Of a DNA stretch of 64,000 bases, positions 1 through 64,000 are shown piece after piece. The translations under genes and the position numbers were made by a program. Origin of the DNA: Macrostomum lignano (Eukaryota); the NCBI GenBank assembly GCA_002269645.1, contig NIVC01000438.1:62001-126000 (forward strand). The letters run 5' to 3'. The notes under the pieces are model-generated. The model ran no database searches and was not told the origin of the DNA. It was given only the letters and a program-made list of their open reading frames with translations. Numbering within the stretch: the stretch's first letter is position 1; every line of letters begins with the position of its first letter.

Positions 1-136
1 GTCGATTGTCGGTAACATTAGGAATTTTACTAGTTCACTTTTAAGAATTAATACTGTGTGCAATATTGCTTAAGTTTTATATAGAAAGCTCGTGTTACGA
101 GTACTTTGCCCACAAATATACTTTCCTGATTTCCAG

Positions 137-612
137 AACCGCAGCCGACAACTCAGCTGAAGCTCGAAAGCTGCTCGCAGAGCTCAACGTCTTGGTTGGG
201 CGTTTGTGAACGAGCAATTGACGGAAACAGAAACCAAGACTACTATGGAGGCTCCTGCGCCCACACCAGAAAAAATCTGTTCGAATGGTGGGAGGGGCAG
301 CTGGCCGCTCCATCGCTTGTCTCTTACGTCACCATCTACAACAGGCAGGACTGCTGCGCTGAGCGACTCAACAAATTCTCGCTGCAGGTGGACGGCGTCG
401 AGTGCAACCGATTGAGCCTGACGGTGCCGTTCTCCGTGGCCAACTTCAGCTGCAACGCCTTCGGCAGCCGAGTTCGAGTCAGCGTGCTCAGCCAGTACCT
501 GAGTACCTGGGCATTTGCGAGATTGAGGCTTACACGCTTAGCTGGGGCGGTGGCGAATAGCCGCGTCGACCTCGAGTGCATCTGCACAATGGAACTTCGA
601 GCAGTCATCTGA
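137..612 (+). pseudogene. F-type lectin exon 2 of a PAN + F-lectin gene (exon 1 lies mostly upstream of the window); C-terminus frameshifted
   Basis: Donor ATTGTCG|GT at 11/12, acceptor TTCCAG|137 (phase 1). Translates EPQPTTQLKLESCSQSS...AIDGNRNQDYYGGSCAHTRKNLFEWW...YNRQDCCAERL, an exact H-x26-R-x-D-x4-R F-lectin motif. An 8-bp tandem duplication AGTACCTG (494-509) shifts the frame before the conserved ICEIEAY strand. Confidence 0.88.
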
Positions 613-1154
613 AAAACTGAAAGGCTGTGACGGAAACCAGAGCAACCAATAAAACTTGAAGTCCTTTGTAGATCCCTTGAAGCATTCAAAAATGAATGAT
701 GTCTTGCGATTTGAAAGCATTGATTTCTGTTGCTTTGGGTGTGAGACCTCAGAAAGCTGTTGGCTAGCCATGACTCGGTTTTTAATTGAGCAGATTGAAC
801 AACCTCGAATGCAACTGCCGAATGGAAACCGGAGCAATCAATAAAACTTTCAGCTCGCTGCAGGAACCTTCAAGCGTTCAAAAATGCATATGCGAATTGC
901 AGCTTGGAATTTTCGATTTTTGTTGCTTTACGTATGGGACCTCAGAAAGCAGTTAGTCATAACTCAGTTTCAATGGAAAAAAGCACAGACAATTTATAAG
1001 TAGTTGGAAGTCCTTAGTCCCAAGGTTCCGTGTGGATGGTTTCAATTTCATCCAATAAGCTGATGGAGGAGAGCCACTGCAGTGAATTGGATTGCCTCTC
1101 TGAGTCAGGAGATGTCATCTCGAATAAGTTATAATGTAATTTATTTATTTTACC

Positions 1155-1256
1155 CCATCGATACAAAACAGAAGCCAAGTAAGTCTAAGAGAAAAATTCA
1201 AATCGAATTGCGTGAGGGGAAGCTGGCCGCTCCATCGTTTTTCACTTACGTCACCG
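1155..1256 (+). pseudogene. Decayed F-lectin exon remnant, cut off by the adjacent insertion
   Basis: GAGGGGAAGCTGGCCGCTCCATCG...TTACGTCACC matches the conserved lectin core; the upstream part matches other remnants (8340, 13765, 15918, 21755, 29700). Confidence 0.7.
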
Positions 1257-1289
1257 CGTTACGCTACGTTAAACAGTACAATTGCGAGT

Positions 1290-2483
1290 ACTTTTAAAAA
1301 GTCTTCATTGCTTTGATTAAAAAGACTACAGAGTCTGATCTCCTCACTTGAAAAATTTATTCAGCTACCGCTTACACACTACTGTCCTGATCGAGCTACT
1401 GCAAGTTTTTAAGTAGTCTCATATTCTATTCTTCAAGATATTCTGCAAGAGCAATGAGCATTTGCTCAGGAGTTCTTGTTACTGAGTTGTTGCCCAATAT
1501 TTTCATTTTCATAAAATTCTCAAAGTTTGAGAACCCCCTCAGTTGCACTGGTGTAGCAGTCTATTGTTTATTAATTGTTTATTTTTTATTTGTACCAGTG
1601 CAAATAAATCGCAACTGATGGATACATGGTATATATTCCCCACTTATACCAGTTGCAAAGCATTTGCTCAAGAAAAAGCGAGGCTGCTTTAAAACTGACT
1701 CCGCTGGTAAGCTCTCTTATAAAAATTTCTTGCTTTTTCTTTTTCTCTTTTTCTTTCTGTTTCCCTTCTCGCAAGCCAGTGTCTTAGTTATGTAAGCTTC
1801 AGATGCACACAAAGGTCAATCGAATCAACTGGGAAGACGTCTTGTTTACTGTATGGTTTAAAGTGGCTGAGAATTTTGCTCTGGTCCACAGAGGAAACTC
1901 TCAGAGCTTAAGGATTTTCTTTATTCATATCCTCTTTGAGCATTTGCTCGCACTTCAAGATTATTGTTCCCTTTTGTCTATGGTTTCCGGCATTCATACT
2001 TGCGGTAACAATTTAATTGTTTGTCGGCTTTTTTCGATTGTTGCCGGATTTCAGACGAATGTATTTGGCCGCACGAAAACAGATGAGAGACTTTGGCGCC
2101 TAGTAAGTTCCATCCTGCTTTCGAAGGGATGAATAGAAAAGCCTCAGATAATCGTTCAAAAATCGATCCGGAACACGCTCAAACTCCTGGCAGAGCCCCT
2201 TCTCGTTGAGGAACTGTCGGAACCTTGCCACGTGAAGCTTCCGTTGCGTCTCGGTCGATTTCGGCACTGAGTCACTCTCAAGTCGGTCCAACATTTCCAG
2301 ATCTTCGCTACCTAGCTCAGGCAGCCCGTTGGAACTGGACGACGCATCCAGGTTGTCCATCTCCAGAACGTAGCGCGTGCTCGACTCTCGGGTGACAAAA
2401 GCCAACTCGTCCGTGGAGAGTCCACATATTTCTCCGCCAGGAATGTTTGCGTAGCGAATCATAGCTAGTTTTCCTATTTGCAC
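1290..2483 (-). mobile_element. Degenerate Crypton-like (DUF3504-type tyrosine recombinase) element
   Basis: ORF 2483-2100 ends FLNDYLRLFYSSLRKQDGTY* and continues APKSLICFRAA, matching the LxxFYxxxRKxDGxxYxxxSL pattern of Crypton/KCTD1/ZMYM-type recombinases. A frameshifted HFGLRGRE-like stretch (CACTGGCTTGCGAGAAGGGAA) lies near 1760-1782. Many stops; element ends not resolved (probably ~1257-3040). Confidence 0.65.
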
Positions 2484-3044
2484 TCCGAATAGGAGAATTA
2501 ATTCAAGCTCAAAATCAACTTGAGAATTAACTCATGGCAGCCAGGCTAGCTGTCTTCACTGTCCTTTAAATTTGCCATAAACGATTAATTATCTCTACAA
2601 CCCTTTCATTTAGAGAGCAACTAAATTTGCCATAGACGATTGATTATCTCTACAACCCTTTCAAAGCGCATTCCGGCAACAATCACATTTCATACTCAGC
2701 ATCCGCACTATACATGTCTGGGCCATAGACAAGGGAAGTCAAAAGGGTACAATAATGACATGTACCAATTTTTTTCGGCAGCAATTGCTCTACTAAGCTT
2801 CAGCCGCTACGCGGCTTCAGCTTACGCAATTGCTGCCGAAAAAAATCGGTATATATCGTTACATTATCAAGGTAGAACAAATGCTAAAAATTTTCTCGTG
2901 AGCAAGTGCTGTTTTTATTTACACGGCTAATTTTATAAATGCGTTTTTAAAAGAAATTCACGCCAAGTATTTAAATTTTTATTTTTTTTTTTTAATTTTG
3001 AATTAGCCGTAAATTTAACTACTTTAAATTTTTATTTAACTTTG

Positions 3045-3416
3045 CTGACTGCCATCAGAGCTCCACTGCCTTTATATACAGCGGATTCTGCAAGCACGCT
3101 ATCGACAGAAACAGGAACCAAAACTATTTTAATGATTTGTCCTGCACCCACACGGACCGCAACCCCTTTCGAATAGTGGGAGGGGCAGCTGGCCGCTCCA
3201 TCGTTTGTCTCTTACGTCACCATCTACAACAGACAGGACTTCTGCCCTGGCCGACTCAACAAATTTTCGCTGCAGGTGGACGGCGTCGAGTGCAACCGAG
3301 TGAGCCTGACGGTGCCGTTCTCCGTGGCCAACTTCAGCTGCAACGCCTTCGGCAGCCGAGTTCGAGTTGTTAACCTTTGTAAACTTCCTGTAACGATTTG
3401 CGAGCTTGAGGCCTAA
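3045..3416 (+). pseudogene. Type-B F-lectin exon (C-terminus VRVVNL..PVTICELEA*), disabled, no exon 1
   Basis: DCHQSSTAFIYSGFCKHAIDRNRNQNYFNDLSCTHTDRNP, then a +1 frameshift and TGG>TAG (~3165-3177). Resumes ...YNRQDFCPGRLNKF...ICELEA TAA(3414-3416). Confidence 0.85.
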
Positions 3417-3579
3417 GCAAGACTAAGCAAGACTCTCTACTAAGCAAGCTGTTATTGCAAGTCAGCAGTGATGAATATTGAAATTTCAATTATATTGGAA
3501 TTAGAAGATTAAAGCAACACGGATGAAAGTTTGAAAATCTCTATTGACTTCCTAAATAGAATTGACTCTGCTTATGTGG

Positions 3580-5220
3580 TGACCCTTGTTCATTTCACTA
3601 TCCAGTTTACCGTTTACGCATGGATACGTGAGTCGGAAGGGAGTAACGCGGAATCTGAGTGCTCACCGGTCGATGCGACAGTCCACAATGTCTGCTTGCC
3701 GTTCAGATCCCTATTTTGGCTGCAGTATTGCGTGTACAGTTTTGGTCTCTGTCTCAGTCCAAAATCCCAATCCCAATCTCTAATCTCAAGCACACAAAGA
3801 GTCCAGCAAGTTTGCAGTGCGCTAGCGGCACTTGCATCAAAAGCTGTGCAACGGATTTTCGGGTATTTTAGCATCTAGTCAACCACTCATTGTTACATGA
3901 ACGAAAACACATTCTGTGTCGCGCCGTGCAGAGTTTAATAAACTTCAATCACCAAAGTCCAGAAATCCATATTTAAAACTAAGAACTCACGAATAAGAAT
4001 TTAACACTCGAATTTCTTAGAAATGAGCTGGAGATGCCGGCCTGTCGTACCGAAACCGAAACCGCATTCTCGAGAGCATACCAAACGCAGTAATGATACG
4101 ACAAATATACATTCCTTACCAGACTCTGGCTCATTTCCAAGAAACTGTTGTGTAGGGTTCTTCCACTTCAGTTATTCAAGTGACCCGCAGCCCTGTCACC
4201 AGGTGTTTTAATGACAGAACTTGTGACACCAGACTAACCTGCCAGACATACCATGTTGTCTTATACATACTGCAGGGCTGGCTGCGGTGCGGTGAGGACC
4301 TGCTTCCGAGAAGGTTTTGAGTAAGGTTAAAGTGAAGTCAAACAGATCCATGAATTGCGGAGCTTTTACCAATCCTAGAATGAGTTTCGTTTCTTGAAAA
4401 TGATTCTGGATGGCACTGCGACAGTGGTTGCCTTCATCAAATAGTTTTTTAAAGAAATTTAAGCCGAGCAAAGATGATCTTATAAAGCATCTGCCTGATT
4501 CAAGGGCACAGTGGAAGCGGGACTTAAGGGCTTGCTGAAGTTGTTATGGAGAGGCCTCGGCAATGCCAAGATGAGGGAATTAAAAACATCATCGAAACGT
4601 TTTTTGTCGCGATGCTTGACCGCATCCTGTTGCGCTCTCGCTTGTGTTTGCTCAGAGCAGCTCCCAATCTGCGATTTAGGCCACTTTGAATAACGGGTGA
4701 AAGCCGTTGCTGCAAAAACACAGCAATAATTTAGAGCACCACCATGCGCTGTAAGCTGCCACTCGCGCAATCAGCTCATCGGTCTAGAAATCCGGACCCC
4801 CTCAGGCTCGTTTCCGTAAATTGTCTTTCTTCCCCTTTCTCATCCTCGAGTATCTGTTTAAGAGTCCTCGATTGTACTGCTTGTCGTGACTCAATTCCCG
4901 TTCGAAACCCAGACAACTGAGGGTCTGCTGACTAGGTGGTGGTTTGGAGTTGCAATTTTGGACGGTGTGCTCAATTCGTCCGTCTTCGTTAGCTATTTCT
5001 CCGTTCTGTTGGGGCCCTCACCTCATTGGATACTGAGACCCGAAGGAAAGTCTGCTGGCAGCACAACTGCCCGACGTTACTATCAAAGACTTCAGATTTG
5101 AGCCGCCTCACCCACAGGAAGTTGGGTTATCCTGCGGACAACAAGAGGCACAACATATTATATATTTCAGCCAATGACTTTGCTTGCTCCAATGGCTACC
5201 CCTCCCCCGTTATATAGTAG
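3580..5220 (-). pseudogene. Inserted intron-containing gene relic, possibly bHLH-PAS-like (duplicated at ~24110-25445)
   Basis: Minus-strand peptide DAVKHRDKKRFDDVFNSLILALPRPLHNNFSKPLSPASTVPL resembles the HIF/SIM-class bHLH. The downstream LGL...LFDFT resembles PAS-A. Acceptor-like TTTTTGCAG precedes it. Weak, by-eye similarity. Confidence 0.35.
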
Positions 5221-5279
5221 TGTCGATGATTTCCAAAAATGACTCGCATGGAGCAACTGATCAAAATTTCTAGTAAACC

Positions 5280-5863
5280 ATGAGGGCAATCCTGCTGCTT
5301 TTTCTATTGTTTGCGTTCGGCCTTTCGGTTGTCATGGCGACGCAAAGCATGTACGCGGCTGTTAAAAAGTGGAGCCTGTCGAAAATCCGTGAGCTGTACA
5401 ATTACGAGTGTATTCATTTAAATCTCTAAATCTCCAAGCAAAAGTATGACTGTCACTTCCAGAGTTGCGGCGAACAAATCGTCTATCTTTTGATGGCTGC
5501 ACGCAGAGCTCAACCTTGGGTTCTTACCGTTGTGGCCGGGCAGTAGACGGAAACCGAAACCAAGACTCATACTCAGGTGCCTGCTCTCACACCAATAAAA
5601 ACCCGTTCGAATGGTGGGAGGGGCAGATGGTCGCTCCATCGTTTGTCTCTTACGTCACCATCTACAACAGGCAGAACTGCTGCCCTGGCTGTCTCAACGA
5701 GTTCTCGCTGCAGGTGAATGGCGTCGAGTGCAACCGAGTAAACCTGACGGTGCCGTTCTCCGTGGCCAACTTCAGCTGCGACTCGTTCGGCAGCCGAGTT
5801 CGGGTGACGAACCTGCTCAGCCAGTTCCTGACCATTTGCGAGATCGAGGCTTACAGGCTGTAG
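5280..5863 (+). CDS. Secreted single-domain F-type lectin lacking the PAN domain (2 exons: 5280-5388, 5463-5863)
   Basis: ATG 5280, MRAILLLFLLFAFGLSVVMA signal peptide, donor AAAATCC|GTGAG (phase 1), 74-nt intron, acceptor TTCCAG. Exon 2 is open to TAG 5863. The sugar motif is altered: RQNCCPGC. Confidence 0.8.
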
Positions 5864-7073
5864 CTGAGCTCGTCTCGATGTCAACTCAAAGAACTCAAAA
5901 CAGTAAAGCAGCATTGTAACTAACGCGAGGATCATAGAAAACACGTTTATCAAATATTTCAAGCATGCAGAGTAGAAATTAACTGTTAAACCTGGGCAGT
6001 ATTATTTCATTTAGGTAGAATGTCTGATGATATTTGAAGCGTCAAAAAGTATAGCTTCAAGTCTCTAAGCGGCAGTTTTCGAAGTACCGGTCTGAATGTT
6101 CTTGCTGCAAAATTTCCTACTTGCAAAATGCTTAATTCAAAGGTACGAGTATTGACCGTAATGCAACAGTAGATTGTAACTCTGTAATTTTCGACAGTTT
6201 CTGCCTGACCAGGTAGCTGCAGTCCGTGCTGTCGTGTAACTCCTTTAAATCTGTTTGCGGCTAGTGATGTCGGTAGTTTATGCACGTGTCTTTTATATTG
6301 AGTTGGTCAATGGTGAGAGAAACTCGGAGTCGATCTGAGCAACGTGCGTTTTTATTGTGTTGTCTGATGCTATAGTCAGTGGTATTCAAGCCTGCGCCCG
6401 TTAACTTTGATTACTTTGTCAGGATTGGCGCCTAGGAAACGGAGATTTACGCATTAGTTTCAAAAGGTCAGCGGTAATTCGATTGGCCAAACAGGGGTGT
6501 TTCTTAAAACAGCAACTACCTTTCACTGGGTAGACTTAAAGCAATATTGGCTTCGAATTTCAATAAATCTGATACAGTTTTATTCACTCTATTACTTACA
6601 GCAGATAGTTTAGCGAATTACTAAATACTCATACTCAATACAAGATATTTCATCTACTTCTGCCGCTTCCCATTGCTTTTGTTGAGTATCCGTCGTCATG
6701 GCGACAAAAACCCCGCGCACGGCTGTCACCAATAATATTTGACAGTTAAAAATTTGCTTGTTCCTTCTAAAAGCTTTGCACCCATTAAATGTAGTCAGCC
6801 TAAAAACATTTTTCTCGTGACCTGTCGTTTACACAGCAAGACAGCCCGCCAATCTCACACTAACTAGCTGGTGTATCTTCCTTCTTTGTAGAGCAAACTC
6901 ACGGCCATGCTTCCATGCATGGGCAAAGTCAAAATGAAGCAAGCGGCTTGCCTAGTCTGGAAGAGGGATAGATCGTGCCAATAATCACAGACGTCGCTCA
7001 CTACGAAAAAACCTCAACTCTTAAAATCGACGTGAAACTGAACACTGACACCTGCAGCTTCTGCTAGCTAAAG

Positions 7074-7894
7074 ATGAAGCTAATTCTGCTGCTGCTGCTG
7101 CTATGCTCTACATGGGAAGTTTCGTTTGCCATGAGCATCCACATCCAATTCATGGCAGTCAAACTGCGCAGCAACTCGACTCCAGTTGCCATGGAGACCC
7201 TGCCTGGTAAAGATTCAATGAACTGCGCCACGCTCTGCGCTTTGAGGCCCACCTGCTTCGGCTTCAGCTGGCTGCAGGGTCTGTGCCGGCTCTTTGACTG
7301 GCTGGCATTCAGCAGCACGGATGGCTGGCAGGCATCGGAGTCATGTGACGTGTACACCAGGATTGTCGGTAAGATGTTATGCACTAGTATTAGGAACTTG
7401 ACTAATTCACTCTGTGCAAATTTATAGTGTGCCTAAATTGAACGCGACAATTAAGCTCGTGGTAACATTATTTTGACCGCAAATAACTTCCAGACTCACA
7501 GCCACAAACTCAGCTGAAGCTCGAAAGCTGCTCGCAGAGTTCAACGCACGGGTCGAACGTTTGCGGACGAGCAATTGACGGAAACAGGAACCAAGACTAC
7601 TATGGAGATTCCTGCGCCCACACCGAAAACAACCCGTTCGAATGGTGGGAGGGGCAGCTGGCCGCTCCATCGTTTGTCTCTTACGTCACCATCTACAACA
7701 GGCAGGACTGCTGCACTAATTGGCTAAAAATATTCTCGCTGCAGGTGGACGGCGTCGAGTGCAACCGAGTGAACCTGACGGTGCCGTTCTCCGTGGCCAA
7801 CTTTAGCTGCAACGCCTTCGGTAGACAAGTTCGGGTGACAAACCTGCTCAGCGAGTACCTTACCATTTGCGAGATCGAGGCTTACAAGCTGTAG
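7074..7894 (+). CDS. Secreted PAN/apple + F-type lectin, intact (exons 7074-7368, 7494-7894)
   Basis: Signal peptide MKLILLLLLLCSTWEVSFA; PAN core C-x3-C-x5-C-FGFSWLQGL-C; phase-1 GT-AG intron. F-lectin ...SCAHTENNPFEWW...RQDCCTNW (last motif Arg>Trp)...ICEIEAYKL*. Confidence 0.92.
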
Positions 7895-8590
7895 CTGAGC
7901 TGGTGGCGAATGGCCTCAGCGACCTGCACAATGGAACTGCAAGCTGTAATTTTGAGAAACTGAACGGCTGTGATATGAAAACTGGAGCAATCAATAAAAG
8001 CTTAAGAACCTTCTGCAGAAACTTTCAAGCATTCAAAAATGAGTATGCCTTGCAGATTGGAAGTTCAAGTATTTTTGCTTTTTAGTTTATGGGACCCCAA
8101 AAAGCACTTAGCAAGTCGAATCGGTTTTCAAATCAAACAGCACTGACATATTTTTATAAGTTTGAAGCCCTTCGTGTCGATGTTCCGTGTGGATACTTTC
8201 AATTTGATCCATAAAGCGGGCTGCTGATGGAGAAGGGCCATCGCTCCACTATACACTGAATTGGGTTGCTTCTCTTAATCGGTAGATTTCTAGAGATGTC
8301 ATCTCGAAAAGTGATTAATTAATTTTTTATTCTACCCCATGGACGCAAGACAGAAGCCAAATGGTAAAGCTAAGTCCAAATCGAATTGTGGGAGTTGCAG
8401 CGGGTCGCTGCATCGATTGTCTCCTACTCTGCCGCTCTGCAAGAGGGGGGTTGTTCGCCGAACATTTGCGCGAGCTCCCTCGATCCCTTGAGCGGTTTTC
8501 GCGTCTATAGACTAAATATAATATCTATAGGATATATGGAAGCTCGCAATGCCAATGTTGTTTTTACTTATTGCATACCACTGAACTTGA

Positions 8591-8700
8591 GAGGGTTGTT
8601 ACCTAGTGGTCAGAGCGTCGGACTCACCACTTGAAGGTCGGGGGTTCGATTCCTGATCCCGCTGGAACAATTTGTGTCCTTGAGCAAGACACTGAACTAT
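8591..8700 (+). mobile_element. tRNA-derived SINE head with CORE-like domain (second copy 30253-30360)
   Basis: A-box-like TACCTAGTGG, B box GGTTCGATTCC, then TGTGTCCTTGAGCAAGACACTGAAC. Followed by short CGACGTTTGCCAGC repeats. Confidence 0.65.
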
Positions 8701-9134
8701 GAGGATAGCGACGTTTGCCAGCCGACGTTTGCCAGCCGACGTTTGCCAGCCGACAGGGTTGCCAGCCGGACATTTGAAGGCGGCAATTGGTTAAAGAATT
8801 ATGCCCTCTCTAGGCTTACATGTACTTGCATTTGAAAACTGGGACATAGCACCAATGTAATCCCACCTCGCTCACTACTACTGCTACCAAATATACAGGT
8901 TACTAACAAACTACCGCTCATTAGAACCCTCTTCGTCTTCTTGATATTTTGGGTAGGTTTTAGTAACAGGTACCAAAGAACTCTGCATTGCTTCAGTTCA
9001 CCCAGCTGTCAAATGGGTGCCAGCATTAGCTGGCGTAATTGAGGGTGGATGTGGCAACCCCCAGTCCTAGGACAAATCAACAGCCGTTCGCAGTCTTAAT
9101 TCAGATGTGCCGCGCGCAATAACTGCGGCTGAGC

Positions 9135-9290
9135 TGTCGTTTGCACAACCTGGCGCAGACTCCATGGCAGCTGGAGTCGATATGCTGTGCATTTTTAGGC
9201 AGCAAACATGATTTGGGATGTCGTGCCTGCCGAGAATGCGAGTCCAGACAGAGACAGCAGTAGAATTGTGGTCGAAATGTATTAGCAAAA
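9135..9290 (-). pseudogene. Remnant exon 1 of an inverted lectin gene
   Basis: Reverse complement matches exon 1 of the minus-strand gene at 31776-32073 (GACTCGCATTCTCGGCAG...TCGACTCCAGCTGCCATGGAGTCTGCGCCAGG). Confidence 0.75.
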
Positions 9291-9954
9291 GTCTAATCTA
9301 CGAGCCGTAAGAAACTAAAATTTTGATTTTGAGTTTTCTCTACTTAATTGTTGTCAAGCGAGCAACCCTACCCGAGCAGTAGAAGGAGTAAACATTGCCT
9401 CATATCCCAAGCCTTGCCGTGGCACCTGGGTTGATTGAGACTTGCGGCCAAACTTCGCTGCGTTTCTCCTAATAAAAATTTATTTGTGAGTGAGCTTATT
9501 TAGATTTCTGAGAAAGTCGAATACGAAACAGAAACGAGGTGAAGGCAAACAATTTCCGGGATTTAAATGGCTAAATATCCTTTCTGCTTAATTTGTGTGA
9601 AATCGGTGTCGAGGATGCTTGTTTTGCTTGTCATGTGTACGGTCGTACGATCATATGCCTTACCGGCTTCCGTTGGCTTGAACTTCTGAATTCACCACGC
9701 TAATTTATAGGCATTGTTTCTTCTTCTCTTGCTGATTCAACATCTTTTTACGGTGGTGGGTCTGACAAACCAGGGACTGTTTGACGAGTACTAACAAGTT
9801 AGGCCTAATAACCAGCCGTACATTGTTGTTTGCATACAATTTGAAGAAATTGCATATCTAGCAGCTTCAAAATACGCTTGCACATGTAGTAGGCACGCTA
9901 TGATTTTTGACAGGGGCTGTGGGCACCCTGGCTCACTTTAAGCGACATTGTCAG

Positions 9955-10224
9955 ACAACCGGCGAGGGGGATTACTGCATGTCCATTGCGCTGACTCCCC
10001 TGAGCAGGCACACAAGCGCATTGATACGCGACCTGATGATGGACAGCGACCCAGACTTTATTTCGATAGGCATGTACACTTCACTGTGCCTTGGGGGTTG
10101 ACCTTCAATCGTTAATTGCACGAGCAGCTTCAAATTTAGCCCCAAATTAATGTGACTGCACTGGAATCGAACCCAAGCCACAGGCATGTAAAAGCGTCGC
10201 GATAAAACACGGGGCTACGGACCC
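9955..10224 (-). mobile_element. Second tRNA-derived SINE family (copy at ~32610-32877)
   Basis: Minus-strand head GGGTCCGTAGCCCCGTG...GGTTCGATTCCAGTGCAGTCACA with A-box-like and B-box motifs. Homologous copy in the duplicated intergenic region. Confidence 0.55.
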
Positions 10225-10958
10225 GTCATGCAATGGCAAACTTTCGTAGAACCGTTAGCAGCATTTTCACAAAAATTTCATTCATTCTAAGCCATACTTC
10301 TTTAAACGCTAAGTCGGTAGTGCCAATCGGACCGATTCTGGAAGAAGTTGGTCCTTGCCGAGCTCAGTGGAAGATTCGAACTCGCAACCAGAAACCGCAA
10401 CCCTAACCGAAACGAAGAAGTAGGCTGCCAGAGAAAATCTTATTTTCCAACAGACCAAATGAGTTTATACTGTGTTTACACAGCCCCGTTACGTTTTTGC
10501 TCACCGTCATTGCCTGTCAAGCATCCTGGGAAAAAGTTGCTATTCCGACAAAATTCAAAGCAAAAAAGTTTCTGAATATGGTGGAAAAAATTAAAGATGC
10601 ATTAAGTATCGCCATTAGAATTCAAAAGCTACCCCAGGAAGACAGGGTATGTTATAATGCATCATGCATAGTAGCGATCCTCCCGATAGAAGATGTATCA
10701 TATGTATGAAAACAGTTTAAGACAAAGCCAATATCCCAGGAAGCTGACTTTCTCTGACGCCATTAACACATGTAAACAGTTCCGGCAGAGCGTGAAACTC
10801 TTTTGTTTGCTTTCGCATCGTTTCCATTTCCTGTTCGACAGCCCAGCTATAGTTAGGCTTCCACAAGAGCTTGGATGCAATTTTTATAAGGAGACACACA
10901 GTGAAGATTGGCCATGCACAAGTCTCCATCAGCCCTGCTAAACAGCAAGTCTTGAGAC

Positions 10959-11796
10959 ATGAGGCAAGGTCCGCTCCTTCTGCTGCTGTCTCTGGCTGGA
11001 CTCGCATTCTCGGAAGTCACGACATCCGAAATCGTGTTTGCTGCCGTAAAACTGCACAGCATCTCGACTCCAGCTGCCATGGAGTCGGCGCCAGGACTCG
11101 GCAGGTTGGAATGCGCCGAGCTCTGCTCTGTGAGGCCCGCCTGCTTCGGCTTCAGCTGGCTGCAGGGTCTGTGCCGGCTCTTTGACTGGCTGGCGTTCAG
11201 CAGCCCGGATGGCTGGCAGGTCTCGGAGTCATGCGATGTGTACACCAGGATTGTCGGTAAGACGACATACACCCTGTATTAGAATTTTATACTAATTTAC
11301 TTTTACGATTTCATATTGTGCAATATTGCTTCAGCTTCAGATGGAAAGCTTGTGGAACAGGTACTTTGACTCCAAATAACTTCCAGACCCGCAGCCGCCA
11401 ACTCGGCTAAAACTCGAAAGCTGCTCGCAAAGCTCAACGTATGGGTCAACGTAACGTATCGCTTGTGAACGAGCAATTGACGGAAACAGAAACCAAAACT
11501 TCGGTGCAAATTCCTGCGCCAACACCGGAAACAACCCGTTCGAATGGTGGGAGGGGCAGCTGGCCGCTCCATCGTTTGTCTCTTACGTCACCATCTACAA
11601 CAGGCAGGACTGCTGCCCTGAACGACTCGAAAAGTTCTCGCTGCAGGTGGACGGCGTCGAGTGCAACCGAGTGAACCTGACGGTGCCGTTCTCCGTGGCC
11701 AACTTCAGCTGCAACGCGTTCGGCAGCCGAGTTCGGGTGACAAACCTGCTCAACGAGTACCTGGGCATCTGCGAGATCGAGGCTTACAGGCTGTAG
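10959..11796 (+). pseudogene. PAN + F-lectin gene with premature stop in exon 2 (exons 10959-11256, 11387-11796)
   Basis: Intact signal peptide/PAN exon. A net 9-nt duplicative insertion (TCAACGTAACGTA) creates in-frame TAA at 11452-11454. The motif His is also replaced by Asn (SCANT). Confidence 0.88.
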
Positions 11797-12487
11797 CTGA
11801 GCTGGTGGTTGCGAGTGGCCTCAGCAACCTCGACTGCAACTGCAGAATGGAACTGCAGGCAGTGAATTTGAGAAACTGAACTGCTGCAATGAAAACCGGA
11901 GCAATCAATAAAACTTTAAGTCTTCTGTAGGAACCTTCAAGCATTCGAAAATGGATATGTCTTGCGGCTTGGAAGTTTCGATTTTTGTTGCTTTACGTAT
12001 GGGACCTCAGAAAGCAGTTGGCTAGTCATGACTCATTTTCGATGAAAAAAGCAGACAATTTATAAATAGTTGGAAGTCATAGAACATAGCGACAACAAGC
12101 CTACACACGGCTGTCACAGTTAATATTTGACAGTTAAAATCTTGCTTGGTTTTGCCTAAAAGCTGAGACATCGAAATTGTGTACACATTTGATGTTTCCA
12201 GCATCAAGATATTTTTCGCGCGGCTTGTTTACACAGCAAAACAGCCGCCCGCCAATCACACTCACTAGCTGTGTATCTTCCTTCATTGTTGATGAGAAAA
12301 CTAACGGCTATGCTTCCACAGGCAAAGTCGAAATGAAGCAAGCGGTTTCTCCAGTCTGGAAAAGCGAAATATCGTGTCAATAATCAATAAAGGCATCGCT
12401 TCTCGTGGGGAAAGTCTAAGCTTTATAAATCAACCGTTTGCTTCCGCTGAAACACTGAAAAGCTGACACCAGCTGCTGCTAGCTAAG

Positions 12488-13311
12488 ATGAAGCTAATTC
12501 TGCCGGTTTTGCTTTGCTCTGCGTTGGAATTTTCGTTGGCCATGAGCGTTCAACTCCAATTCAAGGTGGTCAAACTGCGCAGCAACTCGACTCCAGTTGC
12601 CATGGCGACCCTGCCTGGCAGAGATTCAATGAACCTCGCCACGCTGGGTTTGAGGCCCGCCAGCTTCGGCTTCAGCTGGCTGCAGGGTCTGTGCCGACTC
12701 TTTGACTGGCTGGCATTCAGCAGCACGGATGGCTGGCAGGCGTCGGAGTCATGCGATGTGTACGCCAGGATTGTCGGTAAGAGGTCATGCACCAGTATTA
12801 GGAACTTGACTAATTCACTCGGTGTAAATTATTTATGAGCATTAATAATCATATAGTTTAGTGACAAGCTCCTGGTGCAATTAGTAGTACTTTGGCCGCA
12901 AATAATTTCCAGACTCAGCCCTAAACTCAGCTAAAATTCGAAAGCTGCAAGCAGAGCTCAACGATCGTCTCGAGCGTTTGCGGACGAGCAATTGACGGAA
13001 ACAGAAACCAAGATTACATGCACTTGTCCTGAACCCATACAGAAAACAACCCGTTCGAATGGTGGGAGGGGCAGCTGGCCGCTCCATCGCTTGTCTCTTA
13101 CGTCACCATCTACAACAGGCAGGACTGCTGTGCTGAACGACTCAACAAATTCTCGCTGCAGGTGGACGGCGTCGAGTGCAACCGAGTGAGCCGGACAAAG
13201 TCGTTCTCCGTGGCCAACTTTAGCTGCAACGCCTTCGGCAGCCGAGTTCGATTCAGCGTACGTAGTCTGTACCTGTTTATTTGCGAGATCGAGGCTTACA
13301 CGCTTAGCTGA
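12488..13311 (+). pseudogene. PAN + F-lectin gene, Cys-depleted PAN, exon 2 frameshifted (exons 12488-12776, 12913-)
   Basis: PAN reads MNLATLGLRPASF versus MNCATLCALRPACF (3 Cys lost). A 2-nt deletion at the start of exon 2 gives a tail ending TGA 12993-12995. The lectin frame also has TGC>TGA. Confidence 0.87.
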
Positions 13312-13764
13312 ACTGGTGGTGGCGAATGGCCGCGTCGACCTCGAGTGCATCTGCACAATGGAACTGCAGAAATGTCATCTGAAAAACTGAATGGCTGTGA
13401 TGTAAACCAGAGCAACCAAAAAACTTGAAATATTTTTTTAGATCCCTTCAAGCATTCAAAAAATGAGTTATGCTTTGCGATTAGAAAGTATTGATTTCTG
13501 TTGCTTTGGGTGTGAGACCTCAGAAAGCTGTTGGCTAGCCATGACTCGGTTTTTAATTGAACAGCACTGATACTTATTTATTACTTGGAAGTTCTTAATC
13601 CTCAGGCTGTGTGGATTATTACAATTTCATCCATAAAGCACAGCTGCTGATGGAGAAGAGCCACCGCTCCACTCCAGTGAATCGAGTTACTTCTCATCGG
13701 AGAGTTCCAGAGATGTCATCTCGAGTAAGTCAAATGATCATTATATTTTCATTCTACGCTTTCG

Positions 13765-13875
13765 ACAAAAACATGAGCTAAATTTGAAGGCCAAATCCAA
13801 ATGGTATGGTGGGAGGGGCAGCTGGCCGCTCCATCGCTTGTATCTTTTGTCTCCATCTACAACAGGCAGGACTGC
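13765..13875 (+). pseudogene. Decayed type-B F-lectin exon remnant
   Basis: TGGTGGGAGGGGCAGCTGGCCGCTCCATCGC...ATCTACAACAGGCAGGACTGC core, truncated by deletion. Confidence 0.75.
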
Positions 13876-14742
13876 ATGATTTTCATTCGAGTGCAGAGGA
13901 TTAAATATATTGAAATTAGAAAATTGAAACAACATAGATGACAGTTTGAGAATCCCTATTGACTCGTGCATAAGTTTCTACCAGTATATAAACCAAAAGA
14001 CACTACTTCTTAACCAGCCCACTTGAGCAAGCAGTGGCCCAGTTCGTTCATAAACAGTTTCTTATACAGATAAACTGACACAGAAATGACTGATAAAATT
14101 TGGATTTTCCCATTGAATTCTTAAACTAATTTAGAGCCTCCGGGAACGCCATCGCACAACCCCTCCAGTTAAAGGTGGGCTCACCAATTATGCTAACCTC
14201 CTCCCCCCCCAATCGGCTGGCAAAGCATGTGGCGCCTCCATTCCAGCAGGCTTGGCCCCCCCCCTGAGACGTGTCCCTCAATCAGAAATATTGCCTATTT
14301 GCCCCTGATGCTACTGTGCAGTTTCAATGCCCCCCTCAAAGTTATTTACTGGCGCCAGGCTAATTGTCGTCCCCGAATTCCCACGGGGCTATCACAGAGT
14401 CATGACTGAATTTCTGTTCGCTACCTTGTTTACTTTCTCCTGCCTAAGAATTTGATGCTGAGTGCTAGAGCTGCTAATTTGAATTCAGCCTATCACGAAT
14501 TTGAGATGCATTGCCGAAAAAAGAAATGAAACGACAATTTGATGCTTGGAAGCAAAAAGCCTCAACTTTCAGCAAGCGGAATTTTTTAGACATCTTGGAA
14601 TAAAGCACGAGTTTCAGTCCAGGTGTGTAGCCAAGACTCAAGGCCATTGAAGATAAAAGGGAAGATTTTGCAAGTTTCCATAATATAAGAGGAAAGAGAA
14701 AAGTAGCCTGTTCCTTACAAACTAAAGCTTTTCAACTTGGAA

Positions 14743-15559
14743 ATGGGCCAAGAACGCCTACTTTTACTGCTAATTCTCTTTGCGATCGCAGTTTCTGTTG
14801 TCATGGCGACGCCGATGGTGTACTCGGCAGTTCGAATGCACAGCATCTCGACTCCAGCTGCCATGGAGTCGGCGCAAGGACTCGGCAGGATGAAGTGAGA
14901 CCCGCCTGCTTCGGCTTCAGCTGGCTGCAGGGTCTGTGCCGACTCTTTGACTGGCTGGCGTTCAGCAGCACGGATGGCTGGCAGGTCTCGGAGTCATGCG
15001 ATGTGTACGCCAGGATTGTCGGTAGGACGGCATAAACCAAGCATTGAGAATTTTACTAACTCACTCTGTGCGAATTCATGGAGTGCATTATTCATATTGC
15101 TTAAGTTTTTAAAGGTGGCAGTCGTGGAACAGGTATTTTGACCGCAAATAATTTCCAGACCCGCAGCCGCCAACTCAGCTAAAACTCGAAAGCTGCTCGC
15201 AGAGCTCAACGTCTCGGTTGGGCGTTTGTGAACGAGCAATTGACGGAAACCGGAACCAAAAATACGGTGCAGGCTCCTGCGCTCACACCGGAATAAAGCC
15301 GTTCGAATGGTGGGAGGGGCAGCTGGCCGCTCCATCGCTTGTCTCTTACTTCACCATCTACAACAGGCAGGACTGCTGCGCTGAGCGGCTCAACAAATTC
15401 TCGCTGCAGGTGGACGGCGTCGAGTGCAACCGAGTGAACCTGACGGTGCCGTTCTCCGTGGCCAACTTCAGCTGCAACGCCTTCGGCAGCCGAGTTCGGG
15501 TGACAAACCTGCTCAGCGAGTACCTTACCATTTGCGAGATCGAGGCTTACAGGCTGTAG
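14743..15559 (+). pseudogene. PAN + F-lectin gene with exon-1 frameshift; exon 2 (15159-15559) intact with canonical motif
   Basis: A net 19-nt deletion after GGCAGG gives TGA at 14896-14898. Donor 15021/15022. Exon 2 reads NQKYGAGSCAHTGIKPFEWW...RQDCCAERL...AYRL*. Confidence 0.88.
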
Positions 15560-15917
15560 CTGAGCTGGTGGTTGCGAGTGGCCTCGCGCGGAAACCTCGA
15601 CTGCAACTGCAGAATGGAACTGAAAGCAGTGAATTTGAGAAACTGAACTGCTGCAATGGAAACCGGAGCAATCAGTAAAACTTTAAGTCTTCTGTGACTG
15701 AAGGAAGCTTCAAGCATTCGAAAATGGATATGTCTTGCGGCTTGGAAGTTTCGATTTTTGTTGCTTTACGTATGGGACCTCAGAAAGCAATCGTGAATCA
15801 GTGTAGCTGATTGCAATTTCATCCAGAGTGCTGATTAATCGGGTTGCTTCTCTGAGTCTGGATGTTTTTTTGAGATGTCATCTTGATTAAGTAATAAAGT
15901 AGTTTTTTTATTCTACC

Positions 15918-16190
15918 CTATTGACACAAACAGGAACCAAATCCAAAAATCAAGTCGAAATCGAATTGTGGGAGGTGCAGATCCATCGCTTGTCTCTTAC
16001 AACAGGCAGGACAGCAGACTGGCCGACTCAGCGAGTTCTCCCTGCAGGTGGACGGCGTCGAGTGCAACCGAGTGAGCATGACGGAGTCGTTCATCGTGGC
16101 CAACTTCAGATGCAACGCGTTCGGCAGCCGAGTTCGAACTGTTACCTTCGTAAACTTCCCGTAACGATTTGCCAGCTTGAGTCCTACCTA
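15918..16190 (+). pseudogene. Decayed type-B F-lectin exon
   Basis: ATTGACACAAACAGGAACC...GTGGACGGCGTCGAGTGCAACCGAGTG...GTAACGATTTGCCAGCTTGAG with internal deletions. Confidence 0.8.
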
Positions 16191-17071
16191 ACCAATGCAA
16201 GGGATAAACTACATTGAAGTTAGAAAATAATACCAACGTAGATTACCGTTTGACTCAAAATAATGACCGGAAGTTCTACCGGGATAAGAAACCAAAAGAT
16301 CAGAGGCTCAACGACAGTGTAAAAGGTTTGGTCCTTCGGTTTGGCCATCTTTGTTGGCAACTTTCAGGCAGTCGCCGCCATAGGTCCCTTCGCCAGCCCA
16401 CTTGAGGGAGAAGTGGCCGAGTTCGTTCGTTATTCGTATAAATTGACACAACAATGACTGATAAAAATGCCGTGAACTCGAAGAATCTTCGAGGCTAGAT
16501 GTACTTTACAGGGTGTATTCTAGGACTGCATGATTATACTCGTAGATGTGATGCGAAAGTCAGTTAATAAATTTCATAAGCTCAAAATAGTTGATAATTT
16601 AACTCATCTGTCGACTCCGGTGTTAGGCTTTCTGTTCTCCGGGGTCTTAATTTGTCCGGGGGACATCGCAAAGCAAAATTATTTTCGCTTTGCGATAAGC
16701 TACCCTCGATAATCCAAGGCACAACAAAATCGGGCTTTGAAATATCCTGGGTCTTAAATTGTCCGGGGTGAATAAAGATTTGGGTGGCAAGGTGGTCAAG
16801 TTATTTACCTGATAAAGCGCATGTGAATGGGGCAGGACATCATTTCGAGAGAATGGGGCTGACTCAGAGGCCAGGGAAGGGCCCTGACTGCACCTTAGAC
16901 AGGGGAGGGGCAGATGAGGTGCAGTCTAAGAATAAATCGATAATGGACTGGCGTCACATTGCTAGCACTACAAGCGTACGTGCAATGAAGATCAGTGTAC
17001 GAGCTAATAGCCCACAAAGGAAAGTGTTGCGCTTAGAGAGAGTATATTACACGTAACTTTTAAGATATATA

Positions 17072-17187
17072 GGGCCCGTTCTATAAAGCCATCGTAAGAT
17101 AAGATCATTCTTAGCTTCTATCTCTACAGTGTAAAAGTTCCGACGTACGATCGAACTTACGCCACGACAGCTTTATAGTACGACCCC
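17072..17187. mobile_element. 116-bp MITE (PIF/Harbinger-like) nested in the Ginger element; inverted decayed copy at ~22474-22590
   Basis: TIRs GGGCCCGTTCTATAAAGC / GCTTTATAGTACGACCCC (15/18), 3-bp ATA duplication on both sides. Confidence 0.7.
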
Positions 17188-17238
17188 ATAGAGTTTATTT
17201 CTTATCGAAGGTCTACCTTTAGGAAAATTTATCTCTCG

Positions 17239-18573
17239 ATGGCTAAAGTATCGCTGAACCAAGTGTTTTTTTATGTTTTGAACGACGAGTATGTTGAGCT
17301 GCCGGAAAATTCCAATACGAAAGAGAGAGATAATCTAAAAAGAAAAATCAGAGAAAAGAGCAAAAACTTCACGATTCATGAAGGCTCGTTGTACTATCAA
17401 GTCAAGAACAAAGCGGACAGTCAGAGGAGGTCTGAAGAGAAGCGCAAAGTTCTTTACGACATCGCAGAAGTCAAGAGCAAAATGCAAGCTTTGCACATTC
17501 AGGGAAGTCACGTAGGTATAAAGAGCACATTGAGCCTCTTTACGTCGAGGTACTTCGCTGACTTCCCTGTATCGCCAATAGCCAAATCCGTTGTGGAAGC
17601 TTGTGCCAAGTGTGAAGTGGTCAACAAGAAATTTTCAACCAAGCAAAGCGAAATTCATCCGATTGAAATACCGGACAATGCGAGCAGGCTTTTTGGGTTT
17701 CTTTGTGTCGACTGCATCACGATGCCAACGACCACCGATTCAGGATCCAAGTACATTCTGACAGTGTGCTGTAAATTTACGAAGTTTGCTGTATTCCGGC
17801 CTCTGTCTAACATCCAAGCTGCATCCATCGCGAAGGAACTGAAGGACCTCTTTGCACTGTTCGGTTGGCCGCGCATTATCCTCAGCGATCAGGGACGGGA
17901 GTTCTGCAACTCAATTATTGACGTCCTTCTAGAATCTGGTGGAACTGAAAGACGAGTAACAAGCGCGTATCACCCAGAGACTAACGGACAGACCGAACGC
18001 TTGAAACAGACCTGCATCAGTCTATTAAGAAAGTGTTGCTCATCAGAGAATCCAACTGACTGGGACACCAGGCTCAATGAAATTCAACTGGCCTACAATA
18101 GCCGACGACATTCAGTCACTGGAATTTCACCATTTCAGGCCGCGTTTGGTTTCGAACCTTTGCTAGGCAACCAGGCAGCGGCGCTGCTGCCTACTGCCTC
18201 GATGCCTAAGTTTGCACCTGTAAATCGGGGTTGGATGATCGAGAAGAACAAACAGCGAGCTGCATCCCAAAAATTCATCGCGCGGAGAATCAAACTGAGC
18301 CAGCAGCGAATGAAAAAGGGCCACGCAGCTTTACGAACTCGAGCGGAGGAGTTCAAGGTTCGAGATCGGGTGAGACTTCGAAACACACGCCGAGACGACA
18401 GGAAGGGCGGAAAGCTGCAGAAGACGTGGAGTGAGCGGGTCTACCGCATCATCAAATGCCTCGGCAAAAATACTTATCAGCTGGCTGGGTTGTCAAAATG
18501 TGTAAACGGAAAGCATCTGAAGAAGGCTGTGGCTCATCACTCTTCATTCAGCGGATCGCCTGTTTTTGATTGA
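17239..18573 (+). CDS. Gypsy-type/GIN1-like integrase (transposase), 444 aa, intact
   Basis: HHCC zinc domain (H..GSH...CAKC), DDE triad (CVDC, SDQGREF, NGQTERL), AYHPETNG motif, C-terminal FKVRDRV..KLQKTW region. Own ATG and a GIN-like N-terminus (EGSLYY). Confidence 0.92.
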   Translation: MAKVSLNQVFFYVLNDEYVELPENSNTKERDNLKRKIREKSKNFTIHEGSLYYQVKNKADSQRRSEEKRKVLYDIAEVKSKMQALHIQGSHVGIKSTLSLFTSRYFADFPVSPIAKSVVEACAKCEVVNKKFSTKQSEIHPIEIPDNASRLFGFLCVDCITMPTTTDSGSKYILTVCCKFTKFAVFRPLSNIQAASIAKELKDLFALFGWPRIILSDQGREFCNSIIDVLLESGGTERRVTSAYHPETNGQTERLKQTCISLLRKCCSSENPTDWDTRLNEIQLAYNSRRHSVTGISPFQAAFGFEPLLGNQAAALLPTASMPKFAPVNRGWMIEKNKQRAASQKFIARRIKLSQQRMKKGHAALRTRAEEFKVRDRVRLRNTRRDDRKGGKLQKTWSERVYRIIKCLGKNTYQLAGLSKCVNGKHLKKAVAHHSSFSGSPVFD

Positions 18574-19299
18574 TCGAATTACATGTAGATTGGTGAATCA
18601 AGTAACAGTTTTTAGGTTGACAATGTATAGTATCAATAGCTTTAATTTTACTTCTGTTTGGAGTGTGTGAAATGCAAAATAGTGATTGAAAATATACTCG
18701 GTTAAAGAAGCATGACGCAGATGTTTGCCAATTAAAAAGTAGCAAAAAGTTTTTTCTACTTTGTGAAAATTGATTTCGAAATTTTGCTATTCCAAACCTC
18801 GGATATCAGTAGCCGGATGTCCTAAAGCAAACCTCTGTCTCCGCAGGCTGACCCCTCTCTTTCAACCTACAGTCGGATGTCCTAAGACAATTTCCCTTCT
18901 TCTGATCTCCGGGCCGGATAGCAGAGTCAGTGCCGTAGGAGATGTCCGGGAGAGACATCTCAAAGTGCCCCGGACAATGCAAAGCAGCTCAAGATATCTG
19001 GGAAGGAGAAAACAAAGCAGGTTTTTTGCCTGGCACTATCCGGGCGGATATCGTAAGTGCGTTAGGATATCCGGACCAGACAAAAAAACCCCGGAAAGTA
19101 TAAAGTGTAACACCTGGTGTGTTTAAAATCCAGAAGCGCAGGCTCGTACTGTCTCACTGCAAGTCTAAAAAACATGGACCAAGTTCTGTTTTCCTCCCTT
19201 GCACTGCCACTGCTTGCTGCCTTCTACCATGTAGGCGTCAACGCCAATTGGCCTGAAAGACCAGGTCGCTTGTTCAGTAGCTCCTGTCAGGATCTTGAC

Positions 19300-19560
19300 A
19301 AAATGACTGGCACTTGACCTGACTTGAAAGTCATTCAATGCAGCGCAATATCCCATCTGCTCAGGTGCATCAACCCCCCCCCCCCACCGATGCATGTGAC
19401 GAAATGCGCCTGCCAGCCTGGCCAACCACGACTAGCACAATCGTTGCTATGGTAACGGTCCTACATAGAAAATTCCCACAGGCCCTCGCCACAAAGCCCC
19501 TGTGTTTTATGCTGGGTTCAACAGCTGCCAATTTGAAATTTTGCCCTACCACTATTTTCT
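19300..19560. repeat. Dispersed ~260-290 bp repeat (second copy 22585-22872)
   Basis: Both copies start ATGACTGGCAC and end CTACCACTA, and share GTTGCTATGGTAACGGTCC..TAGAAAATTCCCACAGG. Confidence 0.7.
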
Positions 19561-19599
19561 GATGATGAACCCTGAAGGCCCGCAGACAGGCAGAGGCAA

Positions 19600-20125
19600 G
19601 AGCTCTCACAAAGAGCTCTTGGGAACGCCTCGAAGAGGACGTTATCGAAGGCGCCAATGATGTCCAGGAAGATCCCCAGAGCGAAGCCGCTGCCAAGCAC
19701 GGCCTTCTCAAGTTTATCTACCAGGACGTGCAGCGCGCTTTCAGTGGAGCGACCCGCCCAAAAGGCGTGCTGGTTCTCACTGAGAGGTTTGTTCTTCAGC
19801 TCTACGGAGAGGAGGCGCCAAAGCACCGGTCTCTCTATCAGCTTGACCAGGGAGAAGGTCAGGCTGATCGGTCTGAAGGATTTGATAGAATGGTAGTCCG
19901 GGTGGCCTGGCTTAGGGATAAAAATCACCTTTGCCTCGGTCCAAACCTGTGGGACATAACCAAACGTGATGCATGCCCGAAAGAGGCTGCAAAGTTTACG
20001 CAGGAAGCCTGGGCATTTAACCGCCTCTCTTAGGAGTCCCGGTACAATGCCGTCGGGTCCTGGGGCTTTGAAAGGTTTGAAGGAATTAGCCGCTCTCACG
20101 ATGCGGTCCTCCGTGATGATAGGGT
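19600..20125 (-). mobile_element. Non-LTR retrotransposon reverse transcriptase fragment (R1/LOA-like)
   Basis: KAPGPDGI...WTEAKVIFIPKPG..Y...KSFRPISL...QHAF..GRSTESAL...FLDIIGAFDNV; truncated before the YADD motif. Confidence 0.9.
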
Positions 20126-20194
20126 TTACCCCCGATTCGCCGAATCCCGATTTGCCGATTCCCAGCTCGCCGAATCCCGAGTCGCCGATTTCCG

Positions 20195-20602
20195 ATTTGC
20201 AGAAATTCCACATTTGCCGAAATTCCTCATTTGCCGAAATTCCTCATTTGCCGAAATTCCTCATTTGCCGAAATTCCTCATTTGCCGAAATTCCTCATTT
20301 GCCGAAATTCCTCATTTGCCGAAATTCCTCATTTGCCGAAATTCCTCATTTGCCGAAATTCCTCATTTGCCGAAATTCCTCATTTGCCGAAATTCCTCAT
20401 TTGCCGAAATTCCTCATTTGCCGAAATTCCTCATTTGCCGAAATTCCTCATTTGCCGAAATTCCTCATTTGCCGAAATTCCTCATTTGCCGAAATTCCTC
20501 ATTTGCCGAAATTCCTCATTTGCCGAAATTCCTCATTTGCCGAAATTCCTCATTTGCCGAAATTCCTCATTTGCCGAAATTCCTCATTTGCCGAAATTCT
20601 CA
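20195..20602. repeat. 17-bp minisatellite (TTGCCGAAATTCCTCAT)n, ~23 copies
   Basis: Perfect tandem copies; explains the 17-aa periodic ORFs in all frames. Confidence 0.97.
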
Positions 20603-20870
20603 TCCTTGGATTGGATGACGCAAATGTCCCTGTTAGACAGGTCCGATCTGAGCCACGCACTGAGCGTTTTGATCGCAAAGATGCAAGCTCTGGGAGGCTA
20701 AAATAGCATTACAACTCATGTGTTGCGCTAAAAGGGTAACATAACTTATTGCGTATTATACAGTAACATGGTTCATTGTTAAGGTTCAGTTGCGCATGCG
20801 TGCACTTACCTACTTACAGTAGCATCCTATGATTAACTTATTTTACCTTTTTTACGGGAGGTAGAACACT

Positions 20871-21275
20871 CTAAAGCTCCATGGCGGGTCTGCGGTTGCA
20901 ACTGCCGGTTTCAGCAGCGCGAACTGCCTTACCGGGCTTGGGGTCGGCCGTTTGCTTCAGCTTCTTTGCCGGAGGAGCCTGGGCCCCAGTTCCGGTTTCG
21001 GAAGACTCAGCATGCTTAGCTTCATCAGCTTTCCGCTCCTCGCAACGGAGGATGGTCAGCTGAGTCAGACAAAGGTGGATTGTGGACTTAGGCGGCAAAT
21101 GCTTAGTCCAGGCGTCGGAGAGCCCTAGGATCACCGTGGCCCCCTTCTCCTTGCGGGAAGTGGCTTGCTGTAGGAGCCCGTTGACCTCAAGGTCAGGATG
21201 CAGCTTTAGCAGGATCTGCCTAAGCTGATCTCCGGACTTAATGGCACTGCCGACCGGTATCCAGACTCCACCTTA
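20871..21275 (-). mobile_element. LINE ORF1 fragment (DUF4780-like), same strand as the RT fragment
   Basis: GGVWIPVGSAIKSGDQLRQILLKLHPDLEVNGLL...GATVILGLSDAW resembles R1/LOA ORF1; lies upstream of the RT piece. Confidence 0.5.
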
Positions 21276-21754
21276 TGTGTTTAAGTTTACATAATAGTTC
21301 TTAATTATCCCCTTGCTTGTTCTTTCCTATCCCAGGTCTAATTTTTGTCACTTTTGGCCAAATCCAGCTTCCTGGTGCCACTGTGAGCACAATGGCGTAT
21401 CATTTGTGTACTTATACATAAGTTACTCGGGCTCCGCTTTATGAGCTTAAGTTTACAGGCCCTTTGTGCACACATTAGATGTTTGTTGCAAACTTCAAAA
21501 TATTTTTCGCGTGACTTTCGTTTACACAGCAGGACAACCCGCCAATCACACTCGCTAGCTGTGCATCCTCCTTTTTAGCAAACTCACGACCATGCTTTCA
21601 CAGGCAAAATCTGGAAATCAGGCAAGCGGCTTCTCCAGTCTGGAAGAGCGAAATATCAAGCCAATAATCAGTGTCGCTCCTAGCGAGAAAACCTCAACTC
21701 TATAAAGCAACCGTTTGCTTCCGCTAATCTTGGACACTGAAACACTGACACCAG

Positions 21755-22062
21755 GTTCTGCTAATCGACTAAAACAGGAGCCAAACCCAAAGGCCAAATC
21801 AAAATCGAATTTTGTAAGGAGCAGCTGGCCGCTCCATCGCTTGTCTCTTACGTCACCATCTATAACAGGCAGGACAACAGACCAAAGCAGACTGGCCGAC
21901 ACAGCGAATTCTCCCTGGACTTGAACGCTCTTCGGCGCCAATTTCAGATGCAACGCCAATTCAGCAGCCGAGTTTCAGGTTGTTCATCTTTATGAAGATT
22001 CTCTGGACAGTCTGCACTACAATGATTTGACGATTTTCGAGATTGAGGATTATACGCTGTAA
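21755..22062 (+). pseudogene. Type-B F-lectin remnant fused directly to a lectin upstream region (whole gene deleted)
   Basis: 21480-21754 matches the region just before the ATG of the 7074/12488 genes (…ACACTGACACCAGGTTCTGCTA) and joins ATCGACTAAAACAGGAGCC of a type-B exon. Confidence 0.75.
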
Positions 22063-23133
22063 CCAAGGAAGTTATTGCGAGCCAGTTGCGAATATAAATG
22101 CAGAGGAAGAATTATATTGAAATTAGAAAATAAAAGCAACATAGCTGACAGTTCGAGAATCCCGATTGACACATTAAAATAATTGACTGTACGAGTTTCC
22201 ACCAGTATTGAAATCCGAAAGACTAGAGAGGCTCCGCAGGGTAAGGAGTAGGGTCTTCGGCTTCGAGACTTTCGCTAGCAACTTTCAGGCAGTCGCTTCT
22301 TAACCTATTTTCCCATTGAATTCTTAAACTAATTCAGAGCCTCTGGGAACGGCATCGCACAACCTCCAGTTAAAGGTGGGCGCACCAATTCTGCCTTTTA
22401 ACTTCAAGCAAGTACAGTTTCCAGGAAAGGTTTGCTTTGCCATGACCATAAATATACGAGCGTAAAGCTCTTTGGGGTCGCAAGATAAAGCTGTCGTAAG
22501 CGTAAGTTCGGTCGTACGTTGGAACTTTTACACTACGAAGATAGGAGCTAAGAACGATCTTATCTTACGATGGCTTTAAAAAATGACTGGCACTTTACCT
22601 GGCTTGATAGTCTATCCAATGCAGCGCAATATCCCAGCTGCTCAACCTGCTCAACCTGCTCCAGCTTCTCCCAATACATGGGATGAGATGCAGCCCGTCA
22701 ACCTGGCAAACCATGACTGGCACAATCGTTGCTATGGTAACGGTCCCAGATAGAAAATTCCCACAGGGGCTATCAAAGAGCCTGTGCACCTGTTCGCTAA
22801 ATCAGATTCTACAGCCTGTGTGTTTTATGCTGAGTTCAAGAGCTGCCAATTTGAAATTTGACGGCTACCACTAGTCTGAGATGCAGAAGCTACAATAGGG
22901 TATTAAGCAAGAAAAATGATGCCTTAAAGATAAAAGTCTCCACTTTCAGCACACGCACACTGAATCGTATTTTTGAGGCGTCCATGGGAATACAGCTTGA
23001 GTTTTGAGTTCAGGTGTGTGGTCGAGACTAAAGGACACTAGAATAAAAAGGAACTAGATTTTGTCAGTGCTTGAGACAAGAGCAAAGAGATAATTGTAGC
23101 CTGTTCCTTACAAATTAGGTTTTCAACTTGGAA

Positions 23134-23956
23134 ATGCGCCAAAAACGCCTACTTCTACTGCTAATTCTCTTTGCGATCGCAGTTTCTGTTGTCATGGCGA
23201 CGCCGATGGTGTACACGGCAGTTCGAATGCGCAGCATCTCGACTCCAGCTGCCATGGAGTCGGCGCCAGGACTCGGCAGGTTGGAATGCGCCGAGCTCTG
23301 CTCTGTGACGCCCGCCTGCTTCGGCTTCAGCTGGCTGCAGGGTTTGTGCCGGCTCTTTGACTGGCTGGCGTTCAGCAGCACGGATGGCTGGCAGGTCTGG
23401 GTGTCATGCAATGTGTACGCCAGGATTGACGGTAAGACTTCATGCACCCAGTATTAAGAAATTTACTAATTTACTTTTACGATTTCATATTGTGCAATAT
23501 TGCTTCAGCTTCAGATGGAAAGCTTGTGGAACAGGTACTTTGACCCCAAATAACTTCCAGACTCGCAGCCGCCTACTCAGCTAACACTCGAAAGCTGCTC
23601 GCAGAGCTCAACGTATTGGTTTGGCGGTTGTGAACGAGCAATTGACGGAAACCGGAACCAAGACTACTTTGCAGGCTCGTGCGCCCACACCGGAAAAAAT
23701 CTGTTCGAATGGTGGGAGGGGCAGCTGGCCGCTCCATCGCTTGTCTCTTACGTCACCATCTACGTACAACAGACAGGACTTCTGCCCTGGCCGACTCAAC
23801 AAATTTTCGCTGCAGGTGGACGGCGTCGAGTGCAACCGAGTGAACCGGACGGTGCCGTTCTCCGTGGCCAACTTCAGCTGCAACGCCTTCGGCAGACGAG
23901 TTCGAGTTGTTAACCTTCGTGAAATTCCTGTAACGATTTGCGAGCTTGAGGCCTAA
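23134..23956 (+). pseudogene. Chimeric PAN + F-lectin gene with 4-bp frameshift (exons 23134-23431, 23561-23956)
   Basis: Intact exon 1; exon 2 NQDYFAGSCAHTGKNLFEWW. A TACG duplication at 23761-23764 shifts the frame exactly where the sequence switches to the type-B copy of 3225-3416. Confidence 0.87.
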
Positions 23957-25507
23957 GCAAGACTAAGCAAGACTCTCTACTAAGCAAGCTGTTATTGCAA
24001 GTCACCAGTGATGAATATTGAAATTTCAATTATATTGGAATTAGAAGATTAAAGCAACACTGATGAAAGTTTGAAAATCTCTATTGACTTCCTAAATAGA
24101 ATTGACTCTGCTTATGTGGTGACCCTTGTCCATGTCACTATCCAGTTTACCGTTTACGCATGGATACGTGAGTCGGAAGGGAGTAACGCGGAAATTGAGT
24201 GCTCACCGGTCGATACGACAGTCCACAATGTCTGCTTGCCGTTGAGATCACTATTTTGGCTGCAGTATTGCGCGTACAGTTTTGGTCTCTGTCTCAGTCC
24301 AAAATCCCAATCCCAATCTCTAATCTCAAGCACACAAAGAGTCCAGCAAGTTTGCAGTGCGCTAGCGGCACTTGCATCAAAAGCTGTGCAACGGATTTTC
24401 GGGTATTTTGGCATCTAGTCAACCCCACATTCTTACATGAACGAAAACACATTCTGTGTCACGCCGTGCAGAGTTTAATAAACTTCAATCACCAAAGAAC
24501 AGAAATCCATATTTAAAAATAAGAACTTACGAATAAGAATTTAACACTCGAATTTCTTAGAAATGAGCTGGAGATGCCGGCCTGTCGTACCGAAACCGAA
24601 ACCGCATTCTCGAGAGCATACCAAACGCAGTAATGATACGACAAATATACAGTGGTTGCCTTCATCAAATAGTTTTTTAAAGAAATTTAAGCCGAGCAAA
24701 GATGATATTATAAAGCATCTGCCTGATTCAAGGGCGCAGTGGAAGCGGGACTTAAGGGCTTGCTGAAGTTGTTATGGAGAGGCCTCGGCAATGCCAAGAT
24801 GAGGGAATTAAAATAATCATCGAAACGTTTTTTGTCGCGATGCTTGACCGCATCCTGTTGCGCTCTCGCTTGTGTTTGCTCAGAGCAGCCCCCAATCTGC
24901 GATTTAGGCCACTTTGAATAACGGGTTTGAAGCCGTTGCTGCAAAAACACAGCAATAATTTAGAGCACCACCATGCGCTGTAAGCTGCCACTTGCGCAAT
25001 CAGCTCATCGGTCTAGAAATCCGGACCCCATCAAGCTCGTTTCCGTAAATTGTCTTCCTTCCCCTTTCTCATCCTCGAGTATCTGTTTAAGAGTCCTCGA
25101 TTGTACTGCTTGTTGTGACTCAGTTCCCATTCGAAACCCAGACAACCGAGGGTCTGCTGACTAGGTGGTGGTTTGGAGTTGCAATTTTGGACGGTGTTCT
25201 CAATTCGTCCGTCTTCGTTAGCTATTTCTCCGTTCTGTTGGGCCCTCACCTCATTGGATACTGAGACCCGAAGGAAAGTCTGCTGGCAGCACAACTGCCC
25301 GACGTTACTATCAAAGACTTCAGATTTGAGCCGCCTCACCCACAGGAAGTTGAGTTATTCTGCGGACAACAAGAGGCACAACATATTATATATTTCAGCC
25401 AATGACTTTGCTTGCTCCAATGGCTACCCCTCCCCCGTTATATAGTAGTGTCGATGATTTCCAAAAATGACTCGCATGGAGCAACTGATCAAAATTTCTA
25501 GTAAACC

Positions 25508-26091
25508 ATGAGGGCAATCCTGCTGCTTTTTCTATTGTTTGCGTTCGGCCTTTCGGTTGTCATGGCGACGCAAAGCATGTACGCGGCTGTTAAAAAGTGG
25601 AGCCTGTCGAAAATCCGTGAGCTGTACAATTACGAGTGTATTCATTTAAATCTCTAAATCTCCAAGCAAAAGTATGACTGTCACTTCCAGAGTTGCGGCG
25701 AACAAATCGTCTATCTTTTGATGGCTGCACGCAGAGCTCAACCTTGGGTTCTTAACATTGTGGCCGGGCAGTAGACGGAAACCGAAACCAAGACTCATAC
25801 TCAGGTGCCTGCTCTCACACCAACAAAAACCCGTTCAAATGGTGGGAGGGGCAGCTGGCCGCTCCATCGCTTGTCTCTTACGTCACCATCTACAACAGGC
25901 AGGACTGCTGCCCTGGCCGACTCAACGAGTTCTCGCTGCAGGTGAATGGCGTCGAGTGCAACCGAGTGAAACTGACGGTGCCGTTCTCCGTGGCAAACTT
26001 CAGCTGCGACTCGTTCGGCAGCCGAGTTCGGGTGACAAACCTGCTCAGCCAGTTCCTGACCATTTGCGAGATCGAGGCTTACACGCTGTAG
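25508..26091 (+). pseudogene. Duplicate of the PAN-less F-lectin gene with nonsense codon (exons 25508-25616, 25691-26091)
   Basis: Near-identical to 5280-5863. TAC>TAA at 25753-25755, but the canonical RQDCCPGR motif is retained. Confidence 0.88.
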
Positions 26092-27301
26092 CTGAGCTCG
26101 TCTCGATGTCAACTCAAAGAACTCAAAACAGTAAAGCAGCATTGTAACTAACGCGCAGATCATAGAAAACACGTCTATCAAATATATCAAGCATGTAGAG
26201 TAGAAATCAACTGTTAAACCTGGGCAGTATTATTTCATTTAGGCAGTATGTCTGATGATATTTGAACCTTCAAAAAGTATAGCTTCAAGTCTCTAAGCGG
26301 CAGTTTTCGAAGTACCGGTCTGAATGTTCTTGCTGCAAAATTTCCTACTTGCAAAATGCTTAATTCAAAGGTTCGAGTATTGACCGTAATGCAACAGTAG
26401 ATTGTAACTCTGTAATTTTCGATAGTTTCTGCCTGACCAGGTAGCTGCAGTCCGTGCTGTCGTGAAACTCCTTTAAATCTGTTTGCGGCTAGTGATGTCG
26501 GTAGTTTATGCACGTGTCTTTTATATTGAGTTGGTCAATGGTGAGAGCAACTCGGAGTCGATCTGAGCAACCTGCGTTTTTATTGTGTTGTCTGATGCTA
26601 TAGTCAGTGGTATTCAAGCCTGCGCCCATTAACTTTGATCACTTTGTCAGGATTGGCGCCTAGAAAACGGAGATTTACGCATTAGTTTCAAAAGTTCAGC
26701 GGTAATTCGATTGGCCAAACAGGGGTGTTTCTTAAAACAGCAACTACCTTTCACTGGGTAGACTTAAAGCAATATTGGCTTCGAATTTCAATAAATCTGA
26801 TACAGTTTTATTCACTCTATTACTTACAGCAGATAGTTTAGCGAATTACTAAATACTCATACTCAATACAAGATATTTCATCTACTTCTGCCGCTTCCCA
26901 TTGCTTTTGTTCAGTTTCCGTCGTCATGGCGACAAAAACCCCGCGCACGGCTGTCACCAATAATATTTGACAGTTAAAAATTTGCTTGTTCCTTCTAAAA
27001 GCTTTGCACCCATTAAATGTAGCCAGCCTCAAAACATTTTTCTCGTGACCTGTCGTTTACACAGCAAGACAGCCCGCCGATCTCACACTAACTAGCTGGT
27101 TTATCTTCCTTCTTTGTTGAGCAAACTCACGGCCATGCTTCCATGCATGGGCAAAGTCAAAATGAAGCAAGCGGCTTGCCTAGTCTGGAAGAGGGATAGA
27201 GCGTGCCAATAATCACAGAGGTCGCTCACTACGAAAAAACCTCAACTCTTAAAATCGACGTGAAACTGAACACTGACACCTGCAGCTTCTGCTAGCTAAA
27301 G

Positions 27302-27978
27302 ATGAAGCTAATTCTGCTGCTGCTGCTGCTATGCTCTACATGGGAAGTTTCGTTTGCCATGAGCATCCACATCCAATTCATGGCAGTCAAACTGCGCAGC
27401 AACTCGACTCCAGTTGCCATGGAGACCCTGCCTGGTAAAGATTCAATGAACTGCGCCCCGCTCTGCGCTTTGAGGCCCACCTGCTTCGGCTTCAGCTGGC
27501 TGCAGGGTCTGTGCCGACTCTTTGACTGGCTGGCATTCAGCAGCACGGATGACTGGCAGGCATCGGAGTCATGTGACGTGTACACCAGGATTGTCGGTAA
27601 GATGTTATGCACTAGTATTAGGAACTTGACTAATTCACTCTGTGCAAATTTATAGTGTGCCTAAATTGAACGCGACAATTAAGCTCGTGGTAACATTATT
27701 TTGACCGCAAATAACTTCCAGACTCACAGCCACAAACTCAGCTGAAGTTCGAAAGCTGCTCGCAGAGTTCAACGCACGGGTCGAACGTTTGCGGACGAGC
27801 AATTGACGGAAACAGGAACCAAGACTACTATGGAGAATCAATAAAACTTTCAGTCTTCTGTAGGAACCTTCAAGCATTCGATAATGGATATGTCTTGCGG
27901 CTTGGAAGTTTCGATTTTTGTTGCTTTATGTATGGGACCTCAGAAAGCAGTTGGCTAGTCATGACTCATTTTCGATGA
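27302..27978 (+). CDS. PAN protein with truncated lectin domain and novel read-through C-terminus (exons 27302-27596, 27722-27978; 183 aa)
   Basis: Copy of the 7074 gene up to DYYG. A deletion junction at ~27835 joins 3' flank sequence like 11905 onward, in frame, to TGA 27976-27978. Confidence 0.6.
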
Positions 27979-28439
27979 AAAAAGCTCAGACAATTTATAA
28001 ATAGTTGGAAGTCCTTAGTCCTAAGGTTCCGTGTGGACATAGCGACAACAAGCCTAAACACGGCTGTCACAATTAATATTTAACAGTTAAAATCTTGTTT
28101 GGTTTCGCCTAAAAGCTGAGACATCGAAATTGTGTACACATTTGATGTTTCCTGCAGCTTCAAGATATTTTTCGCGCGGCTTGTTTACACAGCAAAACAG
28201 CCCGCCAATCACACTCACTAGCTGTGTATCTTCCTTCATTGTTGATGAGAAAACTAACGGCTATGCTTCCACAGGCAAAGTCGAAATGAAGCAAGCGGTT
28301 TCTCCAGTCTGGAAAAGCGAAATATCGTGTCAATAATCAATAAAGTTGTCGCTCCTTGCGGAAAAGTCTAAGCTCTATAAATCAACCGTTTGCTTCCGCT
28401 GAAACACTGAAAAGCTGACACCAGCTTCTGCTAGCTAAG

Positions 28440-29257
28440 ATGAAGCTAATTCTGCTGGTTTTGCTTTGCTCTGCGTTGGAATTTTCGTTGGCCATGAGCG
28501 TTCAACTCCAATTCAAGGTGGTAAAACTGCACAGCAACTCAACTCCAGTTGCCATGGAGACCCTGCGTGGCAGAGATTCAATGAACTGCGCCACGCTCTG
28601 CGCTTTGAGGCCCGCCTGCTTCGGCTTCAGCTGGCTGCAGGGTCTGTGCCGACTCTTTGACTGGCTGGCGTTCAGCAGCACGGATGGCTGGCAGGCCTCG
28701 GAGTCATGCGATGTGTACACCAGGATTGTCGGTAAGATGTTATGCACTAGTATTAGGAACTTGACTAATTCACTCTGTGCAAATTTATAGTGTGCCTAAA
28801 TTGAACGCGACAATTAAGCTCGTGGTAACATTATTTTGACCGCAAATAACTTCCAGACTCACAGCCGCCAACTCAGCTGAAGCTCGAAAGCTGCTCGCAG
28901 AGTTCAACGCACGGGTCGAACGTTTGCGGACGAGCAATTGACGGAAACAGAAACCAAGACTACTATGGAGATTCCTGCGCCCACACCGAAAACAACCCGT
29001 TCGAATGGTGGGAGGGGCAGCTGGCCGCTCCATCGTTTGTCTCTTACGTCACCATCTACAACAGGCAGGACTGCTGCACTAATTGGCTAAAAATATTCTC
29101 GCTGCAGGTGGACGGCGTCGAGTGCAACCGATTGAACCTGACGGTGCCGTTCTCCGTGGCCAACTTTAGCTGCAACGCCTTCGGTAGACAAGTTCGGATG
29201 ACGAATCTGCGCACCGGGTACTTTACCTTTTGCGAGATCGAGGCTTACAGGCTGTAG
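28440..29257 (+). CDS. Secreted PAN + F-type lectin, intact chimera (exons 28440-28731, 28857-29257)
   Basis: Upstream region and exon 1 are of the 12488 type with all Cys kept; intron and exon 2 are of the 7074 type (RQDCCTNW). Ends VRMTNLRTGYFTFCEIEAYRL*. Confidence 0.92.
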
Positions 29258-29699
29258 CTGAGCTGGTGGCGAATGGCCTCAGCGACCTGCACAATGGAAC
29301 TGCAAGCTGTAATTTTGAGAAACTGAACGGCTGTGATATGAAAACAGTTGCAATCAATAAAAGTTTAAGAACATTCTGCAGAAACTTTCAAGCATTCAAA
29401 AATGAGTATGCCTTGCAGATTGGAAGTTCAAGTATTTTTGCTTTTTAGTTTATGGGACCCCAAAAAGCACTTAGCAAGTCGAATCGGTTTTCAAATCAAA
29501 CAGCACTGACATATTTTATAAGTTTGAAGCCCTTCGTGTCGATGTTCCGTGTGGATACTCTCAATCTGATCCATAAAGCGGGCTGCTGATGGAGAAGGGC
29601 CATCGCTCCACTACACTGAATCGGGTTGCTTCTCTTCATCGGTAGATTTCTAGAGATATCATCTCGAAATTGATTAAGTAATTTTTTATTCTACCTTAA

Positions 29700-29905
29700 G
29701 GACGCAAGACAGAATCCAAATCGAATTGTGGGAGGCGCAGCAGGCCGCTCCATCGTTTGTATCTTACTCTTACGTCACCATCTATAACAGACTGGCCGAT
29801 TCAACGAGTTCTCCTTGCGCATGAACTGCAGCGAGTGCAACCGAGTGAGCCTGACTGCCATTATCAGTGGCCGATTATACATGCAACGCTTTCGGCAATC
29901 TTGTC
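29700..29905 (+). pseudogene. Decayed type-B F-lectin exon remnant
   Basis: GAATTGTGGGAGGCGCAGCAGGCCGCTCCATCG...TACGTCACCATCTATAACAG...GAGTGCAACCGAGTGAGCCTGAC. Confidence 0.75.
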
Positions 29906-30819
29906 TTATCTTGCTTCGCCTTTTGCCATCTTGAGGCGTGGCAATCTCCAGTCCACTTAAATCTGATGGCTGCAACTCTTTTACCCTGTTATTGCTGTTA
30001 AGCATACAGCCGCCCAAGCTGCAACCGCCCGACCTTCACCAGAGAGCAGTTCACTTGGATGTTGTTTAAACAGTTGCACCGGGTCGTGAGTCCGGTGCCG
30101 CTTTGCAAGAGGGGGGGGGTTCCTCGTACGTTTGTGCGAGCTCCCTCCTTAAGCGGTATTTCGTGTCTATAGACTAAATATAATAACTATAGGATATATG
30201 GAAGCTCGCATACCCAATGTTCTTTTTACGTATTCATACCACTGTAACTTGAGAGGGTTGTTACCTAGTAGTTAGAGCGTCGGACTCACCACTTGAAGGT
30301 CGGGGGTTCGATTCCCGAATCCACTAGAAGCAATTTGTGTCCTTGAGCAAGACACTGAACTCTGGGGATAGCGACCTTTGTCAGCCGACGTTTGCAGGCG
30401 ACCATTGGTTAAAGAATTATGCCCTCTCTAGGCTTACATGTACTTGCATTTGAAAACAGCAGACATAGCACCAATCTAATCCCACCTCGCTCCCTACTAC
30501 TGCTACTAAATATACAGGTTACTAACAAACTACTGCTCACTAGAACCCTCTTCGTCTTCTCGATATTTTTGGTAGGTTTTAGTAACAGGTACCAAAGAAC
30601 TCTGCATTGCTTCAGTCCACCCAGCTGTAAAATGGGTGCCAGTCGTATTAGTTGGGGTAATTGAGGGTGGATATGGCGACCCCCAGTCCTCGGACTGAAC
30701 AGCCGTACGCAGCCTTCAGATGTGCCGCGCAATAGCTGCGGCTGAGCTGTCGGTTGCACATCTGCCATTAGGGCAGGTGTAATAGATTATTATTATTATC
30801 TTACTGTAACTTACCCGTG

Positions 30820-31010
30820 TACACAGCAGTATCACAGTACACAGCAGTATCACAGTACACAGCAGTATCACAGTACACAGCAGTATCACAGTACACAGCA
30901 GTATCACAGCACACAGCAGTATCACAGTACACAGCAGTATCACAGCACACAGCAGTATCACAGTACACAGCAGTATCACAGTACACAGCAGTATCACAGT
31001 ACACAGCACA
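30820..31010. repeat. 18-bp minisatellite (ACACAGCAGTATCACAGT)n, ~10-11 copies
   Basis: Direct inspection. Confidence 0.95.
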
Positions 31011-31400
31011 CACCTGCAACGGCTGCGGACAGTTGCGACTCCAATCACCAGAGTACATATCATGCCTTACATGAGATCCAAGATTTAAAAGCGCTGAATA
31101 AAACAAATTAACCATGGAAGACTAAGAAAACAAATTAAATATTGCCATGCCACATGTTATGTAATCAGCTCGACACCTTCAAAAGTTTCCTAAAATTTGA
31201 CTTCCTGGCCGTAATAGTAGCTAGCTAAATGTTACAATTTGAGATAGCTTAATGTTTGCAGTATTTGATGTTATTCGATTGTACGAGCGCACTTGTTCTT
31301 TGATGGCGAGCTGTAAACACCACTGCCTATGTTTCCATATTGGACTCGATTTGCATCCGCATTCCGCACTGAGCCGCTGACATGAGGCTCCAGTGTTCGC

Positions 31401-32073
31401 CTAAAGGCAGCTGAAGTTGGCCACGGAGAACGGCACCGTCAGGTTCACTCGGTTGCACTCGACGCCGTCCACTTGCAGCGAGAATTTGTTGAGTCACTCA
31501 GTGCAGCAGTCCTGTCTGTTGTAGATGGTGACGTAAGAGACAAGCGATGGAGCGGCCAGCTGCCCCTCCCACCAATCGGCATTGCTGCGGGACAGATGCA
31601 TGAAGATTTGGTCCCTGTTTCCATCGATAGCTCGTTAGCAGAATCCGCCTCTTGTGGAGCTCTGGTTGCAGCCAGCAAGGCTGGGCTGAACGGGTCCTGT
31701 TGAGTTGCAATGGCATCATCGAGTTACTGTCACTTGATTTCATTTCTTAAACAACTATGCAATCAATATACTTACGTATTATAGTCATGGTGTACACGTT
31801 GCATGACTCCGAGACCTGCCAGCCATCCGTGCTGCTGAATGCCAGCCAGTCAAAGAGCCGGCACAGACCCTGCAGCCAGCTGAAGCCGAAGCAGGTGGGC
31901 CTCAAAGCGCAGAGCTCGGCGCATTCCAACCTGCCGAGTCCTGGCGCAGACTCCATGGCAGCTGGAGTCGAGATGTTGTGCACTTTTACGGCAGCAAACA
32001 TGATTTGGGATGTCATGACAGCCGAGAATGCGAGTCCAGACAGAGACAGCAGCAGGAGTGGACATTGCCTCAT
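31401..32073 (-). pseudogene. Inverted PAN + F-lectin gene, exon 2 disabled (exons 32073-31776, 31696-31401)
   Basis: Exon 1 MRQCPLLLLSLSGLAFS...CAELCALRPTCF intact; 79-nt phase-1 intron. Exon 2 has GAA>TAA, loss of the CxHT segment and the motif Arg CGA>TGA. Confidence 0.87.
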
Positions 32074-33763
32074 GTTTCAAGACTTACCTCGCACCTGGGT
32101 TGATTGAGACTTGTGGAAAATCTTCGCTGCGTTTCTCCTAGTAAAAATCTATTCGTGAGTGAAGACTAAGAAAGTCGAATACGAAATGGAAAAAGAAGTG
32201 AAGACAAACAATGTCCGGGATCCAATTGGCTATTGTCCTAGCATAATTTGTTCGAAGTCGGTGTCAAAGAAAGCTGCTTGCTATGTTTGCCCTGTATACG
32301 GTAGCTCATATGCCAAACCGGTCTCCCTTGGCTTGAATTTCTGAATTCACCCCATTAATATATAGACATTGTTTCTACTTTTTTGTGCTTTAATTTCTTT
32401 TTAGGGTGGTGGGTCTTGACAAACCAGGAACTGTTTGACAAGAACAAACAAGTAAGGCTTCATAACCAGCTGATATTGTTGTTTGCATACAATTTGAGGA
32501 AATTGCATATCTAGCAGCTTCTACATACGCTCGCACATGTAAATGGAGGCACGCTATGATTTTTGGCAGGGGCTGTGTGCACCCTGGCGCAGTTTAAGCG
32601 ACATTGTCACACAACCGGCGAGAGGCATTACTGCCCATTGCGCTGACTCCCCTAAGAAGGCACACAAGCGCACTGATACATACGCAGTCACACGCACAAG
32701 CACATGTACACTTCATTGTGCCTTGAGGGTTGGCCGGCCTTAAGGGCGTTAGTTGCACGAGCAGATCGAGCCAAGCCGAGATTCGATTTTAGCCCCAAAT
32801 TACTGTGACTGCAGTTGGAATTGAGCCCGGGCCGCAGGCATGTAAGAGCGTCGCGGTAGACCGCTGGGCTACGGCACTCAGTCACGCTATTGCAGACTTT
32901 CGCAGAACCGTTAGCAGCATTTTCACAAAAATGTGCACATCCATTCTAAACTCTACTTCTTTAAACGGCATTTTACGGAAAGTTTATTTCAAATTTGGCA
33001 TACTAGCGTGCGCCGCTTAAGTCACGAGCTCGAATCTGCAGCAACTAAACCAACCGTACACATTGGGTAGCAAACAAGTGTGAGGCGAGGCACATCCTAG
33101 ACAGTTGGTTGACTGCAAGTCGGTAGTGACAGTCGGACCGATTCTGGAAAAAGTTGGTCCCTGCCGAGCTCAGTGGAAGATTCGAACTCGCAACCAGAAA
33201 CCGCAACCCTAACCGAAACGAAGAAGTAGGCTGCCAAAGAAAATCTTATTTTCCAACAGACCAAATGAGCTTAGACACAGACCAAATGATGTTTTTCACG
33301 GCCCCGTTGATTTTTTCTCATCACCTTTGCCTGTCAATCATCCTGGGTAAAAGTTGCTGTTCCGACAATATTCAAAGCAAAAAAGTTTCTAAATGTAGTG
33401 AAAAAAGATACATTAAGCATCGCTTTTAGAATTCAAAAGCTACCAGGGTATGCCATAATGCATCATGCATAGTAGCTCCTCCTCCCGATAGAAGATTTAT
33501 CATTCATGCATGAATAAAATTTAAGACAAAGCCAACATCCCAGGAAGCTGACTTTCTCTGACGCCATTAACACATGCAAACACTTCCGGTAGAGCGTGAA
33601 ACTCTTTTGTTTGCTTTCGCATCGTTTCAATTTCCTGTTCGACTGCCCCACTATTAGCTAGGCTTCCATTAGGGCTTGGATGCAATTGTTATAAGGAGAC
33701 ACGCAGTGAAGTTTGGCCATGCACAAGTCTCCATCAGCCCTGCTAAACAGCAAGTCTTGAGGC

Positions 33764-34572
33764 ATGAGGCAAGGTCTAATTCTGATGCTGTCTCTGTCAG
33801 GACTCGCATTCTCGGCAGTCACGACATCCCAAATCATGTTTGCTGCCGTAAAACTGCACAACATCTCGACTCCAGCTGCCATGGAGTCGGCGCCAGGACT
33901 CGGCAGGTTGGAATGCGCCGAGCTCTGCTCTGTGAGACCCGCCTGCTTCGGCTTCAGCTGGCTGCAAGGTCTGTGCCGACTCTTTGACTGGCTGGCATTC
34001 AGCAGCACGGGTGGCTTGCAGGTCTCGGAGTCATGCGATGTGTACACCAGGATTGTCGGTAAAACGTCACGCACCATGTATTAGGAATTTGACTAATTCA
34101 CTTTGTGAGAATTCACGGTGTGCATTAATAATATTGCTTAAGGTACAGGTACTTTGACCGCAAATAATTCTCAGACTCGCAGCCGCCAACTCGGCTAAAA
34201 CTCGAAAGCTGCTCGCAGAGCTCAACGTTTGGGTCTAGCGTTTGTGAACGAGCAATTGACGGAAACCGGAACCAAGACTACCGTGCCGATTCCTGCGCCC
34301 ATACCGGAATAAAGTCGTTCGAATGGTGGGAGGGGCAGCTGGCCGCTCCATCGCTTGTCTCTTACGTCACCATCTACAACAGGCAGGACTGCTGCCCTAA
34401 ACGACTCGAAAAATTCTCGCTGCAGGTGGACGGCGTCGAGTGCAACCGAGTGAGCCTGACGGTGCCGTTCTCCGTGGCCAACTTCAGCTGCAACGCCTTC
34501 GGCAGCCGAGTTAGAGTGGTTAATCTTCAAGACTTTCCTATAACGATTTGCGAGCTTGAGGCGTCTAGTTGA
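33764..34572 (+). CDS. Secreted PAN + F-type lectin, intact, canonical fucose-binding motif (exons 33764-34058, 34175-34572)
   Basis: Signal peptide, PAN, phase-1 intron, NQDYRADSCAHTGIKSFEWW...RQDCCPKRL, type-B C-terminus VVNLQDFPITICELEASS*. Confidence 0.93.
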
Positions 34573-35202
34573 ACACTTTTGCACTACATTGACGTCAAGT
34601 GCAAGGTGAGACGTCACAGGACAAGTGTCCATACAGGTGCACTGTAAATAAAAAGTAGCCGAAAAAGTAGCCTGAAGGGTGCCGGTTGTAAGTAGCCGGA
34701 TAGGTGCCGAAAGTGTCCAATTTTCGGCGCCTTTTTCAATATTAGGGTGCCGCAAGCGGCTAATTCTAGGCTTTAAAAAGTGCCGCATGCAGCCACTTTT
34801 AGGTTAAAAAAGTAACCGCTTGTGACACTTTTTTGTAGAAAAGGGCGCCGAAAATTAGACACTTTCGGCACCTATCCGACTAATTACAACCGGCACCCTT
34901 TAGGCCACTTTTTGATGATTAAAATATGGCCCTTCCAAGAACTTACTCCTTCAATATCCTGAGCGTTTCAACTAACCAGCTTTCTTTCGGTCATTTGATG
35001 TATGTAGTTGGTTAGTTAGTTAATAATAGTGAAAAAAAATCATTCAGTGGCAAATCTTGAGTGCATAATTTTTAAGGTTTGAAAAAAATAATGTAATTTT
35101 GAAGTTAAGCATATATTTAAAATTAGACACTGTTTTCAGCAAATTGGGTTAGCTAGTAGCATGAAAAATTGCACAGAGAGCATGTTTAGCACCTTAAAAG
35201 AG

Positions 35203-35541
35203 TCAAGCAATGAAAATAAGAAATAGTACTTTAATTTTAGTCAGTGAACAACAAGGTTTAGCTAGTAGCATGAAAAATTGCACAGAGAGCATGTTTAGCA
35301 TGTTTAGGAAGACCTGGCTGCTTGGATTATCGGCAGTGATTGCTTTCCAAGTGTCAGAATCTGCAATTTCGAAGCCATCCTCTGTGCAAACAAGTGGGCT
35401 TGGCACATTGCTGATTCCTAGGGCTGTACATCCAGCAGTTACAAAATTGTCAAAGTCAGAATTTTGCAGGTTGATCAGAACTTTCTTCTCCTTTCCAACT
35501 GCAGAAATTTTGTACAATGGCATGAATTCAGCTGCGGGCAT
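35203..35541 (-). CDS. EnSpm accessory ORF fragment with CIDE-N/ubiquitin-like fold resemblance
   Basis: KEKKVLINLQNSDFDNFVTAGCTALGISNVPSPLVCTEDGFEIADSDTW resembles the LVLEEDGTxV pattern of CIDE-N. A ~45-bp internal duplication (35150/35258) suggests rearrangement. Confidence 0.4.
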   Translation of the reverse strand: MPAAEFMPLYKISAVGKEKKVLINLQNSDFDNFVTAGCTALGISNVPSPLVCTEDGFEIADSDTWKAITADNPSSQVFLNMLNMLSVQFFMLLAKPCCSLTKIKVLFLIFIA

Positions 35542-35947
35542 TAATAATAAAATTTTGAAGTGATTAATTTCAGAGTTCAGACATTACTTAGACATTGGAC
35601 ATTAAGTAGACATTATATTGAAACAATAGTCTTAGGTCTTTCTTAGGAATTGTGGCCAGCAGTTTTTTAAGATTTTTCTTATAACAAATTCATAATCTTG
35701 CTATATATCAAAACCATGATTCAATGCATATTCTTTTTCCACATTTAAAAACATAGTTTTAAGATTATGGACACTGATTAGAAGGGCAAAAAGGAAGATA
35801 AAATAGCATAGTGTTTACCTGCAATTATGTCTACAAATACTGGTGGATAGAGAAATTTGTGTACTGGATCAATAATATTAACTTGTGATGTTGGTTTACA
35901 ATAAAAAGTAAAGTATGATGGCAAAAAAATGGAATTGTAATTTTTTG

Positions 35948-38461
35948 TTACCAAAAGCCACTTGCCCTTAATGCAAGTGATGATAGGGTTAGATCATAGC
36001 AATCATCAAAGTCTTGATGTTTACTTTGAAAAATAATCATTGACTTGTACTTAGTTGGAGCTTTAAACTCTAATGACCCTATTTTTAAACTACTTGCTAC
36101 AATACAATCCTTAGGCATATCATTTATACTAGGCAACTGCAAATAACTAGCAATGGTTTCGATTGTTTGAAAATCAAAAAGATTAACAAGTGATACTTGC
36201 TGTAAATTTGAAGCCAATGGAACATCAAATTCAACAGTAGACATTGTAATAGCTTGATGCAGTTGAAACCTTTGTGCTGCTGTTGCACATACATTTTTAA
36301 AGCAACGTACTATAGGTATTATTTTTTTAAAGTACTGATGGATTGACTCAAATCTCATTGTCCATGCTACTTTCAATCCATTATACATAGGGATTAGGTC
36401 TGGATAATGCAACATATAATGGAGTTTACATTTTTTGATAATTGATTGTTTGATACTTTGTATATTAGGTTATTATGTTCATTTATTAAGGTAGCAATAT
36501 AGTCTGAATTGTGTTCTTCTTCATCTAAAGTTGATAATAAAATGGCCAGAACTTCACAATGTATTAATAGAAGATTCATGATATCATACTTAATTGGATT
36601 ATTACTGGAAAGAACATAAGGCCCAAAATATAGAGGCATTCGATGGATAATGTGAATCATATCTGCTGCACAGAATGGCAATCTATTATTGTTGATGTGT
36701 GCTGGCAAAAGAGAAGGCATTGAGACAGGGAAAAGTTTGAAAAGCCTTTTGATATTATCAAAATTTAGGATTTTGTGCCTTAATAAGAATTTAATAGCAA
36801 GACAAGCAACGAAGTGTGATGTACCTTCTAGTAAATCATGAAAAAAATCTGGGGGGAAAAAGTAAGGCATGGTAACATATCCAAGACCATTGAATGGACA
36901 GTTTTGCTTAATTCCAGTTTGAATGCTAATGTCCCAGCTATCATCTCTACTTAAGTCATCATGCTTAGTTAGACAAAAATCAATGTCAGTAGCCTTTGCA
37001 ATACAAAATCTACATGCTTGGCCTGATACAAAATTTGTCCCAAGTCCAACAAGTGAATTAATTGATAGGTTGTCACCAGTACATAAACATGCAATAACTG
37101 GAACATTTATTTTTTCCCCATTTAAAGCTTCAAATGTAATTCCATAGTCATACAGATTATTCAATTCTTCAATCAAAGGAGAATATAGCTCTTCAAGGTT
37201 GAGGATATTATCTTGAATAATTTTATATTTTACTAAGCAAGCTAAAAAGAAACACTTTTCTTGAGATGCAATTTCCTTTGGCAGATTTAAAATTCGATAG
37301 TAAATTGCATAAATTTTATGCTTACACCTAGCTTTACCAATTGGGTTTGCCACTTCAAATTCATCTGTATATAGTGCAAGATAAATAGCATCTTTAGGGT
37401 CATTTTCAATTAATGGTTTGATATAATTTTCAAAGTATGGACTAGAAAAGAAAGGTGATTTTTCCTTTAATTCCCCAGTAAAAATCATAGATTGAAAATA
37501 TTTATTTTGTAAAACTGAAGAAATATTGCTTTTGATTGGAATATAAACAATACTATTCCTATTAAATAATGGTACTTCAATAGGTTCAACAAATTGATAA
37601 TGCCCTTTAATAAAACTTAATAACTGTGAATCACTTTCTAATATTTCAAGGCAAGTATCAAAGAATGATTCTAATTGCAAGAAATCTTGGACCCCTTGGA
37701 TGGTTTTATTTGGAATACCTTTTTCTTTCAGGAATTGACAAATGGTTGATAGATATAATATACTAAAGGAAGAAAAAATGCCTTTTACTTGTAAACTTAA
37801 TGACCTTGCTGTACTATTTGGTAAGCTGAAATAATCTCTAGCTTGAAAATAAAACTTTGCCATGTTGCAACCACTGTTTGATTTTAACTTTTCTTTCAAT
37901 TCCCATGCAGATGATTCTGGCCTGGCTAGTGCTAACATAGAAACAGGAGGCCTAACTAGGTTTGATAAATCTCTAGACCCTTCTTGGTTTTTAAATTCAG
38001 CATGTACAAGCTGGTTTTGCTCAATGTCAATAGGCATATTTATTGTAGAAGATCCAGTCAGTAAGTGTTCATTCATATGCATATCATTGGCACTGGCTTG
38101 ATTGCTAGGGCCTAGGACTTATGTCTGTAACATCAAATTGAAATGGCTCAGTTAAGCTTTGACTTAGGATAGTATCACTGTGGAACCTAGAAATATGCTT
38201 GATAGTGGCTTCTTTCGAGGATGAAAATACAAAACAATTCTGTAATGGACACTGAAACTTCAGTTGAATTTCAGCTGACCTAGTGGACAAGAGAGGACAA
38301 TAATGGCGATAATGCTTTAAAAACTGGGATAAAGAAGTGCTCTTACAACCACATTTACATGTGAACATGGACAAGGAGTTATGACTTGCCATCATAAAAA
38401 AAATGAAGCCAAAGTAAAGCTTAATAGCTTTGGAACTATACAAGTAAAATTCAGGAGCCAT
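35948..38461 (-). pseudogene. EnSpm transposase with N-terminal C2H2 fingers, split by two 1-nt frameshifts
   Basis: ORFs 38461-38105 (two C2H2-like fingers), 38082-36394 (LYTDEFEVANPIG..HK, GDNL, CRFC, DFFHDLLEG) and 36415-35948 (KLHYMLHYP..WTMRFES.HQYFK). Shifts at ~38107 and at the T6 run 36431-36436. Confidence 0.85.
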
Positions 38462-39731
38462 TGATTACAGTACAGTACAGGCAAAAATTAAAACGATAAG
38501 GATGGCTTACTAAATATTAGGACAGAAATAAAAACTATCAGTAGCTAAAATACAAAGTTTCTACAAAGAGCAACGAGACAGTCAGACACTGTTATTCACA
38601 AAGAAATAATTGTAGCAAGTTAGTTGTCTGAAACTGAAAACGAATATTCGACAAATTTGACAATTAGGAGATTTTAAGCATGCAATAATCACTCTGCTCA
38701 AGCAAAAGTGTTTGATTTTTAAAAAGAAATCATTATAAGAAAACATACAAGCATCTTTTTTCAATTATAAAACTATCAAGCTTCAAGTTATTTATATGCT
38801 ATTCATAAAGCACATGCATTTAGAAACTTTGCTTTACAGACTTTTGTAAATGAATTCCAATCTTAAGTATAGGTACTTTGTACGTTGTACAACTGGCTAC
38901 TTTTTAATTATGCAGCTCCCATGGCTTTGTCAGGATTCCCTGCGGATTTTTTCAGTATGAAAAATACCTAGCAGGTTGCAGATAATGAAAACTAAATATA
39001 TGTAACTATTTTTGAAGTGATTTAAGAAATTCAACAACCGGCTACTAAAGACTATTTTACAACCGGCTACTTCTGCGGCCACTTTTAATTTACAGTGTGG
39101 TCGAACTGCAATCCAAGATATACGGCTACAAAAACATGAAAATGAAGCAGTGTTACAATTACAATCTATCTATATGTACATGTACCAGCCTGAAACTTTA
39201 ACCTATACCGGCCACCAAGATAAAGGATACAAAAATAAAAATAGGTCACTGCAAAACTCAAAACGTATTTTTTTAAATTGTTTTTTAGACAGTTAATTAT
39301 AATTATAGCCAACGGTGTCGAAACATATTTCAAAGTGGGGGGGGGGCTATTGGAGGGAGGGCACATTGCACATGATTTTTTGTCATCTAAGGGCACCCTA
39401 ACTCCTGCTTGCGACACTAATTGTGACAACCAGGCCAATATTCAATTCTGTGGGAAGTAGCCAAGTCAGAAAAATGTTCGAATTTTTAACTACTTCAAAC
39501 ATTGCGCAACTGCGCTGCACTATTAATTTATTTAGTGATATCTCAAATGAATGAAAATTGCCAGGGCAATTAACTGCCTCCTTCAGTTCCTCTTGGCGCT
39601 GTCTCTATTCTTTTATCTGACGGCATTTTAGTGCTTTTAGTTGCAGCGCCAGCAGCGGTTTAAATCTTGGGATTGCGGCGGACTCGGAATTTCGATCAGA
39701 GTTGCCAAAGTAAAAGGGCTGAATACTAAAA

Positions 39732-40544
39732 CAGGGGTTGGCAAACTCCGGCCTGAGGGCCAAATGTGGCCCGCAAAGCCTCTCTATCCGGCCCTTGGGT
39801 CCTTTGAATCTTCACAATAGCAATCCGGCCCGCTCGATGTTTTTGTCTTCTCAGCTCTCTTGTCTCATATTCTCTCATGTCCTGTCCTCTCCTCTCCTCT
39901 CCTCTACTCTCCTCTCCTTTCCTCTCCTCTCCTCTCCTCTCCTCTCCTCTCCTCTCCTCTCTTATGTCCTCTCATCTCCTCACCTATCTCCTCTCCTCTC
40001 CTCTCTCTCTCTCTCCTTTCCTCTCCTCTCCTCTCCTCTCCTCTCTCCTCTCCTCTCTCCTCTCCTCTCATCTCACCTCTCTCCACTTCTCTTATCTCCT
40101 CACCTCTCTCCTCTCCTCTCATCTCAACTCTATCCTCTCCTCTCATCTCCTCACCTCTCTTTCATCTCCCGTTTCCTCTCCATTCTCTTCTCCTTTCCTT
40201 CCTCTCTCCTCTCCTTACCTCCTCTCTCTTATATTTCGACTCTCCTCTCCTCATACATCTCGCCTCTCCTCTCTCCTCTCCTATTTTATCTCTCTTCTCG
40301 TCTACTCTCTTCTCCTTTATTCTTTCGCCCCTCCTTTCTCCTGCTCTCGTATTTCTCCTGCTCTCGTATTTCTCTTTCTCGTATTTCTCTATTTCTATCC
40401 TCTCTCCATATAGCCCGCAGTCATCAGGGACTCCTGGACGTACGCGCGTTTCGCTTAGGGGGCCCAGCGAAGCGGACCCAGAAAGGCAGTCATTGCGCTA
40501 GGTTCTCAATCTGGCCCTTCAGGTAAAAGGTTTGCTGACCCCTG
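39732..40544. mobile_element. Non-autonomous hAT-type element with internal (CTCTC)n tract (39880-40400)
   Basis: TIRs CAGGGGTTGGCAAACT / AGGTTTGCTGACCCCTG; 8-bp flanks TACTAAAA / CACTGAAA (6/8). Confidence 0.75.
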
Positions 40545-41699
40545 CACTGAAAGCACTAGGCTTAGACACATTTTGATAAAAACTGCAGTGGAATGGGATT
40601 GAGAACAACATGAACTATTATATCAGCTGGTACCCTTAGCTTCCAAGACTCAGAAAAGCCAAAGCCGAAAACCGGCCGACACTTGCTTGAAATTCAAAAA
40701 GGGCACTTGCAGGATCATGCTAAAGTGGGGGGCGGGGGCTTCCAGCCTCCCATGCCACCCCCCCCCCGGTTCCGACACCCCTAGTTATACATGTAGCTCG
40801 TACAAAAGCTTTCTTTACCTGAGCACTATTTGGTTGCCAGGATTGGATACAACAGACAGGCAAAGTTTAACAGTGGGATTATAAATTCCGAAAATTTACA
40901 GCAAGTCAAACACACTGATCGTACCCGCGCTAATGTCGAAATGTCAAGTCTGGTTAGAAAGATTTAATACTCAAAGTTTCCGGAACGTCCATGCTCTCGC
41001 CTAACATGAGAGACTTAGCCCCCGCGGATATCAATTTTGTATCCTACATGTACATTCGAGTTTTACATGTATTTGTTGAGCTTTTCTATACACCACAGTA
41101 TATGCGTAATATAATTAGAGTCACGACTGTGAATACGTGTACTACATGGTCACCTACAATAAGTTCAATATTTGCTACATAACTCTGGTCAACCCTTACC
41201 TCGTAGTCAATGTAACCATTTTCAGTCTTAGACGTGCAAAGGATACTCTAATGGCAGTACCGCACAATCACCCCCGTAAAAATTGGGCTTCTCCAATAAC
41301 CTATTGAAAGCTGAGGTAACCATGCAGCTCAATTTGAATGACGAGCTCAACTTTTGGCAATCTCTGGCACGCTATACTACAAATATACTCCTATAGGAGA
41401 CCGGGGTTGCCTACCAAGAGACGGTGGCACCCTCCAACGGACAGGGCCTGATACTTATACTGGATAGGAGAAGACCCTCCAATCAAATTTGCTCCGTTCG
41501 GGTGCAAAAAATATCCTTGCAGCACAATACAGATTTTTATGCACAGCTCAAAGTTTGTTGGCCTCCGGGAGTTACTTACAAGTAGGAAGTGTGGAATACA
41601 TACAGAAAAATGCGACTGAGTTTACCAATATACTTAGTAATCTGTCGCAGCCATAGCGGTTTGAGTTGGTCATGATAATAGATTGTCCGTGGTTCTTAC

Positions 41700-42260
41700 T
41701 GACTGTTCATGACGCCCACTGACTGTTCATGATCCCCACTGACTGTTTATGTTTATGATCCCCACCGAGTGTTTATGATCCCCACTGACTGTTCATGATC
41801 CCTACCGACTGTTCATAATCCCCACCGACTGTTCATGATCCCTACCGACTGTTCATAATCCCCACCGACTGTTCATGATCCCTACCGACTGTTCATAATC
41901 CCCACCGACTGTTCATGATCCCTACCGACTGTTCATAATCCCCACCGACTGTTCATGATCCCTACCGACTGTTCATAATCCCCACCGACTGTTCATGATC
42001 CCTACCGACTGTTCATAATCCCCACCGACTGTTCATGATCCCTACCGACTGTTCATAATCCCCACCGACTGTTCATGATCCCTACCGACTGTTCATAATC
42101 CCCACCGACTGTTCATGATCCCTACCGACTGTTCATAATCCCCACCGACTGTTCATGATCCCTACCGACTGTTCATAATCCCCACCGACTGTTCATAATC
42201 CCCACTGACTGTTCATGATCCCCACTGACTATTCACGATCCCTAGTGACTATTCAGAATT
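41700..42260. repeat. 20-bp minisatellite with 40-bp dimer (CCCACCGACTGTTCATGATC CCTACCGACTGTTCATAATC)n
   Basis: Direct inspection; degenerate copies continue to ~42380. Confidence 0.95.
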
Positions 42261-44685
42261 CCCATTACCACCATTAATGATCCCTACGGACTATTCATGA
42301 TTCCCATTATCACTGACTATTTATGAATCACATTACCACAGACTATTCTGATCACCACAGACTGTTCATGATTCCTAATATTAGTATATTAGTTCATAAT
42401 TTCTCGCTGATGCGTTGTGCTTTTAGTTTTAACGATTGGTATTAAATAAAACAAAGGGTAAAGCGACAAACAAGACTGCAAGAAATTCAATTACTTCAGT
42501 AAGCTGGTGGTTAGAGTCTTGAAAAAGGCTGATTTTTAACAGAATTTTGACGTGTATATTTTGCTTGCTATTTTTAGCTTGAATAATAAAGGAAAAAACA
42601 CAGTTGAAAGCTGAAACAAAAAATTGGACATACAGAAGTACGGATGGCCTGGTCGGTAGTTCTACTGGTGTAAAATACTAGCATAGCAATTGCGTGCAAG
42701 AGAATATTGAGTACAGGTACGAAAGATATTGCTGCGGTTTTTATTCGACATTAGAGATTTAAAAAATAATCAACATTAATTAAACGATTACGCGGTCCGT
42801 TGCGGGTAAACAGAAACAAAAAAACAGACTGCTTGGCAACTACATAATTATTATACTTTTGATGGATTTAGAAGAAAAACTAATTAAAATGGTAGTAGTA
42901 GAGGTGCGAGCGAGAACTCCGACCGAGGCAGCTAATTAGCAGCGAAGTAAATATTTTTAACGACTGTGCTCAAACGCAGAAATAGGAATAATAATAAGTA
43001 AAGTTGACGATACATAAACAGCTGAGAGCTCGAAGTCATCAATAATGCGCCGCGCACACAAACCTATTGAAAGACGCTAAAAGTACAAGTACATTAAACA
43101 GTTACCTAGCCTGTTATTAATAATGAATACAGAATAATCAATTCCGCTGAAACAGTACTGAATTTTACAGCAAAGCGTTCGAGAGGCCGGCACAGACCAA
43201 TAGATATATAAACTACCCAAAAGCAAGCGAAGCCGGGCAAAAAGTGCCCTGAAAGTGTTCTTTTCAGTAAAAAAATGTACAAACAACAATCAAAAAAAGA
43301 ATTAACCAGCAAATTTTTTCGCAAGCAAGGGCAGCAGAAAGTCTGGCTCATCGAATCGATCTCTCTCTGTCTCCATAGAAACACGCTTTCAATCAGGTGG
43401 GAAAGCGGAACTAACTAATAAGAATTATATAACAAAAATAAGTAGGATTTCGTAGAATATAATAACTGCGATACGATAAATTTCCAGGTACAGTAGGTAG
43501 GTAAAGGAAAGATACGGTAAGAGAATTATTACACAGACGAATAATAATAAAACCAAGTGAAAATGCAATAAAAACAATTACAATAAGTACATTAAAGATA
43601 ATTTTATTAGGCAGCGGCACAGACGCATCACAAGACTTGAGACAGGAGCTGATTAATTTTGGTTTACTTCTAGTTCAATATTGGCTAAATTAATTTAGTT
43701 AAATAATTAATTTTGTACTTCAGTTAACCTCTGAATAACAACAGTAAACGAGAAATAGGCGAAGTCACAACACAGAGTGGATAATGATAGTAATAATAGT
43801 AATAATAGGACAGAAAAAGTGTCTCTTGAACTTCTGTCTGTGTGTGAGTCGATATAAAAACAGCGCTTTTTTCGGAAAAAGAAACCGAGCCGAACACAAC
43901 AAGTTAGGAAAGCAAGGAAAAATAAACAAAGTATAGACACTAGACTGAAAAAATATGAATTATTAACGGGAGATTAATGAATTACGAGAGACGATTAGAA
44001 AAATACGAACCCAAACTAATATCGAGGATTGAAACACTACGCACTAAGCTGAAAGAAATACCAATAAAAATACAAGTAAAATATGAAGGAGACGAGGAAG
44101 AAGACTTATTATATTGCTTACATCCTACTTGAAATAAAGTTGTCAGTAGTATACGAGCATATAGAGAGGCTTAATAATTCTATAAAAAGCTTATTTACAA
44201 CAGCAGGGAAACAAGCGCAGAGAGAGGTGGGGGAGAGAGAACAAAAATGCAAAGCCGAAGCTTAATAAGAGTACGGGGAACGAAGAGAAATATTATTTTA
44301 ATAATCCTGACAATGAATTGGCATGGCAGAGGAACTGGCGGGACAATGCAGAGAGAACAAAAAAAACGCGGCTTAAAATGATTTTTCACACTCTCTCTCT
44401 TTCTCTATTTCATCAATCAAAAAGACGGATAAAATAGCGAGATAAACATATATAGAGAGACATGAAGATGGCAATACAGACAGACTGACAAGAAAGACCA
44501 GCTATTACAGCAACTTTGTGCAGTCAGTAGTTAGTATATACGTCGCATCTTGAAGACATCTCTAAGCTGTAAGAATACGCCAACATTAGTCATATCCTAC
44601 CCCCGGTGTTCGGTACAGAAGTGACTGATTAAAACAGTGACAAGATGGTTAGAGATTGGAAACAAAAATATAGATGCATATAACT

Positions 44686-44816
44686 CAGAAGTCGGCAAAT
44701 CTGAACCGGCCCGCTCAAAGATTGTCTCTTCTTAGCTCTCTTCTCTCGCCTCTTTTCTCTCCTCCCCTTCTGTGGCCCGCAGTCATGCTCTGGGTTTTTT
44801 ATGTTTGCCGACCCTG
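44686..44816. mobile_element. Short hAT MITE related to 39732-40544
   Basis: Ends CAGAAGTCGGCAAA / TTTGCCGACCCTG; shares GGCCCGCTC, a TC-rich core and GCCCGCAGTCAT; TSD ATATAACT / ATACAACT (7/8). Confidence 0.7.
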
Positions 44817-46039
44817 ATACAACTGATCATCAGCATAGGAATACGGTAAAAATGACATACACGGCATATACTACTTACAAAGATTTACTTATTGGTATAC
44901 GGTTGTGACGCGCTTGCAGATTACAATAATATATGAACCTAGCAAACTGATTGACAGGCTTAGCGTACTGAAGGACACTGTAGGCACCAGAGAGACAAAA
45001 AACACAAAAAGAGACGAGCCGCTACTTCAGCCCTGATTGCGGTTGTTGCAGGCATTAAAAGCAAGAAATATCAAGAAAGAAGAGAGAAAGAGAAGCTTGC
45101 TGAACTAAAATTCGATTATTACTTTAGGTTAGGATCTTTCACATGCGCATACAAAACTAAATGATTGAATTTGGGAAGATATGATGAATGAGAAGGCTTG
45201 TGTAGATTAGTTTGTTGTCTGTTTAAGAAACCGGTTGAGTCTGTTTCAGCAAAAAAACAACAATAACAATAATGAACAACACAAAAAAGTTGAAGGATGA
45301 GACGCCTGGCAGCGATCTGAGCTGATGATGATGGTTAAGCATGACGATGATTTCTATTGGATTGGAATTGGCGGTGTTCGGCAATAAATTTGCTATATAT
45401 CCTACTGTCAGTAGTATAATCCAGTAGTAAGTAGTCATCAATCGATTTTTCTAAGAAACAAAACAGAGAAAAATATTCCCGACCGACCGCCAGAATCCAA
45501 ATAAAAACACAAGCAAATTCCTCAATTCTTCTCGTGAACCCGGGTCACTGGAAGGTGACAGTTAAAAAAGAACCGAGAGATACGCGGCTTGTATATAAAA
45601 TAGATTTGACGCCATCGCAAAGGCGCCTGAGCTTCGCTACACAGTGAGTACAGTAAAGAAGAGAGTTCCAGATTATACAGAATCAGCAAAAATCGGTTGC
45701 CACAAAAAATGCGGCTTTATTGTTTTTTTTCTTCAGTCTCCGAATTACAGAAAAGACGGTTAAGAAGAAGAGATTAAAAAATACTCTTCGGTTTTTTTCT
45801 TAATAATAATAATAGCCAAATTGCAACTTGGATTTCTGAAGCAACACAAAACACAGACAGCACAGCTCGGAAGGACTGAAGCCTTGCCTCTCAAAACTAG
45901 TAAAGACTAAGAATGTTTAAATAAGAATAAATAAAAAATGGCAGGACAAAAAATAGATACGTATAGAAAAAACGCACACAGAAGAATTCTGTTGAAGCAC
46001 AAACCCGTGTTTCGTTTCTCCGCTGTTGTCTTGTCTACT

Positions 46040-46444
46040 TCAGGCCGATACGTTTAGCATTCGTTTCAGCGTCATGCTGGCCAAGTCGCATTGAATCTGC
46101 TGCATCTGCAATTGCTGCTGCTGCTGCTGTTGTTGTTGCTGTTGAGCAATCATAGCGTTGCACCAATCCATGGGTGGAACTGGAAGCTCCTCGGCTCTTG
46201 GCGGCTCGTGAACCCGACCGCCAGCCAGCTGTCTAGCTGGTGGCGAATATGCCATCTGGTGGTGCTGCTGCTGCTGCTGTTGCGGCGGTGTTCGACTGCG
46301 ACCCTTCGGGCTAGAACGCGATGACGCCTGCTTAGCGTAATATTGCAGCTGCTGCTGCTGCTGCTGATAATAATAGTACTGTGTACTGCTGCCATTGTAG
46401 CATTGCTGCTGCTGTTGCTTCTTGTTATTATTGTTGCTGCTCAT
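46040..46444 (-). CDS. PNRC: PNRC-family (proline-rich nuclear receptor coactivator / decapping cofactor)-like protein, polyQ-rich
   Basis: LAGGRVHEPPRAEELPVPPMDW aligns with the PNRC motif [22 protein letters not shown]. C-terminal SMTLKRMLNVSA resembles PNRC QLKTLLKV. ATG in AAAATG context at 46444 (alternative in-frame ATG 46471). Confidence 0.7.
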   Translation of the reverse strand: MSSNNNNKKQQQQQCYNGSSTQYYYYQQQQQQLQYYAKQASSRSSPKGRSRTPPQQQQQQHHQMAYSPPARQLAGGRVHEPPRAEELPVPPMDWCNAMIAQQQQQQQQQQQLQMQQIQCDLASMTLKRMLNVSA

Positions 46445-49400
46445 TTTCGTTGTGGCACACTGGTGGCACATTGAACTGATGCGCGATTCAATTAAGAATA
46501 AAAATTATGTATATGGAAGCTAATTATATTAATGCTTGGCTAGATCGCTATTAATATAAATCTAATGAGATTTTGCTTTTAGACAACTTCGCTAATCAAT
46601 AGAAACGTTTTCGTTGATAATATAACGATTTTTTTAATCTTTTTTCTTATAGATTTGATTCGCACAACCGTTGTTGACCTGCAACAAAAGTGAAGGTGAA
46701 GTTGGTTGGGGTCGTTGAGTTTTGGCATGCTACTAAAGATGAAAAAGCGGCTGTCTAATAAATGCAAATATTGAATATTTAAAAAGCTAGGGCCCAAAAC
46801 TTACCAACTTTGATCGTAACTGCTTTACCAGAATGAAAATGCAAACGCCTTCACGCACAACACTTCCTTTAGCTTAGTAAGTAAAGCCTAGGCTCACATT
46901 TAGCAATGATGATTACTGTTGGGGCTGAGGGGCCAGGAGCGAGACCCCTGCAATTCATTTTATAGACCCTGTTCTCCATTCTCTCTCTCCCCCCCCCCCG
47001 TAGCCAGGGTGAGGGAGGGTGAAAAACGGATCGATGAAAACAGACAGGGCCAGGCGGGAGAGACTGTACATAGGCTTCAACCAAATAAGAGCCAATGTAC
47101 AGTCTTGAAATATTAAGAGCGGAAAACGAGAGAGGGGATAGAAGAGGACAGGGGGTAGAGCAAAGAAAGAACATTTTAACCAGCTGGGAGCGAATAGGAG
47201 GCCGAGTCACATGATAAACCTCAAGGTCGAGGCCTTGGCCCACCCTCCTAATCAAACCTCGTGACGCACGCACAGGGCTAATGCAGCTTTGAAATTCCTT
47301 CCCCTTACCCCAGCGCTTTCTGTCAAGCCTCTCTTCTCCTGTCCTGTCCCAACCCAACCCAACAACGATTGCTTTGCCTGGCACAGCCCTCTCTATGCTT
47401 GTTTTTGCAAGAAAGCCTAGACCTACAGACAGCCTAGACCTTCATACAGTTCTGCTTCAGCGCTTTTTATTCCTTCCTTTTTCCTCTACTTACTTAACTA
47501 CAGCCCCGTAAATGAAACCCCCGCCTCAGTTCAGCAAGGCTAGGTTATTACTTCTAATATAGATCGCTAGAACTGGCTCAGCGGCTCCCTGCTGTTCCTA
47601 GCCCTACCAAGTCCACACTTATCTCAATTTTACCAAACCTATGCTAACTGCTGAGGCTAGCATAATAGCATTGTATTGTTTTTAGCAGAGGCCAGGCTAG
47701 CTAAGCGAAAACACAAATCAGCTGCTTCTGAGAAAGACTGGAAGAAAACTAAGGTTAGGCGGGGGGAAGGGAAGACACGACAATGACAGGATACTTTAAA
47801 TTACTGCAAAATAGCTAAAATGATAGAAAAAGCTACGGGTAAACAGACAAAATAGGCTAGATAGCGTGTGACACGCGTATTATGGAGGCAAGCGGCCCGC
47901 GGGTTTAACTAATTTTGTCGCTGTTTATTTTAGTTGCTTAAACAAGAACATTAGTTTTATAATCAAGAAGGGGGCATTAAGACAGAATCCTACGAGTATA
48001 TAGTAAAGTTATAAATAAAAAATGAAACTTAGATGACTAATGACTTGTATCGAAGCAAGAAAATAGACGAGAAAAAGTACATTTAGCTTATCGAAAGTTG
48101 GAGCCTCTAATTTAAATTTAGACTTTGAACTCGAATTGACTGTTCAATAAGTTACCTAGAGAAAATTTAAATTCGAAAACAAGATAAAATCAAGTCAAGC
48201 AGAGTTGCACTTCGAACTGCTTTGAAGGATTAAATTTGATAAGCACCTTTTGATAAGAACACCATCCAGGTCTGTAGAATATTCTAGAACCAATTAAATA
48301 AAAATAGAAATTTAACAGACTTAAGAATTTACGTGACGAATTTAAAATAGAAATAGTCAGTATATTTATTCTGGAAATAAACAAGCATATATACGAACAA
48401 TATATGAATTTGTTAACGCAAATAATCCAGACAAAGATGTGATGCGATGCTAACAAATTTTAGTAGCCAAACTGATCAGCTGATGCTGACTTGTTTGTTA
48501 CTGACAGAATGAATCACCCGCTTTGTCGTCGTCTGGTTATATGGTATAACTAATTATTTTCACCCCTTTAAGCCTGGGAGTAGAATGACGTCCCGCCTTC
48601 ACCTTCTATCCCTGGATTTGAGACACGAGACTAAGAATTAGTCGTGTGCAGTCAGTTAGTCCAGAAACAAAGACCAAGTAAAGCAGCTTGAATTTCTGAC
48701 TTCTGACACAAAGACGCAGTCGTGAACAGCGATTTTCTATTTATAATGATATTCCAGGTCTTGAGCCAGCTGGCAGACCTAAGAAACAAATAATGCCTTC
48801 TGTTGACTGACTAACAGTTTCCCCAAAACCAAGTTTAGACACAAAGACTAAAAGTAAGAACAAAGACATATTCACACATAGCTTTGTTAGAAGTTCGAGT
48901 CTAAAGCTTAACTTGGCCTATAGATGCTCTCCAGTTGGCACAGTTAGTTACGCAATATGAAGGCCGGGACTCGAAACATTTACCTAACTCCAACCTGCAA
49001 AAACACCTGGCAGTATCTTAATTGTTTTCCTTAGTCTAGGTGTAGTCTAGTCTAGCCCTCTAAACTCCGCAATCGTTCCAGGCCACTATGTACTTATATT
49101 AAATAAGCCTGTGAACACTGGATGATTGCACAACCGCGCGATTGCACAACCGCGCGAATTTTACTCCAATTTAAATATTTTCCCGGCCTAGCACAGTCGG
49201 GCCGGGCAGATAATTATATTTAACCAAACTGGAGATTCTACTAAAATTATTGCTGAAAGACAGCTGGGTAAAATTTGTAAAATGGCTAATAGTTCTATAA
49301 CAAGGTCTTAACTAGCACCCACTAATTATCTGAGAGAGAAAACCAATTAAATAATCCATCCAGGTGCGATAAGCCTTATCAAAATCATTCGATGATAAGA

Positions 49401-49679
49401 TAGTACTGAGGCATATTATAACCGAAATTGAGGCCAGCGTTAGACTTGCATATGTTTTCATTGACCATTACCAGCCTCACCTGGGTTTGTTAAGATGACG
49501 CGCAAACGAATTGACTCTATAAATTATTGGCACCTGTAAGCAATTTTTTTATTATTAGAATAATTTTTAGAAATCGCATCACTAATAAGGTGTTGCGTAA
49601 AAGTACTACAGAAATAGACCCAGAAGATAAAATCTAAATAATAAAAGTTAGCAACTGCACAGGCAATATGCATGTATTT

Positions 49680-52600
49680 TCAGCAGTTTCGGAATTTTGG
49701 AGGAATGTAGTCCAAGCCAAGGTGTTGAAAGATCTCCTCTTCTGAACTGGCCGGCAGGGACGCCTCCTGTAATGTCACAGATGTTAATTAATATTTAATA
49801 TTATACACATCCGCTTCAATGTATGCCAACTCCTTAATCTATCCCTAACTCTGCCTTTCCCTTACTACATTCATCTCTGCCAATCCCCTTATCTCTGCTA
49901 CCCCTCCCTTCATCTCTGCTACCCCTCCCTTCATCTCTGCTACCCCTCCCTTCATCTCTGCTACCCCTCCCTTCATCTCTGCTACCCCTCCCTTCATCTC
50001 TGCTACCCCTCCCTTCATCTCTGCTACTCCTCAATTCATCTCTGCTACTCCTCAATTCATCTCTCCTACCCCTCCCTTCATCTCTGCTACCCCTCCCTTC
50101 ATCTCTGCTACCCCTCCCTTCATCTCTGCTACTCCTCAATTCATCTCTGCTACCCCTCCCTTCATCTCTCCTACCCCTCCCTTCATCTCTGCTACCTCTC
50201 GCTTCATCTCTGCTACCCTCCCTTCATCTCTGCTACCCCTCTCTTCATCTCTGCTACCCCTCCCTTCATCTCTGCTACCCCTCTCTTCATCTCTGCTACC
50301 CCTCCCTTCATCTCTGCTACCCCTCCCTTCATCTCTGCTACCCATCCCTTCATCTCTGCTACCCTCCCTTCATCTCTGCTACCCCTCCCTTCATCTCTGC
50401 TACCCCTCTCTTCATCTCTGCTACCCCTCCCTTCATCTCTGCTACCCATCCCTTCATCTCTGCTACCCTCCCTTCATCTCTGCTACTCCTTCCTTCATCT
50501 CTGCTACTCCTTTCTTCATCTCTGCTACCCCTCCCTTCATCTCTGCTACTTCTCCCTTCATCTCTGCTACCCCTGCCTTCATCTCTGCTACCTCTCGCTT
50601 CATCTCTATCTCTCCCCTTGCATCTCTATCTCTACTCTCCCTTCATCTCTTGCAAACCTATCTCTACACTTACTTTATCTCTTGCTTCCCCACCTCTTGA
50701 TCTCTGCCAATTCAATTATCTTTGAATCTCCCTCCCTCCATCTCTATTCTCTAACCTTCCCCTCATCTTTGCGACTTTCTTTGCTTCTCTATGTATCGTG
50801 CGTCTTAACAATTACCGTCAGGTAAGACTCTATAGTTAAAGTCCCCTACAAATCTAAAAAATACAAAAATTTGCACTACAACAGTTTATTTTTAAAAAAT
50901 TCACAACGACTATGAAAATGCTAAGCCAAGACTTATCAACACCAATCTGCGAGGTTTCTTTCCACGACTAATTCCTTTCCCACAGTAGCTTTGCCATATT
51001 TGGACTAAAACGACTAAGTTCCCCACAATACTTCGCATTAAGTTCTCTCTACCGAGAATGTTAAATACGGTCCATTCTAGCAGTTTAAAGTCCAAAAACC
51101 AATCGATATAGTAGGATTTGCAAAGCAAGAAAAATCAATAAAGAAGCAGTTTCCTAATGCCGAGAATTCTAACATAGGTCCAAATACATGGCGTGGACGG
51201 CCGTAAACAAGAAAAGTACAAAATCTTTAGTGCGCAACAGCTGCAATTGCTTGGCAATTGAAAATGGGGACAGACAGAAACTGAACTAAACTAAGTACAA
51301 GTAGTAAGAATTGAGGAACTTACCTGAGACTACTCACTCAATTCTTTCTGCAGTCTCCTCTATCCAAGCTGCCATCTACTCTCCCTTACATCTATACCCT
51401 TGTCTCCCATCTCTACCCTTTAGTCCATCCTCTCTACCCTTTAGTCCATCCTCTCTACCCAACAGTCTACCCAACATTATTTCCACTCTACCCTACAGTC
51501 TCCTATCTCTACCCCATAGTCTCCTCTCTCTACCATATAGTTTCCTCTATCGTATAGTCTCTCTCTACCCTAGTCTCCCCTCTCTACTCTACAGAGTCTA
51601 CCCTCTACCCTACAGTCTCTCCTCTCTACATCTCTTTATCTTTGCAGAATGTCCCCCGATCAGCCCTCCTCTACCTCCAGACCTCTATTTGTCATATACA
51701 CGTACGTAAGACAAACCTTTTGCAGATCAAAGAGGCCATGCGAAGTTAACTTCATTCGTCTCTGGCGTTGGGCAAACAGTCTCAAATCTCGGTTAAATAA
51801 TCGATTCCCAGTCCAGCCAAGCAGCGCGTAAGCGTATTGCGACCGCGGCACAGCGATCAGATCGACGCGACGGGCGAGCCAGCCGCGACTAGCGTAGGCG
51901 GCGCCAGCCTAAAAATGTGCGAGAAAAATAAAGCAAATATTCCTAGCGTCTACTGCTAGTAGAACGAAAAAAATAACCGAATTAAAAAACACAAATTTTT
52001 ATAGTTAAACAAATTTCATGCTTGATTCCATTCTATTCCAATTGATCTGTGATTGGCTAGATTAGCAATCCATTCTATTCTAGTTGATCATATACTGGCT
52101 AGATTAGCAATCCAGCACATCCCAGACAGTGCAGACACAGCAGAAGCCACTCACCTCACCGCCAGCCATAGCCACAGCCTCGGCAAAGCTATCGAACGCG
52201 CAATAGTTAGGCGATAGGGCTCGCCGTTTCGCTGCTGGTAGCCCCTCGCCCTGCCTGTCGCAGCCATTCCCGTCTATCTTGGCCATAATCGATTCGACAT
52301 CGCGGTCTACAGTTGATGAATCAGTATCCTTGCTAGACAGTCTAATAACGCCTAACCATTTTTCGAAATGATCCAACGTAGATCTCAACTCTTTCACTCG
52401 AAAATCTCTACTCAAAACTGACGGACTGAAACTGTTAGCTTCAAATGTGCCGTGTATCACCATCCCGGCAGCTGTCAAAACTCTGGCCAAGTCGGACACA
52501 GCTCCAGCCTCTCTGCCTTCGACATCGTGAGTAATTAACAAGTCGCAATCGTGACCAGTTGATTTGCCTCGACTGAAACCGCCAACTAAGGTGACTGTGA

Positions 52601-55232
52601 ATCCGGGGCCTCGTAGTTCCAGTAGCAGTTTTGCAATTAAATCGCGAAAATAGCTGGCTTCAGCAAGTGCTACAGGCTTGTTGACGAGATCGTTGTGAAA
52701 GGCTAGGCCTGTTTGAAGACGCCTGTGAAATGGAAAATACGGGAGGCTGAATAAGGTCTTTGTCAATCAAATACATGTACTGGATTAAAATGTTTGTGAA
52801 TATCAGTGTTTGTGAAGTTTAGCGATTGAGAATCTTAGTGTTTGTGAAGTTCAGCGTTTGTGAATCGTAGTGTTTGTGAATCTCAGTGTTTGTGAATCTT
52901 AGTATTTGTGAAGCTTGGCGTTTGTGAATCTTAGTGTTTGTGAAACTCAGTGTTTGTGAAGTTTAGTATTTGTGAAGCTTAGCGATTGAGAATCTTAGTG
53001 TTTGTGAAGTTCAGCGTTTGTGAATCGTAGTGTTTGTGAATCTCAGTGTTTGTGAAGTTTAGTATTTGTGAAGCTTGGCGTTTGTGAATCTTAGTGTTTG
53101 TGAAACTCAGTGTTTGTGAAGTTTAGTATTGTGAAGCTTAGCGATTGAGAATCTTAGTGTTTGTGAAGTTCAGCGTTTGTGAATCGTAGTGTTTGTGAAT
53201 CTCAGTGTTTGTGAAGTTTAGTATTTGTGAAGCTTGGCGTTTGTGAATATTAGTGTTTGTGAAACTCAGTGTTTGTGAAGTTTAGTATTTGTGAAGCTTA
53301 GCGATTGAGAATCTTAGTGTTTGTGAAGTTCAGCGTTTGTGAATCGTAGTGTTTGTGAATCTCAGTGTTTGTGAATCTTAGTATTTGTGAAGTTAAGCGT
53401 TTGTGAATCGTAGTGTGTGTGAATTTCAGTGTTTGTGAATCTTAGTGTGTGTGAATTTCAGTGTTTGTGAATCTTAGTGTGTGTGAATTTCAGTGTTTGT
53501 GAATCTTAGTGTGTGTGAATCTCAGTGTTTTTTAATCTTAGTGTGTGTGAATGAATTTACTATTTTTGAAGCTTGGTATTTGTGAAGCTACATACGTCTT
53601 CTTGAGCTATCAAAACATCATTAGACGCGTCAAGCAGAGTTCAACCAATCAAACGCACTCACTTGTGATCACCGCCTCCCATGGGAAGCAAGGCAACAAG
53701 TTCACTGTCTCTCTTCTGTTGTTGACCTTCGCCACACTCATGATGGCGCAACAATCGATGAGTAGCATCGGAGACCGACTTGACCCCACAGCTGTACCAT
53801 TTGTAGGCTAACGCTTGACCAACCCCATAGACAGCTGTGAGATTAGTCATGCACTGGTACAGGTCCGAGCCTGTCACAGCATCAACTTCAGCTGACGCGC
53901 CCGTGTTTAACAGTTCTGTGATAATCCGAATAGCGTGATCGCCAATGTATCGAGGACAGCTGTCGGTCAGCTGACTGATTGATAATAGCGGTTGTTGGAG
54001 ACTTTTCAGACAAGCTGCGGCGCGATCGAATGCTAGGGCTTTGGCGTAGTACTGCTGGTCCTTGGTGATGCCGTACTGGTGTTCCGAGTTGCGGGCCAGA
54101 ACTGACAGGGCTTGCTGTAGGGATTCAAATGGGATTTTGGGAGCCTTGTTCATGTGAGATCAATGCTTAGTACTGGCCCAGCAACTGAGGATCTGGGAGG
54201 CTGGTGGTCCAAGCAACTGAGGATCTAGGAGGCTGTTGGCCAAGCAACCGACGATCTGGGAGGCTGTTGGCCTAGCAACTGAGGATCTTGGAGGCTGGCC
54301 CAGAAACTGACATTCAGGATCTGGAAGGCTGGCCCAGCAACTGAGGATCTGGGAGGCTGCCCAACAGCTGACACTCTGGGAGGCCGGCCCAGCAACTGAG
54401 GATCTTGGAGGCTGGCCCAGAAACTGACATTCAGGATCTGGAAGGCTGGCCCAGCAACTGAGGATCTGGGAGGCTGGCCCAGCAACTGAGGATCTGGGAG
54501 GCTGCCCAACAGCTGACACTCTGGGAGGCCGGCCCAGCAACTGAGGATCTTGGAGGCTGGCCCAGAAACTGACATTCAGGATCTGGAAGGCTGGCCCAGC
54601 AACTGAGGATCTGAGAGGCTGCCCAACAGCTGACACTCTGGGAGGCCGGCCCAGCAACTGAGGATCTTGGAGGCTGGCCCAGAAACTGACATTCAGGATC
54701 TGGAAGGCTGGCCCAGCAACTGAGGATCTGGGAGGCCGGCCCAGCAACTGAGGATCTGGGAGGCTGGCCCAGCAACTGAGGATCAGGGAGGCATATAAAA
54801 AAGCGGCAAGTCTCGCAACTCATAGAAAACGAACTAACAGCAAGTGAGGCATTGTGGTGCTCCAAAGGGCAGCGCATCTGACACAGGAACTCAGTTGGAA
54901 AAGCAGCAGCAGATGCTGACGATATGTCCGTTGATGTTGCAGAATCCTCTGGTAACTTTTTCTGCAAAGCGAGAGAAACGATTTCTGGCGCTTTTAAACA
55001 GCTAAAATACCAGCTTCATATCAATAGATTGTTAGTAAAACTCATCATTACCTCAGGAGCTTTACGACAAAGAAAGTGTTGCTTCTCTGGTGTAGTCAGA
55101 GCTTTCGCTCGAATACAATCAGACAGCCACTTAGTGCTGACAATAGCCGCATTGGATGGTAGCTCAATGCTGGCCAGTTGAAACAAATACTCAACATCTT
55201 GGATGTAGTCGAGTTCAGTTACCAAGATCAAA
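49680..55232 (-). CDS. POLM/DNTT-like: X-family DNA polymerase, Pol mu/TdT subfamily (BRCT + Pol X core); first exon(s) not found
   Basis: Six exons with consistent GT-AG phases: 55232-55052, 54961-54839, 54114-53663, 52722-52155, 51908-51717, 49766-49680. Motifs: KWLSDCI (BRCT), FLCQMRCPL, VYGVG, GGFSRGKSTGHDCDLLITH, LDHFEK, WLARRVDL, YALLGWTG, SEEEIFQHLGLDYIPP. Confidence 0.93.
49860..50620. repeat. 21-bp minisatellite (CCCTTCATCTCTGCTACCCCT)n in the last Pol X intron
   Basis: Direct inspection; source of the SRDEGRG ORFs. Confidence 0.95.
52790..53560. repeat. ~16-bp monomer satellite (AGTGTTTGTGAAnnnn) with ~160-bp higher-order period, in a Pol X intron
   Basis: Variant AGCGATTGAGAATC recurs at 52821, 52981, 53140, 53300. 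Confidence 0.93.
54170..54790. repeat. ~28-bp minisatellite (CCCAGCAACTGAGGATCTGGGAGGCTGG variants) in a Pol X intron
   Basis: Direct inspection; lies between exons 54839 and 54114. Confidence 0.92.
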
Positions 55233-55930
55233 CTGTGGATTATGGAAATTTGAATCAAATCAATAAATATATTATACTGCATTATACAGCTGGATTATAC
55301 AGCTTAAATATAAATGTACTTAGAGCCATGTACATTCATCTCGTGCTTATCGAATATATTACTTCTTGCTTTATACGAGTAATGTAAATGTCCACTTTTT
55401 GTGGACATTTGGGGTGCCTTTTTTAGTAAAATTCGGTTACAGATTGTGGCTACAGAAATATTGCCTGGTGGTTGCTATGGTTACAGAATTAAGACCATTC
55501 AAGTGAGTTTAGGAGCAATATATACTATGATATTAGGCTTTAAAAAAATAAAAACATGCACCATTTTTGCTAGTTCCTAACATGATCCGACCTTTAGAGC
55601 TAGAATACTTGGAATGAAAACAATGTTTATCATGCAAATATGTTCATCATAAAGCTGAAAAATCTAAAACATGACACCAAACTCAATATTTAACATTATA
55701 ACTAAAAAGTGTTTGCATAAAAATAGTAAATACTTAACTTTTATTTAAAAAGGTTGCATTCTGTAATACATTTTGGCCATTAAAAAAGTCAAAAGTGTTA
55801 CTAAACAGTTGTGGTTGAGCCTATGTCATCTGCTTTTAGATTTGGTATAACAAGTGGCTACAGGATCTAGCTCCTAGCAACTACACTTGCAACAAAAAAC
55901 CCTTGGCCACAGATTTACTGACTGTCCAAA

Positions 55931-56400
55931 ATGACTGAGCTATCTGCTGCACTTGAGGAACTTTGTCAAAATCCAGCCAAGGGTCAAGATCTCAAAATCA
56001 GTTCAACATTCTATAAGAAGTTTTTGAAGCTCATAATCATCAATATTTTTATTGATTATAAAGTTAAATATCCTTATTTAAAAAAAAATGACCAGTTGGG
56101 TGATGTGTGCAATGCAATAATTTCTATATATCCAGGCCTAAAAGACAAAGGATAAGTGCCAATTTCGGTGCAGCAAAATCACATGTTTATTTAAAGACCT
56201 ATGCACTTGCATTCTACCTGAGGCATTGAGCCATCTCATAGCTTGAATGTGCAAGAAGCCTGGCAGCAAGTGGAAGCACAAATTAGCAGTAGGAGACAAT
56301 GACAAAGAAAACTTGTGTACCAACAAAGAGGATGCAGAACTTGAGCCTCCTGCAAATGGTATAACCTATTGGACAAAGAAGATGGCCAAAATGTGGCAAA
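55931..56400 (+). pseudogene. Possible decayed EnSpm accessory-ORF fragment
   Basis: YKVKYPYL...DVCNAIISIYPGLKDKG resembles the YP...V..ALI.K.P.LK pattern of CMC second ORFs; broken by stops. Confidence 0.3.
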
Positions 56401-57528
56401 AAAAGCATAATTTTCTATTTTACTAATGAGGTAGAAGTGCCTGATGAGCCCAAAGCCTTTTGTCTTTGTCTAAATATGGACTTCCACTTAGAAAGCATTG
56501 AAAAGGTGCTTGAAAATATGAAGATCATTTTCCCAATGCAAATTATTTGCTGTCAAGACTTAGCATTGCCAAAGAAATCAACTTGTACCACCCATTATCA
56601 AATTCAAGTGTAATTCTTCAAGAGGCATATAACTCATGATTGAAGGCAAAGGGCTAACTATTATTCTTAACAATTCTACCAATATTTGTACGAACATTAT
56701 TTGTGCCTGGATTGATGTTTATGAGAAGTGCCAGTCTATGAAAAATTACAAGTACTATAAGGAATTCTTGTTTGAAATTGACATAGGAACTAAAATGCTA
56801 TAGGCTACTGTCATTGCATTTTTTGTAACATGTAAAAAACTAAAAGCATTTTTAGAAGCTATAAAGGTCCTTGCATACATTTAACAATGAAACTACATCT
56901 CACAAAGACCTGCCACTACCCTGGCTGATGCATTTCACTAATTCATTAGTTATTAGTTTTTCTCTATATTATTTGTACAATTGAAGAGCTTAATTACTTA
57001 GTACTATGCATCTTAAAAAATAAAATCTAAGTTAGCTCCATTAATTGAGGGTTAAGGTAAGTTTTCAAACAAAAATAATTATTAAATAAAATACCCCCAA
57101 TGTTGTTGAGTTTAAGTAGGGGCTATTGAAGTCTTTGTCATTATTATCACATCTATATCTTAGTGGCATACTATTTTTCCTGTCAGTAAATTCATTATCT
57201 TATACCTGTTTGCCATATCATTTTTCTCATGCCAGTAAATAGCAAAATGGTTAAGCTCTGTAATACATCATTTATTCATGTTAATGTTTTTTGAAATATA
57301 AATTTTAAAGCAGCCAAATGTAGTATACAAATACATTTTAAGTGACTAAATCTGCAAAAATTTGTTGAATTTAAATTAACATGTATGCTATAAATTTTCT
57401 AGTTTAAAGTCTTTTCTATTAAGCTTAACAGTGCCTAAAATATAGGTAATAATAGAATTTTGTGTCAAACTGATTTTAAAAGCAAATGGTTAGAAAGTGA
57501 AATGAGTATCCAACTTGTGAGTATATTA

Positions 57529-58254
57529 TGAGGGGTGTCCCAAAAGTTGGTGCACTTTCTTTACTACAGCCTTTTCTCACTGATCCTGAGGCTTCTCCAC
57601 ATAGTCATCACACTTCTGCCATTGGCTATGCATATTGTCAATGTCGTCACCTAGCAAAATCTGAGTGTGGCATCTCATGAAGGAGAACTTGGCAAGTCAA
57701 TGCTTCTAGGCTCCCACAACAAGCAAAGATTTGTCCATGCAGCAGCTTCTTCCTCTTTGGAAAGAAGGCAAAGTCAGCTGTTGACAAATCCAGAGAGTAG
57801 ACTAGCAGTGAGAGCAGCACAAAATTTGCCTACTCTATTGTGTCCTGTCTTCTTGACTGTGTGGGATGTGCATTGTCAACATACATAGCCAATGGCAGAA
57901 GTGTGCAGCACAGTGGTGACTATGTGGAGAAGCCTCAGGACAATGTTGATGATTAACTTTTGACTGTTCTTTCCTTAGCTTTCATTTTGCGGATGTTTTG
58001 TTGATTCATTAAATGTTTTGTTGTTTTTTGCATCAGGTACAAAGCTTTGGTCTATGGCAATTTGTAAAAGTAACACAGGGGGATAGGGCAGAAAAGTGCT
58101 TATATCTCAAGAATGCCAGTCAGATACAGAAATAAAACAGAAAGTCACTTTAATGGGCAGATAATTTCCTTTTAACTGCAACAGACTTAATGTTTCTGAT
58201 CAGTCAGAAAAGGCTGAAGTGAAGAAGGTGCACCAACTTTTGGGACACCCCTTG
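57529..58254. mobile_element. Tc1/mariner-type non-autonomous element
   Basis: TIR AGGGGTGTCCCAAAAGTTGGTGCAC at both ends, TA duplication (57527-28 / 58255-56). Confidence 0.85.
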
Positions 58255-58539
58255 TATTTAAGCAATCTGCAATATCAGCAAATATTGAATTCAAATAGGT
58301 GATCAAATTTGGACCATTTATTTTGTACATTTGTAATACAAACCTTAAAAGGTACATAAAGTAGTATGCTATGGACCTTCAATTTGGACTTTAATGGGAC
58401 CAACAATATGGATTTTAAATTTGAGATCTTTTCAATATAAACCTTATCAAGGTCTAAAAAGTAGTATGCTGCAAACCTTTAATATAGACCTTTGTTGTAC
58501 TTTTTTGTACTTTCTGGCTCTCTTTTGAGGTAAGACATT

Positions 58540-58830
58540 TTGCTAAAGCTTAAGATAAGAGAAGAGGGAAGAGTAGAAAGAGGAAAAGGAAAAAAGAGGG
58601 GATAGGAAGGAGAAGATGGGAAAGAGTAGAATAAAAAGGGAAAAGGAAAGAGAGAAATAAGGAGAACTAAGAAGGAGAGAAGCAAAAAAAGAAAAGAGGA
58701 AAGAGGAAAAACAAAACAAAGAGAAGAAAATGGAGAGAAAAGAGAAAGAGATAAAAAGGAGAAGTGAAAAGGAGAAAGAGAGAAATAAGTCTACAAAAAA
58801 GAGTGGAAAAAAGAGGGAAGAACTAAATTC
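58540..58830. repeat. AG-rich low-complexity tract
   Basis: Direct inspection. Confidence 0.85.
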
Positions 58831-59559
58831 AAACTTTAAAAAATCTTATTGGAGTCCCTAGGCCTATTAAAAGGTTGGGTTGGATTAGAAAAAGTTTAAT
58901 ATTATATTTAAGATTATATAGATTGATTAAAATAGAGTCTATTTTTATATTGCCAATATTTATCCCAGTAAATATATTATATTATAAGGGGCCATGCTAG
59001 GTTTTTTGCTATTGCTAGGATGCAAAATTATATCTAAAGTCTAATTTGAGGTAAAGATACAATTTTGAAAATCAGAATGCTAGGCTAGGGGCCTAGATGT
59101 GAGGGTTTCCCGACAGATATTCAGACAGATATTCAAAACCATCATCTACTACTTTTAACAAAATGGACCAAACGGAACCATATTTTTGGCAGATGTTTAC
59201 GCATGTGTTTGCAATCAAATGAGCCCAAACTTGTTTTATAAAATAAAAAACTTTATGAAGTGCATTGTTTCAAAGATTGCTTGGCAACACCCTGATTCAG
59301 CATCTCTTCAATGTTTTCTGAAAATGATTCAATTTTTACATCCCATAAATGTGCCCCGTATCCCAAAAAGACAATGGACTAACTTTTACACATGTTTCAG
59401 CTGTAAAGTGCCGCATCACGCGTCTAAGAAAATACTTTACTTCCTGAATTATTTTCTTTTAAAGTGTGCTTGGCGATTTGCTTTTTTGAAGGCAAGTCAA
59501 GAAACAGCACATATTTGCTGATGTCAGAACTCCATTTCGCTCTCAAATTAAATGAATTT

Positions 59560-60030
59560 ATAGTTCCATTCTTACGCACATCCCAGCTTTAGAATGACAC
59601 CATTGACACTAAAAAAGAAACAGTATTTCCTGAGATATTTGACTCTAAAGTGTGCTTTGCTTTTGAGTCAATAACGCTTGACGTTGTATGTCGAAATATA
59701 TGCCAAGAAATTGTGACACCATTTTTTGCTTAAAAACATAAAACTTAACTCGCTCTTTTACGCACGTCTCAGCTTTAAAATGACACCTCAGGCGTCGCCA
59801 AAGACGCCTCCGTTTGTGAGATGTTCGACTTGAAACATTGCTTGGCGTGTACAGACATTCACCTTATAAATCAAATGTATTCCCAATCTTTGTGCATGTG
59901 CTCCACCTGTGTTTTTTAGTCAATTCTGATGAAATTTAACTCGCTCTTTTACGCATGTCCCAGCTTTAAAATGACACCTTAGGCGTTGCCAAAGACACCA
60001 CCGTTTGTGAGATATTTGAGTTGATTTTTG
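59560..60030. repeat. Three imperfect ~185-bp tandem units (TTTTACGCAyrTCyCAGCTTTAAAATGACACC)
   Basis: Motif recurs near 59570, 59755 and 59945. Confidence 0.7.
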
Positions 60031-60945
60031 TTGAATTTGCACAATATATTCAAGTTGGTTTGCACATTACGCGTTTATAGCTTCTATTTTTAGGCACTGT
60101 TTATTTACTTACCTTTGGGTCTAAGGGTACTTATATTGGAGATCATGAATGCTCAAAACAAACTCAACAGTACAGTACAGCATTCATGTGATGAGTCAGT
60201 TTTATAGAGCAACTGTGACTTGGTATTTTTTGCGGTTCCTGTAGATTTTTCTCCAGTTGCAGCACTGTTTTCAAAGGGTAGAGCAGTTTTTCTTAAATAG
60301 TTATTTGCATTTTCAAGGCGCCTTTTGATTGTAATTTTGATCATTTACTGTTGTCAATAGATACTCATTAGCGATGCAGTCACAGAATTTTGCAAAGCTT
60401 CTTTTTAGTGTCTGCTTAATTCTTGTTAGTTGTTGCTACTGCTATCCTTCTAGTCGGACTGAGGTAGGTGGTCTTTAAAATTTTATTTTTTCATTTCTGC
60501 ATATAGCTTGGAGTTGAATAGTTCTTTTGATCTATTGGTCTCTTTTACCCTTCTTGTTATTTTTAGATTGATCAGGCGATTTCTGATGCTTTGAAGAGTT
60601 TTTCTATCCCAAAAGACTACTGCAGTAGTTCACCGATATTTTCTTCTTTGGCTTCACAACTCGGAATGCACAATAACCTTAACAGTCACATGAAAATATT
60701 TAATTGGATCAAACTGTTTTCAAAGCGGAGTCTTAGTTGTGAACAGTCTTCCATTCACTGCACTCCAACGCCAGCTGTCTCTTCTGAATCTGAGATGAGC
60801 AAACTCGATTGTGACTCGAATCAAAGCAATTAGGAAAATAGCAGGCCAAACTCTTCTGATAATGTCCGGTGCCTTTCATTCGACTCAAACTCATGCAGCA
60901 GAGGAAAAGTTCTTGGAAGGTTTTTGCTGCTGAAACCTGACCTGG

Positions 60946-61850
60946 ATGCCATCCAATTGGCTGAGAGTTCAGATGGATCTAAATATATGTTTTGTAAGGC
61001 GCAGCTCAATGAAGCATTGTGTAAGTCGTTGCGTACACTGTCTGTGTGTTCTTCGAATGAGAGGATATTGCCACATTCAAGCCCCATCATCTCGAAAAAG
61101 ATCTTGCAACTTTTGGACGGTAAAGGCCTCTTGTAAAGTAGTGGGCTGCAGTAGAGTATACACTTTTTCCATGGAAAGAGCTCCAAGAAGTTCAGAACAA
61201 TGGGACTGGGTAGTTAACGGAGAAGGCGTATTCTGCCATGAAAACTGCGACCATCCAACATTTTGACGGCTAACCTTAGCTGAGGAGATGCATATCTGGC
61301 CAATTATTTCCTCTCGTGGAGTCAGTGCGGCCTATAGACAACTGTTATAGGAAAAAGAGCACAGAGTGCATATTTTAGCGAAAAACTTTGACTCCTGTAA
61401 GTCAAAGAATGTTTTAAAACGGGTAATGAAGCGCATCAGTGATAGTAAAAGATTACATAGGAAAGTCAGCAAGGAGTTGTATATAGTACAGATGGCACTT
61501 CTGGAAGAGTATCCATACTTATATTTGCCAAGAGTCATTAGAGAGCGCTGTTTGGATCCTGTGCGCCTGCAAATGTTCTCGGGATATCAGCTCGACTATC
61601 TTATTTCAGTTCTCAGACAGAGCAGTGTGACAGTTCTTCATATTGATTCAACTGGTTCAATAGTTACTAAGAGCAATTACCCTGGTCAGATGTATTTATA
61701 CTCCGTGGTAACAACTGCAACGAATACTGTGCAATCATGTTCAATTGCTGACTGTATCACAAATGAACACCACGTTGCTTCAATATTGACTTTTCTTCGC
61801 TTACTGAGGCACATACATGCGCAACCTCCAAAATTTGGTCGGCCGTGCGA
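60946..61850 (+). mobile_element. MULE/NOF-like transposase fragment
   Basis: N-terminal FW...ASCK..GC..VYTF Cys region, then LHIDSTGSIV...YLYSVV...SIADCITNEH..ASI..FL, typical of NOF-FB-like MULE cores. Stops and frameshift present; truncated near 61845. Confidence 0.6.
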
Positions 61851-62541
61851 CTTAGTTTTAACAAAAATGCGACGTAGTTTTCGGCCAAAAATGCGACTTA
61901 CATGAAAAAACCTGAAAGCAAAATTAACGCAACTTTGGGTAAACGGCAGGAGTAACTATGACTGTCTTTATTAAGGCAAAATGCTTCGTCAGCTACTTAA
62001 TACTACTTTGGTATTTATTTGGGTGGGCATTTTTGCAACTTACCTTGGTTGGCCACCAAATCAGTCGTCCATATCGGCCAACTATTGTGCATGTATGGTT
62101 TTGACTCTTGTCATTCCTTATCGTATTTGTACCCCATGTGGCACTAGAACAGTACACTTGACACGGAGTGTTTTAGGCATGATTGTACAGTGTAAGGTTG
62201 CAAAAGTGGGGAGTGGCAGAGATACATATGTATATATAGCTGTATGAGTATGATGGCACAAGCTAAGGCTAAGTCAATGCATGCAGCGATAAAAGCAGTC
62301 TGTAAAGCCAAATAGTGAAAGTTAACCTTAACTTATAGCACCTTGGCAGCCTATGCTGTCTGCCTGCATCTGATACGAGCATATAACTAAACTACCAAGG
62401 CAATTGGTTGTATTTACACTTACTTTCTGTACATGAATTGGTAAAGGTAAGGGCTTTTAAATGTTTTATTTATATAGTAATACTCATAAATCAATTTTAT
62501 TTTATCACCAAAATCATATACTCGACTTAATCTTTCACAGA

Positions 62542-64000
62542 ATGATGTACAGCCTTAGTTGTCTTTGCCTACTGATTCTAAGTGGCATCCTAGCTATCAA
62601 TGGTATTCTAGCTGAGAGTGAGTGCTCAATTGTTATAAATGAGTTAAATACTGATGAGCCTAATATTGGATCTCAAGAATTTTCAGAGTTCATTGAGCTA
62701 AAGAAAGTTTGTTCTACAACTGCAATGCTATTAGGATCAGTGCCAGTGAGACTCCATGATTTTCTTCTGATTGGAGTTCAAGAATATAGCGGCGATTTTA
62801 GACGACCTGTGGTTTCATTTTCTGCTGACTTCTATCGGTCCTCGGGCTTCAAAACGGACAGCAGTTTCTTTGTTATTGCATCAAAAGGGAAGCAGGAAGC
62901 AGCAGATATGTTTTTTACCGATACATCTATTGGGTATCAGGGAAAAACTAGACATGGGCTGCCAAGTTCCGCTCCTAGTAGATCATCGCAGTCATCCATC
63001 ATTGATTTTTTCAAGTCTGCTAGTAAGACAATTCCAACAGAACCAAATGCATTAAAGAATGGGAATGGTAAAAGTGCTATGGCCATTATTCTCTTGTATC
63101 AACGAGACTTTTCTAGATCAGAATCGGACAGTTCAAGTTCCACAACTGCCAGTAGCATTGGAAAACTGCGACTAGCTAAAATGCATGCAACACAAAGAAG
63201 ACCTGTTTATGAAGATAAAATTATCATTGATAACTCATTAGCTGAAATTATTAGGAACAATAACAGGTGCACATTTTTGAGTCCATTTATCGTAGGCTAA
63301 GAGACAAGCCCAACTACATCTTAAAGCCAGCAAGAGAATGGGATGAACTTGGTCATGAGGACTATTCAATAAACCGGTGCCCTGAATCCAGCAGTGAGTT
63401 ACGAAAGCCTTTGCTTTTTACAAGGTGGAAACTTGGACAGTTGACTCCAGGTAGATAAAATGACTGCTCAGGTGCTCATTGGATTTTAGAGGACAATATT
63501 GAAGCCATCATAAATACACCTTCAAGAGAAGCATGTACATTGGCAGACTCAGCATTAGCATCTGCTTCATCAGCAACAGAAAGAATCGAAATGCGACTAG
63601 CTCCTGCTCCAGCTCCATGTTCTGAAAGCTCACACCGTAGTGAATTGGCCAGGTCCTATGAATTTTCAGAGCAAATAGCAGCTAATCGAGATCATGCTGT
63701 TCAAACTGCTGCTGCAGAAACTTCTAATTTTTGCTCTGCTGCAAATGTACAGGAAAGAAGAGAGTTGTTGGAGAATGACCAGCAAACAAGCAAACTACAA
63801 GTGGAAATTATTAGGCAAGTAAATATTCAAAGACAATCAACGAAACGATCACTTTGCCAAAGTCCTATTGTTGATTTAGATTCGAGCGACTCAAGGGGTT
63901 CAGGTGATGTTGAAATAGTACAAGTAAATACTGCAGAAGCAGGGCCATCGCAAAGAAAAATACCATGCATAAGCACATCTGCAGACGCATGTCTAGCCAC
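62542..64000 (+). CDS. Secreted lamin-tail-domain-like protein (partial; interrupted near 63265; runs off the window)
   Basis: Signal peptide MMYSLSCLCLLILSGILAINGILA, then IVINELNTDEP..EFSEFIELK. Continues in the 63267 frame (IFESIY...NRC...LGQLTPG), then after an intron (~63452-63488) in an open frame to the window end. Confidence 0.6.

Follow-up and report, generated by a model that had tools for sequence, protein, structure and literature searches.

Chicken Ig pseudo-V arrays, MHC and KIR clusters are multigene clusters that undergo concerted evolution together with pseudogene partners, and in such clusters a few functional genes are surrounded by many pseudogenes, the variable segments are bordered by conserved blocks, and segmental exchange generates mosaics. 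PAN/Apple domains accompany lectins or act as lectins themselves, Toxoplasma MIC4 being an example. Among F-type lectins, the eel fucolectins (Anguilla anguilla agglutinin, PDB 1K12, and A. japonica eFL-1 to eFL-7) are secreted lectins with a single F-type lectin domain (FTLD) which occur as several isoforms, CDR1 and CDR2 holding most of the variation and the fold, calcium motif and cysteines being conserved (PMC5712786). For the sperm bindin F-lectin repeats of the oyster Crassostrea gigas, FTLD diversity is partly generated by recombination in the mid-FTLD intron, some variants are devoid of the His-Arg-Arg triad, positive selection has been demonstrated at eight pocket sites, and splicing combines one to five repeats of a single-copy gene (PMC5712786). 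The binary F-type lectin of striped bass, MsaFBP32 (PDB 3CQO), contains two tandem FTLDs per chain without a PAN module.

In the current work, a window of 64,000 nucleotides (the whole stretch of DNA analyzed) was found to contain, from position 1 to 34.6 kb, tandemly clustered genes of the flatworm Macrostomum lignano for small secreted PAN + F-type-lectin proteins; in these genes exon 1 encodes a signal peptide and a PAN/Apple-like module and exon 2 encodes one FTLD. Compared with the eel fucolectins, this family has an additional N-terminal PAN/Apple-like module, shorter loops and mostly pseudogenes, and whereas His52 and the CDR4 sequence are strictly conserved in eel, the majority of intact M. 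lignano copies have a broken triad (Trp or Cys at the Arg86 position). Unlike oyster bindin, the locus is a multigene tandem array with exchange junctions inside conserved exon blocks and with dN/dS (omega) not above 1. Its likeness to the Ig pseudo-V, MHC and KIR clusters is drawn from general knowledge; in M. lignano exchange is known as a sequence pattern, which gives no sign of being programmed, somatic or adaptive. We consider it probable that this lectin cluster evolves through birth and death of genes, with gene conversion acting over short tracts.

Domain identity and composition of the cluster

The initial annotation had assigned the encoded proteins to the F-type lectins, an assignment on which sequence, fold and an above-threshold Pfam match all agree. 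The best PDB sequence match of the FTLD is MsaFBP32 (E = 4.8e-26, both domains), with which it has a short CDR1 in common; eel agglutinin 1K12 is a significant sequence match (3.3e-11) and the best fold match, and the best 11 matches retrieved by Foldseek with a structure model are all F-type lectins. Support for the accompanying PAN/Apple assignment is weak to moderate: exon 1 reaches 16-20 bits for Pfam PAN_1, which is below the cut-off of 21.4, confidence in the PAN portion of the modelled structure is low (pLDDT below 50), and the sole significant PDB match of the exon-1 profile is to the apple domains of Toxoplasma MIC4 (PDB 4A5V, E = 4.1e-4), this match spanning two apple domains with the cysteine pattern C..C..CFGF..C..C in common, and some members are labelled ‘Apple domain-containing’ in UniProt. 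The homologs found in the databases searched are all from M. lignano, to which the gene family thus appears to be restricted in these databases; the initial annotation had correctly guessed a flatworm. The array genes are missing from the NCBI protein set, which does hold an unlinked, intronless M. lignano paralog.

The array comprises 13 gene units and five decayed exon-2 copies (approximately 18 copies in total), the exon-1 and exon-2 copies being recovered by tblastn and motif scans with E-values of 1e-25 to 1e-75. Nine of the 13 units have a PAN exon 1, two have a short exon 1 for a signal peptide only, one has its exon 1 before the window start and one has none. The ‘12 two-exon genes’ of the initial annotation are therefore roughly right as a count of units, but intact frames are limited to D, N, Q and the PAN-less C, or three to four of the approximately 18 copies, these four being, as judged from their reading frames, the only copies that can still encode protein. 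The intact genes are the following, each with the loop string around the pocket His.
5280 to 5863, + strand: gene C, exon 1 5280-5388 (phase 1; signal peptide only), intron 5389-5462, exon 2 5463-5863; 169 aa, signal peptide and FTLD (Pfam F5_F8_type_C_2, 7.7e-8) without PAN; pocket motif degraded (RQNCCPGC); AATAAA absent from the 400 nt 3’ of the stop; loop DSYSGACSHTNKNP (also unit L)
7074 to 7894, + strand: gene D, exon 1 7074-7368, intron 7369-7493, exon 2 7494-7894; 231 aa; triad His-Arg-Trp (TNW); AATAAA 99 nt past the stop; loop DYYGDSCAHTENNP (also gene N); protein P0001 99% identical; reference copy for block coordinates and alignments
28440 to 29257, + strand: gene N, exon 1 28440-28731, exon 2 28857-29257; 230 aa; triad His-Arg-Trp
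33764 to 34572, + strand: gene Q, exon 1 33764-34058, exon 2 34175-34572; 230 aa; alone among intact copies in having the complete His-Arg-Arg fucose triad (RQDCCPKR); loop DYRADSCAHTGIKS

The remaining units are disrupted by stops, frameshifts, deletions or chimeric junctions.
137 to 541, + strand: unit A, pseudogene, exon 2 only (exon 1 precedes the window start); triad His-Arg-Arg (AER); 8-nt duplication TACCTGAG/TACCTGGG at 496, causing a frameshift before the conserved ICEIEAY end; loop DYYGGSCAHTRKNL
3083 to 3416, + strand: unit B, pseudogene, exon 2 without exon 1; RQDFCPGR; 1-nt insertion and in-frame TAG at 3174; loop NYFNDLSCTHTDRNP
10959 to 11796, + strand: unit E, pseudogene, exon 1 10959-11256, exon 2 11387-11796; in-frame TAA at 11453 within a 9-nt insertion; Asn in place of the pocket His; loop NFGANSCANTGNNP
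12488 to 13311, + strand: unit F, pseudogene; two PAN cysteines gone, 2-nt deletion and TAA near 12925, TGA at 13031; loop DYMHLS*THTENNP
14743 to 15559, + strand: unit H, exon 1 14743-15021 frameshifted by a 19-nt deletion (junction ~14894) through which CAELC is lost, exon 2 15159-15559 intact; triad His-Arg-Arg (AER); loop KYGAGSCAHTGIKP
23134 to 23956, + strand: unit K, chimeric pseudogene; 4-nt insertion (TACG at 23761) at a junction inside block 1, causing a frameshift; loop DYFAGSCAHTGKNL
25508 to 26091, + strand: unit L, pseudogene, twin of C (98% identical); in-frame TAA at 25753
27302 to 27836, + strand: unit M, pseudogene, twin of D; exon 2 ends after DYYGE at 27836, fused at a GGAG microhomology to an E-type 3’UTR
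31407 to 32073, - strand: unit P, pseudogene and sole inverted copy; exon 1 open, exon 2 with TAA (31635-31637) and TGA (~31494), homology gone past block 2

All nine loop variants quoted in the initial annotation were retrieved from the window, as were the RxDCC tails AER, PGR, TNW, PER and PKR, to which PGC (in C) and TE* (in P) can be added. The source copies of four of these nine loop variants (B, E, F and K) carry stops or frameshifts, and those of two others (A and H) are broken elsewhere in the gene. The array is also interrupted by retrotransposon remnants.
17239 to 20213, no strand assigned: retrotransposon remnants (Pfam rve 3.9e-9; RVT_1 1.3e-8)
17239 to 18573, + strand: integrase ORF (the rve match)
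19518 to 20213, - strand: reverse-transcriptase fragment (the RVT_1 match)

Near-invariant blocks and exchange between copies

Near-identity of the DNA at silent sites, which had been noticed for FEWWEGQ...NRQDCC and FSLQVDG...NFSC, is real and significant, and three blocks were delimited in D coordinates.
7236 to 7368, + strand: PAN-core block (CFGFSWLQGLCRLFDWLAFSS...), dS 0.13 versus 0.47-0.69 in the rest of exon 1
7637 to 7714, + strand: block 1 (FEWWEGQLAAPS.VSYVTIYNRQDCC), dS 0-0.04
7733 to 7822, + strand: block 2 (FSLQVDGVECNRV.LTVPFSVANFSCNAFG), dS 0.10

Nucleotide diversity is 0-0.05 in the blocks versus 0.2-0.45 in the intron and flanks, and the pooled dS of blocks 1 and 2 contrasts with 0.34-0.86 in adjoining codons (overall, 0-0.1 in blocks versus 0.35-0.9 alongside). 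Among amino-acid-invariant codons, silent variants were present in two of 44 block columns versus ten of 25 non-block columns (Fisher p = 3.7e-4), and the invariant calcium motif AIDGNRNQ, which adjoins the blocks, has a dS of 0.36-0.65 with a dN/dS of 0.04. The silent-site deficit is present in pseudogenes as well as in genes, and when all M. lignano subfamilies are compared, it is block 2 that is best conserved. In the five decayed exon-2 copies, which outside block 1 can be aligned poorly or not at all, this block shares 78-94% identity with D (88-94% in four of the five).
1203 to 1312, + strand: decayed copy 3’ of A, block 1 and start of block 2 recognisable; block 1 60/77 identical to D
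13806 to 13875, + strand: decayed copy 3’ of F, block 1 alone left, 65/70 identical to D
15920 to 16187, + strand: decayed copy 3’ of H, almost full length
21763 to 22061, + strand: decayed copy, fragment J, almost full length
29721 to 29895, + strand: decayed copy 3’ of N, block 1 66/70 identical to D, stops elsewhere

This best preservation of block 1 in decayed copies would be expected if the nucleotide sequence were conserved at silent sites for a function of its own, in DNA or RNA (for example a coding gene on the opposite strand, a target of small RNAs or a structured RNA), and an antisense frame is indeed open over the two FTLD blocks of A, C, E, F, K, L and Q (114-192 aa). However, that frame has an inconsistent start and is broken in D and N, both intact genes, an Rfam scan of the whole window returned zero family matches, and three separate blocks over two exons behave alike, all coinciding with recombination junctions. 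Moreover, in the unlinked paralog the peptides of the blocks are little changed (pN 0.06-0.08) while the silent sites have been free to diverge (dS 0.54 and 1.28), and the identity of the blocks is therefore not a constraint on nucleotide sequence; we attach next to no credence to this explanation. The GC content of third codon positions (GC3) is 0.84-0.89 (0.87) in the blocks versus 0.48-0.61 (0.57) in the rest of exon 2, as compared with only 0.80 versus 0.72 in the unlinked paralog, and this contrast is a GC-biased signature.

The nearest neighbour of each copy shifts segment by segment. In a PHI-like test (modelled on the pairwise homoplasy index), compatible sites clustered to a degree that none of 2000 permutations matched, and the four-gamete test was failed by 33% of site pairs. 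The 5’ flank and signal peptide of gene N are F-like and the gene is D-like from the PAN block onwards; gene Q is E-like up to the Arg86 segment with a B/K-like C-terminal segment; and unit K combines an H-like exon 1, an E-like intron, A-like CDR1 and CDR2 and a 3’ half that is B-like from ~23704. The corresponding junctions lie in the PAN block for N, in block 1 for K (with its 4-nt junction insertion) and in block 2 for Q and H.

A segmental duplication with 97-98% identity links 3168-7608 to 23704-27836, and its left edge (3168/23704) also falls in block 1. Such identity is at the level of haplotypes or homeologs, and the array could thus in part be an assembly artefact, with copy number inflated because haplotypes or homeologs of M. 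lignano, whose genome was recently duplicated, were joined end to end, and with lesions that are sequencing errors; H, which is broken here, has an intact H-like counterpart (protein P0004) in another assembly, and some lesions (e.g. the 19-nt deletion of H) may exist only in this assembly or allele. Against this, the twin segments stop at chimeric intragenic junctions (the 4-nt insertion and the GGAG microhomology) and not at co-linear flanks, the lesions are mostly stop-codon substitutions or multi-nucleotide indels and not homopolymer errors, and three unrelated types of 5’ flank and signal peptide occur among the units. At least eight distinct paralogs that match those of the array are encoded in an independent assembly, and a fused model in it reproduces the E-then-F adjacency together with F-specific defects, the F-specific changes recurring in P0002 and P0010. 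These distinct paralogs, and a divergence of 15-60% between units outside the blocks, far past that of alleles, also speak against mis-assembled haplotypes of one or two genes, which the initial annotation had named as a possible objection. An artefact of assembly is in our view very unlikely.

The silent-site invariance of the scaffold, left unexplained in the initial annotation, is best explained by gene conversion, which we infer as the cause from the pattern; what the sequences show directly are mosaic copies, the location of their junctions, a shortage of silent variation and an elevated GC3. Blocks 1 and 2 are separated by merely 18 variable nucleotides, which is unusual for homogenised blocks and requires very short tracts, or else heteroduplex rejection or selection at this spacer.

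Position and rate of the pocket loops

The variable segments are located at the fucose pocket, as had been proposed: a gapless alignment to eel agglutinin matches them to Glu26/His27 of CDR1, Phe45/Tyr46 of CDR2, the loop after His52, and Arg86, residues whose roles in the eel pocket have been described (PMC5712786). The loops had been called ‘hypervariable’, yet they are simply variable, their diversity (0.19-0.27, and up to 0.47 in the C-terminal segment) being at or below that of intron and flanks. Pooled pairwise Nei-Gojobori dN/dS for the loops, calculated in D coordinates on sets of three to seven recombining sequences and hence blind to single positively selected sites, is 0.48 for the intact genes (95% bootstrap 0.20-0.99), 0.67 for the four intact exon-2 copies (0.37-1.19) and 0.83 for six copies (0.48-1.45). 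The loops thus evolve at about the neutral rate, without sign of unusually fast evolution, and all values lie in the range (dN/dS <= 1) which the initial annotation itself regarded as contrary to its proposal.

That proposal was an adaptively diversified glycan-recognition repertoire, involved in immunity, mucus or gamete recognition, with diversifying selection on the loops and a constant scaffold. The correspondence of the variable segments to CDR1, CDR2 and the Arg86 position agrees with it, and such a pattern, with positive selection and recombination, is displayed by eel fucolectin isoforms and oyster bindin (PMC5712786). Modules are shuffled among copies, FTLDs are heavily used in M. lignano (in many architectures), and for the larger sets of sequences the bootstrap interval of omega extends up to 1.2-1.45. 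However, a diversified repertoire implies many functional variants with adaptive loops, and intact copies number only three to four; loop omega in intact genes does not surpass that in pseudogenes, the loops are no more diverse than the intron, and a literature search on this point found nothing. Loss of the pocket triad in D, N, C, E and other subfamilies is more like relaxed constraint than tuning, and we regard an adaptive repertoire as unlikely.

A probable birth-and-death lectin cluster

Under the birth-and-death reading with short-tract gene conversion, three processes would jointly produce the ‘invariant scaffold, variable loops’ look of the cluster. Strong purifying selection acts on the protein of the beta-sandwich core and the PAN core, such selection being shown by the unlinked paralog, which keeps these residues despite heavy silent divergence. 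Short-tract gene conversion or non-allelic recombination among linked copies would keep the three blocks near-identical in genes and pseudogenes, and since exchange junctions lie inside the blocks, variable modules have been shuffled into mosaic copies. Between the blocks, the segments matching CDR1, CDR2, the post-His52 loop and the Arg86 position drift near the neutral rate (dN/dS ~0.5-0.8). The look of the cluster is accordingly best explained, as far as the sequence suggests, by gene conversion erasing differences in three blocks. For D, N, Q and C the predicted products are calcium-stabilised lectins that would be secreted, as judged by eye from hydrophobic N-terminal leaders, and because Q keeps the full triad, D and N have Trp at the Arg86 position and C carries Asn and Cys replacements, ligand preference probably differs among the copies, or some of them have probably lost fucose binding.

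The lectin gene array and its surroundings

By means of tblastn, blastn and motif scans, 13 gene units and five decayed exon-2 copies were located within 137-34572. Gene D, used here as the reference copy, consists of two exons separated by a 125-nt intron, and specifies a 231-aa product in which a leader, judged hydrophobic by eye, is followed by a cysteine-rich module and a single F-type lectin domain (FTLD). The spliced D model is 99% identical to a UniRef protein of M. lignano, and all 11 homologs found for D originate from this species.

Gene units of the lectin array
7074-7368, gene D, exon 1, with a phase-1 end and a GTAAG donor
7494-7894, gene D, exon 2, with a TAG stop and AATAAA 99 nt downstream
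7074-7894, gene D, intact reading frame
28440-29257, gene N, intact reading frame
33764-34572, gene Q, intact reading frame
5280-5863, gene C, intact reading frame; short exon 1 encoding a signal peptide only, without PAN
Unit A, broken by an 8-nt duplication at 496
Unit B, exon 1 missing, 1-nt insertion, TAG at 3174
Unit E, 9-nt insertion with TAA at 11453; Asn in place of the pocket His
Unit F, TAA and TGA stops; cysteines lost
Unit H, 19-nt deletion in exon 1
Unit K, chimera with a 4-nt insertion at 23761
Unit L, TAA at 25753
Unit M, exon 2 cut at 27836
Unit P, inverted, truncated and with two stops

Intact reading frames number three to four among the 13 units and five fragments, short of the many intact, expressed variants expected of diversified invertebrate recognition repertoires such as FREP, Sp185/333 or oyster bindin. 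The segment 3168-7608 is repeated at 23704-27836 with 97-98% identity, both edges lying inside genes. Proteins from an independent assembly match the D, E+F, H-like and A-like copies, E+F appearing as a single fused model that preserves the order found in the window, and reproduce the F-specific defects. The copies are therefore real paralogs, contrary to the alternative that they represent haplotypes of one or two genes.

Four of the decayed exon-2 copies (1203-1312, 13806-13875, 15920-16187 and 29721-29895) are situated 360-660 nt past the stops of A, F, H and N, respectively, and the ancestral repeat unit was therefore probably a gene plus a decayed copy. The best-kept portion of each is the segment referred to below as block 1. 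That these fragments act as a second FTLD exon was rejected, as they lie past the stop codon and AATAAA and contain stops and frameshifts. Many family models from the other assembly (database proteins P0003, P0004, P0005, P0006 and P0011) stop at ...NAFGSRVR, before the last beta-strand; either the gene predictor may have taken the GGTGAC present at this point for a splice donor, or these could be truncated models.

Between unit H and the decayed exon-2 fragment J (21763-22061), the array is interrupted by retrotransposon remnants (17.2-20.2 kb), and further elements are found elsewhere in the window.

Other elements of the window
17239-18573, plus strand, integrase ORF (rve), inside the array
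19518-20213, minus strand, reverse-transcriptase fragment, inside the array
20195-20603, perfect 17-bp tandem repeat x 24, inside the array
30819-31008, 18-bp tandem repeat x 10.6
36394-38082, minus strand, 562-aa ORF, Transposase_21 (tnp2, 6.6e-9), in an AT-rich stretch (GC 0.31)
39872-40316, CTCTC-type microsatellite
41701-42306, 20/40-bp tandem repeat x 27
49886-50607, 21-bp tandem repeat x 35
52104-52766, minus strand, ORF resembling an exon of a family-X DNA polymerase
52791-53552, 16/32-bp tandem repeat x 48
53659-54153, minus strand, ORF resembling an exon of a family-X DNA polymerase
54173-54792, nested tandem array of 28/62/117/262 bp

The Transposase_21 domain identifies 36394-38082 as a DNA-transposon copy directly past the last lectin gene. 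Pfam scans returned no match for the two ORFs beside it (35948-36415 and 35203-35541, both on the minus strand), nor for those at 2100-2483, 46040-46471 and 16784-17056. The six tandem-repeat arrays other than the 17-bp one give rise to long spurious ORFs. The two ORFs of family-X type (pol lambda/mu/TdT), which follow the lectin array at a distance of approximately 18-20 kb and are separated and flanked by minisatellites, yielded Pfam matches to DNA_pol_B_palm (3.9e-5) and the pol-lambda fingers (1.9e-5) just below the cut-offs; no evidence linking them to the lectin array was found.

Domain assignment and position of the variable loops

The assignment of the exon-2 product as an FTLD is firm, and the claim of the initial annotation that these genes encode F-type lectins is borne out by sequence as well as by structure. 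When searched with phmmer against the PDB, the domain matched striped-bass FBP32 (3CQO, 4.8e-26), eel agglutinin (1K12, 3.3e-11), 2J22/2J1R (~5e-9) and lectinolysin (~2e-7), with pneumococcal and S. mitis fucose modules among the best matches, while Pfam F5_F8_type_C_2 was scored at 41 bits against a cut-off of 27.8. The FTLD portion of an AlphaFold2 model (pLDDT ~70-90) retrieved F-type lectins as all 11 of the top 11 Foldseek matches in the PDB, with target TM-scores of 0.67-0.76 for single-domain entries. The cation motif h2DGx corresponds to AIDGN (AVDGN in C and L) and is kept in every copy except B. The FTLD cysteines were aligned at SC(A)H, ICE(I/L)E, VECNR and NFSC, and the cysteines of three known disulfides match; in eel agglutinin, Cys50-Cys146 and Cys108-Cys124 are structural disulfides (residue roles in PMC5712786). 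Some members are named 'FTP domain-containing' in UniProt.

The assignment of the exon-1 product as PAN/Apple, also proposed in the initial annotation, is weaker and stands in part. In its favor, a family profile of exon 1 matched in the PDB only the apple domains of Toxoplasma MIC4 (4A5V, two domains, E = 4.1e-4), and five cysteines are invariant (C51, C55, C61, C71 and C91); against it, Pfam PAN_1 reached 16.4 bits in D and 19.8 bits in Q, under the gathering score of 21.4, and PAN_3 reached 15 bits, under 21.1. The corresponding residues 14-99 of the AlphaFold2 model have a pLDDT below 50, and UniProt names P0002, P0006 and P0140 (homologous database proteins) 'Apple domain-containing'.

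A motif scan recovered every one of the variable loop strings and RxDCC tails quoted in the initial annotation, which also placed these loops around the fucose pocket. In the ungapped alignment to eel agglutinin, the variable segment THGSNVCG coincides with CDR1, including Glu26 and His27, (Q)DYYGDS with CDR2, including Phe45 and Tyr46, TENNP with the loop after His52, and TNW/AER/PGR/PER/PKR with Gly84-Glu85-Arg86. Because the loops occupy the CDR1, CDR2, post-His52 and Arg86 positions, the structural part of that view holds by homology. Variation of CDR1/CDR2 among isoforms is known in eel fucolectins, as is pocket variation in oyster bindin (PMC5712786).

Silent-site uniformity and exchange among copies

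Nucleotide diversity, computed over the seven alignable units, amounts to 0.4-0.55 in the flanks and 0.2-0.45 in the intron. The loop segments have values of 0.19-0.27, the C-terminal variable segment reaches 0.47, and diversity falls to 0-0.05 in three blocks, being the PAN core, block 1 and block 2.

Conserved segments (block coordinates on gene D; dS and dN/dS are pooled Nei-Gojobori estimates)
7236-7368, PAN core block, dS 0.13
7637-7714, block 1 (FEWWEG...RQDCC), dS 0-0.04
7733-7822, block 2 (FSLQVDG...NAFG), dS 0.10
AIDGNRNQ motif, invariant, dS 0.36-0.65, dN/dS 0.04
ICEIEAY end, dS 0.37-0.61, dN/dS 0.09-0.21

Ordinary purifying selection is seen at the AIDGNRNQ motif and the ICEIEAY end, where the protein is invariant and silent sites vary freely, whereas the three blocks are without silent change: at amino acid-invariant codons, a silent variant is present in two of 44 block columns as compared to 10 of 25 elsewhere (p = 3.7e-4). 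The uniformity of the blocks is equal in obvious pseudogenes, and block 1 of the five decayed copies is 78-94% identical to that of D (88-94% in four of them), the rest of these copies being poorly alignable or unalignable. Block 2 contains two N-glycosylation sequons, NLT (RVNLTVP) and NFS/NFT (ANFSC), the latter of which persists in subfamilies of M. lignano as divergent as those of P0051, P0160 and P0149, the most distant ones, which have lost the fucose triad.

A comparison was provided by P0009, an unlinked single-copy paralog (L001 10001-10657 on NIVC01001584.1, GCA_002269645.1) with no intron between its PAN and FTLD parts, which may represent either a retrocopy or the ancestral form; no other member of the family was found among the NCBI proteins. 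Its block peptides are nearly the same as those of the array (pN 0.06-0.08), and at silent sites it has diverged from D by 0.54 (block 1) and 1.28 (block 2), which indicates that the block protein is strongly constrained and the block nucleotides are not. The confinement of silent identity to the linked array thus points to concerted evolution. GC3 is 0.84-0.89 in the array blocks versus 0.48-0.61 in the remaining exon 2, as expected for GC-biased gene conversion; the corresponding values in P0009 are only 0.80 versus 0.72. A nucleotide-level element within the blocks was rejected, since no Rfam family was matched across the whole window and the silent sites of P0009 are free to change.

Exchange among copies is also indicated by distance matrices, in which the closest relative of a copy switches between segments, and the switch points lie in the blocks. 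In N, F-like sequence gives way to D-like sequence inside the PAN block; in K, the shift from A/H-like to B-like occurs in block 1 and coincides exactly with the 4-nt insertion and with the left edge of the 98% duplication; Q and H switch partner in block 2. A PHI-style test, patterned on the pairwise homoplasy index, was significant (0 of 2000 permutations), and one third of informative site pairs failed the four-gamete test. Shuffling of variable elements by recombination or gene conversion, as expected of recognition repertoires, is hence found in the array. As best-supported mechanism, gene birth and death would shape this tandem lectin cluster, and gene conversion confined to the blocks would keep these uniform across copies.

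An open antisense frame of 114-192 aa extends over both exon-2 blocks in A, C, E, F, K, L and Q (e.g. 34222-34788, minus strand, with ...VLPVVDGDVRDKRWSGQLPLPPFE...). It has no consistent start and is interrupted by stops in the intact D and N; an antisense gene was rejected because the frame, open in seven copies, is stopped in these two; its openness probably results from the GC richness of third codon positions.

The rate of loop evolution was assessed as pooled Nei-Gojobori dN/dS over 29 pocket-loop codons.

Pocket-loop dN/dS (95% bootstrap interval)
Intact genes C, D and Q: 0.48 (0.20-0.99)
Four intact exon 2 copies C, D, H and Q: 0.67 (0.37-1.19)
Six copies A, C, D, E, H and Q: 0.83 (0.48-1.45)
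Pseudogenes B, F, K, P and L: 0.43 (0.19-0.85)

By this measure, which has low power, the pocket loops look weakly constrained to neutral, and the contrast between loops and scaffold is one that stems from the scaffold. The pooled ratio of 0.48-0.83, not above 1, lends no support to the adaptive hypervariability proposed in the initial annotation, although it is a coarse measure which single selected sites could escape, and recombination would bias site models. Overall, the observation underlying that proposal is real, with domains and loop position correctly recognized, yet it was over-read, adaptive hypervariability and repertoire size being unsupported. The cluster is a compact illustration of a general trap, in that short-tract gene conversion in a tandem array can mimic a 'constant scaffold, hypervariable loop' pattern without diversifying selection.

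A further reading, for which the pseudo-V arrays of chicken would be the analogue, is that the DNA-identical blocks are kept as recombination 'handles', with pseudogenes and decayed exons as a cassette reservoir feeding the expressed PAN-FTLD genes. CDR1/CDR2, the Arg86 segment and C-terminal modules would then be copied from the reservoir into a few expressed genes, and the outcome, if true, would be a gene conversion-based diversification of lectin binding loops in the germline or even somatically. Mosaic genes with block junctions are indeed seen, and no sign of programmed or adaptive exchange was found; we consider this reading very improbable.

Fucose pocket, distribution and significance of the family

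The fucose motif consists of a His, followed by Arg-x-Asp-x4-Arg/Lys with contiguous Cys-Cys (His52, Arg79, Arg86 and Cys82-Cys83 in eel agglutinin), and the alignment to 1K12 is without gaps from His to Arg. Among intact genes, only Q carries the complete motif (H...RQDCCPKR), in which the His-Arg-Arg triad is accompanied by Asp and Cys-Cys; Trp occupies the Arg86 position in D and N, and C has RQNCCPGC. The motif is complete in the pseudogenes A, F, H and L, while Asn replaces the pocket His in E. In P0009, Gln replaces the pocket His and Gly the Asp. In the M. lignano subfamilies of P0051, P0160, P0149 and P0011 the triad is mostly lost and block 2 is almost unchanged, and therefore constraint in the family is strongest on a surface other than the canonical fucose pocket; other ligands may be bound by some members, or block 2 may serve another contact. 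The intact genes are predicted to specify secreted lectins stabilised by calcium. No literature on the role or expression of the M. lignano family (mucus, immunity, reproduction) was found.

When 1.84 billion representative proteins were searched with a profile, 6546 FTLD relatives were retrieved. Among the best 150 of these 6546, all matches with PAN and FTLD in one stretch are from M. lignano, a scope which leaves room for distant cases in other species, and PAN is absent from ten multi-FTLD proteins of unspecified species in the same list. In M. lignano, Kringle, WSC and Sushi domains also occur together with FTLDs, and the PAN part is matched by a protein of this species that has a fibrinogen domain. 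FTLDs were known earlier from planarians (PMC5712786). The UniProt annotation of these M. lignano proteins is automatic, no description of a PAN-FTLD family of this species was found in the searchable literature, and a 2025 review of F-type lectins mentions neither flatworms nor PAN. The family is thus an undescribed one of a known lectin kind, with possibly a new domain pairing.

To the known CDR1/CDR2-variable F-type lectin families of eels and oysters, the current work adds a flatworm family with an extra PAN/Apple-like module, present in M. lignano only in the databases searched. As D, N, Q and C differ at known fucose-contact residues, they represent natural variants for tests of specificity determined by Arg86 and CDR1/CDR2, and the status of M. 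lignano as a laboratory model makes expression and knock-down tests feasible.
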